From an uncultured Clostridia bacterium (GTDB lineage: Bacteria > Bacillota > Clostridia > UMGS1883 > UMGS1540): DNA of 64,000 nucleotides. This document shows positions 1-64,000 of this stretch, piece by piece (within the stretch, counting starts at the first letter, position 1; every line of letters starts with the position of its first letter). The position numbers were made by a program, and so were the translations under genes. The stretch spans positions 14,620-78,619 of the forward strand of contig CALCLY010000027.1 of assembly GCA_937966555.1 (NCBI GenBank), read 5' to 3'. The notes below the pieces were generated by a model, which did no database searches, was not told the DNA's origin, and saw only the letters and a list, made by a program, of their open reading frames with translations.

Positions 1-453
1 AATGTCTTTGGGGAGCAAAAGTCTGTTTGTGATATCTCTTGACACTTCCCCTGCCATATAATCTCTCTGCGTTGAGTTTACAACAGGGTTTTTATTTGAA
101 TTTTCCTGTTTTGCCTCCTCGTTGTTGCACTCTATAAGGCTTAAAATTTTGTCATCCGTGGTGTTTGACTGACGTACAAGTGCTCTTGTATATCTGTATG
201 TAATATACGCTTTCGCAACTTCAAATGCGCCGTGCGCCATAATCTGGCGTTCAACAAGGTCCTGCACTTCCTCCACGCTCGGCGAATGACCCAAAGACTC
301 GCATGCCAAAACAACCCTCTCGCCTATTCTTTCTATCTGCTTCGGGGTCATTCTCGCGTCTTCCAAAACAGCATCATTTGCCTTTGTAATAGCTTTGATT
401 ATCTTGTTTTCATCAAATTGAACCTCTGATCCGTTTCTTTTAATAATCTTCAT
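1..453 (-). CDS. nrdD: anaerobic ribonucleoside-triphosphate reductase NrdD, N-terminal part (gene runs off the window start)
   Basis: Reverse ORF is open to position 1, with ATG at 453-451 preceded by GAGGGGG. MKIIKRNGSEVQFDENKIIKAITKA is an ATP-cone, followed by NSNKNPVVNSTQRDYMAGEVSRD as in class III RNR. It is absent from the ORF track because there is no stop in the window. Confidence 0.8.
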   Translation of the reverse strand, partial: MKIIKRNGSEVQFDENKIIKAITKANDAVLEDARMTPKQIERIGERVVLACESLGHSPSVEEVQDLVERQIMAHGAFEVAKAYITYRYTRALVRQSNTTDDKILSLIECNNEEAKQENSNKNPVVNSTQRDYMAGEVSRDITNRLLLPKDI

Positions 454-535
454 TTTTCATACCCCCTCTGAAATAATGGAAAACATTGTATTTTAACGAT
501 TATATCTATATGTAGTTGTTGTAGTATATATAACT

Positions 536-551
536 ATACCATATATTGTGT
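536..551. promoter_or_regulatory. NrdR-box-like palindrome upstream of nrdD
   Basis: ATACCATATATTGTGT matches about 14 of 16 positions of the acaCwAtATaTwGtgt NrdR-box consensus. A second AT-rich near-palindrome, GTAGTATATATAACTA, lies at 521-536, but the spacing is not canonical. Confidence 0.35.
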
Positions 552-642
552 ATTGTGTCAAGAGCCAATTTTACAAAATTCCCGCGGCCGCGCACCGATC
601 CGCTTGGGAATCGGCTTTTTCCGCATTAAATTTTTTTAAAGC

Positions 643-671
643 TTGACAATCACTCTGCCCTATGATAGAAT
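643..671 (+). promoter_or_regulatory. sigma-A type promoter for the SGNH hydrolase gene
   Basis: TTGACA (643-648), 17-nt spacer, TAGAAT (666-671). The TTG that opens the 643 ORF is the -35 box, not a start codon. Confidence 0.55.
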
Positions 672-705
672 TAATCACGCAAATTTACAAAAAGGAATGA
701 TCTTC

Positions 706-1341
706 ATGAAATCTTTAGGAAATGTTTTTATCCTCGGAGACAGTTACTCCACATTTGAAGGCGTGATACCTGAAAATTTTGATGCGTATTACCCTTCCGC
801 AGAACAGCGCGACAGCTTGAAAACCGCGGAGGAAACGTGGTGGATGCATGTTATAAACGAAACCAATTCGCATCTTCTTAAAAATTGCAGCTATTCCGGC
901 ACCACCGTTTGCAATATTACATATGAAGGGAAATATTGCCCCGACACGTCATTTGTCGGCCGCATTGCAGACTGGCTTGACACCGGCGAATATAAACCCT
1001 CCGATATAGACACAATATTTGTGTTCGGCGGCACAAACGACTCCTGGGCGGAATCACCCATAGGCAAGCCTAAATATTCCGGACGGACAGATGAAGATTT
1101 AAAAAGCTTCTCCCCCGCCCTTTGCGAGCTTTTTGAAACTTTAAAGAAAACATGCCCGAAGGCGCGCATCATAAACATAACAAATACAGATCTTAAAGAG
1201 GAAATATCGTCCGTTATGTCCGAAATCTGCGCGCATTATTCCATACAAAATATTGTTCTTACGAAAATAGATAAAGATAACGGTCACCCCACCGTTTTGG
1301 GAATGAAAAATATTGCCGATGAAATTTTGGCGGCATTATAA
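706..1341 (+). CDS. SGNH/GDSL-family hydrolase
   Basis: FILGDSYSTF (GDS block), GGTNDSW and DNGHPT (D-x-x-H) blocks. Start moved to ATG 706, which has AAGGA 9 nt upstream. Confidence 0.8.
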   Translation: MKSLGNVFILGDSYSTFEGVIPENFDAYYPSAEQRDSLKTAEETWWMHVINETNSHLLKNCSYSGTTVCNITYEGKYCPDTSFVGRIADWLDTGEYKPSDIDTIFVFGGTNDSWAESPIGKPKYSGRTDEDLKSFSPALCELFETLKKTCPKARIINITNTDLKEEISSVMSEICAHYSIQNIVLTKIDKDNGHPTVLGMKNIADEILAAL

Positions 1342-1352
1342 AAGAAGTGCAT

Positions 1353-1389
1353 AAAAAGCGGTGCAGCAAATATTGCTGCACCGCTTTTT
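1353..1389 (+). terminator. intrinsic terminator after the SGNH gene
   Basis: GCGGTGCAGC aaatatt GCTGCACCGC perfect 10-bp stem flanked by an A-run and a TTTTT run. Confidence 0.75.
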
Positions 1390-1850
1390 GCATTTGCGTT
1401 TGAGAGCGAACAAGCGCGAGCGACCGCCGGGCTTCGGAAAAATAGTGCAGAATGGACAAACTGAGCCCAAGCAAAGCTTGGGGTTACCCGAAGGCGTACA
1501 AAGGTACGCCGAGAGGCGAAGTTTTACTTCCTTATTTGCGTTGCGGAAACAAAACGGGCGACCACACAGGGTCGCCCCTACGGCGTCGGGACAAGCTGCG
1601 CTCCGTTCCGATTTTCGGAATGAAAATCAGTCACACGCTCCGCTGTTCCTCCTTTTCCGCGAAAAGTCACGTTTGCGAATGCTATGTGTTTGTAAACGCA
1701 CACATAACGCCTTCGCGGCACTACCAACTTTTCACGGTGGTTCGAGAACGCAGAAAAGGCTTAAAATCATAAAAAGCCGCGGCGTGTACGTGGCTTTTTA
1801 TTCATATATGAGGGTAGAAATGCAACGCATTTCGTAAGCCAAGGCAAGTG
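1390..1850. repeat. mosaic REP/BIME-like intergenic repeat cluster
   Basis: Modules are shared with 4636-4770 (gagagcgaacaagcg...gccgagaggcgaagtt) and 4320-4510 (about 190-bp element). Contains REP core 1555-1581 (minus orientation), terminator-like hairpin about 1769-1799, and a gagggtag-GAAATGCaacGCATTTC-cgtaag cassette at 1810-1837. Confidence 0.9.
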
Positions 1851-2257
1851 AAACTTGAACACGTATTGGTTTTTACATGCCAATTTTCCTCAAAACTGTG
1901 TCAAACACCTTGTAAATACGAAAAGTATTCACTGCGGTATTTTCCTTGTTTAAAGAAAAATTGGCTATGAAAAAACTGCTTGCACCTGCCGATGAGGAAT
2001 TTTATTAATAATTTAAGTGCAGAGGGTGCAGTCGGGCTGACGCCCGTCAAGCCCGATAAACTTAAAGAATTTTAAAATTCCCATCGCCAGGCAACATGTG
2101 TTCGGGTTTTACTTGCCGAAGCGCCGAATGCAATTTAAAACGACTGCTTGCTGTCGTTTTAGGAGCGAGCCGTGCGAGATCCCCTTTAGCCATTGTTTGA
2201 CATTATAACTGTGTGATATATTTACAAATAGGGAAGGAATAAAGAAAGGATGATATT

Positions 2258-3301
2258 ATGGCAAAAATTTCCGAAATTTTAGACAGCGCGGTAGAAAGCT
2301 TCCTTGAGATAACCCCAAACATCACATCGCACATGGAAAACTCCGAAAATCCGCATGGTGTTACAAAATCACAAGTGGGTCTCGGAAATGTTGACAACGC
2401 TAAACAGGCATCAAAAACCGAGTTTGATTCTCACACGGGCAACAAGGCAAATCCCCACGGCGTCACAAAATCGCAAGTGGGTCTCGGAAATGTTGACAAC
2501 GCTAAACAGGCATCAAAAACCGAGTTTGATTCTCACACGGGCAACAAGGCAAATCCCCACGGCGTCACAAAATCGCAAGTGGGTCTCGGAAACGTCGACA
2601 ACGCTAAACAGGCATCAAAAACCGAGTTTGACTCGCACGTTGCCGGCACCGCGTCAAAACATTCCGCCTCCGACATTGTCTACGATTCTTCAAGCGGCAA
2701 AAGTGTAAAAGATCAGATTCTTTCGATGCAGCTTAATGCAGGTCAGGGCACGCTTTTGCACAACGAACTTCAAAACCGCGACACGGCAAATCAGCACAGC
2801 ATAGACAGCATAACCGATTTGCGCGACGTTTTGGGCTACACAATCGTTATGACGGGCGAAACTACGGACGGCACAACGTATGTTGAGCTTTTGGGCGATC
2901 CCGCGCTTCCGCAGAGCAAGACAGGCGGATTTTTGGACGAGGACGGCAGGCTCACCGTGCCGCGCGGAATTGTTGCGCGCGCCGAAGTCAATATTATGTG
3001 CGCCCAGTACGCGGCGGACACGGACGGCGTCAACAAAATAAACGGCAATAGCTTAGCAAGATTCTATCTTGATACATGGGCTTTTGCATTAAACTCAATG
3101 CGCCAGATTTGGTATAAAGACGCGTCGGGAAACAATATGGAGTTTACCAAGTTTACAAGAAGCACGGACACCGCCGCAACCATTGACGCAAAACTCGCCT
3201 TTAAAGATGTGCAGTCAAATAAGCTCACGGTGTGCGGCGCGGCAGATACGCCGATGAAGTGGAGAGCGGAGATTAAAATTTCAAGTATTTTGAAGGTTTG
3301 A
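2258..3301 (+). CDS. phage tail-fibre-like protein with three NPHGVTKSQVGLGNVDNAKQASKTEFDSH repeats
   Basis: 347-aa ORF with AAGGA-type RBS. The H-x-VTK-x-QVGLGNVDN motif is characteristic of phage tail-fibre and receptor-binding proteins. I do not recognise the C-terminal 220 aa. Confidence 0.65.
   Translation: MAKISEILDSAVESFLEITPNITSHMENSENPHGVTKSQVGLGNVDNAKQASKTEFDSHTGNKANPHGVTKSQVGLGNVDNAKQASKTEFDSHTGNKANPHGVTKSQVGLGNVDNAKQASKTEFDSHVAGTASKHSASDIVYDSSSGKSVKDQILSMQLNAGQGTLLHNELQNRDTANQHSIDSITDLRDVLGYTIVMTGETTDGTTYVELLGDPALPQSKTGGFLDEDGRLTVPRGIVARAEVNIMCAQYAADTDGVNKINGNSLARFYLDTWAFALNSMRQIWYKDASGNNMEFTKFTRSTDTAATIDAKLAFKDVQSNKLTVCGAADTPMKWRAEIKISSILKV
2348..2638 (+). repeat. in-frame 102-bp tandem repeat, 2.9 copies, inside the tail-fibre-like gene
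   Basis: Copies start at 2348, 2450 and 2552. Every difference between copies that I can see is a synonymous third-position change. Confidence 0.95.
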
Positions 3302-3302
3302 G

Positions 3303-3441
3303 GAGCGGAGCACAAAACGGGCGACCACATAGGGGCGCCCCTACGGCGTCGGGACAAGCTGCGCTCCGTTCCGACGATATGAGGGTAGAAATGCAACGCA
3401 TTTCGTAAGCAACGCGCCGAGAAGAGCGAGCCGGGCGAGCG
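3303..3441. repeat. mosaic REP/BIME-like repeat cluster
   Basis: REP core 3318-3344 (minus orientation, degenerate arm). Also a ggacaagctgcgctccgttcc hairpin module, a gagggtag-GAAATGCaacGCATTTC-cgtaag cassette, and a gagcgagccgggcgagcga tail. Confidence 0.85.
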
Positions 3442-3462
3442 ATATAAAGAAAGGAGTTTATA

Positions 3463-4263
3463 ATGCCTGTTTTAAAAACCGAAAAAACACACGGTTTCAC
3501 CGTTTTGGACAATACTTTTCTGAGAGACAAAAATCTTTCTCTTAAGGCAAAAGGCATTTTAAGTCTCATGCTTTCGCTCCCTCCGGACTGGGAGTTTTCC
3601 GAAGCGGGGCTCACCGCAATATGCAAAGAAGGCAAAGACAGCGTGCACTCCGCCTTAAAGGAGCTTGAATCCTGCGGCTATATTATGCGCGAGCGCGTCA
3701 GAAACGAAAAAGGGCGCGTCACCTCGTCGCGCTACACCGTTTCGGAAACTCCTGTTTTTGAAAAACCCGTGAAGGAAAACCCGAAAGCGGCAAAACCAAA
3801 AGCGGAAAATCCGCAGCAATTAAATAAAGAAATAATAAATAAAGACATACAAAATAAAGATGTATCAAATACTTATCGAATCGGTTCTTATGAAACGATA
3901 GGACTTGATGAGTACCGCGCATACTTAAAGCTCATAAAAAAGAACATAAGCTACGAAACGCTTTGCCGGCGGCGCAAACACGAGATTCCCAAAATTGACG
4001 GCATTTGCGACCTGCTTTGCCGGACGCTCTGTTCAAAGCGCGAAAGCATTGTGATTTCCGCGGAAAGCTATCCCGCAGACCTTGTAAAATCGCGCCTTTT
4101 AAAGCTTCATGACGGGCATGTTCTCTATGTTCTTGACTGCATGAGCGAAAACACGGCTCATATCCGCAATATAAAAAAATATATTCTTGCCGCGCTTTTT
4201 AACGCACCTTCCACCATCGATGCGTATTATGAGGCTAAGGCGAATGAATTGAGCAATATGTAA
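3463..4263 (+). CDS. mobile-element replication-initiator-like winged-HTH protein (N-terminal HTH, C-terminal DUF6017-like region)
   Basis: GFTVLDNTFLRDKNLSLKAKGILSLMLSLPPDWEFSEAGL...ALKELESCGYI pattern. The C-terminus VKSRLLKLHDGHVLYVLDCMSENTAHIRNIKKYILAALFNAPSTID resembles proteins of Firmicute conjugative elements and phages. Assigned from memory, not from a search. Confidence 0.6.
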   Translation: MPVLKTEKTHGFTVLDNTFLRDKNLSLKAKGILSLMLSLPPDWEFSEAGLTAICKEGKDSVHSALKELESCGYIMRERVRNEKGRVTSSRYTVSETPVFEKPVKENPKAAKPKAENPQQLNKEIINKDIQNKDVSNTYRIGSYETIGLDEYRAYLKLIKKNISYETLCRRRKHEIPKIDGICDLLCRTLCSKRESIVISAESYPADLVKSRLLKLHDGHVLYVLDCMSENTAHIRNIKKYILAALFNAPSTIDAYYEAKANELSNM

Positions 4264-4775
4264 CGGCGAGCGGCCGCATAGGGACAAATCACGAATTGTC
4301 CGCATGGTGTGCGGACAATAAACGGGCGACCACATAGGGTCGCCCCTACGGCGTCGGAACAAGCTGCGCTTCGTTCCGATTTTGAATACAAAATCAGTCA
4401 CATGCTCCGCTGTCCCTCCTTTTCCGCGAAAAGTCACGTTTGCTTCGGCTATGTGCCCCAAAATGTGCACATAACGCCTTCGCGGCACTACCAACTTTTC
4501 GCGGTTGTTTTGGGGAAAGCGGTTTAAAATCATAAAAAGCCGCGACCTGTGCGTGGCTTTTTATTCCTATATGAGGGTAGGAAACAACATGTTGTTTCCG
4601 TAAGCGGAGCGCCGAATGCAACCAAACGCAATGCTTGCTTTGCGTTTGAGAGCGAACAAGCGTGAGCGACCGCCGGGCTTTGGGAAAATAGCGCAGAATG
4701 GACAAACTGAGCCCAAGCAAAGCTTGGGGTTACCCGAAGGCGTACAAAGGTACGCCGAGAGGCGAAGTTTGTTCA
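4262..4775. repeat. mosaic REP/BIME-like repeat cluster
   Basis: Contains: hairpin GGACAAATCACGAATTGTCC 4282-4301; REP core 4323-4349 (minus); a 190-bp element to about 4510; terminator-like hairpin about 4533-4562; perfect palindrome GGAAACAACATGTTGTTTCC 4580-4599; AAACGCAAtgcttgcTTTGCGTTT; and a gagagcgaacaagcgtgagcgac...gaggcgaagtt tail. Confidence 0.9.
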
Positions 4776-4910
4776 TAGCATAAAGCAAATAAGATGCAGA
4801 AATTTGCTGTGCGAATTTCAACATCTTTCTGCCATCTTCGATATACACTCTAAAAAAACATTTTTGTTTATTCTTTTTGCTTTATGCGATCTGTGCATTT
4901 TTACAAAGTC

Positions 4911-5348
4911 CTATATTACGTAGTCGTTTGCTCCGCGCTCTGTATACTCCTCAATCAAATCGCGCAGCGTAACCGAATCAAGATAATCCTCCACCGCCTT
5001 ATAAAGTCCGCGCCACAGCGGCAGCGTCATACAACCCTGCGCACGCGGACAGTCGGGCGGAGACTGCTCCGCACACAGCACCGGGGCAAGGCTGCCCTCG
5101 GTACATCGGAGAATTTCGCCGGCGGTGTAACACTCCGGCGCCTTTCTGAGCATATAGCCGCCGCGGTAGCCTCTGTTGGTTTTGAGAAAACCGGCACTGT
5201 TTAAAACAGGCACAATCTGCTCCAGATATTTTTTTGAAATACCCTGCCGCTCCGCGATGTCGTTTAAAGGAATGTATTCCTCCTCGGCATGCATGGCAAG
5301 GTCAAGCATCATGCGGATTGCATAGCGGCCTTTTGTTGAAATTTTCAT
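4911..5348 (-). CDS. Rrf2-family transcriptional regulator (CymR/IscR-like)
   Basis: MKISTKGRYAIRMMLDLA N-terminal HTH typical of the Rrf2 family. Lies directly downstream of cysK on the same strand. Confidence 0.9.
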   Translation of the reverse strand: MKISTKGRYAIRMMLDLAMHAEEEYIPLNDIAERQGISKKYLEQIVPVLNSAGFLKTNRGYRGGYMLRKAPECYTAGEILRCTEGSLAPVLCAEQSPPDCPRAQGCMTLPLWRGLYKAVEDYLDSVTLRDLIEEYTERGANDYVI

Positions 5349-5360
5349 TATTTCACCTCA

Positions 5361-6290
5361 TCAGTCTTCAAACATCGGTGTTGAGAGATATCTGTCTCCG
5401 GTGTCGGGCAGTAAAGCTACAATAACTTTTCCGCGGTTTTCGGGTCTTCTTGCAAGTTCTGCCGCCGCAAATACCGCAGCTCCCGACGAAATGCCGACCA
5501 AAACGCCCTCGCGTCTTGCAATTTCTTTTCCGGTTTTGAAAGCGTCTTCGTTCTGAACGGCTATAACCTCATCGTAAATCTTGGTGTTGAGCGTTTCGGG
5601 AACAAAGCCTGCGCCTATGCCCTGTATTTTGTGAGGACCTGCAACGCCCTTTGAAAGAACGGGCGATGTTGCGGGCTCCACTGCAACAACCTTAACATTC
5701 GGGTTTTTGGATTTTAAATATTCGCCCACGCCCGTAACCGTGCCGCCCGTACCTACGCCGGCAACGAAAATATCAACTTTTCCGTCCGTATCGTTCCAGA
5801 TTTCGGGGCCGGTTGTTTTTTTGTGCGCTTCGGGGTTTGCGGGGTTTGTAAACTGGCTCGGGATAAATCCGCCCGGAGTTTCGGAAAGAAGCTCTTCAGC
5901 CTTTGCAATTGCGCCTTTCATGCCCTTTGCGCCCTCAGTCAGCACGATTTGTGCGCCGTACGCCTTTAAAAGATTGCGGCGCTCAACGCTCATGGTCTCG
6001 GGCATTGTGAGGATAATTTTATATCCTCTTGCCGCCGCAACGGACGCCAAGCCTATGCCGGTGTTGCCGCTTGTGGGTTCTATTATAACCGAGCCCGGGC
6101 GAAGCTTTCCGCTTTTTTCCGCCTCGTCAATCATGGCAAGCGCAACTCTGTCTTTTACGCTTCCGGCAGGATTGAAATATTCAAGCTTTGCCAGAATATC
6201 AGCCTCAAGACCTTCAGCCTTTATGTAGTTTGTAAGTTTCAGAAGCGGTGTGCCTCCTATTAAATCGGTTGCTTTTTCATATACTTTCAT
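5361..6290 (-). CDS. cysK: cysteine synthase A (O-acetylserine sulfhydrylase)
   Basis: [28 protein letters not shown] (PLP lysine), TSGNTG and GTGGT motifs. Start trimmed to ATG 6290, which has GGAAGGGAG upstream. Confidence 0.92.
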
Positions 6291-6366
6291 AATGAACTCC
6301 CTTCCGCCGAGCGTGCCGGCTAAAAAAATAATTAAATTTAGTTTACCTATCTGTTTTATAGGCTTT

Positions 6367-6395
6367 ATTATAGCACCGCTTCTTATGCTTGTCAA
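6367..6395 (-). promoter_or_regulatory. consensus sigma-A promoter for cysK
   Basis: On the minus strand: TTGACA (6395-6390), exactly 17 nt, TATAAT (6372-6367). Confidence 0.7.
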
Positions 6396-6448
6396 TACTT
6401 TTTTTAAAATTTTTTATTTTTTTGAAAAGAATTCAATATTGAAAACGG

Positions 6449-6950
6449 AAAAAGGCTTAAATTCATAAAAAGCCGCGGCGTGTACGTGGCTTTTTATTCC
6501 TATATGAGGGTAGGAAACAATGTGTTGTTTCCGTAAGCGGAGCGCCGAATGCAACCAAACGCAATGCTTGCTTTGCGTTTGAGAGCGAACAAGCGTGAGC
6601 GACCGTAAAAGCCGCGACCTGTGCGTGGCTTTTTATTCCTATATGAGGGTAGGAAACAATGTGTTGTTTCCGTAAGCGGAGCGCCGAATGCAACCAAACG
6701 CAATGCTTGCTTTGCGTTTGAGAGCGAACAAGCGTGAGCGACCGTAAAAGCCGCGACCTGTGCGTGGCTTTTTATTCCTATATGAGGGTAGGAAACAATG
6801 TGTTGTTTCCGTAAGCGGAGCGCCGAATGCAACCAAACGCAATGCTTGCTTTGCGTTTGAGAGCGAACAAGCGTGAGCGACCGTAAAAGCCGCGACCTGT
6901 GCGTGGCTTTTTATTCCTATATGAGGGTAGAAATGCAACGCATTTCGTAA
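6449..6950. repeat. tandem array of a 139-bp composite hairpin unit, about 3.5 copies
   Basis: Unit order: AAAAGCCGCG-N7-CGTGGCTTTTT hairpin, tatgagggtag, GGAAACAATGTGTTGTTTCC, cgtaagcggagcgccgaatgcaa, AAACGCAAtgcttgcTTTGCGTTT, gagagcgaacaagcgtgagcgaccg. The landmark gaccg recurs at 6601, 6740 and 6879, giving a 139-bp period. Copies 2-4 are near-identical. Confidence 0.95.
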
Positions 6951-7135
6951 GCCAAGGCAAGCACGGGCGACCACACAGGGTCGCCCCTACGGTCGTTTTA
7001 GGAGCGAACAAGTGTGAGCGACACCGCGGGGATAGGAAAAAAGCTTTGGAATCGACAAACTGAGCCGCAGCAAGGTAAAACTTGCTGCGGGTTACCCGAA
7101 GGCGTATGTGTATACGCCGAGAGGCGAAGTTTGCC
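6951..7135. repeat. mosaic REP/BIME-like repeat cluster
   Basis: REP core 6964-6990 (minus), ggagcgaacaagtgtgagcgac, and a variant of the ...acaaactgagcc...gttacccgaaggcgta...tacgccgagaggcgaagtt module seen at 1400-1530 and 4640-4770. Confidence 0.85.
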
Positions 7136-7214
7136 CGATAGCAAGAAAATAATAATTTCAGAAAAATCAAAATATTGATTTTTCTACTTTAAAATAAATA
7201 AAACATTACTGTTT

Positions 7215-7462
7215 ATTTTTTTCTTGCGTTCCGGAGTTTTTTAACATCCCCTTTTGTGTTGCGGAAAAAAACGGGCGACCACTGGGGGGTCGCCCCTACG
7301 GTATAATATTGAGAGCGTATAAATTCATAAAAAGCCGCGACCTGTGCGTGGCTTTTTATTCCTATATGAGGGTAGAAATGCAACGCATTTCGTAAGCGAA
7401 GCGCCGAATGCAAACTCGAAGGGCATACTTGTAGCCCTTCGAAGAGCTCGCCGTGCGAGCGA
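7215..7462. repeat. mosaic REP/BIME-like repeat cluster abutting the uxaA stop codon
   Basis: Contains the ttcttgcgttccggagttttttaacatccc module (7221-7255, also at 46583, 46647 and 50176), REP core 7272-7299 (minus), a terminator-like hairpin about 7328-7356, and the cassette unit 7363-7462 with alternative stems. Confidence 0.9.
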
Positions 7463-7464
7463 AT

Positions 7465-8835
7465 TTATAATACCACGCCGTCCTTAAATATCGATATCTC
7501 CTTGTATCCGTTTACCTCGTTTTTTGTCTCCTTACCGGACGCGACGGATATTACAAAATCGAAAAAGTCATCGTCCCGGTCCGCACCTTCAAGCACGGGC
7601 GAGGAGTCATAATCTATCCAGCCTTTTTTTCTGTCGGCAAGAACCTTGTTTGTGGATATCTTCACCGTGGGTACGGGAGCGCCGAGAGGAGTTCCCCTGC
7701 CGGTTGTGAAAAGAATCATATGCACTCCGGCGGCAGTTAAATTCGTGATTGCGACAATGTCGTTTCCGGGGCCGTTTAAAAGCGACAGACCGTTTTCCGT
7801 AACCCTGTCTCCGTAATCCAGAACAGCCGTCACTTCGCCTTTTCCGCCTTTCTGTATACATCCCGTGGATTTTTCCTCAAGGGTTGTGATTCCGCCTTCT
7901 TTATTTCCGGGCGATGGGTTCTCGTAAACCACCTGTCCGTGAGACGTGAAATAATCCTTGAAATTGTTTATAAGCTTTACGGTGTCGTCAAAAACGGCTT
8001 TGGATTTGCAGCGCTCCATAAGAAAATGCTCCGCTCCGAACATTTCGGGCACCTCCGTCAGCACACATGCGCCGCCGAAAGAAATCATCTTATCGGAAAA
8101 TCTGCCGACAAGCGGATTTGCGCTTATGCCGGAAAAGCCGTCGCTTCCGCCGCATTTAAGACCTATCTTAAGCTTTGATACGGGCACGGGCTCTCTTTTA
8201 AACGTATCGGCATATGCCTGAAGTTCCTTTATAATCTTTGTGCCTTCCGCTATTTCGTCCCCGCAGTCCTGGCAGTTTAAAAACCTGATGCGCTTTTCGT
8301 CGTAATCGCCGAGAACCTTTTTAAATTCGGCAATATTGTTATTTTCGCAGCCGAGACCCAAAACCAGCACACCTGCGGCATTCGGATTCATGCAGAGGCC
8401 TCGCAGCACAAGCTGCGTTGTTTTATGGTCGCCGCAAAGCTGCGAGCAGCCGAAAGGATGCGGAAAAGAATATGCTCCCGTAAGAGACGCAAGCTTTTCG
8501 GCAGTCTTATTTACACAGCCGACGGTATTTATTATCCATACCTCGTTTCTTATTCCGACTTCTCCGTTTCCGCGCACGTATCCCATGAAAGTTTTGTCCG
8601 TGTGAACACGTTCTATGGGTTCGTTCTTCGGGCAATATGTGTATTCCAGATTGCCCGAAAGATTCGTTTTCATGTTATGCGTGTGAACATGCTCGCCCTT
8701 TTTTATGTCACATACGGCGTGACCTATGGGGTTGCCGTATTTTATTATGTTTTCGCCCTTTTTTATATCGCAGAGCGCATATTTATGCCCGTTTTGAAGG
8801 TTAACCTCGACATTGTCAAGTACATTAATTCTCAT
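7465..8835 (-). CDS. uxaA: altronate dehydratase (UxaA family)
   Basis: N-terminal SAF-domain pattern LDNVEV...GHKYALCDIKKGENIIKYGNPIGHAV.DIKKGEHVHTHN, as in UxaA. 456 aa. Confidence 0.9.
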   Translation of the reverse strand: MRINVLDNVEVNLQNGHKYALCDIKKGENIIKYGNPIGHAVCDIKKGEHVHTHNMKTNLSGNLEYTYCPKNEPIERVHTDKTFMGYVRGNGEVGIRNEVWIINTVGCVNKTAEKLASLTGAYSFPHPFGCSQLCGDHKTTQLVLRGLCMNPNAAGVLVLGLGCENNNIAEFKKVLGDYDEKRIRFLNCQDCGDEIAEGTKIIKELQAYADTFKREPVPVSKLKIGLKCGGSDGFSGISANPLVGRFSDKMISFGGACVLTEVPEMFGAEHFLMERCKSKAVFDDTVKLINNFKDYFTSHGQVVYENPSPGNKEGGITTLEEKSTGCIQKGGKGEVTAVLDYGDRVTENGLSLLNGPGNDIVAITNLTAAGVHMILFTTGRGTPLGAPVPTVKISTNKVLADRKKGWIDYDSSPVLEGADRDDDFFDFVISVASGKETKNEVNGYKEISIFKDGVVL

Positions 8836-10093
8836 ATTTTGAAACCTCGTCGTAAAGGAAGCTTAAATCCTCGTCCCAGAAATCCTTGTTTGCCAGTATC
8901 TCGCGAAGGCTCTTTTCCTTCATAAACTTCATAACGTCCTCAGCGTCGTTGGGAGTTCCCTTTTTGTAAAACTCAACAAGCTTTGCAAATGAGAAAAGCA
9001 GCGTCTCCGGCATTTTATTGTATCTTTTTATATATTCAAGTATCGAAGGCAGCACGCGAACCTTAAATTTGCTTACGCTGTTTAACGCAATCGAGGAAAG
9101 GTAATGCCTGATGTACGGATTTGCAAATCTTTCGATAACGCTGTCTGCGTATTCCACAAGTTCACCGTGCGGCAAATCAAGCGTGGGGATAATCTCATCG
9201 TAAACGCATTTTTTGATGTACGCGAGCATTTTGGGGTCATCTATGCAGCTTTTTACAGTGTCGAATCCCGAAAGAAGCGCATAGGGCACAAGAGATGTGT
9301 GAGCGCCGTTTAATATTCTTACTTTTCTTGTTCTGTACATTTCGAGATTGTCGCAGATTATTACGTTAAGACCCGCTTTTTCAAACGGCAGATCCGTCAG
9401 AGCCTCCTTGGGGCCTTCTATTACCCAAAGGTGGAAATACTCCGATGTGTTGAGCATTTTATCTTCATAGCCGAGGTCGATTTTCTCGTCTTTGGGGTAT
9501 CCGGTGTTGATTCTGTCAACAAGCGTTGAGCAGAAAACATTTTTTTCGCCTACCCAGTCGATAAAGTCCCGGCAGAGATTCCACTCTGCGGCATATCTCA
9601 AAACGATTTCCTTAAGTTTTTTGCCGTTTTTGTCGATAAGTTCACAGGGAAGGAAAACAAATCCGTCAAGTCCGAGCGTAAATCTCTTGTAAAGCAGCGC
9701 GCAAACCTTTGCCGGGAACGATGCCGGCGGACAGTCGGTTGCTTTGTCACCCTCGTGATACGCAATGCCCGATTCCGTTGTGTTTGAAATAACAAATTTA
9801 AAATCGGGGTTTTCCGCAAGCGCCAAAAACGCGTCATAGTCGTCATAAGGCTTAACGCAGCGGACAATGGAGTCTACCTTTGTTATTTCAACGCCCTCCG
9901 TTCCGCGGATGATATGCGTGTATTTGCAGCCCTGCGCCGTGAGCATGTCGCACATTCCGCGCTCTATGGGCTGTACCGCAACAACACCGTAATTTGTAAG
10001 ACCCTTATCATTCATTTTCTGTATCATCCAGTCTGCAAAGCCGCGCAGGAAGCCGCCCTCGCCAAACTGTATTATTTTTTCTGTTCTTGACAT
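8825..10093 (-). CDS. uxaB: tagaturonate reductase / altronate oxidoreductase (mannitol dehydrogenase family)
   Basis: KIIQFGEGGFLRGFADWMIQ N-terminus as in UxaB. Start trimmed to ATG 10093, which has AAGAGGAGG upstream. The 3' end overlaps the uxaA start. Confidence 0.85.
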   Translation of the reverse strand: MSRTEKIIQFGEGGFLRGFADWMIQKMNDKGLTNYGVVAVQPIERGMCDMLTAQGCKYTHIIRGTEGVEITKVDSIVRCVKPYDDYDAFLALAENPDFKFVISNTTESGIAYHEGDKATDCPPASFPAKVCALLYKRFTLGLDGFVFLPCELIDKNGKKLKEIVLRYAAEWNLCRDFIDWVGEKNVFCSTLVDRINTGYPKDEKIDLGYEDKMLNTSEYFHLWVIEGPKEALTDLPFEKAGLNVIICDNLEMYRTRKVRILNGAHTSLVPYALLSGFDTVKSCIDDPKMLAYIKKCVYDEIIPTLDLPHGELVEYADSVIERFANPYIRHYLSSIALNSVSKFKVRVLPSILEYIKRYNKMPETLLFSFAKLVEFYKKGTPNDAEDVMKFMKEKSLREILANKDFWDEDLSFLYDEVSKYEN

Positions 10094-10244
10094 ATTTGTT
10101 CCTCCTCTTTTTCTTTTTATATTACTGTTATTGTACCGCAATTTTATAGTGTTTTCCTTTAATATATTATCATATTGAATGAAAATCTTTAATTTTTTGT
10201 TGTATTTTGTTTTGAAATGTGATATTATTGTTTCGGTGATTTAT

Positions 10245-11045
10245 ATGACTGTATTTACAGACGAAAAAATAGAGCTTTTCGACAGGCAGAAAAGAGACGC
10301 GTCTTATATAATGGACCAGGCGCACTACCACAGCAAAAACGAGCTTTATTTTTCAAAAAAAGGAAAAACAAAATATTTTATAGGTGACGAAATATTTATT
10401 CTTGAACCGGGAGACATGATTTTTGTCCCGGCAGGCTCTTTTCACAAGACGGACTGCGGCGTAAGAGAGAGAATCCTTCTTGTTTTTGACAATGATTTTT
10501 TGGGCGGCAGCTATCAAAAGTACATAGAAAGCCTCTCAAAAGACAAGCTTATAAGAATACGCCCCGACAAGCTTTCGGAGATTAACGGGATTTTCAATAA
10601 AATCGAGAAAGAAGGCATGAACAAGCAGGAGGATTACCTGGAACTCGAAAAGCTGTATCTGCGACAGCTTCTTATTCTTGTCTCGCGGTACAGACTTCAA
10701 AATGTTTCGTCCGAGCTGAGCGAAATTTACAGTATTATCCAAAATGTTGTAAAGTATATAAATGAAAATTACAGCTCCGATTTAAGTCTCCCGTATCTGG
10801 CGCACAAATACGGAATGAGTCCCGGTTATCTTTCAAGGCAGTTTAAATCCGTTACGGGCGTGGGACTTAACGAATATATAAACATTTCCAAGGTGACGGC
10901 CGCCGCAAAACTTCTTTCGGAATCGAATTTGTCCGTAACAAAAGTGTCCGAGCTTTGCGGGTATAATGACAGCAATTATTTTTCAACCGTTTTTAAAAAA
11001 TATATGGGCACAACGCCGAAAAAATATTCCGCGGAAAAGGCGTGA
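10245..11045 (+). CDS. AraC-family transcriptional regulator (cupin + HTH), divergent from uxaBA
   Basis: The C-terminal pattern LSLPYLAHKYGMSPGYLSRQFK...GYNDSNYFSTVFKKYMGTTPKKY is the AraC-type HTH pair. The start is uncertain (10179 or 10245). Confidence 0.85.
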   Translation: MTVFTDEKIELFDRQKRDASYIMDQAHYHSKNELYFSKKGKTKYFIGDEIFILEPGDMIFVPAGSFHKTDCGVRERILLVFDNDFLGGSYQKYIESLSKDKLIRIRPDKLSEINGIFNKIEKEGMNKQEDYLELEKLYLRQLLILVSRYRLQNVSSELSEIYSIIQNVVKYINENYSSDLSLPYLAHKYGMSPGYLSRQFKSVTGVGLNEYINISKVTAAAKLLSESNLSVTKVSELCGYNDSNYFSTVFKKYMGTTPKKYSAEKA

Positions 11046-11059
11046 AAAAGTAAAAACGG

Positions 11060-11136
11060 GAAGCGGAACACAAAACGGGCGACCACTGGGGGTCGCCCCT
11101 ACGGTACATTGTTGAAAGCGAACAAGCGTGAGCGAC
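11060..11136. repeat. REP/BIME-like repeat
   Basis: REP core 11076-11102 (minus orientation, loop actggggg) followed by gaaagcgaacaagcgtgagcgac. Confidence 0.85.
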
Positions 11137-11176
11137 AAAAAAGCCGCTGCAAAGGGGACTTATGCAGCAGCTTTTT
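11137..11176. terminator. bidirectional terminator-like hairpin between the convergent AraC and DegT genes
   Basis: AAAAAAGCCGCTGCA...TGCAGCAGCTTTTT, an imperfect stem flanked by an A-run and a T-run. Confidence 0.5.
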
Positions 11177-11200
11177 ACCGGATATTAGATTGTTGTCATA

Positions 11201-12508
11201 TTATTTGTTCTGCATTTCGGAAATAACTTCCAAAATAGCGTCAGCCATGTATTTAAGCTGTTCGTCCGTAAGGTCGTAAATCGGGAGATGCGTAAATCTC
11301 TTGTTGAACACTTCCTCCGTTACGGGGCAGGATTTTGCAATAGCGTCCCTGTCGTAACCCATCTGCTTTATAATGTTGAACTTGTAAAGCGGACCGAAAT
11401 GCGGAATGTTTGTAACGCCCTTCGCCGTAAGTCTTTCTTTAAATTCCTGAACGTCACCGCCGGCAAGCTCGGGAACTATCTCGAGGAGATAGAGGTGGAA
11501 AGTGGGAACAATATCGTCATTTCCGAGATCCTGCGGAACAATTGCGGGATTGCCGGAAAGTCTCTTTGTCATGTACTCTGCGCTGCGGCGTCTCTCAGCC
11601 AGAATCTTGTCATATCTCTTAAGCTGAAGCGAAAGACCGAGACCCTGAATCTCCGTTGTGGAGCAGTTGTTGCTTGCAACAAAAGGAGCGTTTTTGCCCT
11701 CAATCGCAGTGATATCGTAAAGCCAGTTCTCAATGGCGCGGCTCTGGTCCATACCGAGGAAGCGCGCGCGCTTCATTTCGCTGCGGAATTCGGGAATCTG
11801 TGTTGTTAAAATACCGCCCTCGCCGAACGATGTGCAGTTTTTAACCTCGTGAAAGCTGTAAGAGCCGAAATGACCTATTGTGCCGAGCTTTTTACCCTTG
11901 TATTCGCCGCCGAAGCCGTGAGCCGCGTCCTCAAGCACTATAATATCGTGCTTTTTCGCAAGCTCCATAATCGGGTCCATATCCACAGGGTATCCGCCTA
12001 TATGTACGGGCACAATCATTTTTGTTTTAGAGGTGATTTTGCGCTCAACATCCTTGGGGTCCATATTAAGCGTTTTCGGGTCAACATCCGCAAAAACGAG
12101 CTTTGCGCCCACGGAAAGAGGATATGCCATTGTTGCGATAAACGTAATGGAAGGCACGATTACCTCGTCTCCCTCCTTGAGATTTGCATATTTATACGCA
12201 ATCTCAAAGCCTGCCGTCGCATTTGTGACAAAAAGGCTTCCGGGCACGCCGAGATACTCGTCGCACGCCTTTTCCGCCTCCTCAACCTTTGCCGCGAGGG
12301 AAAGCTTTCCGGGAGGCGTTGCGATTTCGCCGAGCTTATCTATCTGCTTGTTTACAGCCTCAATTATCTCGTCGTATTCCTTTCCGCTGCCCTGCATGAG
12401 GAATTTTACAATTGCCTTTAAATCCTCCGCGTTATAGTTTTCGCCGACTGCCGCCCACGGCACCTTTGCGGCGCCCGTATTGTACCTGAAATCGGTGGTT
12501 TCTGCCAT
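11201..12508 (-). CDS. DegT/DnrJ/EryC1/StrS-family PLP-dependent aminotransferase
   Basis: VIVPSITFIATMAYPLSVGAKLVFADVD and SFHEVKNCTSFGEGG (PLP lysine) blocks. 435 aa. Confidence 0.85.
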   Translation of the reverse strand: MAETTDFRYNTGAAKVPWAAVGENYNAEDLKAIVKFLMQGSGKEYDEIIEAVNKQIDKLGEIATPPGKLSLAAKVEEAEKACDEYLGVPGSLFVTNATAGFEIAYKYANLKEGDEVIVPSITFIATMAYPLSVGAKLVFADVDPKTLNMDPKDVERKITSKTKMIVPVHIGGYPVDMDPIMELAKKHDIIVLEDAAHGFGGEYKGKKLGTIGHFGSYSFHEVKNCTSFGEGGILTTQIPEFRSEMKRARFLGMDQSRAIENWLYDITAIEGKNAPFVASNNCSTTEIQGLGLSLQLKRYDKILAERRRSAEYMTKRLSGNPAIVPQDLGNDDIVPTFHLYLLEIVPELAGGDVQEFKERLTAKGVTNIPHFGPLYKFNIIKQMGYDRDAIAKSCPVTEEVFNKRFTHLPIYDLTDEQLKYMADAILEVISEMQNK

Positions 12509-12573
12509 TTCCTTTTTCCTCCTTATTATAGATATTATATTAATTTAATGCTTGTATAAATTAATTATAAAAT

Positions 12574-12601
12574 AAAAAGCCCGACTTGTCAAGGCTTTTT
12601 A
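12574..12601 (-). terminator. terminator-like hairpin after mgsA
   Basis: AAAAAGCC cgacttgtcaa GGCTTTTT. Confidence 0.5.
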
Positions 12602-12626
12602 TTTAATGAATAAAAAAATATATTAA

Positions 12627-13031
12627 TTATCTTTTGGGGTTTATAATGTCTCTCCAGTCGAGGTCCCCGCGTTCTATGCCCATAATGAGAATTTCCGCCG
12701 AGGCAATGTTTGTTGCCAGCGGGATATTATGTACATCGCAAAGGCGCATAATCGTTGTTATCTCCGGCTCGTGCGGCTGCTTTGTAAGAGGGTCTCTGAA
12801 AAAGAGAACCGCGTCTATTTCGTTATAGGCAAGTCTTGCCCCTATCTGCTGATCGCCGCCCTGCGGACCCGAGAGAAATTTATAAACATACAAACCCGTC
12901 GCTTCTTCAACAAGATTACCCGTTGTGGCGGTTGCACATAGGTTATGCTTCATCAATATTCCTTTGTATGCAATGCAGAACTGAATCATGAGTTCTTTCT
13001 TTTTGTCGTGTGCAATCAATGCAATGTTCAT
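12627..13031 (-). CDS. mgsA: methylglyoxal synthase
   Basis: [12 protein letters not shown]...ATTGN...[11 protein letters not shown]...FFRDPL..QPHEPE is the MgsA signature. Start trimmed to ATG 13031, which has GGAG upstream. Confidence 0.92.
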
Positions 13032-13137
13032 TATAAATCTCCATTCCGCCGTAAACGCAAAATCGTCTACTTGCATTAGTGTTAAAAGAGTGAATTTCAA
13101 AGCGCAATTTGCACGCTTATTTCTCCGCTTTAAGAAT

Positions 13138-13166
13138 ATTATACTACAAAACAAAATGTTTGACAA
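13138..13166 (-). promoter_or_regulatory. sigma-A type promoter for mgsA
   Basis: On the minus strand: TTGTCA (13166-13161), 17 nt, TATAAT (13143-13138). Confidence 0.55.
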
Positions 13167-13270
13167 GTATTTTTATACATAATAATTGAAAATTAATGAT
13201 TTTTTTACAATTTGCCGAGTTTCGACACAATTTTTTTACCAATTTGTCATACAATAATAGCGATTAACTA

Positions 13271-13299
13271 TTGCAATATACAAAAATTCATGATATAAT
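13271..13299 (+). promoter_or_regulatory. strong sigma-A promoter with extended -10
   Basis: TTGCAA (13271-13276), 17-nt spacer ending in TGa, TATAAT (13294-13299). Confidence 0.7.
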
Positions 13300-13305
13300 A
13301 TAGTA

Positions 13306-13487
13306 GCCAAATAAAAATTCAAATAGTTAATCACACTCGGAGAGTGTTTCTTTTATATCGGAAAAATACATACGCTCTGTTCTTCTGAATCACTTTCTTG
13401 CGGTGTTTTTTGAATTTTTGTTTGGCGACAAATTCGGAGCGATGTGTTTTTAATGCGTCCGCTGCCGCGGGCGCATTTTATATTTCC
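13306..13487 (+). ncRNA. candidate structured small RNA or cis-regulatory leader upstream of the LytTR regulator gene
   Basis: Begins about 7 nt after the -10 box. The 18-nt arm GCCAAATAAAAATTCAAA (13306-13323) pairs with TTTGAATTTTTGTTTGGC (13409-13426), with 17 Watson-Crick pairs plus one G-U. An inner hairpin ACACTCggaGAGTGT is present. An 11-bp terminator stem AATGCGTCCGC tgcc GCGGGCGCATT (13452-13477) is followed by a T-rich tail. I cannot assign a known RNA family. Confidence 0.35.
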
Positions 13488-13531
13488 CTCCGAACGTACT
13501 TAAAAGATTCAATCATCGGAGGTTTTTTTCT

Positions 13532-14239
13532 ATGAAAGTATGTTTTTTCGACGATTCCGCCGAAGGAATAAAAACAATACGCGCTTACTGCGATTCCCAC
13601 TGCCGCGAAAATATATCTTACAGCTTAAATCCAGACCTGACGGACTTTTTTCGTGATCTCGGCTCGTGTGGCATATCTCTTATATTTCTCGATACACGCG
13701 TCGTGCGTGGCAGCCTCGGCAGCTTTGAACTTGCCAAAAAAATACGCGAAGCAAGCTTCTGCGTTCATATTGTGTTTATGTCGGCATATTATGAAGATAT
13801 GCCGTTCTGCTTTCAGAATCTTATACGCCCCTCGGGCTTTCTTCTGAAAAATTCAACAGCAAACGATATTGATTCCATTTTAAACGCCGTGACTGCGGCG
13901 GACTCCGTCCCGGAAACCTCTGCCGTCAAAATAAGCGTGCGCGCCGGCGGCGAACAGTTTTCTTTTTCTACGGATGAAATAATGTATTTCACCACCATCG
14001 GCAAAAAGCTTGCCTTAAAAACCTCCGACTGCCAGACCGTGGAGTTTTACGGCACGCTCAAAGATATAGAATCCAAGTATTCCGAATACTTTTTAAGATG
14101 CCACAGCGGTTTTCTTGTCAACAAAAAATACATACGCCGCTTTTCGAAAAGCTCGATAAAGCTGAAAAACAGCGCCGAAGAGCTGCCCGTTTCGAAGAAA
14201 TATGTTAAAAACGTCACAAATTTTGCACATTTGTCTTAA
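13532..14239 (+). CDS. LytTR-family response regulator (receiver + LytTR DNA-binding domain), no adjacent kinase
   Basis: Receiver acidic residues (FFDDS, LIFLDTR) and conserved K (FLLKN). The C-terminal region IMYFTTIGKKLALKT...YGTLKDIE....FLRCHSGFLVNKKYI is LytTR-like. Confidence 0.85.
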   Translation: MKVCFFDDSAEGIKTIRAYCDSHCRENISYSLNPDLTDFFRDLGSCGISLIFLDTRVVRGSLGSFELAKKIREASFCVHIVFMSAYYEDMPFCFQNLIRPSGFLLKNSTANDIDSILNAVTAADSVPETSAVKISVRAGGEQFSFSTDEIMYFTTIGKKLALKTSDCQTVEFYGTLKDIESKYSEYFLRCHSGFLVNKKYIRRFSKSSIKLKNSAEELPVSKKYVKNVTNFAHLS

Positions 14240-14305
14240 TTTTATTTCCGTTTATCGGATATAAAGTCAATTTATCCTAAAAAAACATTTATTTGTCAGA
14301 AAATC

Positions 14306-14334
14306 TTGAAAACATCATGGTGAATTATTATAAT
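14306..14334 (+). promoter_or_regulatory. sigma-A promoter for the 451-aa secreted protein gene
   Basis: TTGAAA (14306-14311), 17 nt, TATAAT (14329-14334). Confidence 0.65.
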
Positions 14335-14410
14335 ACTAATAGGCACACAGATGTAGCGACAGGCTTTTTTGACCTGTCCTCAAACAAATTATAAAAGGAG
14401 AATATGTTTT

Positions 14411-15766
14411 ATGGAGAGAAAAACAAAGAAAACATTGGCGGTTATTGCCGCTGCCGTAATGTGTACGGCATCCGTAAGCGTTTCCGCCGCAGAGTGGAGA
14501 CTTTCCGGATATGAAACATCAAACGAAGGTCTCGGACCTTTCTATCAGCAGTCGGCTCTTATTTATCAGGAGTTTGACGGCAACGGTTTTGCAACAGGCA
14601 GAACGGTTTCCGGCTGGGAAGCCCAGGAAGAGGGTCTTAAAGGCTACGGCAAAGTAGAATTTAAAAACCCCTGGGTTGACATCACATACCCCAACAAAGA
14701 GTATGCTCAGATGTATGTTGACAACGACTATTCCGGCAGAGTGTTCTTCACCGGCAGACAGGGCAAAGACGTTGTAGAGTACAGAGACAGCCTCTTTATG
14801 TGGGAGCTTTCCGCACCGCACAAGGCTTACACAAGAACACAGGCAAGATTTGCAAGCGGCTGGTACACAGACGAGAGCTATCCCGTAAATTACTCGGGCA
14901 CAAACGCTCTTGTTAAAGCTACAAGACCTTACTACGGCTTCGGCGATTACAAGGTAACGGGCAAGAACAGCGTTTCGCTCGTTCCCGCAGCTTTGAAATC
15001 ATACCGCGACGCACAGTATGCTTCCGTTTCCGGCGGCCTCACAATTGACGACATTAACCCGCACTACAATGTTGTCGCTTACGACGTTACGGGACTTGAC
15101 ATAAAGATTCCGAGACTTTTCGATCTCAGACTTGAAGGTCCTACATACAATTTTGACGGCACAGTTGCAAAACCCTTCGGTCTCGTGAAGGTTGCTTCCG
15201 ATTCCGCTGACTGGGAATTGCCCAACTACGCTGTTGCAAACCTTCTCACAACAATGAACGACACACTTTCCGGCGCGCTCAACTATGCTGACATCACATG
15301 GACAGCAGGCGGCTTCGAAGTTGCTCCTCCGCACAGAACATACCAGTTTATGACTGTTGACGGCATTGTTATGGACGGTTCCGCTATCCCGGGAACATAC
15401 CCGACTCTCTACAAGCCCTACATCTACAGATACGTTGGCAATGCTAACCCTGAGATCACATGGACTCCCGAGAGAGTAAACCAGGATGGTCAGGTTATCC
15501 TCAGAAGATTTGTAAACGGCACAAAAGATACAAACGATATCACAGGTCTTAAAGACAGCGGTATCTACAGCAATCCTCAGTACGTTGAGGTTGTAGATTC
15601 CAAAACAGCTTCCAAGTACCTCACAGCCGTATACAAATTCATATACAACGGCAAGGAATACTGCCTCGATTCACAGGGCAACAGATTTGTTGTTGACTGG
15701 AGCATCGACTGCGCAACAAAAGTATTCGACGGTTCGACATATCTTTCACCCTACATTGCTAAATAA
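14411..15766 (+). CDS. secreted protein of unknown function (signal peptide, aromatic-rich)
   Basis: Start trimmed to MERKTKKTLAVIAAAVMCTASVSVSAAEW, with AAAGGAG upstream. I recognise no domain. Bracketed by a strong promoter and a strong terminator. Confidence 0.8.
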   Translation: MERKTKKTLAVIAAAVMCTASVSVSAAEWRLSGYETSNEGLGPFYQQSALIYQEFDGNGFATGRTVSGWEAQEEGLKGYGKVEFKNPWVDITYPNKEYAQMYVDNDYSGRVFFTGRQGKDVVEYRDSLFMWELSAPHKAYTRTQARFASGWYTDESYPVNYSGTNALVKATRPYYGFGDYKVTGKNSVSLVPAALKSYRDAQYASVSGGLTIDDINPHYNVVAYDVTGLDIKIPRLFDLRLEGPTYNFDGTVAKPFGLVKVASDSADWELPNYAVANLLTTMNDTLSGALNYADITWTAGGFEVAPPHRTYQFMTVDGIVMDGSAIPGTYPTLYKPYIYRYVGNANPEITWTPERVNQDGQVILRRFVNGTKDTNDITGLKDSGIYSNPQYVEVVDSKTASKYLTAVYKFIYNGKEYCLDSQGNRFVVDWSIDCATKVFDGSTYLSPYIAK

Positions 15767-15802
15767 CTTAATTTAAATACATGTGTGCTGTATGCCAAAA
15801 AA

Positions 15803-15848
15803 GGGCTGCCGCGGTGATTTTGTTCACAGCGGCAGCCCCGCTTTTTTA
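15803..15848 (+). terminator. intrinsic terminator
   Basis: GGGCTGCCGC (15803-15812) pairs with GCGGCAGCCC (15829-15838), followed by a T6 run. Confidence 0.7.
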
Positions 15849-15850
15849 TT

Positions 15851-16030
15851 GTCGCTCACGCTTATTCGCTCTCAACAATGTACCGTAGGGGCGACCCTGT
15901 GTGGTCGCCCGTGCTTACATTCGGCGCTTCGCTTACGAAACGGCAAGTCGTTTCTACCCTCATATCGTCGGAACGAAGCGCAGCTTGTTCCGACGCCGTA
16001 GGGGCGCCCCCCAGTGGTCGCCCGTTTATT
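15851..16030. repeat. mosaic REP/BIME-like repeat cluster
   Basis: REP cores 15885-15911 and 15998-16024 (both plus orientation). A third stem variant of the cassette occurs here (cttacGAAACGgcaagtCGTTTCtaccctcata), together with the gaacgaagcgcagcttgttcc module. Confidence 0.9.
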
Positions 16031-16152
16031 TTCCTCAAACCACACGGGCAGCTCATATCTATTAAAATGTTCATTTTCAAATTCTAATTTACAAAACGGC
16101 ATTTTTATGATATATTATATAGGAAAAAACTAAACTGTAAAGGAGACTTCAC

Positions 16153-19100
16153 ATGAAAAAACATTTAAGCGCCCTTTTGGCTTTATGCATTGCCGTTTTG
16201 CTGCTGCCCTCAGCGGCGTTTGCCTCGGACGACGACACAATAAACGGTATAATGTATGACAAAGAGCATGTCACGGTATCGGACATATCATATTCAAACA
16301 ATCAATCCTGGGACTTTAATAAGGCAGGCTCATGGGACCGCCCCGAATGGCTCGGCATAGGCGACTGCATCGTCTCCCCGTGGGACGGCGGGTATGCCAG
16401 AAGGTCCCCGTATATTCTCACCGTAACGTTTACGTCAGACGCGGATTTTACGGTGTCTCTCGATTACGCCTTCTCGGCACACTACTCAAACGGATATGTT
16501 GCGGTTGACGGCACAAAATACATAGAACTTGAAAACAGCGGCAGCGACATAGATCAATATCATTGCTTAAAAGATCACCTCAGCCAAAAGCTTTCGGCAG
16601 GCACGCACAAGGTGGAAATATACTTCCATAAAGGGGGAGACAACGGAAACTTCATGGCGTATGTCTATAACTTCACCGCCTGCACCGCAGACCACGGCGC
16701 CATAGCCGGCAATGTTGTTTTGCCCGACTGCTACAACGGCGGATATACGGATTTCACCTGTTCGGTATGCGGCTATTCGTGGCGCGCGGACGAGACGCCG
16801 CGCCTTGAGCACGAGTTTTCGGACGGGGTATGCATTCACTGCGGCGAATACAAAATGGATCAGGACGAAAACGGCGTATATCTTATTAAATACCCGGGTC
16901 AGCTCAGCCAGTTTTCAAGAATAGTAAACGAAACAAATGCCGGCGCTTCGGCAAAGCTTGTAAACGATATTTTATTCAATGAAAACGTTCTGAATGAAAA
17001 CGGCGAATTAAACGCGGAAAACCGCGCGTCATTTACGCAGTTTACGCCCATCGGCACACCGTCAAACCCCTTCTCGGGCACATTTGACGGGGACGGGCAC
17101 ACCGTAAGCGGACTTTATATTTACCCCGAGGAGGCAATCACGCAGGGCAGGGAAGATGCAACAAAACTTGCTCTTGTCGGCTGCGCGTCGGGTGCGGCGG
17201 TGAAAAACGTTACGATTAAAGACTCGTATGTAAAGGGCACGGAATATGCCGCGGGCATATGCGCCAATTCGAAGGAGTCTCTCATAGAAAACTGCCGCGT
17301 GCTTGATTCGCGCATAGAGGCGCTCTCCAACGCAGGCGGAATATGTGCGAAAATCGAGGTGTCGAAATCTTCCAAATCCGCCTCCGTAAAGCGCTGTGTA
17401 AACTCTGCCGCAGTTACAGCTTCAAACGAGCGCGCGGCAGGCATTGCGGCAAACCTTTATTACTATAACATTTCAATAGAAAACTGTTTAAACCTCGGCA
17501 GTATAAACGCCGGCTCCGCGGCAGGCGGCATCGCGGCATATGCCGGAACTTATCCGTATTCAATATCAAGCTGCCTTGATTTGGGCAATATACAAGCCAA
17601 CACCAACAAAGGTCACATAATCGGCGAATACTATTATTCAAAGTTCAAAGTAACAAACTGCGGCTATGTACTGGACGGCACAAGTCCCCTTGGCAGCGGC
17701 AGCGGCAGCGGCTTTACAAATGACAGCCGTGCCTTTTCGAAAGACGCGTTATCCTCCGGCGCGGCGGCATATTATTTAAACGGCAGTCAAAGCGAGAATG
17801 TTTCCTGGTATCAGACTCTGGGGGAGGACCCCTACCCCACGCCGGACAGCAACCGTAAAACCGTTTATGCCGCGGGAAACTATTTCTCAAACATAAACTG
17901 CCCTCACGCAAACACCGAATCGGTTCACGTCGACCCGACATGCACAGATGAAGGCTATGACGGCGAAAAGTGTGCGGACTGCGGCGTGGTTCTCAAAAAG
18001 ACCGTGACCATTCCTCCCACGGGCGAGCACGATTATAAGGATTATGTATGCACCGTGTGCAAAGACGGAGAAACACCCGACGGCACGGGAACGGACACGG
18101 ATCCCATTATCATAAGTAACCCCGGAAACCTGCTGTGGCTCAGCCAGTATTATAACGACAAGCTGCGCGAAAATGCTTCTCTTCCGGAATATGTATATGT
18201 TTCAACCGCCTGCGCGATTGACATGAGTCTCCTCCCTGCCGGAACCAAGTTTGACCCTATCGGAAGCGACTCAAAGCCCTTCAGCGGCATATTTGACGGC
18301 GGCAATTCAAAAAACAGCTTTGAGATAGCTATAGATAATTTAAGCGTAAACGCTCTTGACAACGCGGGTCTTTTCGGATACACATCAAACGCCTCCATTA
18401 AGAATGTTCTTTTAACCAACGCCGACATACACGGCAGAAACAATGTCGGCGCAATTGCGGGAGCTTCGTATTCGATTTCATCGACCCACACCGTTTTGTC
18501 ACGCAACATAGTTGACCACTCTAAAATCAGCGGCACAAACAACGTGGGCGGCATTGTCGGCACGCTCGGCAATTGCGTTCTTTCGGAATGCAGCGTCTCC
18601 TCAACCGGGTTATCCGTTTCGGGGTCCGGCTACACATATATCGGCGGAATCGCTGCCATAAACAACGGCAGCGTAACAAACTCGCTTGCCGTGAATAACA
18701 TAATGACCGGCAGCGACGACGGCTCAAATTATACGGGAGGTATCACGGCGTTTAACCAAGGCTATACAGCGCTCTCCGCGGCGTACTCCTGCAAATACAA
18801 CAAAGCCACATACAGCGGCGGAATTGTCTGCGTCGGCAAAACCCCGTTATCCTCTTATTACTTCACGCAGCATAAGATTAATTCCATGGCGGACGGCACA
18901 CCTGCTTCCTCCGAACAATTTGCTTCGGGCGAAATATGCTACGCTTTAAATTCCGGCGTAACGTACGGCGCGCAGATATGGTACCAGGTTCTTACAGCAT
19001 CCGAAGGAGTGCCGCTGCCGATTTTTTACGAAAAAGGAACTGTGTACAAAAACAAAGACGGCTACTCAAACACGCCCGAGCTTGTGCTGACGCTTTCGGG

Positions 19101-19338
19101 CAATGAACTTAATGTCCGCAACCCCATAGCGGCGGACGCGGAATCAAAATCGGCTTTGCTTCATTTTGCGGCATACAAAGACGGCGAGCTTATCTCCTTC
19201 CGCCGCATGACAGTTAAAAGGGACTGCACGGTTAATATTTCGGAGCTGGGGCTCGACATAGAAAATGCCGACTCGGTTAAAATCTTTGCCTGGGGCGGCG
19301 CCGCATCTCCTGCCGAAAAACCTCTTATTTATAAATAA
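16153..19338 (+). CDS. large secreted surface protein with two GLUG-type repeat regions and Cys-rich modules
   Basis: Signal peptide MKKHLSALLALCIAVLLLPSAAFA. The lead-in motifs NPFSGTFDGDGHTVSGLYI and KPFSGIFDGGN are each followed by repeated xGGIxG units, as in GLUG-motif proteins. CxxC pairs are also present (TCSVCGY...CIHCGE, CADCG...CTVCKDG). Confidence 0.75.
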   Translation: MKKHLSALLALCIAVLLLPSAAFASDDDTINGIMYDKEHVTVSDISYSNNQSWDFNKAGSWDRPEWLGIGDCIVSPWDGGYARRSPYILTVTFTSDADFTVSLDYAFSAHYSNGYVAVDGTKYIELENSGSDIDQYHCLKDHLSQKLSAGTHKVEIYFHKGGDNGNFMAYVYNFTACTADHGAIAGNVVLPDCYNGGYTDFTCSVCGYSWRADETPRLEHEFSDGVCIHCGEYKMDQDENGVYLIKYPGQLSQFSRIVNETNAGASAKLVNDILFNENVLNENGELNAENRASFTQFTPIGTPSNPFSGTFDGDGHTVSGLYIYPEEAITQGREDATKLALVGCASGAAVKNVTIKDSYVKGTEYAAGICANSKESLIENCRVLDSRIEALSNAGGICAKIEVSKSSKSASVKRCVNSAAVTASNERAAGIAANLYYYNISIENCLNLGSINAGSAAGGIAAYAGTYPYSISSCLDLGNIQANTNKGHIIGEYYYSKFKVTNCGYVLDGTSPLGSGSGSGFTNDSRAFSKDALSSGAAAYYLNGSQSENVSWYQTLGEDPYPTPDSNRKTVYAAGNYFSNINCPHANTESVHVDPTCTDEGYDGEKCADCGVVLKKTVTIPPTGEHDYKDYVCTVCKDGETPDGTGTDTDPIIISNPGNLLWLSQYYNDKLRENASLPEYVYVSTACAIDMSLLPAGTKFDPIGSDSKPFSGIFDGGNSKNSFEIAIDNLSVNALDNAGLFGYTSNASIKNVLLTNADIHGRNNVGAIAGASYSISSTHTVLSRNIVDHSKISGTNNVGGIVGTLGNCVLSECSVSSTGLSVSGSGYTYIGGIAAINNGSVTNSLAVNNIMTGSDDGSNYTGGITAFNQGYTALSAAYSCKYNKATYSGGIVCVGKTPLSSYYFTQHKINSMADGTPASSEQFASGEICYALNSGVTYGAQIWYQVLTASEGVPLPIFYEKGTVYKNKDGYSNTPELVLTLSGNELNVRNPIAADAESKSALLHFAAYKDGELISFRRMTVKRDCTVNISELGLDIENADSVKIFAWGGAASPAEKPLIYK

Positions 19339-19354
19339 TATGTAAGTAATTATT

Positions 19355-19397
19355 TTAAAAAACCTTTCGTATATTATATTATACGGAAGGTTTTTTT
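19355..19397 (+). terminator. intrinsic terminator after the GLUG protein gene
   Basis: AAAAAACCTTTCGTATA ttatat TATACGGAAGGTTTTTTT. Confidence 0.7.
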
Positions 19398-19400
19398 ATT

Positions 19401-19490
19401 GGCCGCTCACACTTGTTCGCTTTCAAACGCAAAGTAGGGGCGACCCTATGTGGTCGCCCGTCTTGTGCTCCGCACACCAAACAAACAAGG
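19401..19490. repeat. REP/BIME-like repeat
   Basis: gctcacacttgttcgctttcaaacgcaaa, then REP core 19434-19460 (plus), then the start of the ccgcacaccaaac module. Confidence 0.85.
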
Positions 19491-19498
19491 AGGTAAAC

Positions 19499-19705
19499 AT
19501 GAAAAACAAATCAAAAAAAAGGCTGCGCGTTTTTACGGCGCAGCTAATAGTCTCCCTGCTTTTGCTGGGAGCTTTATCGCTTATGAAAATATATATCCCG
19601 TCCGGCGCGGCTCAGCTTGCCGATGCCGTAAAATACAACGCAAACCCGGAGTATATTTCCGAAAACATAAAAAACTTTATTTTAAAATATACTCCGCAGA
19701 GGTAG
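19499..19705 (+). CDS. small membrane protein, unknown function (68 aa)
   Basis: ATG 19499 with AAGGAGG 7 nt upstream. MKNKSKKRLRVFTAQLIVSLLLLGALSLMKIY contains one transmembrane helix. The longer 19448 ORF begins inside a REP core. Confidence 0.5.
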   Translation: MKNKSKKRLRVFTAQLIVSLLLLGALSLMKIYIPSGAAQLADAVKYNANPEYISENIKNFILKYTPQR

Positions 19706-19709
19706 CTTT

Positions 19710-20168
19710 TCACTTTTTGTCGCTCAAAAGACGGCTGAGTTCAGACATAAACGTGTTTATATCCTTAAACTGTCTGTAAACCGAGGCAAAGCGGACATAT
19801 GCCACCTCATCAAGACTTTTGAGCTTGTCCATAACAAGCTCGCCTATCTGCTCCGTTGTGACTTCCCTCTCCATTGTGTTTGCAATTATATTTTCGATTT
19901 CATCCACAACAACCTCCAGGTTGCCTATGGAAACGGGGCGCTTTTCGCACGCGCGCAAAAGACCGCGCATGAGCTTATCCCTCGAAAACGCTTCGCGCGT
20001 GGAATCCTTTTTAACAACCATAATCGGCACGCGTTCAACCTTTTCATATGTTGTAAAACGCTTTTCGCACTTTACACACTCTCTGCGCCTGCGTATCGAA
20101 TCGCCCTCCTCAATTGGGCGCGAATCTATAACGCGGCTTTCTTCGCATCCGCAGAACGGACATTTCAT
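19710..20168 (-). CDS. nrdR: transcriptional repressor NrdR
   Basis: [18 protein letters not shown] zinc ribbon plus an ATP-cone. 152 aa. Confidence 0.93.
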
Positions 20169-20173
20169 AAGGA

Positions 20174-20614
20174 CTACTTCCTTTCCTCATACTGAGCAAT
20201 TTTATCGATTCTGCCCTGGTGACGGCCGCCCATATATTCCGAATAAAGCCATGCGTCAAGCGACTCGAGCGCAAGCACCGGGCCCGTTATTCTGCCGCCG
20301 AAGCAGATGATGTTAGAATTGTTGTGTTCCTTTGTGAGACCTGCCGAGGTGGGCTCCGTAACCACCGCCGCGCGGATGCCGCGCACCTTGTTTGCCGCGA
20401 TGCACATGCCTATTCCCGTTCCGCAGCAGAGTATGCCCCTCTCGCACTCTCCGCTTGCAACGGATTCAGCAACGGGGAACGCAATGTCGGGGTAATCTGC
20501 CTTTTCGCCCTCGCCGCAGCCGAAGTCCTTCACCTTAAATCCTCTTTCTTTTAAATGGCGTATGATCTCAAGCTTAAGCTCATACGCACCGTGGTCACAG
20601 CCTATTGCTATCAT
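20174..20614 (-). CDS. rpiB: ribose-5-phosphate isomerase B (RpiB/LacA/LacB family)
   Basis: [14 protein letters not shown]...[13 protein letters not shown] motifs. ATG 20614 is preferred over 20623 because of RBS spacing. Confidence 0.9.
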
Positions 20615-20640
20615 ATTTATCATCCTTTCTTTATATGTTG

Positions 20641-20925
20641 TAGCTCACGCTTGTTCGCTCCTAAAACGACCGTAGGGGCGACCCTGTGTGGTCGCCCGTG
20701 CATGCATTCGGCGCTTCAACAACACATTGTTTCCTACCCTCATAGAGGTATAAAAAGCCACGTACACGCCGCGGCTTTTTATGATTTTAAGCCGCTTTCA
20801 ATAATGTACCGGTGTGGTCGCCCGTTTTGTTTCCGCACACCAAACGGACAATTCGTGAATTGTTCCTACAAAATAAAATCCAAATGCGCGGACAACAATT
20901 TTTCCGCATCCAATAATGTCCCGAC
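20641..20925. repeat. mosaic REP/BIME-like repeat cluster
   Basis: Contains gctcacgcttgttcgctc, REP core 20672-20698 (plus), inverted cassette and terminator-like hairpin modules, half REP 20814-20824, hairpin GGACAATTCGTGAATTGTTCC, and the aaatgcgcggacaacaatttttccgca module (an inverted copy is at about 63268-63298). Confidence 0.9.
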
Positions 20926-20931
20926 GCCGGC

Positions 20932-21612
20932 TCACTTCATCTTTTCTTCTCTCACTCTTTCCGCCTGCGGTTTTCTTATATAAACGGGCAGCAATTTTTC
21001 GGGCGGCACCGTTTCTTTGCCGATTGCCGCAAATGCCACACCCGCCGCGCGCTGATACATAAGCTGCGGCGGCGCAAACTCCGCACGTTCTCCGAGAGTT
21101 TTTATTATTTCATCGCGGTACACCGCGGCTCCGTCTCCCGCAAAAAGGGCGCCTTTGGGAAGCTCTGAAAGAAGCTCCGCCAGCGGCAATGCGCGCATTG
21201 CCCGAAGTTCTTTTAAACTGCCGTTTTCCCATCTGTACAATGCGTTATAAACCTCGCTGCGGCGCGCGTCCATAATGGGGCAGATTATCTTTTTCGAATT
21301 GCAAAGTCCCATGCACATCGCCTCAAGGCTTGAAACGCCGCATGTCTCTTTCCCGGCGCCTGCCGCAAGTCCCTTGACGGTTCCGACGCCTATGCGCAGT
21401 CCCGTGAAAGATCCCGGCCCCGTTGACACGGCGAAAACGTCTATATCCGAAATGTCCGCCTTGGCGGAGGTGATAACACTGTCTATAAGCGGCATCAGCG
21501 TTTCCGAATGTGTAAGACCCACATTCAAATAACTTTCGGAAAGCAGCTTATTGTCTTTCACAAGCGCCGCACCCGCGGAAACGGCGCTGCTTTCAACTCC
21601 GAGTATAATCAA
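20932..21612 (-). CDS. tsaB: tRNA t6A biosynthesis protein TsaB
   Basis: MIILGVESSAVSAGAALV...GPGSFTGLRIGV motifs. Overlaps the tsaE stop. Confidence 0.9.
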   Translation of the reverse strand: MIILGVESSAVSAGAALVKDNKLLSESYLNVGLTHSETLMPLIDSVITSAKADISDIDVFAVSTGPGSFTGLRIGVGTVKGLAAGAGKETCGVSSLEAMCMGLCNSKKIICPIMDARRSEVYNALYRWENGSLKELRAMRALPLAELLSELPKGALFAGDGAAVYRDEIIKTLGERAEFAPPQLMYQRAAGVAFAAIGKETVPPEKLLPVYIRKPQAERVREEKMK

Positions 21613-22019
21613 AATTCCGTCACCTCAATATATCTTTCGTTCTCATTCTCTGTTTTTGTAAATTTTACCAAAGTGGCATTGCCGCGGAACAAATCCGCAA
21701 AACCGTCAAACCATTCAACCACCGTGATAACCCCGTCCGCAAGAGGGTCAAAGCCAATCTCGAAAAGTTCTTCCTCATCGCTTAAGCGGTACAAATCAAA
21801 GTGATGTACGGGAATTTTTCCTTCGTAAATATTCATGATAGTAAAAGTCGGGCTCGAAACCCTTCCGTCATATCCGCAGCCGCGCGCAATTCCGCGCGTG
21901 AATGCGGTTTTCCCCGCACCCAGCTCGCCCGAAAGGCAAAATGTGTGCGGCACACCGTATTTAAGTGCTATGGACGCGGCAAACTTTTCCGTGTCCTCAG
22001 TGCTTTTTGAATGAAACAT
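21609..22019 (-). CDS. tsaE: tRNA t6A biosynthesis ATPase TsaE
   Basis: LSGELGAGKTAFTRGIARG Walker A and SPTFTIMNIY...HFDLYRL blocks. Confidence 0.9.
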   Translation of the reverse strand: MFHSKSTEDTEKFAASIALKYGVPHTFCLSGELGAGKTAFTRGIARGCGYDGRVSSPTFTIMNIYEGKIPVHHFDLYRLSDEEELFEIGFDPLADGVITVVEWFDGFADLFRGNATLVKFTKTENENERYIEVTEF

Positions 22020-22040
22020 AATAATCTTTGCCTTTCTTCC

Positions 22041-22225
22041 TCACGCTTGTTCACTCTCCATAAATACCGTGAAAAGTTGGTAGTGCCGCGAAGGCGTTAT
22101 GTGTGCATTTATAAACACCAAGCATTCGCAAACGTGACTTTTCGCGGAAAAGGAGGGACAGCGGAGCGCAGCTTGTCCCGACGCCGTAGGGGCGACCCTA
22201 TGTGGTCGCCCGTTTTGTTTCCTCA
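22041..22225. repeat. mosaic REP/BIME-like repeat cluster
   Basis: The ccgtgaaaagttggtagtgccgcgaaggcg...acgtgacttttcgcgg element has 11-bp inverted ends. REP core 22186-22212 (plus). It lacks the CTGATTTTG...CAAAATCAG hairpin that is present in the copies at 26.4 and 30.5 kb. Confidence 0.9.
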
Positions 22226-22246
22226 ACACCATGCGGCAGCAAACTC

Positions 22247-23773
22247 TCATCCCCAGAATTTCTGATCCAGATTTCTGTACTGAACCGCCTCGGCAACATG
22301 CATCATGCCGATTTTTTCAGACCCCGCAAGATCTGCAATCGTCCTCGAAACCTTAAGGATTCTGCTGTGCGCACGCGCGCTCAAATGCATCACTTCAAAC
22401 GCGCCTTTCAAAACCTTTTCGGCTTCCCTGTCAAGCTCGCAGTATTTTGAAATATTCTCGCCCGAAAGACCTGCATTTGTGTAAAAACCGCAGCCCTTGT
22501 ATCTTTCCGCCTGGATTTCGCGCGCCTTCACAACTCTCTTTTTAATCTGTGCCGAGGTTTCCGCCGGCGGCAGCTTTATGTCTTTATATGAAAGGCTTGA
22601 AGCCTCTGTTTGTATATCAATTCTGTCAAGCAGAGGACCGCTGATTTTTGAAAGATATCTCTGAACGGACGCCTCCGAGCAGCGGCATTTTCTGTTCCTG
22701 TCGCCGTAATAGCCGCATTTACACGGGTTCATCGCCGCGACAAGCATTGTGCGGCATGGATATGTAACGCTTGCGGCAACGCGCGTTATGCGCACCTCTC
22801 CGTCTTCAATAGGCTGGCGCATAACCTCCGTGGCATCGCGCCGAAACTCCGGAAACTCGTCCAGAAACAAAACTCCGTTGTGCGCCAGGGAAAGCTCCCC
22901 GGGGCGCGGCACCGAGCCGCCGCCGACAAGACCCACGGTTGAAATGCTGTGGTGCGGCGCGCGGAACGGACGTCTTGTTATAAGCGAAAGTCCGTTTTTC
23001 AAAAGTCCGGCAACGCTGTATATTTTTGTGGTTTCAAGCGCTTCCTCGGGCGTGAGGTCGGGCAATATTGAAGGAATACGCTGTGCAAGCATCGTTTTCC
23101 CCGAGCCGGGAGAGCCGACAATAAGGCAATTGTGACCGCCCGACGCCGCAACCTCTATCGCACGCTTGACGATAGTCTGTCCGCGAACCTCCGAAAAGTC
23201 GTACGGATAGACAGAATTTCTTTTGAAAAGTTCATTAAAGTTTACAAAGGTTTCCTGCATTGGGGTTTCGCCCGTGAGAAGTTCCGCCGCCTGGCGCAGC
23301 GTTTTCACGCCGAAAATTGCCGTTTTTCTCACAAGCGCCGCTTCCTTCGCGTTGTCATAAGGCACCACAAAGCGGCACAGTCCGGCTTTCGCCGTGTCCA
23401 TCACCGCCGGCAGAACGCCCGGCACGGGCCGAACCTCGCCCGAGAGCGAAAGCTCACCCAAAACAACCGTGGGTTCTATGCCGGTTTTAATCTGCTCTGT
23501 CGCCTTCAAAATCGCAATTGCTATGGGCAAGTCGAAAAGAGATCCCTCTTTTTTTATGCCCGACGGCGCAAGGTTTATCGTGTACCGGCGCGACGGAAAC
23601 TCATATCCGCAGTTTTTTATGGCGGCGCGCACTCTCTCGCGCGCTTCTTTCACCGTGGCGTCCGGCAGACCCACAATTTCAAATGCGGGCAGCCCCTGAG
23701 AAACATCCGCCTCAACGGTAACAATATGCCCGTCAAGACCCGTCAGACAGCAGGTTTTAACCTCTGCAATCAT
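22247..23773 (-). CDS. comM: YifB/ComM-family Mg-chelatase-like ATPase
   Basis: LIVGSPGSGKTMLAQRIPSILP Walker A, GVLFLDEFPEF Walker B and a C-terminal SARAHSRILKVSRTIADLAG region. 508 aa. Confidence 0.9.
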   Translation of the reverse strand: MIAEVKTCCLTGLDGHIVTVEADVSQGLPAFEIVGLPDATVKEARERVRAAIKNCGYEFPSRRYTINLAPSGIKKEGSLFDLPIAIAILKATEQIKTGIEPTVVLGELSLSGEVRPVPGVLPAVMDTAKAGLCRFVVPYDNAKEAALVRKTAIFGVKTLRQAAELLTGETPMQETFVNFNELFKRNSVYPYDFSEVRGQTIVKRAIEVAASGGHNCLIVGSPGSGKTMLAQRIPSILPDLTPEEALETTKIYSVAGLLKNGLSLITRRPFRAPHHSISTVGLVGGGSVPRPGELSLAHNGVLFLDEFPEFRRDATEVMRQPIEDGEVRITRVAASVTYPCRTMLVAAMNPCKCGYYGDRNRKCRCSEASVQRYLSKISGPLLDRIDIQTEASSLSYKDIKLPPAETSAQIKKRVVKAREIQAERYKGCGFYTNAGLSGENISKYCELDREAEKVLKGAFEVMHLSARAHSRILKVSRTIADLAGSEKIGMMHVAEAVQYRNLDQKFWG

Positions 23774-24312
23774 TTTGTTATCTCCTTTTGGTTATATTCT
23801 TCGCCGCCCAGCGTTTTCCAATGGAATGTACCGTCAAATATCATATAGCTGTGGGGCGAATCCTGTTTCGGAATCGAAACGGAACCCGGATTTATATATG
23901 TGTAATTATCGTATTCTCTGCACTCCGGCACATGCGTGTGACCGCACAGCAGAATTTCTCCGTGCAGCTTTGAGAGAAAATCGTCGCTCAAGTTGTGCCC
24001 GTGAGCCGCATAAATCGTAACGCCGTCCGCAAGCAGAACCGCGCGCGGCGCAAGAATGTCAAACGGCAGCACCATGGCGTCAACCTCTGTGTCGCAGTTG
24101 CCGCGAACGCATATTATTTTGTCCGCCGCCGGCTGAAGAAGCGATATAACCTCCTTTGGGTCGTACAAATCAGGCAATGCGTTTCTCGGTCCGTGATAAA
24201 GTATATCTCCGAGAAGCAAAAGCCTGTCGGGATTTTCTCTTTTGTATGCCTCCATAAGTTTTGATACGTATTTTGCAGAACCGTGAAGGTCCGATGCTAT
24301 CATAATTTTCAT
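23770..24312 (-). CDS. yfcE: YfcE-family metallophosphoesterase (MJ0936-type phosphodiesterase)
   Basis: MKIMIASDLHGS, LLLGDILYHGPRN, VRGNCD and GHTH motifs. Confidence 0.85.
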   Translation of the reverse strand: MKIMIASDLHGSAKYVSKLMEAYKRENPDRLLLLGDILYHGPRNALPDLYDPKEVISLLQPAADKIICVRGNCDTEVDAMVLPFDILAPRAVLLADGVTIYAAHGHNLSDDFLSKLHGEILLCGHTHVPECREYDNYTYINPGSVSIPKQDSPHSYMIFDGTFHWKTLGGEEYNQKEITK

Positions 24313-24330
24313 GTTATTCTCCTTCCTTTG

Positions 24331-24415
24331 AGCTTCGCTGCTCTACCACCTTTTCGCTTTCAAAGCGCCGTAGGGGCGACCCTGTGTGGTCGCCCGTTTT
24401 GTTTGCGCACACCGC
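24331..24415. repeat. REP/BIME-like repeat
   Basis: REP core 24370-24396 (plus) followed by ttttgtttgcgcacaccgcac. Confidence 0.85.
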
Positions 24416-24426
24416 ACATTTCTTAC

Positions 24427-25278
24427 CTATCTCTTAAACCCTTCTCCCAAAACCTCTTTGGCGTCATTTATAATAACAAACGCATCGGGATCAAACTCGC
24501 GCACGGTTTTGACAAGCTGCGGAAGTTCCTTGGGGCGCACCACGCAAAGCAGCATAAGTCCGTCATCTCCCGAATACATGCCGCGGCAATGTATTCCCGA
24601 AACGCCGCGTTCGAACCTTTCCATAACGCAGCGCGCTATTTCCTCATTTTTCTTCGAGAAAATATGCACGGTTTTCGCATCGTCTCCCCACGTAACAAGA
24701 ATGTCCGTGATTTTCGCCGAAACGTACATGGAAAGGAGCGAATAAAATGTTATGTCAAAATCGCCGAAAACTATGCCCGAAAGCGCTATGGTTGCGCAGT
24801 CTATTATAAGAATCAGACGCGCTATGGAAATATGAGGGAAAAACTTTTTTAAAATAAGACCGGCAAAGTCGCTGCCGCCCGTGGACGAACCCACGCGCAC
24901 CACAAGCCCGAGTCCCACGCCGCAAAGCACGCCGCCCGAAAGCGCAGCAACCAAAACATTGCCCGTATACGGCGGAAAATAGCTTACAACTTCAAGAAAA
25001 ACTGTGAAAAGCAGCGTTCCCGAAACAGTTTTTGCAATCGCATATTTGCCCAAATGTCTGTAACCCAGCACAAAAAGCACCGCGTTTAACACAAGGTTTG
25101 TAATTGACAGTTTAATGCCGAAAAGGTGAAGCAGCACCGTTGCAACAGTTGTTACGCCGCCCGTGGAAATTTTACCCGGCGCCAAAAACATCGCCGCGCT
25201 CAGCGCCATGAGAAAGGTTCCGGCTGCGATAAAAGCCTGTTCAAAAAGTATTGTCTTCACCTTTTTTTGCATATTCAA
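24427..25278 (-). CDS. YitT-family membrane protein (DUF2179 C-terminal domain)
   Basis: Multi-transmembrane N-terminus containing GGVTT and GGSDF-type segments, and a soluble C-terminal domain HIFSKKNEEIA...RGVSGIHCRGMYSGDD. Confidence 0.8.
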   Translation of the reverse strand: MNMQKKVKTILFEQAFIAAGTFLMALSAAMFLAPGKISTGGVTTVATVLLHLFGIKLSITNLVLNAVLFVLGYRHLGKYAIAKTVSGTLLFTVFLEVVSYFPPYTGNVLVAALSGGVLCGVGLGLVVRVGSSTGGSDFAGLILKKFFPHISIARLILIIDCATIALSGIVFGDFDITFYSLLSMYVSAKITDILVTWGDDAKTVHIFSKKNEEIARCVMERFERGVSGIHCRGMYSGDDGLMLLCVVRPKELPQLVKTVREFDPDAFVIINDAKEVLGEGFKR

Positions 25279-25283
25279 TCTCC

Positions 25284-26291
25284 TTATTCAATTGCTGTAT
25301 TGACGGATGTTGAAACGATTTCAACCCAGGTCTGACCGGGGTTTAATTTAATTTCGTTTCCGCTTCCGTCTTTCCATACGGTTTTTGCGGTTCTGCTTTC
25401 CTTGCTCCATTTAACCGGCACGCATTTGCCTGCCGTGAGGAAATATCCTTCGCCGCTTCCCACATCGGAAATATTTATTCTTGCACTTCCGTCACCCAAA
25501 GGCGCTTCATGCATTTTCATCACGATAATATTCTCCGCCGCAATCTTCGCGCCCTCCTGCAAAGCGTAGGGAGAACCGTTTACGATGCGCGAATATGTTC
25601 CGCTCTCCGCGTCATATTCAAATTTCACCGAATAGAACGATGCGAACGGTATGTAAACCGAGCTTGCCGCGTCACCCTCGGGGGTGTAGCGCTCGTCTGC
25701 GAAATTAAGCGGCGCTTTTTCGCGGTCTGTTCTGTAGCTTTTGGCGCTTATCTGCTCGTTTATAAGCTTCATGGAAGTAAACGCGCTGTGATAGTCGTTT
25801 TTATGTTTTCTTTCGCGCCAGAATGCGCCGGCGTCATAAATTCCGTTTATGTTGTTTATGCCGAGTGCCGGAATATCCTCCATCGCCCTGGGACTCCAGC
25901 CGAAATGCGTGTAAATTGCGTCATGCTCCGAGGCATAGTCGAGAAAATAGTGTCTCGATGAGCGCACGGGACCGATTTTTTCGGTTTCCGTCTCGTTGAA
26001 AAGAGCCATAAGACGTGTTGCGCTGCCCTCAACGGTTATCTCATAAATAAGATATGCCTCCGAAAGTCCGGCATGAGGCCATGCGTCTTTATTGTCGTTA
26101 TCTATCATAACGGCAACGGGTCTTTTTGTTGCTTTCTCGTATTTTACCGCAAAATCGTCCTTCTGCGGTTCCGGCGCAGCGGTCTCCGTCGGTGCCGGAA
26201 TGCTCTCCGTCTCGGCTTTTTTCTTTCCGCACGCTGAAAAAGCGCCCGCCATCATAATAACCGCCAGAAATAAACTCAGTTTCTTTTTCAT
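25284..26291 (-). CDS. DUF3048-like lipoprotein
   Basis: Start trimmed to MKKKLSLFLAVIMMAGAFSACGKK (lipobox), with GGAG upstream. The pattern PVAVMIDN...WPHAGLSEAYLIYE...EGSATRLMALF resembles the DUF3048 family. Confidence 0.75.
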   Translation of the reverse strand: MKKKLSLFLAVIMMAGAFSACGKKKAETESIPAPTETAAPEPQKDDFAVKYEKATKRPVAVMIDNDNKDAWPHAGLSEAYLIYEITVEGSATRLMALFNETETEKIGPVRSSRHYFLDYASEHDAIYTHFGWSPRAMEDIPALGINNINGIYDAGAFWRERKHKNDYHSAFTSMKLINEQISAKSYRTDREKAPLNFADERYTPEGDAASSVYIPFASFYSVKFEYDAESGTYSRIVNGSPYALQEGAKIAAENIIVMKMHEAPLGDGSARINISDVGSGEGYFLTAGKCVPVKWSKESRTAKTVWKDGSGNEIKLNPGQTWVEIVSTSVNTAIE

Positions 26292-26320
26292 AAGAATCTC
26301 CAATCCGATATCAAATTTTC

Positions 26321-26545
26321 GCTCACGCTTGTTCGCTCTCCATAGCCACCGTGAAAAGTTGGTAGTGCCGCGAATGCGTATATGTGTGCATTTATAAACA
26401 CCAAGCATTCGCAAACGTGACTTTTCGCGGAAAAGGAGGGACAGCGGAGCGTGTGACTGATTTTGTATTCAAAATCAGAACGAAGCGCAGCTTGTTCCGA
26501 CGCCGTAGGGGCGACCCTGCGTGGTCGCCCGCCTTGTGTTACGCG
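26321..26545. repeat. mosaic REP/BIME-like repeat cluster
   Basis: gctcacgcttgttcgctctc, then the 190-bp element including the CTGATTTTGtattCAAAATCAG hairpin, then REP core 26505-26531 (plus). Confidence 0.9.
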
Positions 26546-26613
26546 CATACGATATTTTTTACATATCAACAAATCTATTTTACCACTTTTTAACCAAAAA
26601 GGCAAGAAAAATA

Positions 26614-28533
26614 TTATTCAAGCTCAAACGCACCGGTATAAAGTCTGTAATAAGTGCCTTTTTTGGCAATAAGCTCGTCATGGCTGCCGCGTTCAATTAT
26701 TCTGCCGTGGTCAAGCACCATAATAACATCGGAGTTTCTTACGGTGGAAAGCCTGTGCGCTATAACAAACACGGTTCTGCCCTCCATAAGCTTGTCCATG
26801 CCGCGCTGAACTATCGCCTCGGTGCGCGTGTCAATGGAGGACGTTGCCTCGTCAAGTATCATAACCGGCGGATCGGCAACGGCAGCACGCGCTATTGCGA
26901 TAAGCTGTCTCTGACCCTGCGAAAGGTTTGCGCCGTTATTTGAAAGCTCTGTTTCATATCCCTGCGGAAGTCTTGAAATAAAATCGTCCGCGCCGGCAAG
27001 TTCCGCCGCTTTTCTGCACTCGTTGTCCGTGGCTTCAAGTCTGCCGTAGCGGATATTGTCCATAACGGTGCCGGTGAAAAGATTCGTCTCCTGCAAAACT
27101 ATGCCTAAGGATTTTCTCAAATCATCCTTCTTTATTTTGTTTATATTTATGCCGTCATAGCGGATTTTTCCGTCTTCGATATCGTAAAACCTGTTGATAA
27201 GGTTTGTGATTGTTGTTTTTCCGGCGCCGGTTGCGCCCACGAAAGCCACCTTCTGACCCGGCTCGGCATATACGGAAACGTCGTGCAGAATCTGCTTGCC
27301 CTTCGTATAGGAAAAGTCAACGTCAACCATTCTCACATCGCCGCGAAGCTCCGTATAAGTCAGGCTTCCGTCTCCGTGGGGGTGCTTCCACGCCCATTTT
27401 CCGGTGTGTTCCGCACTTTCTTCTATGCTGCCGTCTTCTTTGATTTTCGCGTTTACCAAAGTTACATATCCGTCATCTGCCTCAGGCTTTTCGTCCGCCA
27501 GTTCAAAAACACGCTCCGCGCCGGCAAGACCCATTACAATGGCGTTAATCTGCTGCGAAAGCTGGTTTATGTTTCCCGTAAACTGCTTTGTCATATTAAG
27601 AAACGGCACAACTATGCTTATGTCGAGTATCGCTCCCGAAAGGCTTAAATTAGGCAGACGCATTGTTATGAAAAATCCGCCGGCAAGCGCAATTATAACA
27701 TAGATTATGTTACCGATATTGCCTATTACGGGGCCCAGAATATTTGCATATGCGTTTGCTTTTTTCGTGTCCTCGTAAAGAGCGTCGTTTATTTCATCAA
27801 AATCGCGTTCGCACTCTCTCTCGTGCGAAAAGACCTTGACAACCTTCTGACCGTTCATCATTTCCTGAACAAAGCCCTCCGCGCGGCCTATTGATTTCTG
27901 CTGACGTATGAAATATTTTGCCGAGCCGCCGCCGACATTTTTTGTCACAAGCATCATAAGCGCAACGCCCAAAAGCAGCACAAGTGTCATCCATACGCTG
28001 TAATAAATCATTACGAAAAAGACGAGTATAACCACCGACCCTGCGCGAAGAAGCGAGGGCAGCGCCTGTGACACAAGCTGTCTTAAAGCGTCTATATCGT
28101 TTGTGTAATGGCTCATGATATCGCCGTGTTTGTTTTGGTCAAAGTATTTTATCGGCAGTTTCTGCATTCCGCCGAACATTTTACAGCGCATTTTGCAAAG
28201 AAATCCCTGCGTGATAAATGCCATAAGCTGCGTGTAAAGAAGCGTCGCGGCAAGTGAAATCACATAAAGCGTTATAAGTATTGCCATTTTCGGAACAAGC
28301 TCCGCGTGCGCCGCGCTCCAGTCGGAGGTTTCGATGTATTTGCTTATAATCGCTATAACCTTTTGCAGGAAAACGTCCGGCAAAGCCGCGGCAAGAGCCG
28401 AAAAGAGTATGCAGAAAATTGTGACGGGGACAAGAACCGGATAATACTCAAAAAGCGTTTTCAGCACTCTGCCGAAAACACCTTTTTTCGGCTGCCCGCC
28501 GCGCGGTGCGGCTTTCATATTATTTCTGCTCAT
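26614..28533 (-). CDS. ABC transporter, fused permease/ATP-binding protein (exporter type)
   Basis: Six-transmembrane N-terminal half, GATGAGKTT Walker A, LSQGQRQLIAIARA signature and ILDEATS Walker B. Start trimmed to ATG 28533 (GGGAGGGGA upstream), overlapping the upstream partner. Confidence 0.9.
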   Translation of the reverse strand: MSRNNMKAAPRGGQPKKGVFGRVLKTLFEYYPVLVPVTIFCILFSALAAALPDVFLQKVIAIISKYIETSDWSAAHAELVPKMAILITLYVISLAATLLYTQLMAFITQGFLCKMRCKMFGGMQKLPIKYFDQNKHGDIMSHYTNDIDALRQLVSQALPSLLRAGSVVILVFFVMIYYSVWMTLVLLLGVALMMLVTKNVGGGSAKYFIRQQKSIGRAEGFVQEMMNGQKVVKVFSHERECERDFDEINDALYEDTKKANAYANILGPVIGNIGNIIYVIIALAGGFFITMRLPNLSLSGAILDISIVVPFLNMTKQFTGNINQLSQQINAIVMGLAGAERVFELADEKPEADDGYVTLVNAKIKEDGSIEESAEHTGKWAWKHPHGDGSLTYTELRGDVRMVDVDFSYTKGKQILHDVSVYAEPGQKVAFVGATGAGKTTITNLINRFYDIEDGKIRYDGININKIKKDDLRKSLGIVLQETNLFTGTVMDNIRYGRLEATDNECRKAAELAGADDFISRLPQGYETELSNNGANLSQGQRQLIAIARAAVADPPVMILDEATSSIDTRTEAIVQRGMDKLMEGRTVFVIAHRLSTVRNSDVIMVLDHGRIIERGSHDELIAKKGTYYRLYTGAFELE

Positions 28534-30268
28534 CTTTGTCCCCTCCCTTCGTCTGCTGCTCAAAGATTTCTCTGTATATCTCGCTGCGCTCCATAAGCTC
28601 GCTGTGCGTGCCGGAATCTGCAACCGTGCCGTTGTCCATTACAACTATAATATCCGCATCCTCAACCGAGGCAATGCGCTGCGCTATTATAATTTTTGTG
28701 GTTTCCGGAATGTATTTTTTAAACGCCGAGCGGATAAGCGCGTCGGTTTTCGTGTCAACCGCGCTTGTGGAGTCGTCAAGAATAAGTATTTTCGGCTTTT
28801 TCAAAAGTGCGCGCGCTATGCACAGGCGCTGCTTCTGACCGCCCGAAACATTTGTTCCTCCCTGTTCGATACGCGTTTCATATTTATCGGGAAAGCTTTC
28901 CACAAACTCGTCCGCACAGGCAAGGCGGCAGGCCTCGCGCAGCTCATCGTCTGTAGCGTTTTCATTGCCCCATCTGAGGTTTTCGGCTATCGTGCCGGAA
29001 AACAGCAGATTTTTCTGAAGCACCATTGATACCGCGCCGCGGAGCGTGTCGAGGTGATATTTTCTTACATCCTCGCCGCCTACCGAAACCGTACCCTCGG
29101 TCACATCGTAAAGCCTCGGAATCAGCTGCACAAGAGACGATTTTGAAGAACCCGTGCCTCCTATGATTCCCACAGTCATGCCCGATTTTATATGAAGATT
29201 TATATCCGAAAGCGCATATTTTTTTGCGCCCGCACTGTATTTAAAGCTTACTCCGTCAAAATCCACAGAGCCGTCTTTCACGGTCATCAAGGGATTTTCG
29301 GGTTCGGTCAGCGCCGGAGTTTCGCCCAAAACTTCGGTTATACGTTTGCCGGACTCCGCGCTCATCGTCAGCATGACGAAAATCATTGAAAGCATCATAA
29401 GCGACATAAGCACCTGCACGCCGTAGCTTAAAAGTGCCGAAATCTGACCGACGTCCAAAGCCGCGCCGCCGCTGCCTATAGCAAGCGACGAGCCTATCCA
29501 CAAAATGAAAACCATGTTAAAATACATGCATAGGGTCATAAGCGGAGTGTTAAGCGCCACAATTCTCTCCGCAAACACAAAGTCCTTTTTTATGTCCTCC
29601 GCGGCATTGTTGAATTTGTCTTTTTCGTAGTCCTCGCGCGCAAAGCCTTTTACAACGCGCATTCCGCGCACGTTTTCCTCAACCGATTCGTTAAGCTTAT
29701 CGTATTTTCTGAAAACGCGCCTGAACGCCGGCATGGCTTTTTTGCCTATAAACCACAGGCCGCAGCCGAGCACCGGTATAACAATAACAAACGCCGTGGC
29801 AAGCTTGCCGCCCATCTTAAACGCCATTATTACGGAGAAAATCATCATCAGAGGGCTTCGCACAGCCGTTCTTATCAGCATCATGAATGCCATCTGAACA
29901 TTGCTTACGTCCGTTGTAAGTCTTGTAACAAGCGAGGCGGACGAAAATTTGTCTATATTTTCAAAGCTGTAGCGCTGAATTGCGCGGAACATATCCGACC
30001 TTAAATTTTTCGCAAAACCCGCCGAAGCCTTTGAACACGTAAATCCCGCCAGTCCGCCGCACATAAGAGACGCGCACGCCATTATAACAAGCAGAAGCCC
30101 CGTTCCCAAAAGCTCGCGTATGTCCGTTCCTTTTCGTATATCGTTTACAAGTCCCGCCGTTATAAACGGGATTATTGTTTCAAAGATTGCCTCGCCCACA
30201 ATGAGCAAAAGTGTGTAGATTGCCGGTTTTTTAAATTCTCTTACCGATGCCCAAAGTTTTTTAATCAT
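28520..30268 (-). CDS. ABC transporter, fused permease/ATP-binding protein (heterodimer partner)
   Basis: GGTGSSKSS Walker A, VSGGQKQRLCIARA signature and ILDDSTSAVD Walker B. Start trimmed to MIKKLW (ATG 30268, AAGGAAGGAG upstream). Confidence 0.9.
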   Translation of the reverse strand: MIKKLWASVREFKKPAIYTLLLIVGEAIFETIIPFITAGLVNDIRKGTDIRELLGTGLLLVIMACASLMCGGLAGFTCSKASAGFAKNLRSDMFRAIQRYSFENIDKFSSASLVTRLTTDVSNVQMAFMMLIRTAVRSPLMMIFSVIMAFKMGGKLATAFVIVIPVLGCGLWFIGKKAMPAFRRVFRKYDKLNESVEENVRGMRVVKGFAREDYEKDKFNNAAEDIKKDFVFAERIVALNTPLMTLCMYFNMVFILWIGSSLAIGSGGAALDVGQISALLSYGVQVLMSLMMLSMIFVMLTMSAESGKRITEVLGETPALTEPENPLMTVKDGSVDFDGVSFKYSAGAKKYALSDINLHIKSGMTVGIIGGTGSSKSSLVQLIPRLYDVTEGTVSVGGEDVRKYHLDTLRGAVSMVLQKNLLFSGTIAENLRWGNENATDDELREACRLACADEFVESFPDKYETRIEQGGTNVSGGQKQRLCIARALLKKPKILILDDSTSAVDTKTDALIRSAFKKYIPETTKIIIAQRIASVEDADIIVVMDNGTVADSGTHSELMERSEIYREIFEQQTKGGDKDEQK

Positions 30269-30291
30269 GTTATTCTCCTTCCTTAGCATTC

Positions 30292-30715
30292 ACTGCCGCT
30301 TACGCTTGTTCGCTCTCAAACAATGTATCGTAGGGGCGACCCTGCGTGGTCGCCCGTTTTGTTTTTCTCACACCAAACGGACAATTCGTGAATTGTCCCT
30401 ACGCGTCGGAACATACACGCCGCGGCTTTTTATGATTTTAAGCCTTTTCTGCGTTCTCGATCCACCGCGAAAAGTTGGTAGTGCCGCGAATGCGTATATG
30501 TGTGCATTTATAAACACCAAGCATTCGCAAACGTGACTTTTCGCGGAAAAGGAGGGACAGCGGAGCGTGTGACTGATTTTGTTTTCAAAATCGGAACGAA
30601 GCGCAGCTTGTTCCGACGCCGTAGGGGCGACCCTGCGTGGTCGCCCGTTTTGTTTTTCTCACACCAAACGGACAATTCGTGAATTGTCCCTACGCGTCGG
30701 AACGTACACACCGCG
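30292..30715. repeat. mosaic REP/BIME-like repeat cluster with internal 89-bp direct duplication
   Basis: REP cores 30330-30356 and 30621-30647 (plus). Each is followed by ttttgtttttctcacaccaaacGGACAATTCGTGAATTGTCCctacgcgtcggaac. The two copies lie 291 bp apart and flank a 190-bp element. Confidence 0.92.
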
Positions 30716-30802
30716 TCTGTCCGCTCTTATTTTACCAAAAAGCGGCCCCGACAATACTTTGTCAAAGCCACTTCTTTTTAATTCCGCTAAAAATCTTTTG
30801 TA

Positions 30803-31540
30803 CTATTCCTCGTCGGGAATATCGCAGTTATGGAACACGTTCTGAACATCATCGTTATCGTCAAGCATGTCGATAAGCTTTGTCATGTTCTTCAAATCGT
30901 CTTCCGATGTGAGGGTTACGGTTGTCTGGGGAACTCTCAAAACCTCCGCCGACTCTATTTTGTAGCCCTTCTCTTCAAGCGCCGCACAAACCGCGCCGAA
31001 AACGTCCGGATCTGTTGAAACTTCAAAATATCCGTCATCCTCTGCGGAAAAATCGTCTGCTCCGGCATCGAGCGCGTCCATCATAAGCTGATCCTCGTCC
31101 GCTCCCTCGCCGTTTACTATTATAATTCCCTTCTTGTCAAACATGAATGTTACACATCCCGTCTGACCGAGGTTGCCGCCGCATTTGTCAAAATAATGTC
31201 TCATGTCGGCAGCGGTTCTGTTTCTGTTGTCGGTGAGTGTTTCAACAATAACCGCAACGCCGCTCGGACCGTAGCCTTCATATACGATTTCCTCGTAATT
31301 GTCGCCGCCCGTTTCGCCTGCCGCTTTTTTGATGCAGCGCTGAATATTGTCGTTTGGCATATTGTTTGAGCGCGCCTTCAAAATAGCGTCGCGCAGCTTT
31401 GTGTTGCTCTCCGGGTCCGCTCCGCCGGCTTTAACGATTACCGAAATTTCTCTGCCGAGCTTTGTGAATATTTTGGCTCTCTGATTGTCACTTTTTTCTT
31501 TTTTATGTTTTATGTTACTCCACTTGGAATGACCTGACAC
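30803..31540 (-). CDS. yebC: YebC/PmpR-family transcriptional regulator
   Basis: [14 protein letters not shown]...[10 protein letters not shown] signature. 245 aa. Confidence 0.92.
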
Positions 31541-31569
31541 TGTACTTCCTCCTAAACTACCCTGTTAAA

Positions 31570-32730
31570 TTATGCTTTTTTTGCCGCAAGCTTTATTTTG
31601 CTTATAGCCTTGTCGTTGAACTTAAATCCGAGCTCTTCCGCCCACTTGTCGGTGTATTCCTCCGCAAGGTTTGAAAGCTTCTTGGTTTTTGCCTTTTCAA
31701 CAGCCTCGTCGTAAAGCTCGCCGCTTTGGGGCAGCGGAAGTCTCTTTATAATATGGTAGCCGTAAGAAGTTTTAACCGGTTCTGCCGTAAGCTCGTTTTC
31801 CTTGAGCGCAAATGCAGCCGTTTCAAACTCCGATACCATTTCACCCTTTGTGAACACATAACCCTCGGGGCTGTTTATCTCGCCCGTCTCGGCATTTTTG
31901 TCCGCGGTGTTTTCTTTCATAAGCTTGTCAAAATCAGCTCCGCCCTGAAGCTCCGCAATAAGGTCTTTTGCTTTCTGCAGAGCAGCGGCGTCTTTATCCT
32001 CGGCGGATGTATCTGCCGAAGCGTCTGCCGAAGAATCCGCGGACTTGTCCGCATTTTCGTCTGCCGCGTCTCCGCTTTCAACCGTTGTCTCGCCCGATGC
32101 AGCCTTGTCCGCCTCGTTTGAAATAAGAATATGCTTTACATATACATACTCGGATTCGTAGAAGTTTTTAACGTCTTCGTCCGTCACCGTGATTTCACCG
32201 GGTTTTGCCTCCGTGCCGTCGCCGAAATATTTCTCGCTGACTTTCTGAGCGTATGCCTCGGCTTCGAGTATTTTTTCAACGTCCTGAAGCGTAAATCCGC
32301 CTTCGCTGAAATACTGCTCATAGTTGTATCTGCCGCCGTACTGCTCAATTATCTGAGTTTTCTGTTTTGCGATACTGTCGCGGTCTTCATCTGTCAGAGT
32401 TATACCGTCCGCAATTGCCTTTGCCTTCATAACAAGGGAGCTTTTTGCGTATTCTTTTGCTTTGTCGCGCGCATAGTCTGCCGCCGTAACATCGCCTATT
32501 TTAACCGTGTTCCATTCTTCCTCCGTGGAAGTTGCCGAAAGCGTGTCTCCTCCGCCCGACTGTGCCGCGGATATAGCCGCCGACTTGCCCTGCTGCAGAT
32601 AGAAGTTAAATTCCCCTCTTCCCACAGAGTCCGTGTCCGTGTATGCCATTCTTGTAACGTCTTTTATATTGCACGCGCTGACAAGAAAAAGCATTGATGT
32701 TGCCAATAGAGCCGAAAGTAACTTTTTCAT
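31570..32730 (-). CDS. PrsA-like parvulin peptidyl-prolyl isomerase lipoprotein
   Basis: Lipobox LFLVSAC, an acidic low-complexity linker, and a parvulin core VKHILIS...GYVFTKGEMVSEFE...SYGYHIIKR. Confidence 0.8.
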   Translation of the reverse strand: MKKLLSALLATSMLFLVSACNIKDVTRMAYTDTDSVGRGEFNFYLQQGKSAAISAAQSGGGDTLSATSTEEEWNTVKIGDVTAADYARDKAKEYAKSSLVMKAKAIADGITLTDEDRDSIAKQKTQIIEQYGGRYNYEQYFSEGGFTLQDVEKILEAEAYAQKVSEKYFGDGTEAKPGEITVTDEDVKNFYESEYVYVKHILISNEADKAASGETTVESGDAADENADKSADSSADASADTSAEDKDAAALQKAKDLIAELQGGADFDKLMKENTADKNAETGEINSPEGYVFTKGEMVSEFETAAFALKENELTAEPVKTSYGYHIIKRLPLPQSGELYDEAVEKAKTKKLSNLAEEYTDKWAEELGFKFNDKAISKIKLAAKKA

Positions 32731-32775
32731 ATTCTTACTCCTTTATCACATAATAGTTGATTCTATTATTATATA

Positions 32776-35700
32776 CTAAGCTTTGGAAATTTTCAAGTCT
32801 TTTAACAAATTTTTTAAATTATTTATTATTTTTTCACTGTTTTTCTCGGTATTTTTCAGTGTAATATACGGTTTTTCTCCCGCGCTGAACAAAATGTTTC
32901 TCTTATATTTCGCAATAACCGCGGCGATTCCCTCGGGCTGCGGCGGATTGTTTTCGTCCACCGTGAGCACAATTTTGTTTCCGCTGCCCTGAATTTCGCG
33001 TATGCCCGCCTCGGAGGCGTAAACGCGCAGCGACGCCACCTCGATAAGCATAAGCGTTTCGTGCGGCAGATCGCCGTAGCGGTCGCAAAGCTCGTCCGAC
33101 ACGCGGACCTTGTCTTCATCGCTTTCAATATCGGCAATGGTTCTGTAAGCCTCAAGACGCTGTCTTGTGTCGCCTATATAGCTTTCGGGGATACCGGCGT
33201 CCACGGCAAGGTCGATTACGGCCTCGGTCTTTTGCGGCATACCTTCGCCGCCGCGCAGCTCCGCAATTTCCTCGTTTAAAAGCCGCATGTACATGTCGTA
33301 GCCGACGGTTGACATAAACCCGTGCTGCTCGGGCCCGAAAATATCGCCCGCACCGCGTATTTCAAGGTCGCGCAGCGCTATTTTAAAGCCTGCGCCGAGC
33401 TCCGTAAATTCTTTAATTGCAACAAGCCTTTTTTCCGCAACCTCGGAAAGGGATTTGTCCGGCTTGAACATCAGATACGCATATGCGATTCTGTCCGAAC
33501 GCCCAACCCTTCCGCGCAGCTGATAAAGCTGAGAAAGACCCATGCAGTCGGCATTTTCTACAATCATTGTGTTTACGTTCGGGATATCGAGTCCCGTTTC
33601 GATTATTGTTGTACAGACCAAAACGTCTATCTCTCCGCGCAGCATTTTGAGCATTATGTCCTCAAGCTCGCGCTCGTTCATTCTTCCGTGCGCCACGGCA
33701 ATGCGCGCCTCGGGGAAAATTGCCTGCAGTTTTTCCGCCTTGGTGTAAATACCTGAAATCCTGTTGTATACGTAATACACCTGCCCTCCGCGCTGAAGCT
33801 CGCGGCCGATGGCGTCTGCGGCAATGCCGTCGCTGTATTCCATAACATATGTCTGAATTGCGTGCCGGTCCTCGGGCGGCATGGCGATGACGCTCATGTC
33901 GCGTATTCCGCTCATAGCCATGTTGAGCGTGCGCGGAATGGGCGTCGCGGTCAGGGTGAGCACGTCTATGCCGCGCTTTAAATTTTTTATTTTTTCTTTG
34001 TGCGCCACACCGAAGCGCTGCTCCTCGTCAATTACAAGAAGTCCGAGTTTTTTAAACTCCACATCGTCGCCCAGAAGGCGGTGCGTTCCTATTATAATAT
34101 CAATTTCGCCGCTTTTTAATTTTTTAAGTATTTCGCGCTGCTGCGCCGCCGTACGGAAGCGCGATAGCATCTCGATTTTCACGGGGAAAGACTGCATTCT
34201 CTTTAAAAAGCTGCCGAAATGCTGCTGCGCCAAAATGGTGGTGGGCACAAGATATGCGCACTGGAACCCGTCCGTCACGCACTTAAACGCGGCGCGCATC
34301 GCAACCTCCGTTTTGCCGTAGCCCACGTCTCCGCACAAAAGTCTGTCCATGGGACATTCTTTTTCCATGTCGCGCTTGATTTCCTCAATGCTTTTGAGCT
34401 GGTCGGGCGTTTCCTCATACTGGAACTCGTCTTCAAACTCCGTCTGCCACGAGGTGTCCTTTGAAAACGCGTGGCCGCGCATGCGGCTTCTCTCCGCATA
34501 CAGTTCTATAAGCTTTATGGCAAGCTTTTTCGCGCTTTGGCGCACCTTGTTTTTCGTGTTCTGCCACTGTGTTCCGCCGAGTTTGTTTATCTTCGGCTTC
34601 GGCGTGTCCTCCCCGGCATGGGAATATTTGTAAAGAAGATTCAGCTGATTTACGGGCACGTACAAAACATCCGTCCCCTGATAATCTATTTTAAGATAAT
34701 CGCGCGAGGCTCCGCCCACGTTTATCGAGACAAGCTCCGTAAATCTGCCTATACCGTGCGTGCGGTGAACCACATAGTCGCCTATGGCAAGCTCGTCAAA
34801 GCTTCGTATTGCCTTGCCGGCGTCCGCGCTTTTTCTTCTGTGCGTCCGTTTTTCCGTGAAAAGGTCGCTTCCGCTCACAAACACAACCTTTGCCGAAGGA
34901 TATTCGAAGCTTTTCGGGATGTATACCGAATATATTCCTGCCGTTCCCTCGCGCGGCGCTTTTGTGCTTTCGAGTATTTCCGACGGAAGACCCTTATCCT
35001 CCAAAAGCTCGTGAATACCTGCCGCGCGCGCATCGCTCCCCGCCATTATGAAAATTGTGTATCCGGTTTTGCGCCAGTATATAACGTCGTCCGCCAGAGC
35101 CGCCGTGTCACCCGAATAGCTCGAAAGGACTTTAACCCCGAAATCAAACGTGGCGCCGGGCAGAAATCCGCCGCCCGATGCGCTCAGCGCGCCGACGCCG
35201 AGGAGCGTTTTTTTCTCCATTTCGCTTTCAAGCTTTTTAAAGTCCGCAATCGGATAATTTTTTATATCTCCGCCCGAAAGCATTTTGTCCGCAAGTTTTT
35301 CTTCAACGCTTGCCGCAAAATCCGCCGCGCTCTCGCAAAGCCTTTTCGGCTCGTCAAAAACAAAAAGCGTGCCGTCCCCGAACCAGTCGGTCACATATGC
35401 GCTTCCCTTGTCCGCATCCGCCGGAATTATAACCGCTCTTTCGGCATTCTCGGTCGAAAGCTGAGTTTTAACGTCGAAAATGCGTATGCTGTCTACCTCA
35501 TCGTCAAAAAATTCTATTCTGTATGCGTTTTCCGCCGCAGGCGAGAAAACGTCGCAAATTCCGCCGCGCAGCGCAAACTGTCCGCACCCCGTAACCTCCG
35601 GCGTGCGGCTGTAGCCCATGTCGACAAGAGTTTTGCTTATGTCCTCAACCGTTTTGCCGTATTCTATAATAAGCGTCTTTTCTTCAAACTCTTTTTCGGG

Positions 35701-36078
35701 CATGACAAAACAGCAAAGCGCCGCCGCACTCATAACCGCAGACGCTCCGCCGTGTATCATATTCAAAGCTTCTATTCTTGCCGCGTGAAGATCGTAGCTT
35801 GCCGCAAGGGCATCGCCCGCCGTCACATCGTCCGCCATAAGCCTTGCGGGCGGCATCGGCATGAAAGCTCCGAGCTCCTCATGGTATTGCTTTGCAAGCG
35901 GCTCGTTTGCCGTCACAATGCAAAGCCTTTTGCCCGTTTTTTGCGCAATTCCGGCAAGAATATGTGATTTTGACGTTTCGGAAACTCCCGAAACTCCGAT
36001 TTTTCCGCCCTTTTCCGCAGCCGCACACAGCTTTTCAAAGCCCGGCAGCCGAAAAAGCGGATCCAAAAAAATATTCAT
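32776..36078 (-). CDS. mfd: transcription-repair coupling factor
   Basis: 1100 aa. CarD-like region GDYVVHRTHGIGRF, helicase motifs LLCGDVGYGKTEVA and LVIDEEQRFG, and a TRG-type C-terminus. Confidence 0.95.
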   Translation of the reverse strand: MNIFLDPLFRLPGFEKLCAAAEKGGKIGVSGVSETSKSHILAGIAQKTGKRLCIVTANEPLAKQYHEELGAFMPMPPARLMADDVTAGDALAASYDLHAARIEALNMIHGGASAVMSAAALCCFVMPEKEFEEKTLIIEYGKTVEDISKTLVDMGYSRTPEVTGCGQFALRGGICDVFSPAAENAYRIEFFDDEVDSIRIFDVKTQLSTENAERAVIIPADADKGSAYVTDWFGDGTLFVFDEPKRLCESAADFAASVEEKLADKMLSGGDIKNYPIADFKKLESEMEKKTLLGVGALSASGGGFLPGATFDFGVKVLSSYSGDTAALADDVIYWRKTGYTIFIMAGSDARAAGIHELLEDKGLPSEILESTKAPREGTAGIYSVYIPKSFEYPSAKVVFVSGSDLFTEKRTHRRKSADAGKAIRSFDELAIGDYVVHRTHGIGRFTELVSINVGGASRDYLKIDYQGTDVLYVPVNQLNLLYKYSHAGEDTPKPKINKLGGTQWQNTKNKVRQSAKKLAIKLIELYAERSRMRGHAFSKDTSWQTEFEDEFQYEETPDQLKSIEEIKRDMEKECPMDRLLCGDVGYGKTEVAMRAAFKCVTDGFQCAYLVPTTILAQQHFGSFLKRMQSFPVKIEMLSRFRTAAQQREILKKLKSGEIDIIIGTHRLLGDDVEFKKLGLLVIDEEQRFGVAHKEKIKNLKRGIDVLTLTATPIPRTLNMAMSGIRDMSVIAMPPEDRHAIQTYVMEYSDGIAADAIGRELQRGGQVYYVYNRISGIYTKAEKLQAIFPEARIAVAHGRMNERELEDIMLKMLRGEIDVLVCTTIIETGLDIPNVNTMIVENADCMGLSQLYQLRGRVGRSDRIAYAYLMFKPDKSLSEVAEKRLVAIKEFTELGAGFKIALRDLEIRGAGDIFGPEQHGFMSTVGYDMYMRLLNEEIAELRGGEGMPQKTEAVIDLAVDAGIPESYIGDTRQRLEAYRTIADIESDEDKVRVSDELCDRYGDLPHETLMLIEVASLRVYASEAGIREIQGSGNKIVLTVDENNPPQPEGIAAVIAKYKRNILFSAGEKPYITLKNTEKNSEKIINNLKNLLKDLKISKA

Positions 36079-36104
36079 AATTTACTCCATGGCGCTTACG
36101 CATT

Positions 36105-36680
36105 TTACTGCTCTCCGAAATCCGTTCCGTTAAACTTATTCATCGCCGCGGAAACGCCGCGGGAAATTATTTCCTCCGTAATTTTGTCCGTTTCTTTTAT
36201 GCACCTTGTAACCCTCACGCCGTCCTCCTTCGAAAACGTGCCGAGAACGTGATTTGCAAGTTCAGCGCCGCTTACCTTTCCCACGCCTATGCGCACTCTC
36301 GGGAAGGCGTCGCTCTGCAAATGATATATAATCGACTTCATGCCGTTATGTCCGCCGTCACTGCCCGAGGGGCGAATGCGCAGCCTGCCCGTGTCAAGCG
36401 CAACATCATCGTATATTATTATTACGTTCTCCGGCGGAATTTTATAATATCTCGCAATTTCACCCACCGCTTCGCCGCTGTTGTTCATAAAAGTTGAGGG
36501 CTTCGCCAGAATAACGCGCTCGCCGCCTATAATCCCTTCGCCCAAAAGCGAACGGAATTTGATTTTTTTCACGCTTATTTTGTACACAGCCGAAAGGTAG
36601 TCTATAGCCATAAACCCCACGTTGTGCCTTGTGTATTTATATTTTTCACCCGGATTGCCGAGTCCCGCGATTAAGTACAT
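36105..36680 (-). CDS. pth: peptidyl-tRNA hydrolase
   Basis: MYLIAGLGNPGEKYKYTRHNVGF...GGHNGMKSI signature. Confidence 0.95.
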   Translation of the reverse strand: MYLIAGLGNPGEKYKYTRHNVGFMAIDYLSAVYKISVKKIKFRSLLGEGIIGGERVILAKPSTFMNNSGEAVGEIARYYKIPPENVIIIYDDVALDTGRLRIRPSGSDGGHNGMKSIIYHLQSDAFPRVRIGVGKVSGAELANHVLGTFSKEDGVRVTRCIKETDKITEEIISRGVSAAMNKFNGTDFGEQ

Positions 36681-36686
36681 TTTTTG

Positions 36687-37922
36687 TCACTGAGCAAGAT
36701 ACGCCTTCTGCTCCTCCGAAAGCGCGTCTATACTTTTTCCCCACGTCTTTATTTTAAGCTCCGCCACGAATTTATCTATTTCCGCCGGAACGTCATACAC
36801 TTTATTCTGAAGCTTTTCGTAATTTTCCGCCATGTATTTTACGGACATTGTCTGAATGGCAAAGCTCATATCCATAATTTCCGCCGGGTGACCGTCCCCC
36901 GCGGCAAGATTTACAAGCCTTCCCTCCGCCAAAAGGTAGAGCGAATTGCCGTTTCTGAGTCTGTATTCCGTAATATTCGGCTTGATCTCTCCGGAATATT
37001 CCGAAAGAGACAAAAGGTCGGGCTTTGAAATCTCAACGTCAAAGTGACCGGCGTTTGCCATCATCGCGCCGTTTTTCATCTTCTCGAAATGACGCTTTGT
37101 CAAAACGTCCTTACAGCCTGTAAGCGTTACGAAAACATCGCCCAATGCCGCCGCCTCGTCCATGGGCATAATCTCAAATCCGTCCATAGCCGCCTCAATT
37201 GCCTTTACTGCGTCAACCTCACACACAATCACCTTTGCACCCAGACCCTTGGCGCGCATTGCGCACCCTCTGCCGCACCAGCCGTAGCCTGCTATAACAA
37301 CCGTTTTTCCGGCAACTATGAGATTTGTCGTGCGGTCGATTCCGTCCCAGACGGACTGACCCGTTCCGTAGCGGTTGTCAAAAAGGTGCTTGCAGAGCGC
37401 GTCGTTTGCGGAAATCATCGGGAAAAGCAGCTCGCCGCGTTTTTCCTTTGCGCGGAGGCGCATAACGCCCGTTGTCGTCTCCTCCGAGCCGCCGCGTATT
37501 TTAGCGCACAGCGCGCGTTTTTCGGAGTGCAGCGCGGCAACAAGGTCGCCGCCGTCGTCTATAAACACATCGGGCTTTGCGTCAAGCGCCGCGCCGATAT
37601 GTCTGAAATACTCTTCGTCCGACACGCCGTGAACCGCGAAAACGTCGATTCCGCCGTGAAGCAGCGCCGCCGCAACATCGTCCTGCGTTGAAAGGGGGTT
37701 GCAGCCCGTAACCGTAACTTTTGCGCCGCCTGCCTTAAGCACGCGCGCCATGTACGCGGTTTTTGCCTCAACGTGAATGCTTATCGTTATGTTAAGTCCT
37801 TCAAACGGCTTTGTCTTCTCAAAGTCCTTTTCTATGTAGTTTAAAAGGGGCATATGCCTTTTTACCCACTCGATTTTTGCGTCTCCGCTTTTGTAAAGCG
37901 AAATGTCTTTTACTATACTCAT
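36687..37922 (-). CDS. ahcY: adenosylhomocysteinase
   Basis: GCNPLSTQDDVAAAL, the NAD-binding GYGWCGRG motif and HFDVEI blocks. 411 aa. Confidence 0.92.
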   Translation of the reverse strand: MSIVKDISLYKSGDAKIEWVKRHMPLLNYIEKDFEKTKPFEGLNITISIHVEAKTAYMARVLKAGGAKVTVTGCNPLSTQDDVAAALLHGGIDVFAVHGVSDEEYFRHIGAALDAKPDVFIDDGGDLVAALHSEKRALCAKIRGGSEETTTGVMRLRAKEKRGELLFPMISANDALCKHLFDNRYGTGQSVWDGIDRTTNLIVAGKTVVIAGYGWCGRGCAMRAKGLGAKVIVCEVDAVKAIEAAMDGFEIMPMDEAAALGDVFVTLTGCKDVLTKRHFEKMKNGAMMANAGHFDVEISKPDLLSLSEYSGEIKPNITEYRLRNGNSLYLLAEGRLVNLAAGDGHPAEIMDMSFAIQTMSVKYMAENYEKLQNKVYDVPAEIDKFVAELKIKTWGKSIDALSEEQKAYLAQ

Positions 37923-37939
37923 CGGTTAATCCGTCTCCT

Positions 37940-38737
37940 TTATATCTTATGAAATTCGGGTTTTCTCTCTTTGAACGTTGCAATGTATTTAAACCCGGCG
38001 CGCCTTGCAAGCTCCAGCCCCTTCTCAAGGCAGAGACCCACATTCTGCGGCGTGTGCGCGTCCGTCCCTATTGTGAGAATCTCGCCGCCCAGCGCACGGT
38101 ATTTTTTGATAAGCTCAATCCCCGGAAGGCTCGCTCCGCCGTCGCGCATGCCGGAAACATTTATCTCAATTCCTTTTCCGAGAGACACCGCCTGCCTTAA
38201 AACAATTATGGCCATATCCTCATAGTCGCTCACGTTTACCGGAATTTTCTGCTTTGCAATGTACCTGCATATGTAGTTTAAGTGGCCGAAAACATCGTAA
38301 AGACCTGTTTTCGCCGCCTCCGCCGCTTCAAGAAAATATTTTGAAAGCCATGCCGAAACGTTTGCCATGGTGTATGTCTCAAACGCCAGATCTATGTCCC
38401 CCGTAACGTTGTGCACGGAGCCTATTACAAAGTCGTAATCATGAGAATCAAGCATTTTTTTCACGTTTTCGGGATAAAGCTGCGCCTGCCCCGCCTCAAT
38501 GCCGGCGGCAATGTCTATCTTGTCACCGTAAAGTCCGCGGACGCGCGAAAGCTCTTCAAAATATTTTTTCGGGTCGTATTCGCTTATGCAGTCTTTGTCC
38601 TTCTGGAACGGGTCGAAATGGTCCGTTATTGCTATATGCGTGATGCCCGACGCTATCGCTTTTTTTACAATTTCCTCCATCGGCGCATGCGAGTCGAAAG
38701 AAATTTCACTGTGAATATGATAATCTGCCAAAAACAT
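37940..38737 (-). CDS. PHP-family histidinol-phosphatase-like protein (HisJ family)
   Basis: MFLADYHIHSEISFDS, ITDH, GSVH and GTDAH metal-binding motifs. Confidence 0.8.
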   Translation of the reverse strand: MFLADYHIHSEISFDSHAPMEEIVKKAIASGITHIAITDHFDPFQKDKDCISEYDPKKYFEELSRVRGLYGDKIDIAAGIEAGQAQLYPENVKKMLDSHDYDFVIGSVHNVTGDIDLAFETYTMANVSAWLSKYFLEAAEAAKTGLYDVFGHLNYICRYIAKQKIPVNVSDYEDMAIIVLRQAVSLGKGIEINVSGMRDGGASLPGIELIKKYRALGGEILTIGTDAHTPQNVGLCLEKGLELARRAGFKYIATFKERKPEFHKI

Positions 38738-38860
38738 ACAGAACCCTTTCCTTCCTAATAGTATCCGATATTAAATTATATAACAATGTCCTTTTAATGT
38801 CAATCCTTTTCCGTGAAAAGTTGGTGAGCGGAATATTTTGCAAAAAGTTTGTTTAAAAAC

Positions 38861-38889
38861 TTGACTTTATTTTCCTTCGGGGGTATAAT
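38861..38889 (+). promoter_or_regulatory. sigma-A promoter for the LRR protein gene
   Basis: TTGACT (38861-38866), 17 nt, TATAAT (38884-38889). Confidence 0.6.
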
Positions 38890-39023
38890 TAGAACGAAAG
38901 TTAAAAATTTTTTTGTGTTTTTATTCCACATAATCATTGTACGGATTAAAGCATTTTAAATGTATCGGGAATAATTAAAACAAAAGTATTCTGATTTAAA
39001 TATAATTTTGGAGGGCAATATCA

Positions 39024-41726
39024 GTGAAAAAGAAAATAATACTGTCACTTATTTTAATGTGTGTAGGAATAATATCATTAGGTGTGCTGAACGCCGCGGC
39101 ATATACATACGGTGATCTGACATATAAGAAATCTGGCTATACAATAACAATTACCGGTTGTAATAAATCCGCAGCCAATGTTGTAATTCCGTCAAAAATT
39201 AAAGGCAGAACCGTGACAAGTATAGATGATGATGCGTTTAGAGGTTGCAGCGGTCTTACAAGTATAACGATACCCGACAGCGTAGCGAGCATAGGTGATT
39301 ATGCGTTTAACGGTTGCAGCAGCCTTACGAGTATAACAATATCTGACAGTGTGACGAGCATAGGTGATGGTGCGTTTAGCGGTTGCAGCAGCCTTAAAAG
39401 CATAACAATACCCGACGGTGTTAAGAGCAGCATAGGAAGTGATATGTTTAGAGGTTGCAGCAGCCTTACGAGTATAACAATACCCGACAGCGTGACGAGC
39501 ATAGGTTATTCTGCGTTTAGCGGCTGCACCGGTCTTACGAGCGTAACGATAGGTAACGGCGTGACAAGCATAGGTGGTTCTGCGTTTAGCGGTTGCAGCA
39601 GTCTTACGAGCGTAACAATACCCGACAGCGTGACAAGCATAAGTGATTCTGCGTTTTACGGTTGCGGCAGCCTTACGAGCGTAACGATACCCGACAGCGT
39701 GACAAGCATAGGTGATAATGCGTTTGCAGATTGCAAAAATCTTGCGAAAGTAACAATACCCGACAGCGTGACAAGCATAGGTGATTCTGCGTTTAGCGGC
39801 TGTGAAAGCCTTATGCGAATAACAATGCCCGACAGCGTGACAAGCATAGGTGATTATGCGTTTAGCGGTTGCAGCAGCCTTACGGGCATAACGATACCCG
39901 GCAGTGTAACGAGCATAGGTTATTCTGCGTTTGGAAATTGCAGCAGTCTTAACCGAGTAAACATAACTGACATAGCGGCTTGGTGTAAAATAGATTTTTG
40001 GCCTAATTATTCCAATCCGTTAACATATGCCCACAATTTGTATCTAAACGGAAAGTTGGTAGAAAACCTTGTGATACCGGGCGGTGTAACGAGTATAAGC
40101 TATTATGCATTTAGCGACTGCACCGGTATTAAGAGTGTAACAATACCCGACAGCGTGACAAGCATAGGTGATAATGCGTTTGCAGATTGCAAAAATCTTG
40201 CGAAAGTAACAATACCCGACAGCGTGACGAGCATAGGTGGGTATGCGTTTGGCGGTTGCACCGGTCTTACGAGCATAACGATACCCGACAGCGTGACGAG
40301 CATAGGTGGGTATGCGTTTGGCGGTTGCACCGGTCTTACAAGCGTAACGATACCCGACAGTGTGACGAGCATAGGTGATGGTGCGTTTAGAGGTTGCACC
40401 GGTCTTACAAGCGTAACAATACCCGACAGCGTAACAAGCATAGGTGGGTATACGTTTAGCGGTTGCCGACGCCTTACGAGCATAACAATACCCGACAGCG
40501 TAACGAGCATAGGTGATTATGCGTTTGACGATTGCAAAAATCTTAACAGGGTGGATATAACGGACATAGCTGCCTGGTGTAAAATAAACTTTATAAAATC
40601 TTATGATGGAAATGTTTCAAATCCATTAATGTATGCAGACAACTTGTATTTAAATGGAGAACGGGTAGAAAACCTTGTGATACCGGACGGTGTAACGAGT
40701 ATAAGCGATTATGCTTTTTACGGTTGCACCGGGCTTACAAGTGTAACATTCCCGGACGGATTAAATATTATACCGGAATCAGCTTTTAGCAATTGCAGCA
40801 ACCTTAAAGCAATTACAATTCCCGCAAGCATGGAGTACATAAGAAATGGTGCTTTCAGCGGCTGTAAAAACATAAAATATATCTTCTTCAAAGGCAGCCG
40901 TGACTTTTGGGACAACGAAATGCTTATATACACAGGAAATGACGCTTTAAACAATGCAGAAATAATTTGCGACGCAAAAGAAAAAACATATAACTTTGTA
41001 ACAAACTGCGAAAAAACATTGTCTCCCGTTACAGCTTACTATATTGCCGTTAAGCCTAAAACAGACACTCTGAGCAGAAAAAAATATGTGACAGGCTGGT
41101 ATGATAACCCGGAGCTTTCCGGAGAGCCCGTAGAATTCCCGTATTACAGCGACAAAACAACGCTTTATGCCAAATTGGCGGACAGAACCGGGGAAAGCTT
41201 TGAAAGCGCCGTTTATGTCCCCGAAAACGGGAGCAGTACGATAAATAAAAATATAGATAATAAATATTATGGGACGTTTATTCCCGAAAAAACGGGAGAG
41301 TATATTTTTAAATCCACCGCCGGCAAATACTTATACTTATATAACAGTAATAAAGCTGAGCTGGCATCAGGCAGCAACAGTATAACATTCAGCCTTGCCG
41401 CAGGAGAGATATATTATATAATGAATACATATATGTACTCCTATGGTGGTACTTTAACGGTTACACAGGCAGGCTATAAAGGAACATCAACGTCAATTTC
41501 AAATAACGGTAAAAAAATAAGAATTTTGCCGAATAAAATAGAACCCGGCACAAAAATAACAGTTGCGCTGTATAACGGAGACAAGTTTGTCGGAACAAAG
41601 GTTGCCACGTATCGGGGCGGCGCGATAGAGTTTACAACAAACACGGAATACACAAGCATAAAGGTTATGGCGTGGAACGCAGACAATTTGACGCCGTGCG
41701 CAAAGGCAGAGGTTGTTGAAAGGTAA
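39024..41726 (+). CDS. BspA-type leucine-rich-repeat surface protein
   Basis: GTG start with GGAGGG upstream and a signal-anchor sequence. More than 20 copies of the 23-aa unit LTSITIPDSVTSIGDYAFSGCSS. The non-LRR C-terminal region is about 300 aa. Confidence 0.85.
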   Translation: MKKKIILSLILMCVGIISLGVLNAAAYTYGDLTYKKSGYTITITGCNKSAANVVIPSKIKGRTVTSIDDDAFRGCSGLTSITIPDSVASIGDYAFNGCSSLTSITISDSVTSIGDGAFSGCSSLKSITIPDGVKSSIGSDMFRGCSSLTSITIPDSVTSIGYSAFSGCTGLTSVTIGNGVTSIGGSAFSGCSSLTSVTIPDSVTSISDSAFYGCGSLTSVTIPDSVTSIGDNAFADCKNLAKVTIPDSVTSIGDSAFSGCESLMRITMPDSVTSIGDYAFSGCSSLTGITIPGSVTSIGYSAFGNCSSLNRVNITDIAAWCKIDFWPNYSNPLTYAHNLYLNGKLVENLVIPGGVTSISYYAFSDCTGIKSVTIPDSVTSIGDNAFADCKNLAKVTIPDSVTSIGGYAFGGCTGLTSITIPDSVTSIGGYAFGGCTGLTSVTIPDSVTSIGDGAFRGCTGLTSVTIPDSVTSIGGYTFSGCRRLTSITIPDSVTSIGDYAFDDCKNLNRVDITDIAAWCKINFIKSYDGNVSNPLMYADNLYLNGERVENLVIPDGVTSISDYAFYGCTGLTSVTFPDGLNIIPESAFSNCSNLKAITIPASMEYIRNGAFSGCKNIKYIFFKGSRDFWDNEMLIYTGNDALNNAEIICDAKEKTYNFVTNCEKTLSPVTAYYIAVKPKTDTLSRKKYVTGWYDNPELSGEPVEFPYYSDKTTLYAKLADRTGESFESAVYVPENGSSTINKNIDNKYYGTFIPEKTGEYIFKSTAGKYLYLYNSNKAELASGSNSITFSLAAGEIYYIMNTYMYSYGGTLTVTQAGYKGTSTSISNNGKKIRILPNKIEPGTKITVALYNGDKFVGTKVATYRGGAIEFTTNTEYTSIKVMAWNADNLTPCAKAEVVER

Positions 41727-41754
41727 AATGCATAATTAATAACCGCGAAAGCGG

Positions 41755-41902
41755 TTAAAATCATAAAAAGCCGCGGCGTGTACGTGGCTTTTTATTCCTA
41801 TATGAGGGTAGGAAACAATGTGTTGTTTCCGTAAGCGGAGCGCCGAATGCAACCAAACGCAATGCTTGCTTTGCGTTTGAGAGCGAACAAGCGTGAGCGA
41901 CC
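41755..41902. repeat. single copy of the 139-bp composite unit between the convergent LRR and sigG genes
   Basis: Same module order as the 6449-6950 array. It ends 2 nt before the sigG stop codon (41905-41907). Confidence 0.92.
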
Positions 41903-41904
41903 TA

Positions 41905-42678
41905 CTACAAATACTTCTTCATATGCCCCAGCGCGCTTTTTTCAAGCCTTGACACCTGCGCCTGGCTTATCCCTATTTCGTCCGCCACCTCCATCTGTGT
42001 TTTTCCGCGGAAAAAGCGCAGGTCAAGAATCTGTTTTTCCCTGTCGCACAGTCTTTTCATAGCCTCCTTAAGGGAGATATCCTCAACCCAGTTTTCGTCC
42101 GAATTTTTATCGTCTTTCACCTGGTCCATAACAAAAACCGCGTCCGCTCCGTCATGATACACGGGTTCAAAAAGGGACAAGGGGTCCATGATGGCGTCAA
42201 GGGCATTGCAGACGTCCTCTTTCGGAATTTCCATAATTTTTGCGATTTCGTCCACGGTGGGCTCCTTCTGCCGCTCCGCCGTGAGCTTTTCTTTAACTGC
42301 CAGCGCCTTATACGCCGTGTCCCTCACCGAGCGGCTGACGCGGATTATGTTATAGTCGCGCAGATAGCGGCGCAGCTCGCCTATAATCATGGGCACGGCA
42401 TATGTTGAAAACTTCACCATGTGGCTTGTATCAAAGTTATCTATGGCTTTTATAAGCCCTATGCAGCCGACCTGAAAAAGGTCGTCCGCGCTTTCTCCGC
42501 GCCCGCCGAACTTCTGAATAACGCTTAAAACAAGGCGCAGATTTCCGTATATAAATTTTTCGCGCGCGGCGGTGTTTCCCCTCTTTATCTCCGCCATAAG
42601 CTCCTCTTTTTCCTTTTCCGAAAGAAGCGGAAGCGCCGATGTGGTCACGCCGCATATTTCAACTTTTGACACAGCCAT
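41905..42678 (-). CDS. sigG: sporulation sigma factor SigG
   Basis: VSKVEICGV, GNLRLVLSVIQKF, DLFQVGCIGL.KAIDNFD, KFSTYAVPMIIGE.RRYLRD and GISQAQVSRLEK track B. subtilis SigG closely. Start trimmed to MAVSK (ATG 42678). Confidence 0.88.
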   Translation of the reverse strand: MAVSKVEICGVTTSALPLLSEKEKEELMAEIKRGNTAAREKFIYGNLRLVLSVIQKFGGRGESADDLFQVGCIGLIKAIDNFDTSHMVKFSTYAVPMIIGELRRYLRDYNIIRVSRSVRDTAYKALAVKEKLTAERQKEPTVDEIAKIMEIPKEDVCNALDAIMDPLSLFEPVYHDGADAVFVMDQVKDDKNSDENWVEDISLKEAMKRLCDREKQILDLRFFRGKTQMEVADEIGISQAQVSRLEKSALGHMKKYL

Positions 42679-42808
42679 AAAAAAATCCCCCGTCCGCACA
42701 TTTTTTATTAAACCCGCAAAATCGGATTTAATATGTACAAACGGGGGAAAAATATGTTTCGTCATGTATTCTTCCCGTTTTACGGAAATTTATTCTCTTT
42801 GATCTCTT

Positions 42809-43543
42809 TTAATCTCCTTCAATCATTCTGTAGCCGACGCCCATTTCCGTGAGAATGTATTTGGGCTCTGCCGGGTCTTTTTCAATTTTGCGCCTGATGC
42901 TTGCCATGTTTACGCGCAGAATACTGTTTTCGCTGTCGGCAGGCACCGTACCCCAGATGTTTCTCATCAGAAAATCGTACGTAAGCACCCTTCCGGCATG
43001 CACCGAAAGCAGCGAAATCAGGTTGAACTCCTTCTGGGTGAAATGGATTTCTTCCCCGTCAACCAAAACGCGTCTCTTGTCATAGTCAACCAAAAGCCCG
43101 TCCGCGCGAAACGGCGTTTTCGAAGAACGGATACTCTCCGCACGGTGGGCATGTCTTAAAGCCGTGCGTACGCGCGCCAAAAGCTCCGCTGTGCCGAACG
43201 GCTTTGTTATATAATCATCCGCTCCGCAGTCCAGAGCCTCAACCTTGTCCGCTTCATGTGTGCGCGCAGATACAACAAGTATCGGCATACGGCTTGTCTC
43301 CCTCACGCTTTTTATTATATTTATCCCGTCTTCATCAGGAAGTCCCAAGTCGAGAATGACAATATCGGGCATGTACGAGCCTATCATCAGCCGCGCAGTC
43401 GCAGCATTTTGTGCAATACGGACCGCATATCCGTGAGCCTCCAAAACCGCCGACATAAAATCCGCGATATTTTCCTCATCCTCAACCACGATAACACTGT
43501 ATTTGTTATTGTTTGCCTTTGTTTTCGGCTTTGACTTTTCCAT
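42809..43543 (-). CDS. OmpR-family response regulator (KdpE-like)
   Basis: Receiver VIVVEDEE...DIVILDLGLPDEDG and a winged-helix C-terminus ILTEMGVGYRM. The start overlaps the end of the kinase gene. Confidence 0.9.
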   Translation of the reverse strand: MEKSKPKTKANNNKYSVIVVEDEENIADFMSAVLEAHGYAVRIAQNAATARLMIGSYMPDIVILDLGLPDEDGINIIKSVRETSRMPILVVSARTHEADKVEALDCGADDYITKPFGTAELLARVRTALRHAHRAESIRSSKTPFRADGLLVDYDKRRVLVDGEEIHFTQKEFNLISLLSVHAGRVLTYDFLMRNIWGTVPADSENSILRVNMASIRRKIEKDPAEPKYILTEMGVGYRMIEGD

Positions 43544-44612
43544 TTTCTTCAAGCGGCAGCATGAACGATACCGCCGCACCTCCGTTCTTTAAATTTTCCG
43601 CCTTCATTTTGCCGCCGTGCGCTTTTATAATCGTGCTGCACAATGAAAGACCTATCCCCATATTCCTTTTTCCGTCCGTCGGAGCATTGCCCGAATAGTT
43701 TACTTCGCCGCTTAAAATATTCGGGAGAGCCGCGGGGTCAAATCCAACTCCGTTGTCACTGACGCTGAAAACGGCGAAATCGCCTTTTCTTTTTAAATCA
43801 AGATTAATTTCCGTGGCGCATTTCGAATGAGTTGCCGCGTTTTCAAGCAGATTGAGAAGAACCTGTTCAATCAGAATTGCATCCATCGGCAACAGCATAA
43901 CGTCATCGGGAATACTTGCATGCACCTTCCTATTGGGAAAACTCTGCCTGAATTTGCGCAGCGTTGCATCTATAACTTCCTCCGGAATTTCGGGTGTTTT
44001 ATTGATTTTCGTTCCGCCGGAATCGTTTATACGCGTAATCGAAAGAAGATTTTCAACCATGCGCAGAAGGTGACACGCCTCTTCGTTTATGCTCCCGATA
44101 AGCCGTGCATTGTTCTCCTCGGAAAGTCTTTTTCCGTTTTCCAAAACAGCGGAGCTTGCGCCTATTATCGATGTTAATGGTGTGCGCACATCGTGCGAGA
44201 TGGCACGCAGCAGATTGCTTCTCATTTTTTCTTTTTCCGCAAGCGCCTTGACGCGCTCCGTCTGCTTTATCCGCGCCGTCAGCATACTTGTTATAACCGA
44301 AACCGACACCATGCACGTTATTGCAAGCGGATATCCCGACAATGCAAAATTAAACTCAAAAAACGGATACGTAAATACAAGATTTACAATAAGCGCGCTT
44401 AAAACCGATGCCGCAATGCCGCATAACACACCGTTTGTAAATCGCGTCACCAAAAACACCGCCATAAGAAACATCATAGGGATAACGGTTTCTCCTTCGC
44501 CGTTTAAATGAAACAGATAACATATACCCGAAACGGCGGCAAGGATCAGCACGGTTACCAAAATATCCCTTATGTGAATCTCAAAAACATCGGAAAGTTT
44601 AATCTTTTTCAT
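43506..44612 (-). CDS. sensor histidine kinase resembling the C-terminal half of KdpD (membrane DUF4118-like + HisKA + HATPase)
   Basis: About four transmembrane helices, then LRAISHDVRTPLTSI (H-box), the N-box LLENAATHS, and G-boxes DNGVGF / GIGLSLC. The N-terminal KdpD sensor domain is absent. Confidence 0.85.
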   Translation of the reverse strand: MKKIKLSDVFEIHIRDILVTVLILAAVSGICYLFHLNGEGETVIPMMFLMAVFLVTRFTNGVLCGIAASVLSALIVNLVFTYPFFEFNFALSGYPLAITCMVSVSVITSMLTARIKQTERVKALAEKEKMRSNLLRAISHDVRTPLTSIIGASSAVLENGKRLSEENNARLIGSINEEACHLLRMVENLLSITRINDSGGTKINKTPEIPEEVIDATLRKFRQSFPNRKVHASIPDDVMLLPMDAILIEQVLLNLLENAATHSKCATEINLDLKRKGDFAVFSVSDNGVGFDPAALPNILSGEVNYSGNAPTDGKRNMGIGLSLCSTIIKAHGGKMKAENLKNGGAAVSFMLPLEENGKVKAENKGKQ

Positions 44613-44774
44613 TGGTATCCCCTCTTTCCTTTTTTACAGTATATCACAAATATTCCGAAATGTACATACTTTGCGCGTTAAGAAACCGTTAAGAAAACTT
44701 TTTTTGAAAAAAACTATTGATTTATCACTTATTTTATTATAAAATATTTTAAAATAACTTGAAAGGAACATTTT

Positions 44775-45896
44775 ATGGAACTATTATTCGGAAACATTTT
44801 AAACACCACCTGGCAGCAGGCGGTAATGTGGGTGCTGGGCGCGATTTTGATTTATCTCGCGATCAAAAAAGACATGGAGCCGGCGCTCCTTCTGCCGATG
44901 GGCTTTGGTGCAATTTTGGTAAACCTGCCGATGTCGGGCGCGGTAACGCAGATTTACGAAGGCGTGAAAGAGGCGGGCGTGCTTGACATTTTGTTTGACA
45001 GCGGCATTGCAAACGAACTTTTTCCGCTTTTGCTTTTTGTGGGAATAGGCGCCATGATTGATTTTACACCCCTTCTTACAAATCCTAAGCTTATGCTGTT
45101 CGGCGCGGCGGCACAATTCGGAATTTTCATGACGCTGAGCCTTGCGGCACTTTTCGGCTTTGACATAAAAGACGCGGCGTCGATAGCCATAATAGGCGCG
45201 GCGGACGGACCTACCTCGATTTTTGTTGCAAACTATTTAAAATCAAACTACATAGGCGCCATAATCGTTGCGGCTTATTCTTACATGGCTTTGGTGCCTA
45301 TCGTTCAGCCGCCGATTATAAAGCTTCTCACAACAAAAAAAGAGCGCCTCATACGCATGCCTTACGCTTCAAAAACAATTTCAAAGAGAACAAAAATTCT
45401 CTTCCCCATTATAATCACCGTTATTGTGGGACTTGTTTCCCCGAGAAGCGTGGCGCTTATAGGCTTTCTGATGTTCGGAAATCTGCTCCGCGAATGCGGC
45501 GTCTTAAACTCGCTTTCCGAAAGCGCGCAAAACGTTCTGGCAAATCTTGTAACGCTTTTGCTCGGAATCACCGTGGCTTCGAAAATGCAGGCGGAGGCTT
45601 TTCTCGCTCCGCAGACGCTGCTTATCCTCCTTCTCGGACTTTTCGCATTTGTTTTTGACACGGCGGGCGGCGTGATTTTCGCGAAAATCATGAATCTTTT
45701 CACCAAAAACAAGGTAAACCCCATGATAGGTGCGGCAGGCATATCGGCTTTCCCGATGTCGGCGCGCGTTGTTCACAAAATAGGTCTTGCGGAGGATAAC
45801 CAGAATTTTCTCCTCATGCACGCCGTGGGCGCAAACGTTTCGGGGCAGATAGCTTCCGTAATTGCCGGCGGACTGCTTCTTAATCTTATTGCTTAG
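44775..45896 (+). CDS. sodium-ion-translocating decarboxylase beta subunit (OadB/GcdB/MmdB family)
   Basis: Polytopic membrane protein. N-terminus WQQAVMWVLGAILIYLAIKKDMEPALLLPMGFGAILVNLP and GAADGPTSIF are typical of the family. Confidence 0.85.
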   Translation: MELLFGNILNTTWQQAVMWVLGAILIYLAIKKDMEPALLLPMGFGAILVNLPMSGAVTQIYEGVKEAGVLDILFDSGIANELFPLLLFVGIGAMIDFTPLLTNPKLMLFGAAAQFGIFMTLSLAALFGFDIKDAASIAIIGAADGPTSIFVANYLKSNYIGAIIVAAYSYMALVPIVQPPIIKLLTTKKERLIRMPYASKTISKRTKILFPIIITVIVGLVSPRSVALIGFLMFGNLLRECGVLNSLSESAQNVLANLVTLLLGITVASKMQAEAFLAPQTLLILLLGLFAFVFDTAGGVIFAKIMNLFTKNKVNPMIGAAGISAFPMSARVVHKIGLAEDNQNFLLMHAVGANVSGQIASVIAGGLLLNLIA

Positions 45897-45910
45897 AAAG
45901 GCGGTTAAAC

Positions 45911-46036
45911 ATGAATTTTGACATAAATCTTTTTCTTTATACACTTCCCGTTATGGGGAAAGGCATGGCAGGCATTTTTATTGTGACCGCCGCGATTATA
46001 CTGTGCATGAAACTTATGACGGCGGCGGATAAGTAG
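45911..46036 (+). CDS. small OadG-like membrane subunit (41 aa)
   Basis: MNFDINLFLYTLPVMGKGMAGIFIVTAAIILCMKLMTAADK contains one transmembrane helix and the GMxxIF pattern of gamma subunits. Below the ORF-track size cutoff. Its TAG stop lies inside REP core 46033-46059. Confidence 0.5.
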   Translation: MNFDINLFLYTLPVMGKGMAGIFIVTAAIILCMKLMTAADK

Positions 46037-46059
46037 GGGCGACCCTATGTGGTCGCCCG
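46033..46059 (+). repeat. REP core immediately upstream of the RAYT gene
   Basis: GTAGGGGCGACCctatgtGGTCGCCCG. Confidence 0.95.
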
Positions 46060-46077
46060 AAATAAAGGAATGACGAA

Positions 46078-46530
46078 ATGAACAAAATGCCAGAAAGAAA
46101 GCAAACCAGGTTGAAGGATTATGATTATTCGCAAAACGGATATTATTTCATAACAATATGTACCCATAACAGACAAAATTTATTCGGTGAAATCGTAGGG
46201 GCGACCCTATGTGGTCGCCCGAATAATCCTGATAAAATGATTGAAAAATGGTTATTGGAATTGGAAAACAAGTTTGATGGTGTCAAAATATGCGAATATA
46301 TTATAATGCCGAATCATTTGCATTTTATAATATCGAAAACGGGCGACCACGCAGGGTCGCCCCTACGGGATATTGTGGGTTGGTTTAAAACAATGACAAC
46401 AAATGAATATATAGAAAATGTAAAAAAAATATGTTTCCGCCGTTTGATAAAAAAATATGGCAACGCAATTATTACGAACATATTATTCGCGATGAAAGTG
46501 ATTATATTGAAACGAAGGAATATATATTAA
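46078..46530 (+). CDS. REP-associated tyrosine transposase (RAYT; IS200/IS605-type Y1 HUH family), zero-frame ORF that ends before the catalytic Tyr motif
   Basis: KQTRLKDYDYSQNGYYFITICT N-terminus, HUH motif MPNHLHFII and WFKTMTTNEY helix. REP cores lie in frame at 46195-46221 (VGATLCGRP) and 46340-46366 (TGDHAGSPLR). After the A8 run (46422-46429) the zero frame reads unrelated sequence. Confidence 0.8.
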   Translation: MNKMPERKQTRLKDYDYSQNGYYFITICTHNRQNLFGEIVGATLCGRPNNPDKMIEKWLLELENKFDGVKICEYIIMPNHLHFIISKTGDHAGSPLRDIVGWFKTMTTNEYIENVKKICFRRLIKKYGNAIITNILFAMKVIILKRRNIY

Positions 46531-46547
46531 ATAATCCTTTAAAATGA
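46428..46547 (+). other. -1 frame continuation of the RAYT gene encoding the catalytic-Tyr module
   Basis: The -1 frame reads NMFPPFDKKIWQRNYYEHIIRDESDYIETKEYILNNPLK then stop at 46545-46547, which is the conserved C-terminus of this family. It joins the zero frame at the A_AAA_AAA heptamer 46422-46428. This is a frameshifted pseudogene, a homopolymer sequencing error or recoding. Confidence 0.7.
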
Positions 46548-46552
46548 GAAAA

Positions 46553-46689
46553 GTAAGGGCGACCCTATGCGGCCGCCCCATTTTGCGTTCCGGAGTTTTT
46601 TAACATCCCGAATGATTTGTTTTACTTAAAAATTTTTTTTAGATATTTTCTTGCGTTCCGGAGTAGGGGCGACCCTATGTGGTCGCCCG
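46553..46689. repeat. REP cores and accessory modules downstream of the RAYT gene
   Basis: Degenerate REP 46553-46579, the gcgttccggagttttttaacatccc module at 46583-46612 with a partial copy at 46647-46663, and REP core 46663-46689 (plus). Confidence 0.9.
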
Positions 46690-46718
46690 AATAATCCACT
46701 ATGTTGTTGATTTCAATA

Positions 46719-48113
46719 TTATAAGTTTTGTCCTTCTTCTAATCTTTCGATTTCTTTTTCCGCGGCTTCAATAGATTTCAAAACCGCTTCTTTTGCCGGT
46801 GCGCCGTAAACCTTTCTCTGGCTTACGCACGTTTCCATGCTTATCGCGTCATAGATGTCCTCATCAAAAACATCCGAGAAGCTTTTGAATTCCTCAAGAG
46901 TAAGGTCATCAAGAGCCTTGTCGCGGCTTATCGCATAAAATACCAGCTTGCCTATAACCGCATGCGCGTCCCGAAACGGCATTCCGTGTTTAACAAGATA
47001 ATCCGCAGCGTCCGTGGCGTTTGTGAAGCCGCCTTTTGCGCCTTTGTACATGTTTTCGGCGTTTATTTTCATTGTTTCAACCATTTTGCGGAACACAGGC
47101 ACGCACAAAAGCACCGTGTCAACCGCGTCAAACACCTGTTCCTTGTCTTCCTGCATATCTTTGTTGTATGCAAGCGGAATACCCTTCATCATTGTGAGAA
47201 GACCCATAAGGCTGCCGTATACTCTGCCGGTTTTTCCGCGGATAAGTTCGGCAACGTCGGGGTTTTTCTTCTGCGGCATTATGCTGCTTCCGGTGGAATA
47301 CGCATCGTCCATCTCAACAAATGAAAATTCGTTGCTGCTCCAGAGAATAAGTTCCTCGCAGAAGCGGCTCAAATGCATCATAAGAACCGACATGTCAAAC
47401 ACCGCTTCAAGCGCAAAATCCCTGTCGCTCACACCGTCCAATGAATTGTCGCTTATCTTTGAAAAGCCGAGCTCGCGGCAGACATATTCTCTGTCAAGAG
47501 GGTATGTTGTGCCGGCAAGCGCACCGCTGCCCAGAGGCATAACGGATGTGCGTGCCGCGCAGCCGCGCAGCCTGTCCGCATCGCGCAGAAGCATTTCAAC
47601 ATATGCCATGAAATGGTGCGCAAGTGTTATCGGCTGCGCCTTCTGCAAATGCGTGTAACCGGGCATGATGGTTTCTGTGTTTTCTTTCGCAAGAGTTATA
47701 AGCGATTTTATGAGCTTTATTGTCTCTTTTGAAATTTCGTGCAGAGCGGAAAGCATGTACATGCGCAGGTCAAGCGCCACCTGGTCGTTTCTGCTTCTGC
47801 CCGTGTGAAGTCTTTTGCCGGCTTCGCCTATCCTGTCCGTCAGGATTTTTTCAATATTCATGTGAATGTCTTCGGCGTCTATTAAAAACTCAACCTTGCC
47901 GGCTTCAATATCGGCAAGAATTTCGCGCAGCGTTTTTACAATAAGTTCGGAGTCCTCCGCCGGGATAATTCCCTGCTTGCCGAGCATTTTTGCATGCGCT
48001 ATGCTGCCTTCAATGTCTTCCCTGTACATTCTTTTGTCAAAGCGGATGGACGAGTTGAAATCGTCCACCGCCTTGTCTGTGCTTTTTTGGAATCTTCCTC
48101 CCCAAAGCTTCAT
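46719..48113 (-). CDS. argH: argininosuccinate lyase
   Basis: MKLWGGRF..., [12 protein letters not shown] and [12 protein letters not shown] signature motifs. 464 aa. Confidence 0.95.
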
Positions 48114-48128
48114 GTAATTTCTCCTTTT

Positions 48129-48235
48129 GTCGCTTTGCGCTCAATATTGTATTCAAAATCGGAACAAAGCGCAGCTTGTCCCGACGCCGTAGGGGCGGCC
48201 CCATGTGGTCGCCCGTTTTGTTTTCCGCACCTTAC
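48129..48235. repeat. REP/BIME-like repeat between argH and argG
   Basis: ttgtattcaaaatcggaacaaagcgcagcttgtcccgacgcc, then REP core 48189-48215 (plus, degenerate left arm). Confidence 0.85.
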
Positions 48236-48243
48236 GCGGCGCA

Positions 48244-49464
48244 TTACTTATTATCTTTAACTTTTTTAAGCATCTGGGCGCGAACCTTAAGCGGCAGTCC
48301 GAACAGATTTATAAATCCTGCAGCGTCCTTCTGGTCGTAAACTTCGTCTTCCGAGAATGTTGCGATATCTTCGTCATAAAGTGAATAGGGCGATGTTGTT
48401 CCGGCAGGCATGCAGTTGCCTTTGTAAAGTTTCATTTTAACTTTACCCGTAACGGTTTCCTGCGTGGAATCCACAAATGCACTCATAGCTTCGCGCAGCG
48501 GCGTAAACCAAAGTCCGTCATATACAAGATCTGCAAATTTGTTTGAAAGGTCGGCTTTGTAATGAAGCGTCTGCTTGTCGAGACATAGATATTCAAGCTC
48601 TTTGTGAGCCGCATACAAAAGTGTGCCGCCCGGTGTTTCGTAAACGCCGCGGCTCTTCATGCCCACAAGTCTGTTCTCCACGATATCTTCAATTCCGACG
48701 CCGTTTGCCGCAGCAAGCTCGTTTGCTTTCTTGAGAAGCTCTGCCGCGCTGTCATACTTAACTCCGTCAATTGCAACCGGAATACCCTTTTCAAATTCAA
48801 TTTCAACATATGTGGGTTTGTCGGGTGCCTGTTCGGGGGAAACCATGAGTTTCAGGAGTTTGTCGTACTGCGGCTCGTTTGCCGGGTCTTCAAGGTCCAT
48901 GCCCTCATGGCTTAAGTGCCATATATTTCTGTCCATGGAATAGTTGTCTTCTTTTGTAACGGGTACGGGAATGCCGCGCTTTTCTGCGTATTCGATTTCT
49001 TCTTCACGCGATTTAATATCCCATATTCTCCAGGGAGCGATTATTTTCATCTGCGGTGCGAGAGCTTTTATTGTGAGCTCGAAACGAACCTGGTCGTTTC
49101 CTTTGCCCGTGCAGCCGTGGCATATTGCCGTGGCGCCTTCCGCTTCGGCTATTTCAATAAGACGCTTTGCGATGCAGGGACGTGCGTGAGATGTGCCGAG
49201 CATGTATTTGCCTTCGTAAACCGCGCCGGCTTTCAGCGTCGGCCAGATGTAATTTCTTACGTAGTCCTCCTGAAGATTTTCTATATAAAGTTTTGAAGCG
49301 CCTGTCTTAAGAGCCTTTTCTTCGAGACCGTCCGTCTCTTTGCCCTGACCTACGTCACCGCATACGGCTATAACTTCGCAGTCATAATTTTCCTTAAGCC
49401 ACGGAATGATTATTGACGTGTCAAGACCGCCCGAGTATGCAAGAACAACTTTTTCTTTTGCCAT
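48244..49464 (-). CDS. argG: argininosuccinate synthase
   Basis: [32 protein letters not shown] and similar motifs. 406 aa. Confidence 0.95.
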
Positions 49465-49595
49465 TTTAAAAACATCCTTTCGCCAAAAAATTTATTTGCT
49501 TTAATACTATTTTAATGCTATAATAGAAAAAAGTAAAGAGTTTTTTTGATATTTATGCATTTTTATGCAATATAAATAAAATAAGGAGCAAAGAC

Positions 49596-50096
49596 ATGAA
49601 AATTTTAGGCATAGACCCGGGTTACGCTATAGTAGGCTTCGGAATAGTCGAATATAAGGGCAATAAGTTCACTCCGATAGAGTACGGAGCAATCACAACG
49701 GACAACAAAATGCCGTTTCCCGAAAGGCTGAAATACATATATGACAGAACGACTGATATAATAAATATGCATAAACCTGAATTTTTATCTATAGAAGAAC
49801 TGTTCTTCAACACGAATGTCAAAACCGCCATTGCCGTGGGACATGCGCGCGGAGTGCTGCTTCTGGCGGCGCAGAACCTCGGAGTGCCGATATACGAATA
49901 CACTCCGCTTCAGATAAAACAGGCAGTCACCGGCTACGGCAGAGCGGATAAAAACCAGGTTCAGCAGATGGTTAAAACGCTTTTGTCTCTTCAGAAGGTG
50001 CCCAAACCCGACGATACCGCCGATGCACTTGCCGTCGCGGTGTGCCATGCTCATTCGTATAACCCGAATACGTCAAATCTTTTCAGAGTGCAGTAA
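49596..50096 (+). CDS. ruvC: crossover junction endodeoxyribonuclease RuvC
   Basis: [18 protein letters not shown]...IEELFFN...[19 protein letters not shown]...[12 protein letters not shown]. Confidence 0.93.
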
Positions 50097-50175
50097 AAGA
50101 ATTTTTGTTTTTGATGTATTTATAGGAAATAAAACAGAAGGATTTGTATTATTTAATAATGTTGTTTAAATATTT

Positions 50176-50206
50176 TTCTTGCGTTCCGGAGCTTTTTAAC
50201 ATCCCC
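50176..50206. repeat. copy of the ttcttgcgttccggag(c/t)tttttaacatcccc module overlapping the 3' end of the Fe-S protein gene
   Basis: Same module as at 7221-7255 and 46583-46612. The stop codon (50196-50198) and the last two codons of the minus-strand ORF lie inside it. Confidence 0.75.
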
Positions 50207-50858
50207 TGCCCCCTTTGGGGCAGACGCTCATACATACCCCGCATACGGCGCCGCGCCCTATACTTTTAAATTTCTCTTTCATGTAGTCGCTGCACGCCTT
50301 GGCGTCAAAAATATCGTCTCTTGTCATGCCGCTTTGATACGCAACATTTTTTATGGCAAGCGCGCCGCATGCCTTGGAGCAGAGCGAGCAGCTGCCGCAC
50401 AAATCCTCCTGCACGCGGCAAAGCGTTTTCAAAGGAGCATTTGTGAAAACCGTGGCAAGCCTTACGCGCGGACCGAATTTGTGCGATATGAAAAGCGCGC
50501 TTTTTCCTATATATCCGAGCCCTGCGCGCACGGCAGCCGTTTTGTGCGGAAAAATGCCCTGCATGCCGTTTACGGACTGGCTTGCCGGCACTGCGGCGGC
50601 TCTGTAACCCATGCTCTGAAGATATAAAACAAGCTGCAGCGTGACGCTGTCAAGATACGCGTTGACGGTTCTGTAATGGTGAAAATACGTGTGCGTGGGG
50701 GAGGCGTCTATCTGCTCTGCCACAGCGTCCGAAAGGTGCAGCACGCATGATATAGCGGAAGGCAGTCCCTCAAAGGGCGTATCTTCGGAACATTCGGCAA
50801 AGCCCGAGTCCGAAATAAATCTGTCTTTTAAAAATTTATTGATATCGTCATTTAACAT
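50196..50858 (-). CDS. 4Fe-4S double-cluster protein, QueG/reductive-dehalogenase-like (short form)
   Basis: CGSCSLCSKACGALA and CGVCMSVCPKG ferredoxin-type motifs, plus the central pattern GLGYIGKSALFISHKFGPRVRLATVFT. The assignment to QueG is tentative. Confidence 0.6.
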   Translation of the reverse strand: MLNDDINKFLKDRFISDSGFAECSEDTPFEGLPSAISCVLHLSDAVAEQIDASPTHTYFHHYRTVNAYLDSVTLQLVLYLQSMGYRAAAVPASQSVNGMQGIFPHKTAAVRAGLGYIGKSALFISHKFGPRVRLATVFTNAPLKTLCRVQEDLCGSCSLCSKACGALAIKNVAYQSGMTRDDIFDAKACSDYMKEKFKSIGRGAVCGVCMSVCPKGGRGC

Positions 50859-50931
50859 AATGATTATTCATGTCCTTTGCGTGTATTTTATATAATAAGT
50901 ATAACTTAAATCGGCTTTAATGTCAATTCCC

Positions 50932-50960
50932 TTGACAAATCGGGAAAAAAGCTTTAAAAT
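50932..50960 (+). promoter_or_regulatory. sigma-A promoter upstream of the hypothetical-nifS-thiI-cinA gene string
   Basis: TTGACA (50932-50937), 17 nt, TAAAAT (50955-50960). Confidence 0.6.
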
Positions 50961-50997
50961 ATAGTATTGAAAAGCCGTCGAAAGGTAGGAATGCTTT

Positions 50998-51357
50998 ATG
51001 AAACAGAATCACGAACTCAAAAGACAGCTTATAGAAAACGAAATACACAGCATTGTTATGGCGGACAAACGCGCAATACTGCTCGATAATCTGCGCCGCC
51101 GGAAAAAGCGCCTCGGCAATTTGAAGCTCGGCGATACGGTGCTTCTTTTTGAATACATGGGAAGAAAGAAACATGCTTCGTCCGATGAAAACGACACGCT
51201 TTACAGAATTACGGAGGGCAAAGTCATTCAGGTTACAAAAAGCGGTTTTTTCCTTGACGGATTAAACGGCAGAGGTCATAAAACAATGGAGTTTGTGAAC
51301 AAAGCGCATATAATAAGCGGCAGAGTTCAGCTCTTATTAAAGGAAAAGAATGTATGA
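50998..51357 (+). CDS. hypothetical protein (119 aa)
   Basis: ORF with AAAGGTAGGA upstream. Its stop overlaps the nifS-like start (ATGA at 51354). I recognise no domain. Confidence 0.55.
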   Translation: MKQNHELKRQLIENEIHSIVMADKRAILLDNLRRRKKRLGNLKLGDTVLLFEYMGRKKHASSDENDTLYRITEGKVIQVTKSGFFLDGLNGRGHKTMEFVNKAHIISGRVQLLLKEKNV

Positions 51358-52472
51358 TTTATTTTGACAACAGCGCAACCACAAAGCCGTGCCGCGCCGC
51401 GGTGCAGGCTGCGGCGCGCGCCATGGAAGACGTGTTCGGGAATCCCTCGTCGTCTCACGGCGCCGGGATTGCGGCGCGTGCGGAGCTTAAGGCGGCAAGA
51501 GAAGAAGTGGCTTCTTCCCTGCATGTTACCCCCGATGAGATTTATTTTACTTCGGGCGGAACAATGTCTGACAATATCGCCGTTTTCGGCGGTGCGAAAA
51601 AAGGCGTCGGCAATCACGCGGTTACAACAAAAATTGAACATGAAGCGGTTCTGCTCTGCTTTGAAGAGCTTGAAAAGCGCGGTTTTGACGTGACGTATTT
51701 AACGCCGGAAAGCGACGGAAATATTTCGCTTTCGCAGATAGAAAAGGCGCTTACGCCCGAGACCTCGCTTGTGAGCATAATGACCGTAAACAACGAAACG
51801 GGCGCAATGCTGCCCGTTGACGGTGTGAAAGCTTTGATAAACAGAATCTGTCCGCGTGCGCTTTTTCACACGGACGCGGTTCAGGCGTTCGGCAAAACGG
51901 AGCTTTACCCCGATAAGTGGGGTGTTGACCTTCTGAGCGTTTCGGGCCACAAAGTTCACGCACCCAAGGGCGTGGGCGCGCTTTATATAAGACGCGGCGT
52001 TTCGCTTCTGCCGCATATTTTCGGCGGAGGACAGGAGAAAAATATTCATTCGGGAACGGAAAATCTCCCGGGAATTATGGGTCTTGCCGCGGCTGTGCGC
52101 GAGTTTGATATTCCGTGTAAAACCGTTTCAGAGATAAACGCGTACATGCGCCGCGGAATTTCAAAGCTTGACGGAGCGGAGATTAACAGCCCCGAAGACG
52201 CATCGCCGTATGTCCTCAATGTGTCGTTCGGAAAAATCCCCTCGGAAGTTATGCTAAATTCCATGGCGGCGGAGGGAATATGCGCCTCGGCAGGGAGCGC
52301 GTGCGCGGCAAACCGTTCGGGCGAAAGCTACGTTTTGCGCGCCATGGGCAGAAGCCCGAAAAGTGCAATCCGTTTCAGCTTTTCGCGTTTCAATACGCTT
52401 GAAGAAGCGGAAAAAACAATGGATTTTCTTAATAAAACCGTTCCCCTGCTTACGGAAATTGCAGGGAGGTAA
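51354..52472 (+). CDS. cysteine desulfurase (NifS/IscS-like class V aminotransferase)
   Basis: IYFDNSATT, SGGTMSDN, SVSGHKVHAPKGVGALY (PLP lysine) and the SAGSACA active-site Cys loop. Confidence 0.9.
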   Translation: MIYFDNSATTKPCRAAVQAAARAMEDVFGNPSSSHGAGIAARAELKAAREEVASSLHVTPDEIYFTSGGTMSDNIAVFGGAKKGVGNHAVTTKIEHEAVLLCFEELEKRGFDVTYLTPESDGNISLSQIEKALTPETSLVSIMTVNNETGAMLPVDGVKALINRICPRALFHTDAVQAFGKTELYPDKWGVDLLSVSGHKVHAPKGVGALYIRRGVSLLPHIFGGGQEKNIHSGTENLPGIMGLAAAVREFDIPCKTVSEINAYMRRGISKLDGAEINSPEDASPYVLNVSFGKIPSEVMLNSMAAEGICASAGSACAANRSGESYVLRAMGRSPKSAIRFSFSRFNTLEEAEKTMDFLNKTVPLLTEIAGR

Positions 52473-52514
52473 AACTGTGCCGGTGCAGGGCGGCGGAAGG
52501 GAGATCAAATTAAT

Positions 52515-53672
52515 ATGAAAGAAATTATACTTATTAAATACGGAGAAATAATACTTAAAGGCTTAAACAGACATATATTCGAAGATAAACTTGTAGGAAA
52601 CATCAAAAAAGCGGTGGGAGACAGTGCGCATGTTTATAAGTCGCTTGCAACGATTTATGCCGAGCCCCGGGAAGGCGCCGACATAGACGAGCTCATAGCG
52701 AAAATACGAAACGTTTTCGGAATAGTTTCAATAGCGCGCGCCGCGGTGTGCGAAAAGGAACTTTCCGATATCTGTGCCGCTGCGGCGGAATATTTAAAGG
52801 ACGAGCTTTCCCTGGTTAAAACTTTCAAGGTTGAGACAAAGCGCGCGGACAAGAAATATCCGCTCAAATCTCCGCAAATCAGCGCGGAAGTGGGCGGCGC
52901 ACTTTTGGATGCTTTCAAAAATTTAAGCGTCGACGTGAAAAATCCCGACCTTATCGTAAACGTTGAGGTGCGCGAAAGCGCGGCGTATGTATACGGCGGA
53001 AGAATCCGCGGCAGAGGCGGCATGCCAACGGGTACGGCAGGCAAAGCCATGCTGCTGCTCTCCGGCGGAATAGACAGCCCCGTTGCAGGCTACATGATAG
53101 CAAAGCGCGGCGCAACACTTGAGGGAATACACTTTTTCTCGCACCCTTTCACAAGCGAGCTTGCAAAACAGAAGGTGCTTGACCTGGCAAGGGAGCTTAA
53201 AGGCTTTACGGGTTCTCTGCGTGTGCATATTGTGCCGTTTACGCAGCCGCAGCTTCAGATGCGCGAAAAATGCCCGGCGGAGCACTTAACGCTTATTATG
53301 CGCAGAATGATGATGATGATAGCCTCGGAAATTGCGAAAAAACAGGGTGCTTTGTGCCTTGTTACGGGCGAAAGCCTGGGTCAGGTTGCAAGCCAGACCA
53401 TGGAGGCGCTTGCCGTGACGGATGATGCGGCTTCTCTTCCGTGTTTCCGTCCCGTAATAGGCATGGACAAAGAAGATATTGTAGCCATAGCGCGCGATAT
53501 AGGCACATTTGAAACGTCTATACTGCCTTATGAGGACTGCTGCACGATTTTTGTGCCCAAGCACCCCACAACAAGACCGAAACTTGAAAAAATTCTTGCC
53601 TCCGAAGCGCTTCTGGACGTTGAGACGCTGGTGCGCGACGCTGTCGAGGGAACAGAGGTTGTGGATGTCTGA
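52515..53672 (+). CDS. thiI: tRNA 4-thiouridine synthase ThiI
   Basis: [14 protein letters not shown], a THUMP region, and the PP-loop [12 protein letters not shown]. Confidence 0.93.
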
Positions 53673-54129
53673 TATATTTGAAAAACTTATAAACAAACAT
53701 ATTACGGTTTCCTGTGCGGAATCCTGCACGGGAGGTCTTTTGGCGGCGGCTTTTACGGATGCGCCGGGGATTTCCGCGGTGTTTTTCGAAGGTGCCGTCA
53801 CATATGCAAATGAGGCTAAAGAGCGCCTCGGGGTAAAGGCGGAAACGCTGCAAAACTTCGGAGCGGTGAGCGAAAATACCGCGCTCGAGATGGCGGAATG
53901 CATAAGAAAACGCGCAAAAAGCGACATAGGTCTTTCCACCACCGGAATCGCAGGTCCGGGCGGCGGCACACCCGAAAAACCCGTGGGACTTGTGTACTGC
54001 GCGATATCATCCGAAAAAGAAACGCGCGTTTATAAGCTGAATCTAAGCGGAAGCCGCGACGAGATAAGACGGCAGACGGTTAAATTTCTGCTGGAAAAAC
54101 TGGAGGAGTACATAGATGAACAATATTAA
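53665..54129 (+). CDS. CinA C-terminal-domain protein (nicotinamide-nucleotide amidohydrolase PncC-like)
   Basis: Start trimmed to MSDIFEKLI (ATG 53665, overlapping the thiI stop). [25 protein letters not shown]...[13 protein letters not shown] signature. Confidence 0.85.
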
Positions 54130-54922
54130 ACTTTGGGATAAAACCCCGTTTTTTGACGAAAATATCAATCAGCCGGAGCCGTTTTTAAAGCCGTATATAA
54201 AAGACGGCGCAAAATCCGCGGTTATTGTGTGCCCGGGCGGCGCATACCGCGACCTTGCCGAACATGAGGGCCATCCCGTTGCGCTGTGGCTCAATTCCAT
54301 AGGCATTACGGCGTTTGTGCTTACATACCGCCTCGCTCCGTACACGGAGAAAGCCATAACGGGCGATATTTTGAGAGCCGTGCGCGTGGTGCGCAGCAAT
54401 GCGGAAAACTTCGGCATTAAAAAAAACAAAATTGGCGTTCTGGGCTTTTCCGCAGGCGGACATTTGGCGTCTTCCGCGGCGGTGCATTTTTCGGATTTTG
54501 TTTTCCCGAAAACAGATGACACCGATAACGAAAGCTCGCGCCCCGATGCGGCAATACTTTGCTACCCCGTAATATCGCCGGACAGCGGCATGTGTCATGG
54601 AGACTCTTTTAAAAATCTTTTGGGCGAAAAGTTCGGAGACGAAAAACTGATGAATTATTATTCCAACGAAAAAGCGGTGAAACCCGACACACCGCCCTGC
54701 TTTTTGTGGCACACGGGAGGGGATGACGGAGTTCCGCCCGAAAACAGCCTGGAGTTTGCGAAAGGTCTGCAAAAAAATAAAATTCCGTACGAAATTCACA
54801 TTTATGCCGGCGGCAGACACGGAATGGGTCTTGCGCAAAATCTTAAAGGCGAGAATACGTTCCGCATAGAAAAATGGACCGAAAGCTGCGAAGAATGGCT
54901 TAAATCAATAGATTTTATTTAA
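54116..54922 (+). CDS. alpha/beta-hydrolase fold esterase
   Basis: VCPGGAY oxyanion region, the nucleophile elbow GFSAGGH, and a C-terminal GGRHG. 268 aa. Confidence 0.8.
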
Positions 54923-54944
54923 ATTCAGGACAGGGAGATAAACG

Positions 54945-57116
54945 ATGAACAATCCTCCGATTTTGCAAAAAATCACAGATACACTTGAAGAAAACTATAT
55001 GCCGTACGCCATGAGCGTAATTATTTCGCGTGCAATTCCGGAGATAGACGGCTTCAAGCCGTCGCACAGGAAGCTTCTTTACACCATGTATAAGATGGGG
55101 CTTCTGCGCGGCAACAGAACAAAATCGGCAAACATTGTCGGAGAAACGATGAAATTAAACCCCCACGGCGATATGGCTATATATGACACAATGGTAAGGC
55201 TGACGCGCGGCAATGCCGCTCTGCTGCATCCGCTTGTGGATTCGAAGGGAAACTTCGGAAAGCAGTACAGCCGTGACATGTCATGCGCCGCACCGCGTTA
55301 TACCGAGGCGAAGCTTGACAGTTTCTGTTCCGAAATTTTCGGGGATATAGACCGCGACACCGTGGATTTTACCGATAATTACGACGGCACAATGAAAGAG
55401 CCCGTGCTGCTGCCCGTGAGCCTTCCCACAATTCTTTTAAACGCAAACCAGGGAATTGCCGTGGGCATGGCAAGCAACATATGCTCGTTTAACTTAAAAG
55501 AACTCTGCGAAAGCACGATTGCCCTTTTAAAAAATCCCGGAGCGGATATAGGAGATATTCTGCTTGCGCCCGATTTCCCGGGCGGCGGCATATTGCTTTA
55601 CGACCGCGCCGCAATGCAGGAAATTTACAAAACCGGGCGCGGCAGCTTCCGCGTTCGCTCAAAATACGGTTTTGACAAGAAAAATAACTGCATAGAAATT
55701 ACCGAAATTCCGTACACGACCACAAGCGAAGCGATTATAGACAAAATTGTTGACCTTATTAAAGACAACAAAATAAGAGAAATTGCCGATATAAGAGACG
55801 AGACGGACTTAAAGGGTCTTAAAATTACAATAGATTTAAAGCGCGGAACGGATCCCGACAAGCTCATGACAAAGCTTTACAAAATGACGCCTCTGCAGGA
55901 CAGCTTTGCGTGCAACTTCAATATTCTTATAGACGGTGCGCCGCGCGTTATGGGCGTTTACGAGATACTCGGCGAATGGATAAAATTCCGCACAAACTGC
56001 ATAAAAAGAAGGCTTTCGTTTGATATAAAAAAGAAGTCCGAAAAGCTGCATCTGCTGCTCGGTCTGCGCGAAATTCTGCTTGACATTGACAAGGCAATCA
56101 AAATCGTGCGTGACACGGAGGAAGACGACCGCGTTGTGCCCAATCTCATGGAGGGCTTCGGAATAGACGAGATTCAGGCGGAATACGTTGCGGAAATCAA
56201 ACTCAGAAATTTAAACAAGCAATATATTTTAAAACGTCTTGAGGAAACGGAGGATCTGCAAAAAGAAATCGCACACCTTAAAGAAATTCTCGGTTCCGAA
56301 AAAGAAGTTAAAAAACTTATACGCGAAAATCTTAAAGAAATTGCAAAAAAATACGGCTGCCCCAGAAAAACGGAGATTATAGAAGAAAACGAGGCGCCCG
56401 TGTATGCCGAGGAGGAATATATAGAGGACTACAACCTGCGCATATTCTTAACGCGCGCAAACTACTTCAAAAAAATCTCGCTTGTATCGCTGCGCAGCGC
56501 CTCGGAGCAAAAGCTTAAAGAAGACGATGAGATAATTGCCGAATTTGAAAGCGTAAACCGCGCCGATGTGGTTTTTATAAGCGACAGGCAAAATGCCTAT
56601 AAGGCGCGCCTTTCCGATATTGCCGACTGCAAGGCGAGCGCATGGGGCGAGTTTTTGCCGAATGTTTTAAATATGCCTGAGGACGAAAAAATACTTTATT
56701 GCGTTCCGACGCAGGACTATTCGGGGAATATGCTTTTCGCGTTTGAAAACGGAAAGGTTGCCAAAGTTCCGCTTGCATCTTATGCCACAAAAACAAACAG
56801 GAAAAAGCTGCAAAACGCATACGGCTCCGCATCGCCGCTTATATCGGCGCTCTTTTTGCCGGAGGACGGAGATATTGCTCTTTTCTCGGATTCGGGCAAG
56901 CTTATGGTTATAAACACCTCGGAAATACCGCTTAAAACAACGCGCTCAACACAGGGCGTTCAGGTTATGAGAATGAAAAAAGGCTGCGTGCTTTCAAAAA
57001 TGACGGCGGCGCAAAATGCCGGTCTTTCGGAGTTTGAAGCATACAGGGCAAAGTCGCTCCCCTCGGGAGGGTATTACCCAAAAGGCGGAGACGATCCGCA
57101 GATATCAATTTTTTAA
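54945..57116 (+). CDS. parC: type IIA topoisomerase subunit A (ParC/GyrA family)
   Basis: YAMSVIISRAIPEIDGFKPSHRKLLYTM, KSANIVGETMKLNPHGD and AAPRYTEAKL (catalytic Tyr region). No subunit B gene is adjacent, and ParC versus GyrA is not resolved. Confidence 0.8.
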   Translation: MNNPPILQKITDTLEENYMPYAMSVIISRAIPEIDGFKPSHRKLLYTMYKMGLLRGNRTKSANIVGETMKLNPHGDMAIYDTMVRLTRGNAALLHPLVDSKGNFGKQYSRDMSCAAPRYTEAKLDSFCSEIFGDIDRDTVDFTDNYDGTMKEPVLLPVSLPTILLNANQGIAVGMASNICSFNLKELCESTIALLKNPGADIGDILLAPDFPGGGILLYDRAAMQEIYKTGRGSFRVRSKYGFDKKNNCIEITEIPYTTTSEAIIDKIVDLIKDNKIREIADIRDETDLKGLKITIDLKRGTDPDKLMTKLYKMTPLQDSFACNFNILIDGAPRVMGVYEILGEWIKFRTNCIKRRLSFDIKKKSEKLHLLLGLREILLDIDKAIKIVRDTEEDDRVVPNLMEGFGIDEIQAEYVAEIKLRNLNKQYILKRLEETEDLQKEIAHLKEILGSEKEVKKLIRENLKEIAKKYGCPRKTEIIEENEAPVYAEEEYIEDYNLRIFLTRANYFKKISLVSLRSASEQKLKEDDEIIAEFESVNRADVVFISDRQNAYKARLSDIADCKASAWGEFLPNVLNMPEDEKILYCVPTQDYSGNMLFAFENGKVAKVPLASYATKTNRKKLQNAYGSASPLISALFLPEDGDIALFSDSGKLMVINTSEIPLKTTRSTQGVQVMRMKKGCVLSKMTAAQNAGLSEFEAYRAKSLPSGGYYPKGGDDPQISIF

Positions 57117-57140
57117 GAGTAAAAACTAAGGAGAAAACCA

Positions 57141-57686
57141 ATGAAAAAATTTAATTTGAAAAAACAGGCTGAATGTGCGGTTCTTGCCGCGATTTTATGT
57201 ATTGCCGCACCGATGGCGATTCAGATAGGACCTGTTCCGATTTCGCTTGCAACATTCGTTATAATGCTTGCCGGCGTTATACTGCCGCCCGTGCAGGCGG
57301 CGGCAGCGGTGCTTATATACATACTTTTGGGCTGTTTCGGACTTCCGGTATTTTCGGGTGCGCGCGGCGGTGTTCAGATTCTGTTTTCGAGCACCGGCGG
57401 ATATATTATGTCGTACGTTTTTTATGCGCTTGTTATAAGCCTTGTGTGCAAAAAAAGATGTAATTCCGAAATGAAAAATGTTCTTATTGCAGTTTTGGGA
57501 TGCGTTTTGGGAACAGTTGTTTGCTACCTTTTCGGCACAGCGTGGTTTGTTAAGCTTTCGGGCAGTGATGTGGCATATGCCATGGGTGTTTGCGTGCTGC
57601 CGTTTCTGCCGCTTGACGCGGTTAAAATCGTTTTGGCGTCCGTTGCCGGAACTGCTGTGAGAACAAGACTCGAGAAGCTGAATTAA
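57141..57686 (+). CDS. bioY: biotin transporter BioY
   Basis: Six-transmembrane protein with PVPISLATF.VMLAG and GGYIMSY motifs. Confidence 0.85.
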   Translation: MKKFNLKKQAECAVLAAILCIAAPMAIQIGPVPISLATFVIMLAGVILPPVQAAAAVLIYILLGCFGLPVFSGARGGVQILFSSTGGYIMSYVFYALVISLVCKKRCNSEMKNVLIAVLGCVLGTVVCYLFGTAWFVKLSGSDVAYAMGVCVLPFLPLDAVKIVLASVAGTAVRTRLEKLN

Positions 57687-57689
57687 AAC

Positions 57690-57869
57690 GCTCACGCTTG
57701 TTCGCTCTTCGAAGGGCTACAAGTATGCCCTTCGAGTTTTCCATTCGGCGCTCCGCTTACGGAAACAACATGTTGTTTCCTACCCTCATATAGGAATAAA
57801 AAGCCACGTACACGCCGCGGCTTTTTATGATTTTAAGCCTTTTTGCGCTCTCCATAAATACCGTGAAAA
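57690..57869. repeat. inverted copy of the composite unit (alternative-stem version) between the convergent bioY and sigF genes
   Basis: Order: gctcacgcttgttcgctc, CTTCGAAGGGCTacaagtatGCCCTTCGAG, ttccattcggcgctccgcttac, GGAAACAACATGTTGTTTCC, taccctcata, AAAAAGCCACG-N7-CGCGGCTTTTT, and a ctctccataaataccgtgaaaa tail. Confidence 0.9.
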
Positions 57870-57882
57870 ATATGTGTTTCGC

Positions 57883-58560
57883 TCACTCCATTTCCTCGCG
57901 CAGCCTTGCCATAATTTTCTTCTCGAGCCGCGAAACATACACCTGGTTTCTGCCTATAATACGCGCGGTTTCGCTTTGCGTTTTGTCGCGGAAAAATCTG
58001 TAATAAATCAGAAGGCGTGCTTCACCGCTTTCTTTTTTTATTGCCTCAAAAAGCGAGATTCGCCGCGCAAGCATTTCTTCGTCATCGGTATTAAGGGCGA
58101 TTTTGTCAAGCAGCGGCATGTCCTCGGCAGCTTCTTCGTAAATCGACCGGGGAGGGCACGTTGCGGCAAGAGACGCGGTGAGCTCCTCGGTAGGGATTCC
58201 GCTTTCTTTTGAAAGCTCGGAAAGAGTTGGTTCACGCCCCAGTTTTTCGCGCAGCTGTCCGGCGCATATTCCGGCATGCACGGCATTTTCCTTAAGCTTT
58301 CGGCTTACCTTTATAATGCCGTCATCACGCAGAAAACGGCGTATTTCACCCATTATGAGCGGCACGGCATATGTAGAAAAGCACAGACCGCGGCTTTTGT
58401 CAAAGCGCTTTGCGGCTTTTATAAGACCAATCGCGCCTATCTGGCACAGGTCATCATATTCGGCGCCTCTTCCGCGGAATCTTCGCGCGGAGGAATGCAC
58501 AAGCCCGAAATTTTCAAGAATAAGCCTTTGTGTATCATCTGTCAGCGTGTTTTGCATCAT
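57883..58560 (-). CDS. sigF: sporulation sigma factor SigF
   Basis: DDLCQIGAIGLIKAAKRFD, FSTYAVPLIMGEIRRFLRDDG and IGRNQVYVSRLEKK. Third gene of a spoIIAA-spoIIAB-sigF arrangement. Confidence 0.9.
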   Translation of the reverse strand: MMQNTLTDDTQRLILENFGLVHSSARRFRGRGAEYDDLCQIGAIGLIKAAKRFDKSRGLCFSTYAVPLIMGEIRRFLRDDGIIKVSRKLKENAVHAGICAGQLREKLGREPTLSELSKESGIPTEELTASLAATCPPRSIYEEAAEDMPLLDKIALNTDDEEMLARRISLFEAIKKESGEARLLIYYRFFRDKTQSETARIIGRNQVYVSRLEKKIMARLREEME

Positions 58561-58967
58561 AATTTTTTTGTCATTACAACGGTTGTGCCGCGGCGCGGCG
58601 CCGATGTTACCGACAGCGTGTCCATAAATGTTTCCATAACCGTAAAACCCATGCCGCTGCGCTCGGAATCGGGTTTTGAAGTGTAAAGCGGCGTCATGGC
58701 GCGCTCCACGTCCTCGATGCCGCGGCCGCTGTCCGAGACGGTGAAGGTTACAAGCCTTTCGTTTACGGAAATCTCCATCGTGACAATGCCGTCCGTGCCT
58801 TCATAGCCGTGTATTATGGCGTTTGTGACGGCTTCGCTCACTGCGGTTTTAATGTCTGCGATGTCCGAAACGGCGGGGTCTAAGTATGACACGAATGCCG
58901 CCGCCGTCATTCTTGCAAAGCTTTCGTTTACAGAATGTGACGAAAATTCTATTCTTGTTTTGTTCAT
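58557..58967 (-). CDS. spoIIAB: anti-sigma F factor SpoIIAB (serine kinase)
   Basis: ESFARMTAAAFVS, AVSEAVTNAIIHGY (N-box), DSGRGIED and ERSGMGFTVM (G-boxes). Confidence 0.92.
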   Translation of the reverse strand: MNKTRIEFSSHSVNESFARMTAAAFVSYLDPAVSDIADIKTAVSEAVTNAIIHGYEGTDGIVTMEISVNERLVTFTVSDSGRGIEDVERAMTPLYTSKPDSERSGMGFTVMETFMDTLSVTSAPRRGTTVVMTKKL

Positions 58968-59305
58968 TTTGCGGCACCTCCCAAAGCTTCGTCAAGATTT
59001 TTGCAAAGCGGAATAATTTTGTTCATGCCGGCAAGCGTAAGCAGACGGCGCGTGTGTCCCGACGGTGCGGAAACAAAGGTTTTTCCGCCTGTTGCAAGCA
59101 CGTTTTTGTATCTGCCTATTATGATTCCGAGGCCGGCGCTGTCCATAAATTTCAGCTTTTTCAGGTCAAAAATAAGATTTTTTGCATCGGAGCCGAAAAA
59201 TGCGCGGTCGATTTCCTCGCGTATGTTTCCGGCGTTGTGGTGATCGAGTTCACCTTCGAGGGACACAATGAGAGTTTGTCCCGTTTTTTTAAATAAAATA
59301 TGCAT
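58964..59305 (-). CDS. spoIIAA: anti-anti-sigma factor SpoIIAA (STAS domain)
   Basis: Start trimmed to MHILFKKTGQTLIVSLEGELDHH (AAGAGGAG upstream). The phosphorylatable Ser lies in the context FMDSAGLGII. Confidence 0.88.
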   Translation of the reverse strand: MHILFKKTGQTLIVSLEGELDHHNAGNIREEIDRAFFGSDAKNLIFDLKKLKFMDSAGLGIIIGRYKNVLATGGKTFVSAPSGHTRRLLTLAGMNKIIPLCKNLDEALGGAAK

Positions 59306-59336
59306 GATATCACTCCTCTTAAATTTATATTTGACA

Positions 59337-59386
59337 TGCCGAAACCCCCTTCCTTTGGCGAAAAACTTCTGTTTTTGTCGATTAGG
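59337..59386. promoter_or_regulatory. three Spo0A-box-like heptamers upstream of spoIIAA
   Basis: TGCCGAA (59337-59343), TGGCGAA (59356-59362) and TGTCGAT (59380-59386), compared with the TGNCGAA 0A-box consensus. They lie unusually close to the start codon and I could not place a promoter. Confidence 0.3.
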
Positions 59387-59467
59387 TAAAAAATAGAAAA
59401 CATGCATAATAATTATGTAAACCAATTATGTTTTTTCAAAAAAATAATTCACAATAAAACCAAAATG

Positions 59468-59574
59468 TTTTCCACATAAAAAATGCCCTAAAAAGCAGTT
59501 TTACACACAGTTATCCACACAATCCACATATATAACGGGGCTTTTTCGGCCGATATGTGGATAACTTCAAAACG
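59468..59574. promoter_or_regulatory. DnaA-box cluster
   Basis: Two perfect TTATCCACA boxes in opposite orientation (59511-59519 and TGTGGATAA 59566-59574). TTTTCCACA (59468-59476) has one mismatch. Two further two-mismatch boxes are TTTTACACA 59499-59507 and cAATCCACA 59520-59528. The surroundings are AT-rich. Confidence 0.5.
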
Positions 59575-59671
59575 CGTTTTTAAGGCAAAAAACAGGTTTA
59601 CAAAATACATATACAAATTTGAAAAATTTATAAATCCGCGTTTCATCTTTTTTACATGTTTCAAAAAAAAC

Positions 59672-59700
59672 TTGACTGTAAAGACAATTTGTGCTAAAAT
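59672..59700 (+). promoter_or_regulatory. sigma-A promoter for the LCP-family gene
   Basis: TTGACT (59672-59677), 17 nt, TAAAAT (59695-59700). This leaves a leader of about 140 nt. Confidence 0.6.
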
Positions 59701-59848
59701 GATATTCGGTGAAATGTGAAAATATTCGCATTTGCCGATACTTTGCGAAAAATTCGGATAAACACTGTATAAAGCGGAATGATTAATAAGTTCGGAAACG
59801 GGTAAAATTATATCCGAAGAGATCATTCCTTATTGAAAGGATAAAAAA

Positions 59849-60730
59849 ATGAATACAAAAAAATATGTGACGATTGTTCTTGCGGCGCTTTTGGTGTTCG
59901 CGGCGGCTTTCGGCGGAATTTATGCGGCAAGAATAATGGTGAAACCCTTTGAGGCGGGTCAGCACGGCGACGCGGTGCACCCGGTTGTGGGAGGAAAAAT
60001 CCGTTTTCTCGTTGTCGGAACGGACAGAGTTGCGGTTAACACGGACACGATTTTGGTTGCAAGCGCAAACCTTGAAACGGGGCATATAAGCGTTATGTCG
60101 GTGCCGCGCGATACGCGCGTTACCGTAAACGGCAGCACAATGAAGATAAACGCGGTTTACGGATATGCGCGGGCAAAGGGCAAAAACGATGAAGAGCTTT
60201 TAATTGACACCGTCACGGACGTTACGGGAATAGATATAAATTACTACGCCATAATAAACACCGAGGCGTTCAAAGACATTGTTGATACGCTGGGCGGTGT
60301 GGAATACGACGTTCCGAGAGATTATGACTATGACGATCCGTTTCAGGATCTGCACATCCACATAAAGAAGGGCAAGCAGGTCTTAAACGGAACTGATGCC
60401 GAGGGTCTTGTAAGATTCCGCCACGACTATGCAAGAGCAGATCTTGAAAGGGTGGAGGTTCAGCAGTCATTCATATCGGAGCTTATAAAACAGAAGCTCA
60501 ACGCAAAGTATATTACAAAGATTCCGAAAATTTACAACAAGGTCAGCAAAAACGTTGTCAGCAACATAAAGGTGGACGATATTATAGACTGCGCAAAGGC
60601 GCTTTCGAAGGCGGAAAGCAACCCCATCGAAACGTTCACGCTGCCGAGCGCTCCGAAGTATATAAACAACACTTCTTATGTAATTGTAGATAAAGAAGCA
60701 ACCGCGGAGCTTGTTGCTGAAAAATTTTGA
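59849..60730 (+). CDS. LytR-CpsA-Psr (LCP) family cell-envelope phosphotransferase
   Basis: N-terminal transmembrane anchor, then FLVVGTDR...NTDTILVAS...SVMSVPRDT.V...KINAVY and VRFRHDYARADLERV, the LCP core motifs. Confidence 0.88.
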   Translation: MNTKKYVTIVLAALLVFAAAFGGIYAARIMVKPFEAGQHGDAVHPVVGGKIRFLVVGTDRVAVNTDTILVASANLETGHISVMSVPRDTRVTVNGSTMKINAVYGYARAKGKNDEELLIDTVTDVTGIDINYYAIINTEAFKDIVDTLGGVEYDVPRDYDYDDPFQDLHIHIKKGKQVLNGTDAEGLVRFRHDYARADLERVEVQQSFISELIKQKLNAKYITKIPKIYNKVSKNVVSNIKVDDIIDCAKALSKAESNPIETFTLPSAPKYINNTSYVIVDKEATAELVAEKF

Positions 60731-60768
60731 TTATATTGTCTAAATTTTTATTTAATGGGCAAAAGGAC

Positions 60769-60797
60769 TTGACAAAAAATTATCAAAGATGTATAAT
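60769..60797 (+). promoter_or_regulatory. sigma-A promoter for the membrane-protein gene
   Basis: TTGACA (60769-60774), 17 nt, TATAAT (60792-60797). Confidence 0.6.
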
Positions 60798-60885
60798 TAC
60801 TACGGTTTACAGGGACAGTATATAAATTGTCTTTAAGACACGGATGCCCCTTGATTTTCAGATTCTATTACACAAAGGAGAAATT

Positions 60886-61443
60886 ATGCAGGGGTTATCT
60901 TATGTTTTGAGCGCGCTCGGATTGATTTCCATGATCTGCGCCTCAATGATTAAAGGCACAAAATTCAGCATCGTTCTGTTTTTGGTTTTCTGCGGAAACA
61001 TGCTTGTCGCTACGAGTTATCTTATAGGCGGCGCGGGAATAAACGGTGCGGCTGCCTGCTATTTCGGCGGAATACAGACGCTTATAAACTATTTCTACAG
61101 CTCGAGGAACATACCGCTGCCGCGGTGGCTGATTGCTTTTTACGCGGGATTTACGATTGTTCTTAACATTTTTGTTGCCGGCGGCATTTCACTGCTCGGT
61201 CTGCTTGTTATAGTGGCGTCTTTGATATTTATCGTTTGCGTGTGCCAGAAAAACGGCACGGCATACCGCTTTTGGACGCTGATTAACATGCTGCTCTGGT
61301 GCATTTACGATATTCTGTCGGGCTCATACAGCGTGCTTGTGGCACATGTGCCGCAGCTTATATTTGTAATAGCCGGCATTCTGATTTACGACAGACAGGC
61401 GTATGCTGAAAAGTTTTCACGCCTCAGCAAAAAAACATCTTAA
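60886..61443 (+). CDS. polytopic membrane protein (possibly YgjV-like)
   Basis: Start trimmed to MQGLSYVL (AAAGGAG upstream). About five transmembrane helices. The family assignment is weak. Confidence 0.55.
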   Translation: MQGLSYVLSALGLISMICASMIKGTKFSIVLFLVFCGNMLVATSYLIGGAGINGAAACYFGGIQTLINYFYSSRNIPLPRWLIAFYAGFTIVLNIFVAGGISLLGLLVIVASLIFIVCVCQKNGTAYRFWTLINMLLWCIYDILSGSYSVLVAHVPQLIFVIAGILIYDRQAYAEKFSRLSKKTS

Positions 61444-61473
61444 AAATAAATTATTTTAAGAAGGAGACAAGCA

Positions 61474-62109
61474 ATGAAAAAGTTTTTAGCGGTTTTGATT
61501 TGTGCGTTTATGGTTTGTACATTAATAACGGCATGCGGTGACAAAACGGAGAAAACTCCCGAAAACACTGCGGCGCCGGAGGCTTCGGCCGATATAACTC
61601 AGAAAGAGGAGAATAAGATAATGGTTGAGATTACTATGAAAGACGGCGGCAAAATGCAGCTTGAGCTTTATCCCGATGTTGCGCCCGCCACGGTTGAAAA
61701 CTTTGTAAAACTTGTAAACGACGGGTTTTATGACGGACTCACATTCCACAGAATTATAAAAGGCTTTATGATTCAGGGCGGCGACCCGGAGGGCACCGGC
61801 ATGGGCGGATCCAAAGACACGATAAAAGGCGAATTTAAGCAAAACGGTGTTCAGAATGATTTGAAGCACACGCGCGGCGTAATTTCCATGGCGCGTTCGC
61901 AGAATCCGAACAGCGCAAGCTCGCAGTTCTTTATAATGCATGACGACGCACCCTATCTTGACGGACAGTATGCGGCTTTCGGCAAAATGGTTTCGGGCTT
62001 TGAAGAGCTTGACAAACTTGCGGAAACGCCCGTACAGGACGGAAACGGCACAGTTGCAAAAGGCGATCAGCCGCAGATTGAAACAATAAAGATTATCGAT
62101 AATAATTAA
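61474..62109 (+). CDS. cyclophilin-type peptidyl-prolyl isomerase lipoprotein
   Basis: Lipobox LITAC, then FHRIIKGFMIQGGDPEGTGMGG and SMARS...NSASSQFFI. Confidence 0.9.
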   Translation: MKKFLAVLICAFMVCTLITACGDKTEKTPENTAAPEASADITQKEENKIMVEITMKDGGKMQLELYPDVAPATVENFVKLVNDGFYDGLTFHRIIKGFMIQGGDPEGTGMGGSKDTIKGEFKQNGVQNDLKHTRGVISMARSQNPNSASSQFFIMHDDAPYLDGQYAAFGKMVSGFEELDKLAETPVQDGNGTVAKGDQPQIETIKIIDNN

Positions 62110-62150
62110 ATTTATTATATATTAATTATTAATTAATGGAGGTTTTTAAA

Positions 62151-63167
62151 ATGTCAGTAAAAGTTGCTATTAACGGTTTCGGACGTATCGGCCGTCTGGC
62201 TTTCCGTCAGATGTTCGGTGCAGAGGGCTATGAGGTTGTTGCTATCAACGATTTAACAAGCCCCAAGATGCTTGCTCATCTTTTGAAATACGATTCGTCT
62301 CAGGGCAAATACGCTCTTGCGGACAAAGTTGAAGCAGGCGAAGATTCCATCACGGTTGACGGTAAAGAAATCAAAATCTACGCTTTCCCGGATGCAAACA
62401 ACTGCCCCTGGGGAGCTCTTGATGTAGACGTTGTTTTGGAGTGCTCCGGCTTCTATACATCAAAAGAAAAAGCACAGGCTCATATCAATGCAGGTGCTAA
62501 GAAGGTTGTTATTTCAGCTCCGGCAGGAAGTGACCTTCCCACAATCGTTTACAATGTAAACCACAACACACTTAAAGCAGATGATAAAATTATATCCGCT
62601 GCTTCCTGCACAACAAACTGCCTCGCTCCCATGGCTGATACTCTTAACAAGTACGCTGCTATTCAGAGCGGTATCATGTGCACAATCCACGCTTACACAG
62701 GCGATCAGATGACACTTGACGGTCCTCAGAGAAAGGGTGACCTCCGTCGTTCGCGTGCAGCTGCGGTAAACATCGTTCCTAACTCCACAGGTGCTGCAAA
62801 GGCAATCGGTCTTGTTATCCCCGAGCTCAACGGTAAGCTCATCGGCGCTGCTCAGCGTGTTCCCACACCCACAGGTTCAACAACAATTCTTACAGCTGTT
62901 GTTAAGGGCAAAGACGTTACAAAAGAGGGCATCAACGCTGCTATGAAAGCTGCTGCAAACGAGTCCTTCGGATACAACACAGACGAAATCGTATCGAGCG
63001 ATATCGTTGGCATGAGATTCGGTTCACTCTTTGACGCAACACAGACAATGGTTGCTCCCATAGGTGACGATCTTTATGAGGTTCAGGTTGTTTCCTGGTA
63101 TGATAACGAAAATTCGTACACAAGCCAGATGGTTAGAACAATCAAATACTTCGCTGAACTTGCATAA
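62151..63167 (+). CDS. gap: type I glyceraldehyde-3-phosphate dehydrogenase
   Basis: [27 protein letters not shown] (catalytic Cys) and WYDNE. Start at ATG 62151 after GGAGG. Confidence 0.95.
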
Positions 63168-63183
63168 TTTCAGTTGATTTTTT

Positions 63184-63216
63184 AAAGGCTGCCGCAATTT
63201 AGCGGCAGCTTTTTTT
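63184..63216 (+). terminator. intrinsic terminator after gap
   Basis: GCTGCCGC aattta GCGGCAGC followed by T7. Confidence 0.8.
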
Positions 63217-63373
63217 ATGCGAAGTTTTAAAAATTTTGCCGTTTGTATGAAGATTTGTTTGCAGGGTGTGCGGAAAAAAATTTGTTGTCCGCGCATTTTT
63301 ATTCATATTTTTTGTATAAAATTATTTTTTTCTGTCAATACTTCATGTACAAAGAAAAAATGAGGGTGATGGA

Positions 63374-64000
63374 ATGAAAAAGAAAGTTTTGATTTTTTTC
63401 GTATCGGCAATATTTGTTTTGGTTTTCACGGCGGCATCGTATTCGTGCGGATTCGGTGAGGATCTGGAAAACAGCGTCATAAGGCTGCATGTGCTTGCAA
63501 ACAGCGACAGCGCGGAAGATCAGGCACTGAAACTTCGCGTGCGCGACAGGATTTTAAAAGACGGCAGAGAGCTTTTTAAAAATGCAAAATCAGAGGAAGA
63601 GGCACGCAGAATTTTAAGCGAAAACAGAGATTTTCTTGAAAATTCCGCCCGTGACGAAATTTTCAGTGCAGGGTATGACTACCCGGTTGCGGTGAATATG
63701 GGAAAATACGATTTCCCGATGAAGGTTTATGAAAATTACGCGTTTCCTTCCGGGGAATATGAGGCTGTGAGAGTTGAGATAGGGAAAGCCGAAGGGCAGA
63801 ACTGGTGGTGCGTCATGTTTCCGCCGCTGTGCTTTGTTGACGGCACAGTGGACGAAGAAAAAGCGGAGGAAACGCTGCGCTCCGCGCTTACGGCAGATGA
63901 GTTTGATGTGATTTCCGCATCCGGCGGAGTTGATTTGAGATTTAAAGTTGTGGATGTTTTTCAGTCGTCATTTAAGGCGGTTAAGACAGCATTGGCAAAG
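63374..64000 (+). CDS. spoIIR: stage II sporulation protein R (3' end beyond the window)
   Basis: MKKKVLIFFVSAIF..., VIRLHVLANSDSAEDQALKLRVRDRIL, GEYEAVRVEIG.AEGQNWWCVMFPPLCF. The ORF is open to the window end, so it is missing from the ORF track. Confidence 0.88.
   Translation, partial: MKKKVLIFFVSAIFVLVFTAASYSCGFGEDLENSVIRLHVLANSDSAEDQALKLRVRDRILKDGRELFKNAKSEEEARRILSENRDFLENSARDEIFSAGYDYPVAVNMGKYDFPMKVYENYAFPSGEYEAVRVEIGKAEGQNWWCVMFPPLCFVDGTVDEEKAEETLRSALTADEFDVISASGGVDLRFKVVDVFQSSFKAVKTALAK

Follow-up and report, generated by a model that had tools for sequence, protein, structure and literature searches.

The window, by which we mean the whole 64-kb stretch of DNA analysed here, carries numerous short interspersed repeats in its intergenic spacers and, at 46 kb, a pseudogene of a RAYT, a domesticated REP-associated tyrosine transposase (Y1/HUH, TnpA_REP-like; 46078..46550, + strand). 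By self-BLAST, the interspersed repeats add up to 4,451 nt or 7.0% of the window, in line with the roughly 4 kb (6–7%) estimated in an earlier note on this DNA; two coding repeats (2347-2638 and the LRR gene at 39212-40754) are left out of this total. Nearly all of the repeat DNA (4,325 nt, 97%) lies in the intergenic space, where it accounts for 52% of a total of 8,325 nt. Repeats occur in all seven convergent spacers and in 11 of the 14 co-directional spacers of at least 99 nt, and in none of the six divergent ones (hypergeometric p ~3e-4, computed from the spacer table). A block is also present behind a gene owning a strong terminator (1352-1390). Self-BLAST detected no interspersed repeat in the operon region from 30.8 to 38.7 kb, as had been noted before for the tightly packed operons, and zero modules lie in the ~9.4 kb of same-species sequence past RAYT locus B (see below); module density is therefore uneven.

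The principal repeat is a 27-nt core of a REP (repetitive extragenic palindrome), here called class A, with the structure GTAG-GGGCGACC-N6-GGTCGCCC-G. Its G+C-rich 8-bp stem and 6-nt loop fold with a dG of -9.9 kcal/mol (z=-4.5). Allowing up to 3 mismatches, we identified 18 cores in the 64-kb window, with 0 expected by chance (100 dinucleotide-preserving shuffles). A looser fuzzy search added those at 7272, 15998 and 46553, giving the total of 21 full cores that the earlier note had counted, all in place together with its half copy. The 5′ tag is GTAG in 20 of the 21 and GTAA in the remaining one. On the minus strand lie the cores at 1555..1581 (1 mismatch), 3318..3344, 4323..4349 (0 mismatches), 6964..6990, 7272..7299 (a variant with a 7-nt loop) and 11076..11102. 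Plus-strand cores are found at 15885..15911, 15998..16024 (degenerate, 4 substitutions), 19434..19460, 20672..20698, 22186..22212, 24370..24396, 26505..26531, 30330..30356, 30621..30647, 46663..46689 and, in the argH/argG spacer, 48189..48215; the other four are those in and beside the RAYT gene. The half core (about 20809..20832, +; repeat family D10) consists of the 3′ arm and a T-rich tail. A REP core followed by the TTTTGTTT tail scores terminator-like. Spacing between cores is irregular, ranging from 110 to 15,412 nt, and most class A cores are solitary rather than arranged in alternating orientation. An inverted class A partner within 200 nt exists only for the pair inside the RAYT gene, 46195(+)/46340(-), and the other 19 cores lack one. 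Alternation is restricted to pairs of class A with class D (30330/30402, 30621/30693 and 4323/4282), the class D partners of the two cores near 30 kb lying inverted at 30379-30402 and 30670-30693.

All further modules named in the earlier note recur, in 3–10 copies each. These are the terminator-like module AAAAGCCGCG-N7-CGTGGCTTTTT (10 copies), the gagggtag-hairpin-cgtaag module (10 copies), AAACGCAA...TTTGCGTTT joined to gagagcgaacaagcgtgagcgac (5 copies, GAGA also occurring by itself), GGACAATTCGTGAATTGTCC (4 copies), CTGATTTTG...CAAAATCAG with the spacer hairpin GTCGGAAC...GTTCCGA (4 copies), an element of ~85–105 nt, E85, with the ends CCGCGAAAAGT...ACTTTTCGCGG (5 copies), and the gttacccgaaggcgta tail (3 copies). 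Their description as stem-loops was borne out by single-stranded DNA folding, in which every module hairpin was more stable than its own shuffles (z from -2.6 to -4.9). In the terminator-like module, a T run follows the hairpin, and at five of its six loci the module stands in sense orientation 3′ of a gene. A search of Rfam gave no match at the gathering score.

A hairpin directly follows GTAG at 38 of 150 sites, compared with 0–13 for non-overlapping control tetramers, and these GTAG-tagged hairpins fall into four stem classes. Because both the gagggtag-hairpin-cgtaag and the GGACAATTC... modules are GTAG-tagged palindromes, they are further REP classes; the earlier claim that the additional modules recur thus stands, but two of them are not distinct from REPs. 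At least three GTAG-tagged classes besides class A are interspersed with several untagged hairpin modules. Across strains, the class B/C hairpin has constant flanks, GAGGGTAG...CGTAAG, around at least five different stems, each complementary within itself. Five module types have no GTAG and are tied to the RAYT solely by co-location.

Modules tend to be strung together in one recurring linear order, with sub-blocks absent or exchanged, matching the earlier portrayal as a BIME-like mosaic. The block at 1388..1848 (-) reads, in plus-strand order, GAGA, GTTA tail, REP(-), spacer hairpin, ~105-nt E85(-), terminator-like module(+) and class C GTAG hairpin(+); parts of 305 nt and 192 nt are missing in other strains. 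A shorter block at 3301..3420 (-) joins REP(-), the spacer hairpin and a class C GTAG hairpin, and at this locus strains L008 and L011–L013 have a terminator-like module instead of the whole REP and spacer module from 3318. The longest composite block, 4275..4792 (-), begins with a class D hairpin, REP(-), spacer, CTG hairpin and E85(-) and continues with the terminator-like module(+), a class B GTAG hairpin(+), the AAC hairpin with GAGA(+) and the GTTA tail(+); in L011–L014, 241 nt reaching past its end (4668-4908) are missing. Next comes a tandem array at 6447..7447 (+), whose 139-nt unit comprises the terminator-like module, a class B GTAG hairpin, the AAC hairpin and GAGA. Units begin at 6468, 6607 and 6746, with a partial one at 6885, and behind these stand two REP cores and additional modules. 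The array is shorter by two units (278 nt) in other strains.

A REP block in a convergent spacer (11062..11147, -) carries in L008 a 349-nt REP-cluster insertion at the 11076 core, and the same strain has a 130-nt E85 insertion in the block at 15842..16047 (+), which is composed of GAGA(-), REP(+), a GAG-like hairpin, spacer and REP(+). Further along the plus strand lie GAGA(-) with REP(+) at 19392..19497; GAGA(-), REP(+), terminator-like module(-), the half REP and a class D hairpin at 20638..20908; GAGA(-), E85(+) and REP(+), with the CTG hairpin precisely absent, at 22040..22236; a REP block occupying the whole of a 114-nt spacer at 24309..24431; and GAGA(-), E85(+), CTG hairpin, spacer and REP(+) at 26319..26567. 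The block at 30265..30715 (+) consists of GAGA(-), REP(+), class D(-), a terminator-like remnant, E85(+), CTG, spacer, REP(+) and class D(-). Behind the LRR gene lies a single 139-nt unit (41747..41902, +); ~20 nt separate the unit from the stop codon, and ~40 nt separate its terminator-like hairpin (41766-41793) from the same codon. CTG hairpin, spacer and REP(+) form the block at 48147..48232 (+), beside which L004–L006 have an additional 41-nt GAGA module. A short repeat remnant without assigned strand (50137..50207) marks the site of module insertions of 254–600 nt in L002–L006. The last block, 57689..57869 (-), lies 3′ of sigF and contains GAGA, a class B GTAG hairpin(-) and the terminator-like module(-), without a class A core.

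The RAYT gene at 46 kb is flanked by the cores at 46033..46059 (+) on its 5′ side, 46553..46579 (+; degenerate, with the GTAA tag) directly 3′ of its stop codon, and 46663. The TAG of the first of these (46034-46036) is the stop codon of a 41-aa ORF (45911-46036). Two more cores lie within the reading frame, one at 46195..46221 (+) encoding VGATLCGRP and an inverted one at 46340..46366 (-) encoding TGDHAGSPL, right behind the HUH strand. Of the 120 best homologues, 109 contain both peptides, and a Gimesia homologue has no in-gene REPs. In the homologue from L024, the REP segments are identical at 50 of 54 nt, compared with 64% for the remaining gene. In 48 of the 120 best homologues, 2–5 tandem TGDHTGS units separate the HUH strand from the following helix. 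The protein ends 7 residues after Y149, without C-terminal extension.

Because its frame shifts by -1 within a run of A at about 46424-46431, the 46-kb copy is not the active enzyme. An intact reciprocal copy of 156 aa is located ~100 nt past the end of the window. With the Pfam Y1_Tnp model (cut-off 23 bits), the intact allele scores 34.9 bits, and the window copy, because of its frameshift, falls below the cut-off with 21.8 bits. A profile of the family matches E. coli TnpA_REP (4ER8) with E=6e-8. The HUH residues H80/H82 and Y149 align to 4ER8, and W128, Q129, E134, H135, R138, Y149 and N153 correspond to W94, Q95, E100, H101, R104, Y115 and N119, the first five of which contact GTAG in the E. 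coli protein. Across 24 RAYT homologues, W128, Q129, H135 and R138 never vary, and E134 hardly does. The best 30 structural matches of an AF2 model with a pLDDT of only 65.8 were all Y1 transposases, 4ER8 included, and a fold search with this model returned nothing but Y1 transposases at E<=1e-3.

There are two RAYT loci in the species, A and B, each flanked by REPs and each polymorphic: a strain may carry the complete gene, just a REP (single or "double-foot"), or a REP-HUH-REP remnant of the gene's interior. The empty locus-A allele of L142, for instance, is the double-foot REP GTAG-GGGCGACC-CTATGT-GGCCGCCC-CTAC. The 46-kb copy is of locus-A type in its 5′ part and of locus-B type in its 3′ part, and is a recombinant pseudogene of the two loci. 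It also forms the left breakpoint of an ~18 kb inversion in the window strain, with reciprocal hybrid RAYTs at both ends. This inversion arose by reciprocal recombination between the two inverted RAYT copies. Most sampled strains retain an intact 156-aa RAYT in which every catalytic and GTAG-contact residue is present. The earlier proposal of a link between the repeats and the RAYT at 46 kb is supported by anatomy, namely the bracketing REPs, the GTAG tag, the contact residues and the flanks of homologues, but the copy it named is a pseudogene.

We compared orthologous spacers of strains 97.4–99.9% identical to the window, as the earlier note had suggested, and found modules gained, lost or exchanged at nearly every repeat-bearing spacer, with indels of 21–600 nt. 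RAYT itself is present, absent or reduced to an internal remnant among near-identical strains. Together with the varying number of 139-nt units, these differences support the view that the system was recently active. The boundaries of strain-specific indels showed no target-site signature or direct repeats, apart from the tandem unit. In L004, which lacks the RAYT, the junction lies inside the REP at 46553, and L140 retains an internal remnant with two inverted REPs; the junctions of both, of the double-foot REP in L142 and of the inversion all lie inside near-identical REPs.

The modules are not confined to the window, since they also occur in gut-metagenome contigs otherwise unrelated to it, from the same or sister populations. 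The exact REP core was found in MAGs assigned to about eight phyla, and the identical core also borders RAYT homologues in other genomes (L024, L051, L100 and L115). Accessory modules are lineage-specific. The earlier statement that so rich a set is unusual in a sporulating Firmicute was overstated: of the 8,000 candidates amenable to scoring, all of them scored, 7,941 passed as homologues of this RAYT at E<=1e-5, and those named come from Clostridia MAGs.

We propose that RAYT, by analogy to E. coli TnpA_REP, would bind GTAG plus hairpin on single-stranded DNA and cut and rejoin there, a catalysis we infer, by which GTAG-tagged hairpins may be seeded and removed. Short-homology recombination and replication slippage among near-identical modules would then shuffle, duplicate and delete whole blocks and so generate the mosaic. 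Blocks would persist only downstream of genes, where hairpins may do no harm or even serve a purpose; the T-tailed module and REP with TTTTGTTT, for instance, may terminate transcripts or stabilise their 3′ ends.

Host recombination and replication slippage might also make and reshuffle the mosaic by themselves, with RAYT a passenger or decaying relic that moves nothing. We regard this as possible, though rather doubtful. The events in L004, L140 and L142, the inversion and the 139-nt copy number fit plain recombination or slippage equally well: the first four have their junctions in near-identical REPs, and L010 differs from the window by exactly two units (278 nt) while being otherwise 99.93% identical. 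Several polymorphisms fit plain repeat recombination as well as RAYT action. The exchange of whole modules between conserved linkers, the lack of a target-site signature at module indels and the frameshift at 46 kb also point this way. Recombination alone, however, accounts neither for GTAG hairpins reaching new spacers nor for one GTAG tag on four unrelated stems, and a mere passenger is hard to reconcile with an intact 156-aa RAYT kept in most sampled strains, the window strain included, and with the same REP accompanying RAYT homologues across phyla.

The confinement of repeats to sites downstream of genes, with none in divergent promoter spacers, could instead indicate that the modules are chiefly selected cis-regulatory elements (intrinsic terminators, 3′-UTR stabilisers or small RNAs), repeated for their function and not by mobility. 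The sense-oriented, T-tailed hairpins, the terminator-like score of REP with TTTTGTTT and the co-variation of the hairpin stems agree with this. It is nevertheless unlikely, as modules are present, absent or swapped at orthologous sites of near-identical strains, a gene with its own strong terminator is still followed by a block, Rfam yielded no match at the gathering score, and function offers no easy explanation for tandem arrays of up to four units. A regulatory role and mobility are mutually compatible. Collapsed or chimeric assembly, which the earlier note had listed as a refuting outcome, is highly improbable. Many public contigs of the species do end at repeat blocks, such as 3.8-kb Logan contigs between the 26.5 and 30.3 kb blocks, and contigs of 2–5 kb predominate. 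Yet independent metagenome assemblies of different samples reproduce the arrangement across blocks (L009, 100% over 18.8 kb; L001, 99.96% over 21.4 kb; L010, 99.93%), and five contigs carry the frameshifted RAYT ORF (P0032).

In our preferred reading, the mosaic is probably a REP/BIME-type system belonging to a RAYT of TnpA_REP subclass 2.4, by the traits described in Quentin et al. 2018 (PMC6006769); this subclass equals RAYT Group 4 of Bertels et al. 2017 (PMC5581495). Shared traits are the Y1/HUH core with W-Q...E-H..R and the catalytic Tyr, a long canonical REP with three G-C pairs opening the stem right after GTAG, double-foot GTAG...CTAC REPs, in-frame REPs within the gene, a variable repeat-bearing insert from the HUH strand (beta3) to helix C, the lack of a C-terminal extension, and a patchy distribution across phyla. 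[quoted passage not shown] The E. coli system resembles ours in several GTAG-tagged hairpin classes that are combined with other conserved motifs in mosaic intergenic arrays downstream of genes, and in a RAYT placed between its own REPs (REPtron). Its RAYT, however, is of subclass 2.2 and lacks in-gene REPs, and its BIMEs alternate regularly in REP orientation, whereas here mostly solitary class A cores are joined to non-REP hairpins.

With the REPINs of Pseudomonas fluorescens, which are REP doublets folding into hairpins, the system shares REPs tied to a single- or low-copy RAYT, and the in-gene pair and the L140 remnant resemble them as two inverted REPs about 120 nt apart. A REPIN assignment was rejected, as only the in-gene pair fits; because almost no class A core has an inverted class A partner, the replicating unit is not evidently a REP doublet. 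IS200/IS605 elements (IS608, ISDra2) have the same protein fold and recognise sub-terminal hairpins on single-stranded DNA, as predicted here, but we found neither a tnpB nor an IS-like unit bounded by defined left and right ends, and the RAYT gene sits at fixed loci while the hairpins are dispersed. In another Firmicute, the pneumococcal BOX elements are built of boxA, boxB and boxC modules; they are likewise hairpin-forming intergenic repeats of variable module number in a Gram-positive host, with sequences unrelated to the present modules and, to our knowledge, neither a GTAG tag nor an associated RAYT. We also rejected a MITE, given the absence of direct repeats at indel boundaries (tandem unit aside) and of common block termini, and a CRISPR array, given the irregular core spacing and no cas among the called genes.

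The repeats constitute a real and dynamic REP/BIME-like system in an uncultured, spore-forming human-gut Clostridia bacterium. REP mosaics tied to a RAYT were already known; here one is found in a little-studied host, with change visible between near-identical strains.

Searching the window with the REP core pattern GTAGGGGCGACCCTATGTGGTCGCCCG, with up to three mismatches allowed, returned 18 matches, compared with none in 100 dinucleotide-preserving shuffles. A looser fuzzy search added three cores, at 7272, 15998 and 46553. The resulting 21 cores start exactly where an earlier note, made by eye, had placed them; the half copy it mentioned was found at about 20809, and every other module it named recurs in the window. 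As single-stranded DNA hairpins, all modules fold better than shuffled sequences (z −2.6 to −4.9). By self-BLAST, repeated DNA amounts to 6,316 nt, of which 1,835 nt are coding repeats, located in the gene at 2258–3301 (a 102-nt repeat) and in the gene of a leucine-rich repeat (LRR) protein. With the coding repeats removed, the interspersed family covers 4,451 nt or 7.0% of the window, close to the roughly 4 kb (6–7%) estimated before. With genes taken as called on public same-species contigs, these repeats make up 4,325 of 8,325 intergenic bases (52%). Only 126 repeat bases fall inside coding sequence, essentially two REPs within the gene of the REP-associated tyrosine transposase (RAYT), and the operon region at 30.8–38.7 kb is free of repeats, as previously noticed. 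Rfam at gathering score reported no family in the window, and ARAGORN found neither tRNA nor tmRNA there. CRISPR, MITE and REPIN were rejected as identities of the repeats on membership criteria.

The repeats lie downstream of genes. They are present in all convergent spacers (7/7) and in 11 of the 14 co-directional spacers of at least 99 nt, versus none of the six divergent, promoter-containing spacers, one of which is 455 nt long (hypergeometric p ~3e-4). Alignment of the blocks revealed a recurring module order instead of a free mosaic. Read with the REP on the minus strand, an optional class D hairpin is followed by the REP, a spacer hairpin, the CTG hairpin and a ~105-nt element with inverted ends; the order continues from this element to a terminator-like hairpin, the GAGGGTAG hairpin, the AAC hairpin with GAGA and the GTTA tail. 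Single blocks miss at least one piece of this preferred order. A 139-nt sub-unit forms a tandem array at 6468–7023.

We inspected every GTAG in the window for a hairpin starting 0–1 nt downstream and found one at 38 of 150 sites, compared with 0–13 for control tetramers not overlapping GTAG. The GTAG-tagged REPs form a family of several classes that has its cognate RAYT. Four classes can be recognized by their stems: class A, the main core (GGGCGACC), class B (GAAACAA), class C (AAATGC) and class D (GGACAATTC). The gagggtag-hairpin-cgtaag and GGACAATTCGTGAATTGTCC modules, which the earlier note had listed among the other modules, are therefore themselves GTAG-tagged palindromes. The flanks of the class B and C modules are constant, and at least five different self-complementary stems occur between them across strains and metagenome contigs. 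In the AAAAGCCGCG-N7-CGTGGCTTTTT module, a T run follows the hairpin; from our reading of the block tables, this module lies in sense orientation 3′ of a gene at 5 of 6 loci. The REP followed by TTTTGTTT was also scored as terminator-like. Class A cores are confined to the minus strand up to 11.1 kb and, except for one inverted in-gene copy, to the plus strand from 15.9 kb onward; local gene direction, with the terminator-like module in sense, explains this switch at least as well as replication strand. The 41-aa ORF at 45911–46036, following an oadB-like gene, ends in the TAG of a REP's GTAG (GAT AAG TAG GGG...), so that its stop codon comes from the REP; GTAG REPs have been reported to do this in other species (PMC3733652).

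Assembly artefacts had been considered as a possible source of the blocks. Two near-identical contigs match the window at 100% over 18.8 kb (L009) and 99.96% over 21.4 kb (L001), blocks included. Since assemblies made independently agree on the blocks down to the base, the blocks are not artefacts. Public short-read contigs of the same species typically break at them.

For a comparison between strains, we used metagenome contigs coding for proteins identical to those of the window. In aligned DNA they are 97.4–99.9% identical to it, and indels of 12–600 nt separate them at almost all repeat-bearing spacers. Turnover between strains is rapid: modules were gained, lost or swapped, in agreement with the previous assumption of recent activity. 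Blocks of 305 and 192 nt at ~1.5 kb and 241 nt from 4668 are present or absent; at 3318, a REP and its spacer hairpin are swapped for a terminator-like module with more modules added behind. The window and contig L010 differ by two units (278 nt) in the 139-nt array and otherwise by 13 substitutions in 18.6 kb. Further differences are a 349-nt REP cluster at 11090 in the strain contig L008, a 130-nt element at 15935, a 41-nt module at 48129 and inserts of 254–600 nt at ~50.1 kb. At the module indel boundaries, placed by MAFFT and mostly imprecise, we found no target duplication and no consistent GTAG-adjacent cut site. A seeming 21-nt deletion of only the hairpin at 3320 turned out to be a whole-module replacement upon realignment.

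Several coding repeats vary as well. The BspA-type LRR_5 protein gene at 39024–41726 consists of 69-nt periodic repeats and is directly followed by a 139-nt repeat unit; complete calls have 900 aa, those at locus edges 963, 967 and 1427 aa, and the gene is absent in the loci L140–L142 and L145. The 102-nt unit at 2327–2638, in a gene of 347 aa, has three copies here and two in contigs L012–L014, and the DUF6017 gene has a 15-nt unit (AAAGCGGAAAAACCA, at about 3784) that varies between strains. In contig L007, synteny with the window stops inside the tandem module array (window 6885, L007:11951-21371). Beyond that point lie phage genes (Mu-like gpT capsid, portal, GP3_package), and this region contains a REP core together with terminator-like and class C modules at ~L007:16440-16570.

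The RAYT ORF at 46078–46530 scores 21.8 bits against Y1_Tnp, under the cut-off of 23, whereas other strains have an intact allele of 156 aa that scores 34.9 bits. In the window copy, an A run (A8 versus A9 or AAAAAATAA) carries a −1 frameshift, through which the C-terminal half is lost. The gene at 46 kb had thus been correctly identified as a RAYT but is a frameshifted pseudogene, not a working gene. The family profile matches E. coli TnpA_REP (4ER8) with E=6e-8. The TnpA_REP residues with reported GTAG contacts, W94, Q95, E100, H101 and R104, align to W128, Q129, E134, H135 and R138, and its catalytic Y115 and N119 to Y149 and N153; all seven RAYT residues are invariant or nearly so among 24 homologues. 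A fold search with an AF2 model returned exclusively Y1 transposases at E≤1e-3, 4ER8 among them; with a mean pLDDT of only 65.8, the model is limited to topology.

Two mutually inverted REP cores lie within the RAYT reading frame. REP1 (46195, plus strand) codes for VGATLCGRP in a low-confidence loop after strand 1, and REP2 (46340, minus strand) for TGDHAGSPL in the loop that joins the HUH strand to the helix after it. Of the 120 best RAYT homologues, 109 contain both peptides and 48 have tandem GDHxGS units, 2–5 per protein. The variable residues of the peptides correspond to the hairpin loop positions. In the RAYT of locus L024 (63% identical), the REP segments are identical in 50 of 54 nt versus 64% in the remaining gene, the RAYT of locus L100 has the first in-gene REP only, and in the Gimesia homologue neither was found. 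Because of these three observations, the in-gene REPs are insertions maintained at the DNA level and not an ancestral protein motif.

The species has two RAYT loci, which differ between strains. At locus A, after the oadB-like gene and the 41-aa ORF, a full 153-aa RAYT gene is present in strains L143 and L182, a single double-foot REP in L142, and in L140 only REP1, a 118-nt HUH-coding fragment and REP2 (L140:7262-7427 versus window 46195–46366). This last allele is a REPIN-like doublet derived from the RAYT gene itself. At locus B, beside argH, the gene and one REP are precisely missing from strain L004, and the junction falls within a REP. The window RAYT is a hybrid of an A-type 5′ part and a B-type 3′ part. 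The reciprocal hybrid, B-5′/A-3′, is an intact 156-aa gene on a window-like contig (L173:7901-10525), beside spoIIR and a locus-B neighbor; by our own arithmetic it lies about 100 nt past the window end. The segment with argH, topoIV, sigF, GAPDH and spoIIR (window 46078–64000 and beyond) is inverted relative to most strains. Since both ends carry reciprocal hybrid RAYTs, reciprocal recombination between the two inverted RAYT copies inverted the region from ~46.3 to ~64.1 kb. GC skew and gene orientation flip near 46–50 kb because the left breakpoint of the inversion is located there. REPs and RAYT copies serve as recombination substrates for deletion, remnant formation and inversion.

The modules are not confined to the window, a possibility raised previously. 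Scanning metagenome contigs for class B and C modules yielded 26 stretches, 19 of them with real hairpin modules and all from gut-type assemblies. Contigs L149, L155, L160, L164, L168, L170 and L172 have only the repeats in common with the window and are otherwise unrelated in sequence; the family is therefore genome-wide. The exact 27-mer core occurs in at least 120 stretches of GTDB species representatives. Their metagenome-assembled genomes (MAGs) are labeled, as deposited, Clostridia (Oscillospiraceae, Acutalibacteraceae, Ruminococcaceae, Sporobacter), Chloroflexota (Anaerolineae, Chloroflexia, Thermomicrobiales), Planctomycetes including Gimesia, Binatia, deltaproteobacteria, Saccharibacteria, Chthonomonadia and Kapaibacterium. 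By deposited label, these loci (L015–L134) represent about eight phyla, with G+C contents of 0.37–0.66 and unrelated flanks. Among the matches listed, 138 of 144 cores lie outside any RAYT ORF, and no accessory module was found in the 120 other-species loci. The RAYTs in L024, L051, L100 and L115 are flanked by the core even at ~48% protein identity (tblastn).

Chloroflexia have the core as close inverted doublets, and in two deltaproteobacterial MAGs it adjoins a second, different hairpin (ggcagacacgcaggtct / ggcggacacgcgggtcc). The Clostridia MAG MGBC116426 (L115:6400-7800) has a tandem array of ~229-nt period in which alternating inverted cores surround a RAYT fragment; nine exact cores lie within 1.3 kb. 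Phages do not suggest themselves as vectors because, in 2.9 million IMG/VR contigs scanned, a single one has the core (IMGVR_UViG_3300037400_002447, loci L183–L185; four copies in 43.7 kb). In the literature, the core sequence gave chance primer matches only.

TnpA_REP subclass 2.4, corresponding to Bertels' Group 4, is characterized by REPs inserted into the gene in frame, a variable insert with repeats between beta3 and helix C, double-foot REPs, the absence of a C-terminal extension and a patchy distribution across phyla (Quentin et al. 2018, PMC6006769). The system described here matches on every trait examined, and the assignment goes by these traits. It is a REP/BIME-like system with a subclass-2.4 RAYT, a kind already known. 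The earlier note considered it unusual for a sporulating Firmicute. The host can be described as a spore-forming, uncultured Clostridia bacterium of the gut, since same-species gene calls include spoIIR, spoIIAA-AB-sigF and spoVA, and the nearest named RAYT belongs to a MAG labeled "Clostridia bacterium". In Clostridia such systems are not rare, with at least 7,941 RAYT homologues among 8,000 candidates scored. With these corrections (a pseudogene at 46 kb, REPs among the modules, and a system not rare in Clostridia), the overall interpretation of that note is supported. To our knowledge, work on REP/RAYT systems has been limited almost entirely to Proteobacteria.

Judging from its homologue E. 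coli TnpA_REP, the RAYT would recognize GTAG and the hairpin on single-stranded DNA, cut and rejoin it, and in this way may seed or remove tagged hairpins. Recombination and slippage among near-identical modules would then build and reshuffle the blocks. Through selection the blocks would persist only in 3′ regions, and the T-tailed hairpins may act there in transcript termination or stabilization. The main rival explanation assigns the mosaic to recombination alone, with a passive RAYT. It is the less likely of the two but not remote, given that every well-resolved junction falls within a repeat and the indel boundaries showed no target signature.

We further considered, as a rather unlikely reading, that one core hairpin, GTAG-GGGCGACC-CTRYGT-GGTCGCCC-G, has stayed essentially the same in genomes labeled as about eight phyla, accompanying subclass-2.4 RAYTs that have diverged to ~48–63% protein identity, and that the in-frame inverted pair of this REP in RAYT genes of the Clostridia branch acts as a gene-borne master copy. 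The in-gene pair would tie the REP sequence to coding sequence, could be released as a REP doublet, as in L140 (REP1, HUH fragment, REP2), and might re-seed the REP family after horizontal transfer; the GTAG-tagged classes B–D would arise in situ as new substrates.

A subclass-2.4 system thus fills half of the intergenic DNA in an abundant uncultured human-gut Clostridia species. In practical terms, its repeats break short-read assemblies of this species at nearly every long spacer. Public strains with full, absent or remnant RAYT, together with module turnover and the inversion, provide a natural experiment in which the role of the RAYT in REP turnover becomes addressable. The near-identical core across phyla versus lineage-specific accessory modules is a puzzle not described in the RAYT literature surveyed. 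Three points, modest ones, may be new: that the core is identical across phyla, that a REP pair from within the gene persists as a doublet, and that an inversion is bounded by RAYTs. If it holds, the cross-phyla identity of the core bears on the co-evolution and spread of RAYTs and REPs.

Follow-up and report, generated by a model that had tools for sequence, protein, structure and literature searches.

A BIME-like mosaic of intergenic hairpins, probably of a REP/RAYT system, in an uncultured gut Clostridia bacterium

Organization of the locus

The DNA analyzed was a 64,000-nt stretch (the window) of contig CALCLY010000027.1, assembly GCA_937966555.1, from an uncultured Clostridia bacterium. 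At 2.49 Mb the genome has a G+C content of 42%; that of the contig of the window is 46.6%. In the first 30 kb of the window nearly all intergenic gaps were repetitive. The genes between the repeats were ordinary and single-copy (GDSL lipase, Rrf2 regulator, PLP enzyme, altronate dehydratase, mannitol dehydrogenase, AraC, DegT, TsaB, YifB, ABC transporters, argH and sigG/sigF). A contaminant origin of the contig was rejected, as the core genes of the window had no second copy in the genome and the repeat designated Y was also carried by large contigs.

The unit under study was a composite at 7330–7462, in the order T - ATTCC - M1 - H1a - M2 - H2b - M3y. M3y ended at a distance of 2 nt from the altronate-dehydratase stop codon (gene 7465–8835, minus strand), and a copy of the REP sequence R lay just upstream of the unit. 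The components were as follows.

7273–7299, plus strand: REP copy R, an iREP on this strand, GGGCGACC...GGGGTCGCCCCTAC
7330–7356, plus strand: terminator-like hairpin T, AAAAGCCGCG-acctgtg-CGTGGCTTTT
7363–7375, plus strand: linker M1, TATATGAGGGTAG, terminating in the REP head GTAG
7375–7391, plus strand: hairpin H1 version a, GAAATGCaacGCATTTC, a perfect 7-bp hairpin (GAAATGC-aac-GCATTTC)
7392–7413, plus strand: linker M2, GTAAGCGAAGCGCCGAATGCAA, with core motif GTAAGCGRAGCGCCGAATGYAA
7415–7444, plus strand: hairpin H2 version b, CTCGAAGGGCatacttgtaGCCCTTCGAAG, folding as CTCGAAGGGC-atacttgta-GCCCTTCGAAG
7444–7462, plus strand: M3y, a palindromic variant of M3, GAGCTCGCCGTGCGAGCGA

Hairpin T was flanked by an A-run on its 5' side and a T-run on its 3' side, and its G.T wobble was invariant in the orientation of the unit. 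The first stem base of H1a was the G of GTAG. Within M1, TGAGGGTAG showed no variation across 24/24 aligned units. When folded as RNA and compared with shuffled sequence, the 151-nt unit gave z = −5.4; the 139-nt array unit described below gave z = −4.2 when folded as DNA, and each hairpin version, folded singly, formed the expected hairpin.

An earlier note on this DNA had described a conserved scaffold in which self-complementary hairpins were replaced by different ones. All of the sequences that it quoted, and the scaffold with its different self-complementary hairpins, were recovered within 1–4 nt of where it had placed them. Its unit of 7363–7462 ran from M1 through M3y and left out hairpin T. 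The scaffold that it equated with that of 6497–6603 was the same in the left and central linkers; the right part differed, M3y being a variant of M3 that forms a small perfect palindrome.

Other copies in the window

The remaining copies in the window were these.

1772–1848, plus strand: partial unit T-M1-H1a-M2x, at the end of cluster 1404–1848
2120–2178, plus strand: partial unit with the end of M2, H2c (2137–2160) and M3x
3319–3439, plus strand: cluster R-S1-M1-H1a-(short M2)-M3x, ending 20 nt upstream of a start codon (gene at 3463)
4535–4667, plus strand: single unit T-M1-H1b-M2-H2a-M3, within a 490-bp cluster (Z, R, S1, X, unit, Y)
6468–7019, plus strand: head-to-tail array with a 139-bp period, three units T-M1-H1b-M2-H2a-M3 and a fourth, T-M1-H1a-M2x-REP-M3
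6501–6600, unit of the scaffold comparison: H1b GGAAACAAtgtgTTGTTTCC at 6513–6532, H2a AAACGCAAtgcttgcTTTGCGTTT at 6557–6580
15854–16023, minus strand: cluster R-S1-M1-H1c'-M2-R-M3, H1c' with one A.C mismatch
20643–20779, minus strand: unit T-M1-(truncated H1b)-M2 remnant-R-M3
41766–41898, plus strand: single unit T-M1-H1b-M2-H2a-M3, between convergent genes
57690–57825, minus strand: single unit T-M1-H1b-M2-H2b-M3, the recombinant combination H1b + H2b

The array at 6468–7019 held 3.5 tandem copies of the 139-bp unit. Its units at 6468–6881 had the same T, M1 and M2 as the unit at 7330–7462, with H1b (GGAAACAA-tgtg-TTGTTTCC), H2a (AAACGCAA-tgcttgc-TTTGCGTTT) and M3 (GAGCGAACAAGCGTGAGCGAC) in place of the other modules. 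Metagenome contigs of other strains broke at this array.

All clusters were collinear excerpts of one master order, (Z) R S1 X T M1 H1 M2 H2 M3 (Y), and across the window the modules of any one cluster lay on one strand. In the cluster at 15854–16023 the H2 slot was occupied by a REP in the orientation opposite to H1. The third version of H2 that had been reported at about 2140–2165 was H2c at 2137–2160, and the inverted copy of H2b reported at 57706–57735 was located at 57707–57736 on the minus strand.

Hairpin T had the form GCCGCG-N7-CGTGGC followed by TTTTTATT and lay 40–60 nt past the stop codons at 41726 and 57883. Judged by its sequence it looks like a bidirectional intrinsic terminator. 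It was not listed by a consensus terminator scanner, probably because the A and T runs pair and lengthen the stem.

Hairpin versions and pairing

The comparison of hairpin versions covered 33 units, drawn from this genome together with 14 gut-metagenome contigs of the same species. H1 occurred in four stem versions, in which the outer G-AAA/TTT-C was common and the inner three pairs differed.

H1a: inner pairs TGC/GCA
H1b: inner pairs CAA/TTG, with one extra G-C pair
H1c: inner pairs CGG/CCG
H1d: inner pairs CAT/ATG

Thirty-six of the 37 H1 instances (11 distinct sequences) were fully Watson-Crick. The exception was the window copy at 15937–15954 (minus strand, GAAACGActtgCCGTTTC, one A.C mismatch), which is the third H1 version that the earlier note had placed at about 15938–15960. 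In all four versions the last G of GGGTAG opened a perfect stem of 7–8 bp. The stem of H1 was variable between an invariant TGAGGGTAG of M1 and an invariant start of M2 (CGTAAGC). Pairing in H1 was counted by script, outside the MAFFT consensus structure; the MAFFT alignment gave no single H1 consensus structure, owing to the additional base pair of version b and to differences between the loops. A small ORF from the ATG of M1 (9–10 codons in the H1a and H1b units) was considered and rejected, as it was out of frame in H1c and had no SD.

At least three stem versions of H2 (a, b and c) were present, each self-complementary. The forms H2a, a', b, b', b'' and c were of equal length, aligned without gaps and carried CTTG at the loop centre. 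The four stem pairs that differed between H2a and H2c were all compensated (4/4). Smaller steps were also seen: an A-T pair became G-C between H2a and H2a', and in the H2b series GGGC/GCCC passed through GGGC/GTCC, a G.T intermediate seen in metagenome contig L042, to GGAC/GTCC. In the T stem of contig L055 a C-G pair was replaced by T-A. M3x (GAGCGAGCCGTGCGAGCG) and M3y (GAGCTCGCCGTGCGAGCG) differed at two adjacent bases, by which a direct repeat became a perfect inverted repeat. Where R (GGGCGACC...GGGTCGCCCCTAC) stood in the H2 slot, it had replaced the 5' arm and loop of H2c and left the 3' arm GTCGTTTTAG behind; it is a fourth occupant of the slot and not a stem swap. The variants were not unrelated insertions, the result that would have spoken against the earlier note: they shared flanks and were positional homologues.

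Covariation was counted on an alignment of 24 distinct, related units, with the structure taken as T, the outer H1 pairs and H2. Pairing cells amounted to 95.2% as against 85.6% in shuffles, and 0/500 shuffles reached the observed value; H2b, whose register is shifted by one relative to H2a and H2c, was scored as unpaired at five columns. Nine pairs were changed on both sides, a number reached by 2/500 shuffles, and slid controls had 39–58% of cells paired. RNAalifold independently recovered T and the core of H2. Because the rows are related and the versions discrete, independent compensatory events are few. The view that structure was kept while sequence was free stands for the retention of self-complementarity through change; selection on RNA or ssDNA structure is one possible cause of the kept pairing.

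Reassortment and differences between strains

Among the 33 units H1a and H1b were each found with H2a, H2b, H2c and R, H1c with H2a and R, and H1d with H2a; H2a, H2b and H2c each occurred with three M3 types. This reassortment points to recombination within the 22-nt M2 and at the junction of H2 and M3. At six or more orthologous loci the versions differed between strains with flanks 98–99.9% identical, and module insertions or deletions of 130–490 bp were present at orthologous loci. Examples are listed here.

Intergenic gap flanked by the DUF6017-type and Rrf2 genes (unit 4535–4667): 490 bp with H1b + H2a in this genome; 130 bp with H1a + H2c in L043, whose flanks are 99.4–99.9% identical to this genome
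Window 11077–11133: compact in this genome; 390 bp longer in L050
Window 15854–16023: H1c' + R in this genome; H1a + H2a in L050
Window 22039–22211: T through H2 missing from this genome; present in four other strains, with H1a or H1b
Contig C19, 32410: H2a-M3 in this genome; H2c-M3x in L058, both behind the same H1b
Contig C19, 46735: H1a' + H2c in this genome; H1a' + H2a' in L059; H1d + H2a in L020

Such differences between flanks of about 99% identity indicate that hairpins were swapped in place by recombination. In contig L050 the unit at 7330–7462 was conserved bar two adjacent M2 bases, which matched the variant at window position 3405, so linker patches as well as hairpins appear to be replaced from a shared pool. 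The suggestion that cassettes are exchanged as units was the best-supported part of the earlier note, given the reassorted versions and these orthologous loci.

Larger rearrangements had their breakpoints in clusters, and in contig L025 the window segment 46033–64029 appeared inverted between two inverted RAYT/REP sites; metagenome mis-joins at repeats may be an alternative source of such apparent rearrangements.

REP sequences and RAYT genes

The sequence R consists of GTAG and GGGCGACC-N5-7-GGTCGCCC and is a classic REP. Exact copies of it numbered 25 genome-wide, and 17 of these lay on the contig of the window. All R copies and M1/H1 anchors were intergenic except two R copies inside a RAYT gene. 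Nunvar et al. defined REPs by a 5' GT[A/G]G followed directly by a palindrome of variable composition (PMC3686654), a form found in both R and H1; as a GTAG-headed perfect palindrome, H1 is a REP by this published sequence definition. When the sequences of H2a–c and T were read on either strand, no GTAG or CTAC foot was present. Four units of this genome (C19:32521 and window 6918, 15966 and 20746) combined H1 as REP with an inverted R as iREP and M2 between them, which is the basic unit of a BIME. Units with H2a, H2b or H2c as the second hairpin contained no REP/iREP pair.

A Y1 transposase search gave one weak PF01797 match, at window 46141–46431, within the following element.

46033–46688, plus strand: REPtron with a RAYT gene at 46078–46547, frameshifted in an A8 run near 46421

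The product read through the frameshift matched NF047646, the NCBIfam REP-associated tyrosine transposase (E = 3.5e-21, 75.6 bits against a cut-off of 80). It carried the HUH (NHLHFI) and catalytic-Tyr (QRNYYEHIIR) motifs. Copies of R flanked the gene at 46033, 46553 and 46663, and two more lay in frame inside it (46195 and 46341). A Y1 HUH gene with both motifs and flanking REPs is what characterizes a REPtron, and REPs within tnpA_REP are a hallmark of TnpA_REP subclass 2.4 (PMC6006769). A second RAYT copy was located at the contig end and continued on a small contig; its 73 C-terminal residues, which span the frameshift site, were unframeshifted and in a single frame.

Distribution

Eighteen real M1 anchors were found in the genome, 12 on the contig of the window, 4 on C19, 1 on C1 and 1 on C32. 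With 25 R copies, this is a low copy number for a REP family. The small repeat-bearing contigs (C7, C10, C14, C15, C32 and the end of C4) were joined to each other in metagenome contigs, as was C19 to C27. The family therefore lies in essentially one region together with both RAYT copies, of about 150 kb as estimated from the lengths of the contigs involved.

BLAST with the unit gave no match in 40 relatives, and none of the 21 further genomes of the family carried the REP pattern. A scan of 185,579 species representatives for the exact scaffold pattern returned 10 single, unrelated, chance-like matches, our own estimate of the chance expectation being a few tens. An exact scan of metagenomes for the M2 motif gave 41 loci, of which 27 were chance matches in unrelated contigs. 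The other 14 were real and all came from gut-type assemblies, several titled human gut metagenome; their gene blocks were mostly 98–99.9% identical to this genome.

Comparison with known repeats

The nearest counterparts are the BIMEs of E. coli, built of y, z1 and z2 REPs with L and S linkers (PMC3333891; PMC2817692). Both are intergenic mosaics of hairpins and linkers with a GTAG foot on the REP, with REP types that differ while complementarity is kept, with inverted REP/iREP pairs (here in four units), with tandem amplification of a composite unit (as in BIME-2) and with a Y1 HUH transposase gene that has its own flanking REPs. The y and z REPs of E. coli "differ but retain complementarity", and BIME linkers and copy number vary between E. 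coli strains (PMC3333891), as module content does here at single loci. Because of these matching features the conserved scaffold with swapped stems was read as a BIME-like mosaic. The present family differs in that its host is a Firmicute of the gut Clostridia and not a proteobacterium, its copies number tens and not hundreds, and they lie within about 150 kb around the RAYT genes rather than genome-wide. Its mosaic also includes the footless hairpins H2a–c and the terminator module T, its loops and linkers are conserved while the stems vary, and its H1 stems are perfect, without the mismatch that E. coli TnpA_REP requires.

In REPIN/RAYT systems and TnpA_REP subclass 2.4 (PMC3337134; PMC6006769), as here, one RAYT type goes with cognate GTAG-headed REPs. 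Inverted REP doublets are shared as well, and so are REP copies inside the tnpA_REP reading frame, the hallmark of subclass 2.4. Unlike in those systems, the majority of units lack the symmetry of a REP doublet, two GTAG-footed families (R and H1) accompany a single RAYT type, and H1 exists in four stem versions.

The pneumococcal BOX element (boxA-boxB(n)-boxC; PMC3049150) is likewise a modular Firmicute intergenic repeat with conserved ends and a variable middle, predicted to fold, situated near gene ends and variable between strains. It has no sequence similarity to the present units, its modules vary in number where stems are replaced here, and it has neither an associated HUH transposase nor a GTAG foot. 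Integron attC sites resemble the units in conserving structure over sequence, in lying between genes and in being recombined as folded single strands; here, unlike there, no IntI integrase and no R/L core sites accompany them and the intervening genes are not cassettes.

Interpretation

We consider it probable (about 60%) that the unit is a member of a BIME-like mosaic intergenic repeat family of a REP/RAYT system. The GTAG-headed REP family and the RAYT in the same window, both missed by the earlier note, explain most of the pattern. The repeat is a clear fresh instance of the REP/BIME type, species-specific and in a gut clostridium, and not a new system.

The swapping of hairpins would be recombinational. 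The conserved linkers may serve as the tracts for crossover or gene conversion, the RAYT may cleave ssDNA at iREP and linker sites and exchange the strands, or both routes may operate. For the E. coli TnpA_REP, cleavage and recombination of ssDNA at such sites have been demonstrated in vitro (PMC3333891); RAYT activity in the present organism we infer from homology and from this literature. The scaffold may be the part read by the enzyme, by recombination or by both, with stems that need only fold. Copies that fold would alone be recognised and propagated as ssDNA hairpins, the enzyme presumably reading the GTAG foot and the shape, and the palindromes may in addition correct themselves through template switching. 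A secondary benefit to the host is conceivable, in that the modules would give flanking genes terminators and 3'-end hairpins.

Several observations sit poorly with a BIME. Most units are not strict REP/iREP pairs, because H2a–c and T have no GTAG or CTAC foot. The RAYT genes are flanked by R only and not by H1; one RAYT type stands against two or more hairpin families; the surrounding 300 bp contain no R at about 6/14 unit loci; of the two RAYT gene copies one is frameshifted; and independent compensatory events are few. The perfect H1 palindromes, moreover, do not have the stem mismatch that E. coli TnpA_REP was found to need (PMC3333891). The footless H2 and T hairpins, the perfect H1 and the flanking of the RAYT genes by R only, together with cluster orientation and the spacing of M3, leave room for a role at the RNA level, as terminators and protective hairpins.

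That the units are, as a whole, cis-acting RNA modules of 3' or 5' UTRs, with terminator and stabilising hairpins under selection on RNA and the REP/RAYT as a mere neighbour, is unlikely, although it comes second among the readings considered. It agrees with the intrinsic-terminator form of T, with its invariant G.U in the sense orientation of the unit, with the stepwise change of H2b from G-C through G.U to A-U and the compensatory changes in T and H2a, and with loop centres (CTTG) kept while stems vary. The co-orientation of 12/15 clusters with the gene whose 3' end they trail fits an RNA-level role at least as well as it fits a BIME, and in 9/26 copies of this genome M3 ended 12–29 nt upstream of an SD and start codon. 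Against it, three clusters are antisense to flanking transcription, including the five-unit array at 6468–7462, in whose units no promoter-like site was found on either strand. Confinement to one species and one stretch of about 150 kb around a RAYT is the pattern of a spreading repeat and not of a conserved regulator, and at one and the same gene strains differ in the presence and the version of a unit. A known structured RNA was rejected: no Rfam family reached its gathering score anywhere in the window, and at E ≤ 1 there were only three chance-level matches (E 0.09–0.16) in window 1300–7500, none of them on a unit.

Less probable again is that the repeats are neutral palindromic junk, kept complementary by template switching alone and homogenised by RecA-dependent gene conversion, so that neither a dedicated enzyme nor a function would play a part. 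Published work documents that hairpins are generated and preserved by template switching (10.1101/2021.04.15.439925; PMC7202029), the two-base change between M3x and M3y that makes a perfect palindrome is a signature of it, and mismatched H1 intermediates are nearly absent. This account leaves unexplained the invariant single-stranded GTAG foot and the linkers, the co-location with RAYT genes, the tandem amplification and the G.T intermediate of H2b in L042, and linkers of 13–22 bp are short for RecA-mediated exchange.

A stronger form of the REP/RAYT reading strikes us as improbable to a still greater degree. Here the units would be a dedicated RAYT substrate set, the enzyme reading only the invariant single-stranded linkers and the loop centres, which would leave the stems free, and cleavage and strand exchange at shared junctions (e.g. 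GAGAGCG) would turn them into portable joints that shuffle and amplify hairpins and the intervening genes, making the ~150 kb an HUH-transposase-driven, integron-like plasticity zone. Finally, attC-like gene-cassette recombination sites that shuffle the genes between them were rejected as the most doubtful reading of all: gene-block neighbours do differ between strains with breakpoints in clusters, the L055 unit adjoins a gene missing from this genome, and many start codons are preceded by M3 at a short, constant spacing, but no integron integrase was found in the genome (the best TIGR02249 match scored 56.7 bits against a cut-off of 265, and every match was an ordinary tyrosine recombinase from another contig), clusters are separated by long single-copy genes of core type (tsaB, argH, sigG/sigF, ABC transporters) and not by promoterless cassettes, and dispersed-repeat rearrangements and metagenome mis-joins give the same picture.

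Read as a BIME-like mosaic, the family is a compact, low-copy REP/BIME case in an uncultured gut Firmicute and may represent an early stage of spread. To our knowledge, detailed dissection of REP/BIME mosaics has been nearly confined to Proteobacteria. Conspecific metagenome contigs make visible a family around its transposase genes, an enumerable pool of modules and the replacement of hairpins in place. It thus offers a tractable natural system for two questions: whether REP-type hairpins diversify while remaining foldable through enzyme-level selection, RNA-level selection or template switching, and whether RAYTs act locally. For genome annotation, the repeat family explains the repetitive intergenic gaps of this region and the assembly breaks there.

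Genomic distribution and orientation of the repeats

Across the whole genome, nearly all copies of the REP (R, a GTAG-headed palindrome) and of the mosaic modules were found in a region of approximately 150 kb around both copies of the gene for the REP-associated tyrosine transposase (RAYT). Such a local REP family is unusual, and its confinement may reflect recent or cis-limited spread. The G+C content of the repeat-bearing contigs was 44-51% (41% in C14) versus 42% for the genome, and single-copy core genes were present on them.

Repeat-bearing contigs of the ~150 kb region
C27 (the contig holding the window), C19, C32, C7, C10, C14 and C15
C4, at its end

All R copies left of approximately 11.1 kb (window 1556-11102) were in a single orientation, and those at 15.9-48.2 kb (window 15885-48214) were in the opposite one, the sole exception being the copy within the RAYT gene. 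In five cases this pattern held whichever way the adjacent gene was read.

Linker M3 and the intergenic gaps

In 9 of 26 copies the end of M3, the last linker of the mosaic cluster, was located 12-29 nt upstream of a Shine-Dalgarno sequence and start codon, the genes being co-oriented and at least 83 codons long. Because M3 lies this close to the start, the clusters occupy all of the sequence between the stop codon of the preceding gene and the ribosome-binding site of the next one. These gap-filling clusters contained a terminator-like hairpin (T) and no visible promoter.

Copies of M3 near start codons
Window 3424, 20643, 22039, 26321 and 30298
C7:157
C16:90889
C19:46848

The M3y variant (GAGCTCGCCGTGCGAGCG, window 7444-7462) differed from M3x (GAGCGAGCCGTGCGAGCG, window 2163-2178 and 3424-3439) by two neighbouring bases, a change that yields a perfect 6-bp palindrome in M3y. 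The difference looks like a template-switch mutation.

Modules X and Y

Module X, located between S1 and T, is a long hairpin of approximately 140 nt (CCGCGAAAAGT ... ACTTTTCGCGG) enclosing a second hairpin, and was repeated in 4-6 clusters. Y is a separate repeat of approximately 75 nt with two hairpins (AATGGACAAACTGAGCC...GGTTACCCGAAGGCGTA...TACGCCGAGAGGCGAAGTTT) and about 16 copies, many of them on contigs without other modules; it had no match in Rfam.

Copies of X and Y
X: window 4384-4525 and 1596-1760
Y: window 1440-1530, 4685-4775 and 7035-7125; also on C14, C23, C25 and C36

Differences among conspecific strains

In one metagenome strain (L025 1-10806) a block ending at window 46033 was followed by a 350-bp repeat cluster and then by window 64029, from which the coordinates descended. 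The junction looks like an inversion of approximately 18 kb (window 46033-64029) between the two inverted RAYT/REP sites, although it may instead be an assembly mis-join. The gene for a secreted protein of 1061 residues (window 16153-19338) appears to have lost approximately 1.9 kb internally in one metagenome strain (window 16391-18295; L058 10961-11282).

On another metagenome contig (L055 1-1247) R and a full unit, its T stem compensated (GTCGCG/CGTGAC), were located immediately upstream of a gene without counterpart in the studied genome; the repeats thus border strain-specific genes too.

Follow-up and report, generated by a model that had tools for sequence, protein, structure and literature searches.

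REP palindromes within a frameshifted RAYT gene of subclass 2.4 type from an uncultured Clostridia lineage: probably inherited copies kept alike at the nucleotide level

Background

REP palindromes inserted in frame within tnpA_REP genes are a hallmark of subclass 2.4 of these genes (figure S10 in Quentin, Siguier, Chandler and Fichant 2018, BMC Genomics 19:475, PMC6006769). This subclass corresponds to Group 4 of the RAYTs described by Bertels et al. 2017 (PMC5581495). In the 2018 study, the internal copies were treated as insertions that are tolerated in loops (PMC6006769). Hence, the arrangement that a sequence-only reading of a 64-kb window (i.e. the whole stretch of DNA analyzed here) had taken as undescribed has been on record for this subclass since 2018. 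No paper turned up in the literature for the REP-coded peptides (among them VGATLCGRP and GQTHRSAPT), and a search on intragenic RAYT gave irrelevant matches only.

The transposase gene and its frameshift

Judged by its sequence, the gene is assigned to the HUH/Y1 enzymes of the RAYT/TnpA_REP type and, among them, to subclass 2.4 of Quentin, i.e. Group 4 of Bertels. It includes the following features:

46078 to 46547, plus strand: TnpA_REP/RAYT gene (subclass 2.4 type), frameshifted; repaired product of 156 aa
46315 to 46323, plus strand: HUH motif codons, H80-L81-H82 in MPNHLHFII, between both internal REPs
46422 to 46429, plus strand: A8 run, site of the frameshift, resulting from a 1-nt deletion; the intact allele has AAAAAATAAT
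46458 to 46463, plus strand: WQ motif codons (KIWQRNYYEH; GTAG-recognition region of the family), in the frame downstream of the frameshift
46521 to 46538, plus strand: YILNNP, the Y motif (YIxNNP in the signature of subclass 2.4), which includes the catalytic tyrosine; encoded in the frame that follows the frameshift

The first frame (ORF 46078-46530) starts ...RLKDYDYSQNGYYFITICT and includes MPNHLHFII, and the correct C-terminal frame is the -1 frame (46431-46547), which reads MFPPFDKKIWQRNYYEHIIRDE...EYILNNPLK. The profile searches agree with the HUH/Y1 enzyme of RAYT type that had been proposed from the sequence. The 156-aa repaired product matches the Pfam Y1_Tnp model (PF01797) over residues 22-152 with 35.1 bits (cut-off 23). 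Its best NCBIfam model is REP_Tyr_transpos (NF047646), for which the repaired product (75.6 bits) and the related proteins P0001 (74.9 bits) and P0006 (76.8 bits) all remain just below the cut-off of 80, and it scores 27.7 bits with the IS200 model (NF033573), below the cut-off of 55. The AlphaFold model (pLDDT 86.1) has as top PDB match 4ER8_A, a TnpA_REP bound to a REP (E 1.2e-7, TM 0.66/0.62), and 4ER8 is also the sole match in a profile search of PDB sequences.

The HuH motif, NHLH, deviates conservatively from the set published for subclass 2.4 (NH[IFV]H, without L); those of close homologues are NHIH, NHVH and DHIH. The protein stops two residues past YILNNP and thus has no C-terminal extension. 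In all, the features shared with subclass 2.4 are the WQ motif, YIxNNP, the absence of a C-terminal extension, a REP with a foot of three G-C pairs and the presence of REPs in the gene. As claimed from the sequence, the gene is single in the window (tblastn) and flanked by REPs; each related locus examined likewise carries one such gene.

Compared with an intact homologue that is 97% identical, GTAAAAAATAATATG is changed to GTAAAAAAAATATG at 46420-46433 by a 1-nt deletion. Two further metagenome assemblies, L085 and L086, have this deletion as well, and intact alleles are present in L001, L002 (GCA_017937065.1) and P0001. HUH and the catalytic Tyr are encoded in one intact frame in P0001 and L001 and in two frames in the window allele. 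Since the deletion cuts off WQ and YILNNP, the window gene is not intact as it stands. On this ground, the suggestion that it encodes the mobilizing enzyme of the repeat family is untenable for the allele as read. The window copy is probably a pseudogene with, at best, trace expression by slippage on the A8 run. Cutting or moving of the window's REP by this protein family is putative, and the REPs of the window would be a legacy population unless the genome encodes another RAYT elsewhere.

The REP family of the window

The REP palindrome is a 27-mer, GTAGGGGCGACC-N6-GGTCGCCCG. A pattern search of the window gave 23 matches, which correspond to about 20 distinct copies, vs none in 100 shuffles. 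The copies located outside the gene, and a pair of direct repeats downstream of it, are:

1555 to 11102, minus strand: extragenic REPs, all on the minus strand, starting at 1555, 3318, 4323, 6964, 7273 and 11076
15885 to 30647, plus strand: extragenic REPs, all on the plus strand, starting at 15885, 15998, 19434, 20672, 22186, 24370, 26505, 30330 and 30621
46033 to 46059, plus strand: upstream flanking REP, exact 27-mer, loop CTATGT
46553 to 46579, plus strand: degenerate downstream REP, 3 mismatches, weak hairpin that folds poorly
46583 to 46595 and 46651 to 46663, plus strand: direct repeats of 13 nt, TTGCGTTCCGGAG, around 68 nt that L001 lacks
46663 to 46689, plus strand: downstream flanking REP, exact 27-mer
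48189 to 48215, plus strand: extragenic REP with 1 mismatch, between argH and the next gene; last copy of the window

All the palindromes that had been placed around and within the gene were recovered: four have no mismatch to the 27-mer (46033-46059, 46195-46221 and 46663-46689 on the plus strand, 46340-46366 on the minus strand) and one (46553-46579) has three. The intact copies (n=4) form a stem of 8 bp with a loop of 6 nt when folded as ssDNA (-9.9 kcal/mol), a value unmatched by any shuffle. At the foot of the stem, in GTAG followed by GGGCGACC...GGTCGCCC, pairs 1 to 3 are all G-C, as in the canonical long REPs of subclass 2.4. The gene is flanked within less than 1 kb by GTAG-footed dispersed hairpins (46033, 46553 and 46663), which is a feature of REPtrons, and 16 extragenic REPs are found elsewhere in the window vs 0 expected.

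The GTAG of the upstream REP provides the TAG stop codon of a 41-aa ORF (45911-46036). Furthermore, the homology between the window and the conspecific contig L001 starts exactly at this REP. The downstream flanking REP at 46663 and internal REP 1 have a 3' flank in common, GAATAATCC. The extragenic REPs of the window have long conserved flanks that are unrelated to the transposase gene. Derivation of the extragenic units from segments of the gene was rejected, since the weak tblastn matches (E 7e-4 to 0.1) consist of the 9-10 REP-coded residues plus chance extension. An orientation of REPs dictated by the direction of neighboring genes was also ruled out, because plus copies occur between genes of either orientation.

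The internal REPs and their predicted pairing

The two internal copies, and the doublet that they compose, are located as follows:

46195 to 46221, plus strand: internal REP 1, exact 27-mer, loop CTATGT; in frame 0, encoding V40-P48 (VGATLCGRP)
46340 to 46366, minus strand: internal REP 2, exact 27-mer, loop CTGCGT; read on the plus strand as T88-R97 (TGDHAGSPLR)
46195 to 46366, plus strand: REPIN-like inverted doublet with a predicted stem of about 28 bp and a 118-nt loop that contains the HUH codons

Both copies are in frame, inverted and 145 nt apart from start to start, so that the description given from the sequence (VGATLCGRP and TGDHAGSPLR, REPIN-like inverted doublet) stands, pairing between the two copies being a prediction. 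In the AlphaFold model, internal REP 1 corresponds to a beta-hairpin between beta1 and alphaA, and internal REP 2 to the beta3-alphaC loop and the start of alphaC; both sites are modeled at the surface, remote from the HUH/Tyr center. The long-range stem is predicted at -75.7 kcal/mol for RNA (z -7.6; z -7.7 for DNA). No other copy of the internal doublet or of its spacer was found in the window. A role of internal REPs as intrinsic terminators received no significant support from a scan that gave 4 terminator-like sites vs 1.5 +/- 1.4 expected. Of these sites, a single one coincides with an internal REP, and it lies on the antisense strand.

Comparison with homologues

The search for homologous genome loci returned 80 loci, the window's species not being among them, with a best identity of 60%. 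Two sequences, P0122 and P0132, are on contigs of about 1 kb and thus uninformative for the density of extragenic REPs. A count of pair covariation on the collected hairpins was dropped because these had been preselected for perfect pairing, which made the test circular; it was replaced by synonymous codon identity, shuffles, flank background and locus permutation.

Internal hairpins are present at nt 111-126 and 253-307 in all the clostridial-clade homologues examined, which are 54-97% identical. The proposed recent colonization of loops by REPs is therefore too simple, as homologues down to 54% identity carry them at the same codons. Moreover, relatives devoid of REPs have loops of nearly equal length, so that the alignment suggested by the sequence-only reading as a check for insertions indicates that the internal copies are not net insertions. 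Perfect GTAGG-footed hairpins were found in 54 of the 81 homologous genes vs 6 of 1620 shuffles. They are 36-fold denser in the genes (2.08 per kb) than in some 1 Mb of flanking sequence (0.058 per kb). REP-type peptides are found in 96 of the 150 cluster representatives.

Among codons that specify the same amino acid, 91-94% are identical in the 19 REP-coded codons vs 43-70% elsewhere in the gene (Fisher p 0.002-0.026 per pair). The peptides change in a coupled way that follows stem complementarity (VGAT with GDH, VGAH with GAH, VGAA with GGH), and each of the compensatory stems (GACC/GGTC, GCAC/GTGC and GGCC/GGCC) is common to both internal copies of a gene. In L087, two flanking copies also have the stem of the internal copies. 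More generally, the internal 9-nt arm exactly matches one of the extragenic arms nearby in 27 of 56 cases, vs a mean of 10.7% and a maximum of 25% for permuted loci. The internal copies are always stem-identical in the window's clade, whereas their stems differ in most other clades, and the two stem types are swapped between positions in L068 and L083.

Across the family, this type of palindrome is read in five combinations of frame and strand. Of the 47 plus-strand copies, 45 are in frame 0 (two artefacts with a GTGG foot or outside the gene being excluded). The length of the family members varies between beta3 and alphaC, where the number and position of copies vary widely, with tandem expansions. 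A perfect internal copy is kept in L089 (GCA_054269955.1), in which no REP is found within 10 kb on either side, and no extragenic GTAG hairpin was seen at 21 loci, for which at most 20 kb per genome were inspected. Between conspecific contigs, the gene region is 96% identical vs 99% for its neighbors, with a rearrangement breakpoint at the upstream REP.

Origin and maintenance of the internal REPs

We consider it probable, with moderate confidence, that this gene is a RAYT of subclass 2.4 with inherited internal REPs that are kept by constraint or homogenization at the nucleotide level, the present allele being frameshifted. In this lineage, internal REP 1 would have replaced most of the beta-hairpin that follows beta1, and internal REP 2 would form the beta3-alphaC loop. 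These copies would have been inherited with the gene from the ancestor of the clade and not recently acquired by this genome. Their perfect match to the REP family would be upheld by a constraint or a homogenizing process that acts on the nucleotides and not on the peptide. In the most economical mechanism, the enzyme would act on REP hairpins in ssDNA, preferentially close to its own gene. Cleavage and rejoining between REPs by the enzyme, or ordinary gene conversion, may thus overwrite the internal copies with the currently active variant. Since the REP unit has 27 nt (9 codons) and is open in most reading frames, such a replacement preserves the frame of the gene. The strong frame skew (45/47) speaks against this view, as it suggests a small number of ancient events, or peptide-level selection, rather than frequent re-insertion.

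Homogenization is not the sole process that could produce this pattern: direct selection, i.e. a function, accounts equally well for the synonymous conservation and the compensatory changes. In addition, L089 and the 21 loci that show no extragenic REP in the at most 20 kb seen per genome are awkward for a model that needs extragenic donors.

The internal hairpins might be functional cis-elements of the gene rather than tolerated passengers, a possibility that we find tentative and somewhat unlikely. They could serve as (i) self-targets, the enzyme sensing or limiting itself by binding its own ssDNA or mRNA, (ii) a long-range stem that slows down translation or attracts RNase III or (iii) protected master copies that move with the gene and seed REPs in a new host. 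Stated for the whole subclass, and held just as tentatively, the hairpins would be a selected nucleic-acid part of the gene, made of ancestral sites that are paired and matched to REP specificity and act as self-targets or master copies; in the window's clade, the two copies would compose a REPIN whose loop encodes HUH. This would be consistent with pairing kept by compensatory stem changes, at fixed codon positions and over deep divergence, with the conservation of synonymous sites, with the 36-fold hairpin density in the gene relative to its flanks and with the internal hairpins of L089 and many other loci that have no extragenic REP in view. In the window's clade, the stem-identical copies and the predicted 28-bp stem around the HUH codons (z about -7.6) fit as well. 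However, a perfect internal hairpin is missing from 27 of the 81 homologous genes and the REP-less members look intact, which indicates that an internal hairpin is dispensable. Likewise, the variable number and position of copies between beta3 and alphaC and their tandem expansions look like tolerated mobile or slippage-prone DNA. The long-range stem is not a general feature, since the two internal hairpins of most other clades have unlike stems, and the swap of stem types in L068 and L083 fits a replacement of cassettes better than a slow co-evolution.

The direction of transfer may also have been the reverse: the palindromes would be ancestral coding sequence of the subclass, and the extragenic REPs would have been spawned from loops of the gene. 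The sequence-only reading had accepted this conclusion should homologues from genomes lacking the REP have the same palindrome. The premise is partly borne out, by the relative with a perfect internal copy and no extragenic REP in 20 kb; the conclusion itself appears improbable to us. A hairpin that abuts alphaC at the same structural site across many phyla, several loci with internal hairpins only and a density far higher in the gene than around it all agree with it. By contrast, REPs with a GTAG foot are also associated with RAYT subclasses whose genes contain no copies (PMC6006769), REP-less members of the family exist and the long conserved flanks of the extragenic copies of the window are unrelated to the gene. 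Moreover, homologues read the same site in different frames and orientations, which a single inherited coding segment cannot produce.

The near invariance of the peptides in close homologues could suggest that the palindromes simply follow from peptide conservation (VGATLCGRP, GDHxGSPL) and are nothing in their own right as nucleic acid, their match to the REP being coincidental or secondary. We give this very little credit, and the codon analysis already contradicts it: the genetic code allows 294,912 encodings of VGATLCGRP and the gene has the exact extragenic 27-mer, synonymous positions are conserved far above the background of the gene, the coupled changes of peptides follow stem complementarity exactly and the palindrome is read in other frames in other homologues. 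Finally, an ordinary IS200/IS605 insertion sequence whose ends resemble the REP by chance would share the fold and catalytic motifs and could explain the 96% vs 99% identity and the breakpoint at the upstream REP, but it is highly improbable given one copy in 64 kb, the 27.7 bits obtained with the IS200 model (cut-off 55), flanking hairpins that are the dispersed REP of the genome and related loci without a second copy of the gene.

Significance

The arrangement is not new, and our analysis mainly confirms a published peculiarity of RAYT genes of subclass 2.4, which it extends to an uncultured Clostridia lineage. What is added are the fixed codons, the synonymous conservation, the coupled stem changes, the match to local REPs, the 36-fold enrichment and the persistence of internal copies where no extragenic REP is visible. 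Since the 2018 description treated the copies as tolerated insertions, these comparative results raise the question, left by that work, of whether they are passengers or functional. Should selection act on the hairpins, the gene would exemplify the rare situation of an enzyme whose DNA substrate is part of its own coding sequence, and the hairpins would offer a direct handle on RAYT-REP co-evolution and on the restraint of RAYT activity. The system is small and can easily be tested with oligonucleotides and synonymous recoding.

Comparison with known systems

Subclass 2.4 (PMC6006769) is the closest match: the gene of the window shares with it WQ, YIxNNP, an HuH motif of NHxH type, the lack of a C-terminal extension domain and a conserved N-terminal motif upstream of the core. 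It also shares a canonical long GTAG REP with a foot of three G-C pairs less than 1 kb from the gene, in-frame REPs in the gene, chiefly between beta3 and alphaC where the length is variable, and a patchy spread over many phyla. However, the host is a member of the Clostridia, whereas the paper stresses Cyanobacteria and Bacteroidetes. Furthermore, one copy precedes the HuH motif (beta1-alphaA), and hence the inverted pair brackets the HUH codons. NHLH, the stem-identical copies able to pair and the frameshift of the allele are other differences from the published description.

According to the model, the protein adopts the fold of the TnpA_REP/RayT of E. coli (4ER8; subclass 2.2, Group 2; TM 0.66), with which it would also share the HUH and Tyr chemistry. 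As in E. coli, a GTAG-footed hairpin would be the ssDNA substrate, putatively so here, and the gene, single in the window, is flanked by REPs (REPtron). Nevertheless, the two proteins share about 20% identity and the C-terminal extension of the E. coli protein is missing here. In addition, the REPs of E. coli are imperfect and bulged, and none is located within the gene. With the TnpA of IS200/IS605 elements (IS608, ISDra2), the similarities are the HUH/Y1 fold, hairpins that flank the gene (subterminal in these elements) and a guide tetranucleotide 5' of the hairpin. However, these insertion sequences occur in several copies and each moves as a unit, with hairpins that are neither a dispersed genomic repeat nor found in the ORF.

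Like REPINs (Bertels and Rainey), the internal doublet consists of two inverted REPs predicted to fold as one long hairpin; unlike them, it has a 118-nt spacer that is coding (alphaA to beta3, including the HUH motif), and the window contains no extragenic doublet. Lastly, the REP insertions described by Di Nocera et al. 2013 (PMC3733652) and the Rickettsia palindromic elements are also short in-frame palindromes tolerated as about 9-30 residues in loops. Those cases concern unrelated host genes and lineage-specific additions, whereas the host gene encodes here the presumptive enzyme of the repeat itself, the positions of the copies have stayed the same across deep divergence and their sequences vary in concert with the repeats nearby.

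REP-associated tyrosine transposase and its REP copies

The gene at 46078-46547 encodes a REP-associated tyrosine transposase (RAYT, or TnpA_REP) and has the REPtron layout, being flanked by REPs. It is the only RAYT-type gene of the window, where its state is FRAMESHIFTED. The ORF at 46078-46530 carries the N-terminus quoted in the sequence-only reading and the MPNHLHFII motif, and the neighbouring frame (46431-46547) reads ...KIWQRNYYEHIIRDE...EYILNNPLK. In line with the assignment to Y1/HUH transposases made in that reading, the repaired 156-aa product matches Pfam Y1_Tnp (35.1 bits, cut-off 23). Its best NCBIfam model is REP_Tyr_transpos (75.6 bits, just below the curated 80); the IS200 model gives 27.7 bits for a cut-off of 55. 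The AlphaFold model of P0001, an intact homologue 97% identical and encoded on L001 (pLDDT 86, pTM 0.81), has as best PDB match 4ER8 (TM 0.66), the REP-associated tyrosine transposase of E. coli in complex with a REP hairpin, followed by the IS608 and ISDra2 transposases. A profile built from 33 homologues matches 4ER8 alone among PDB sequences. The closest named relatives come from uncultured Clostridia, and the neighbouring genes encode a Na+-translocating decarboxylase beta subunit and a convergent argH.

The REP is a 27-nt palindrome, GTAGGGGCGACC-N6-GGTCGCCCG. A pattern search found 23 matches in the window (about 20 distinct copies) and 0 in 100 shuffles; 16 extragenic copies lie within the first 48 kb. 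Five copies are located at the gene:

REP copies at the RAYT gene
46033-46059, plus strand: flanking REP, upstream, 0 mismatches
46195-46221, plus strand: internal REP 1, 0 mismatches, in frame, VGATLCGRP
46340-46366, minus strand: internal REP 2, 0 mismatches, in frame, TGDHAGSPLR
46553-46579, plus strand: degenerate downstream REP, 3 mismatches
46663-46689, plus strand: flanking REP, downstream, 0 mismatches

The internal copies are spaced 145 nt apart and, like the other REP coordinates, both motifs, the in-frame peptides and the single gene, are exactly as first observed. Intact copies fold into a G+C-rich stem of 8 bp that closes a 6-nt loop and follows an unpaired 5' GTAG foot (-9.9 kcal/mol as ssDNA, unmatched by any shuffle); folding of the degenerate copy is poor. 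A small ORF (45911-46036) takes its TAG stop from the GTAG of the upstream REP.

Frameshift

At 46420-46433, the window reads GTAAAAAAAATATG versus GTAAAAAATAATATG in the P0001 gene: a single base has been lost, giving an A8 run (46422-46429). As read, this allele gives a 150-aa product lacking the WQ region and the Tyr motif, and the gene is intact in L001 and L002. Since L085 and L086, two metagenome assemblies that differ from the window elsewhere and have a different upstream neighbour, share the 1-nt deletion, it is a real allele and not an assembly error. The A8 run (A AAA AAA) created by the deletion is a classic slippery sequence. Speculatively, a -1 slip on it would restore the frame; in principle, -1 slippage during translation or transcription could yield traces of full-length protein, or the allele could revert through a change in homopolymer length.

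REP population and strain differences

The six REP copies up to 11.1 kb (1555-11102) are all on the minus strand and those from 15.9 to 48.2 kb (15885-48215) all on the plus strand, except the internal copy at 46340, independently of the direction of flanking genes. None was found at 48.3-64 kb of the window. The minimum of cumulative GC skew falls near 48-50 kb; long ORFs are mostly on the minus strand to the left of about 51 kb and mostly on the plus strand to the right of it. Does the switch at 11-16 kb reflect a replication-related bias or an inversion? Most extragenic REPs form the core of longer mosaic repeats (e.g. 26415-26600, 30530-30720, 1480-1680 and 4250-4440). One type has about 90 conserved nt 5' of the REP, among them a second hairpin module, TCGGAAC-N12-GTTCCGA (7 copies where 0 are expected); on its 3' side come a TTTTGTTT tail and a GGACAATTC...GAATTGTCC hairpin. 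In the other type, the REP is preceded on its 5' side by CGCTCACGCTTGTTCGCT...AATGTACC. No such flanks accompany the five copies at the RAYT gene, each of which is a bare 27-mer. On the antisense strand, internal REP 2 (46341-46362, minus) is followed by GTTTTCG, resembling the TTTTGTTT tail of most extragenic copies; this segment is terminator-like for antisense transcripts from the argH side in a terminator scan that is overall non-significant.

L001 belongs to the same species as the window (99.1-99.4% nucleotide identity to 46651-53133), and the RAYT segment is only 96% identical. Sequence of L001 to the left of the upstream REP (L001 7179, window 46033) has no counterpart in the window, which places a rearrangement breakpoint exactly at this REP. 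The spacer between the two downstream REPs (window 46583-46663; L085 3548-3794) also differs from strain to strain: 68 nt bracketed by 13-nt direct repeats TTGCGTTCCGGAG are present in the window and absent from L001. L085 has in their place some 250 nt related to window 7028-7261, and this module is found three times in L001. Upstream of a 76%-identical homologue (L090 9625-9950 and 6800-6830; L091 6300-6830), REPs with the stem of the window occur as two inverted doublets, in each of which a minus copy starts 84 nt after the start of a plus copy; these are true REPIN-like pairs. L091 has a second REP family (stem GGGGCGGCC) in a tandem array about 3.5 kb upstream.

Internal hairpins among homologues

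Intragenic hairpins are pervasive among homologues. REP-type peptides (VGAxxxxxP, GxHxGxPL, GxxHxxAPT or RGxPxxxP), all translated from the same type of GTAG palindrome, on one strand or the other and in different frames, are found in 96 of the best 150 cluster representatives (50% identity level). Across 82 loci (two close relatives and 80 genome contigs), plus-strand internal hairpins are in frame 0 (n=45) or 1 (n=2), and minus-strand ones in frame 1 (n=28), 2 (n=10) or 0 (n=6). Perfect GTAGG-footed hairpins occur in 54/81 genes versus 6/1620 shuffled genes, with 2.08 GTAGG-footed hairpins per kb in genes versus 0.058 per kb in about 1 Mb located >500 nt away. Most commonly, a plus hairpin lies just past the HUH strand, and 35-140 nt beyond it a minus hairpin adjoins alphaC. 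Members of the clostridial clade (window, L001, L002, L005, L006, L087, L088, L089 and L090) have their plus copy ahead of the HUH motif (nt 111-126) and their minus copy at nt 253-307, and the hairpins occupy identical alignment columns in proteins 54-97% identical. The structure model predicts that internal REP 1 (residues 40-48) encodes a beta-hairpin following beta1 and that internal REP 2 (residues 88-97) covers the beta3-alphaC loop together with the first part of alphaC, in each case with confidence somewhat below that of the core. We regard in-frame hairpins at surface sites, and their age within the clade, as established.

The sequence-only reading had raised the possibility that these segments are insertions. 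Loops of REP-less relatives are nearly equal in length; therefore, the copies in the lineage of the window are replacements and not net insertions. Relatives such as P0135 and P0178 carry the 9 residues on top of the ancestral xMxLNxxG hairpin. In five close homologues (P0016, P0019, P0055, P0074 and P0106; alignment A1), the beta3-alphaC loop contains tandem 7-residue (21-nt) partial-REP units, TGDHTGS being repeated up to about 10 times, and some have an additional N-terminal VGATLCGRP. The internal hairpin thus appears prone to slippage-type expansion.

Conservation and co-variation of internal copies

Internal copies are conserved at the nucleotide level and co-vary with the local REP family. 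When the window was compared with seven homologues at codons for the same amino acid, identical codon use reached 91-94% in the 19 REP-coded codons versus 43-70% elsewhere in the gene (one-sided Fisher test, p 0.002-0.026 per pair, pairs being non-independent). VGATLCGRP has 294,912 possible encodings according to the genetic code, and the gene uses the exact extragenic 27-mer. Stems vary between genomes by compensatory pairs (GACC/GGTC, GCAC/GTGC, GGCC/GGCC), and peptides shift with them (VGAT with GDH, VGAH with GAH, VGAA with GGH). Both internal copies of one gene have the same stem, shared in L087 by the two flanking copies. Among 35 loci with both kinds of hairpin, 27 of 56 internal hairpins have a 9-nt arm in common with a local extragenic one (permuted loci: mean 10.7%, maximum 25%).

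In L089 (73% identical), the minus copy is perfect and the same as the REP of the window, the plus copy is broken by one base, and no other GTAGGGGC was found in the 20.5 kb examined. L002 has a single flanking copy only. No extragenic hairpin was found in 21 of the 55 loci with internal hairpins, 10 of these 21 having at least 14 kb of sequence.

Each internal copy in the clostridial clade is nearly a perfect reverse complement of the other, and the pairing predicted between them gives a stem of about 28 bp closing a 118-nt loop that contains the HUH codons (RNA -75.7 kcal/mol, z -7.6; DNA -41.8 kcal/mol, z -7.7). This lends structural support to the earlier description of the doublet as REPIN-like; the window contains no second copy of it. 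In other clades, the stems of the two internal hairpins are usually unlike.

How internal copies stay matched

Internal copies are probably kept current in one of two ways: they are overwritten again and again, or they are selected directly as functional targets. Overwriting could proceed through enzyme-mediated cleavage and rejoining between REPs or through gene conversion; with a unit of 27 nt, equal to 9 codons, the reading frame would stay intact. Taken jointly with the identity claims, overwriting is the explanation that we favour, with moderate confidence, because one third of homologous genes lack perfect hairpins, because copy number at the beta3-alphaC site is highly variable, with 21-nt tandem expansions, and because two stem types are exchanged between positions in L068 and L083. 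Among the RAYT genes of L068, L083, L071 and L080, stems GGGGCAGGC and GGGGCAACC occur in opposite order at the two intragenic positions (L068/L080 versus L083), which suggests cassette-like replacement.

That the internal hairpins are functional targets under direct selection is possible but rather doubtful: the perfect internal copy of L089, without any extragenic REP in its 20.5-kb locus, the strong frame skew and the enrichment inside the gene argue for it, whereas the absence of perfect hairpins from one third of homologous genes argues against it. Selection on these hairpins is a question suited to a simple experiment. Derivation of the REP family from the RAYT gene is unlikely, since one and the same site is translated in several frames and from both strands, and since REPs accompany other RAYT subclasses whose genes contain none. 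The codon data contradict the view that the palindromes are a side effect of conserved peptides.

Comparison with TnpA_REP subclass 2.4

The interpretation given in the sequence-only reading was mostly correct, except that the arrangement had been thought undescribed. In-frame REPs inside the RAYT gene are a known hallmark of subclass 2.4 in the classification of TnpA_REP-like proteins (Quentin, Siguier, Chandler and Fichant 2018, PMC6006769), whose authors devoted Figure S10 to intragenic REPs and judged them probably harmless surface extensions. This subclass, equivalent to Bertels' RAYT Group 4, is tabulated with the HuH motif NH[IFV]H, WQ, YIxNNP, no C-terminal extension and long canonical REPs with three G-C pairs at the foot (PMC6006769). 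The window protein likewise has WQ and YILNNP, ends two residues past YILNNP, and its REP has a GGG/CCC foot; it departs from the subclass only by its NHLH motif, L not being among the listed middle residues. Hence, the window gene is a new, frameshifted member of subclass 2.4 from a Clostridia lineage, with one REP copy at a less usual site.
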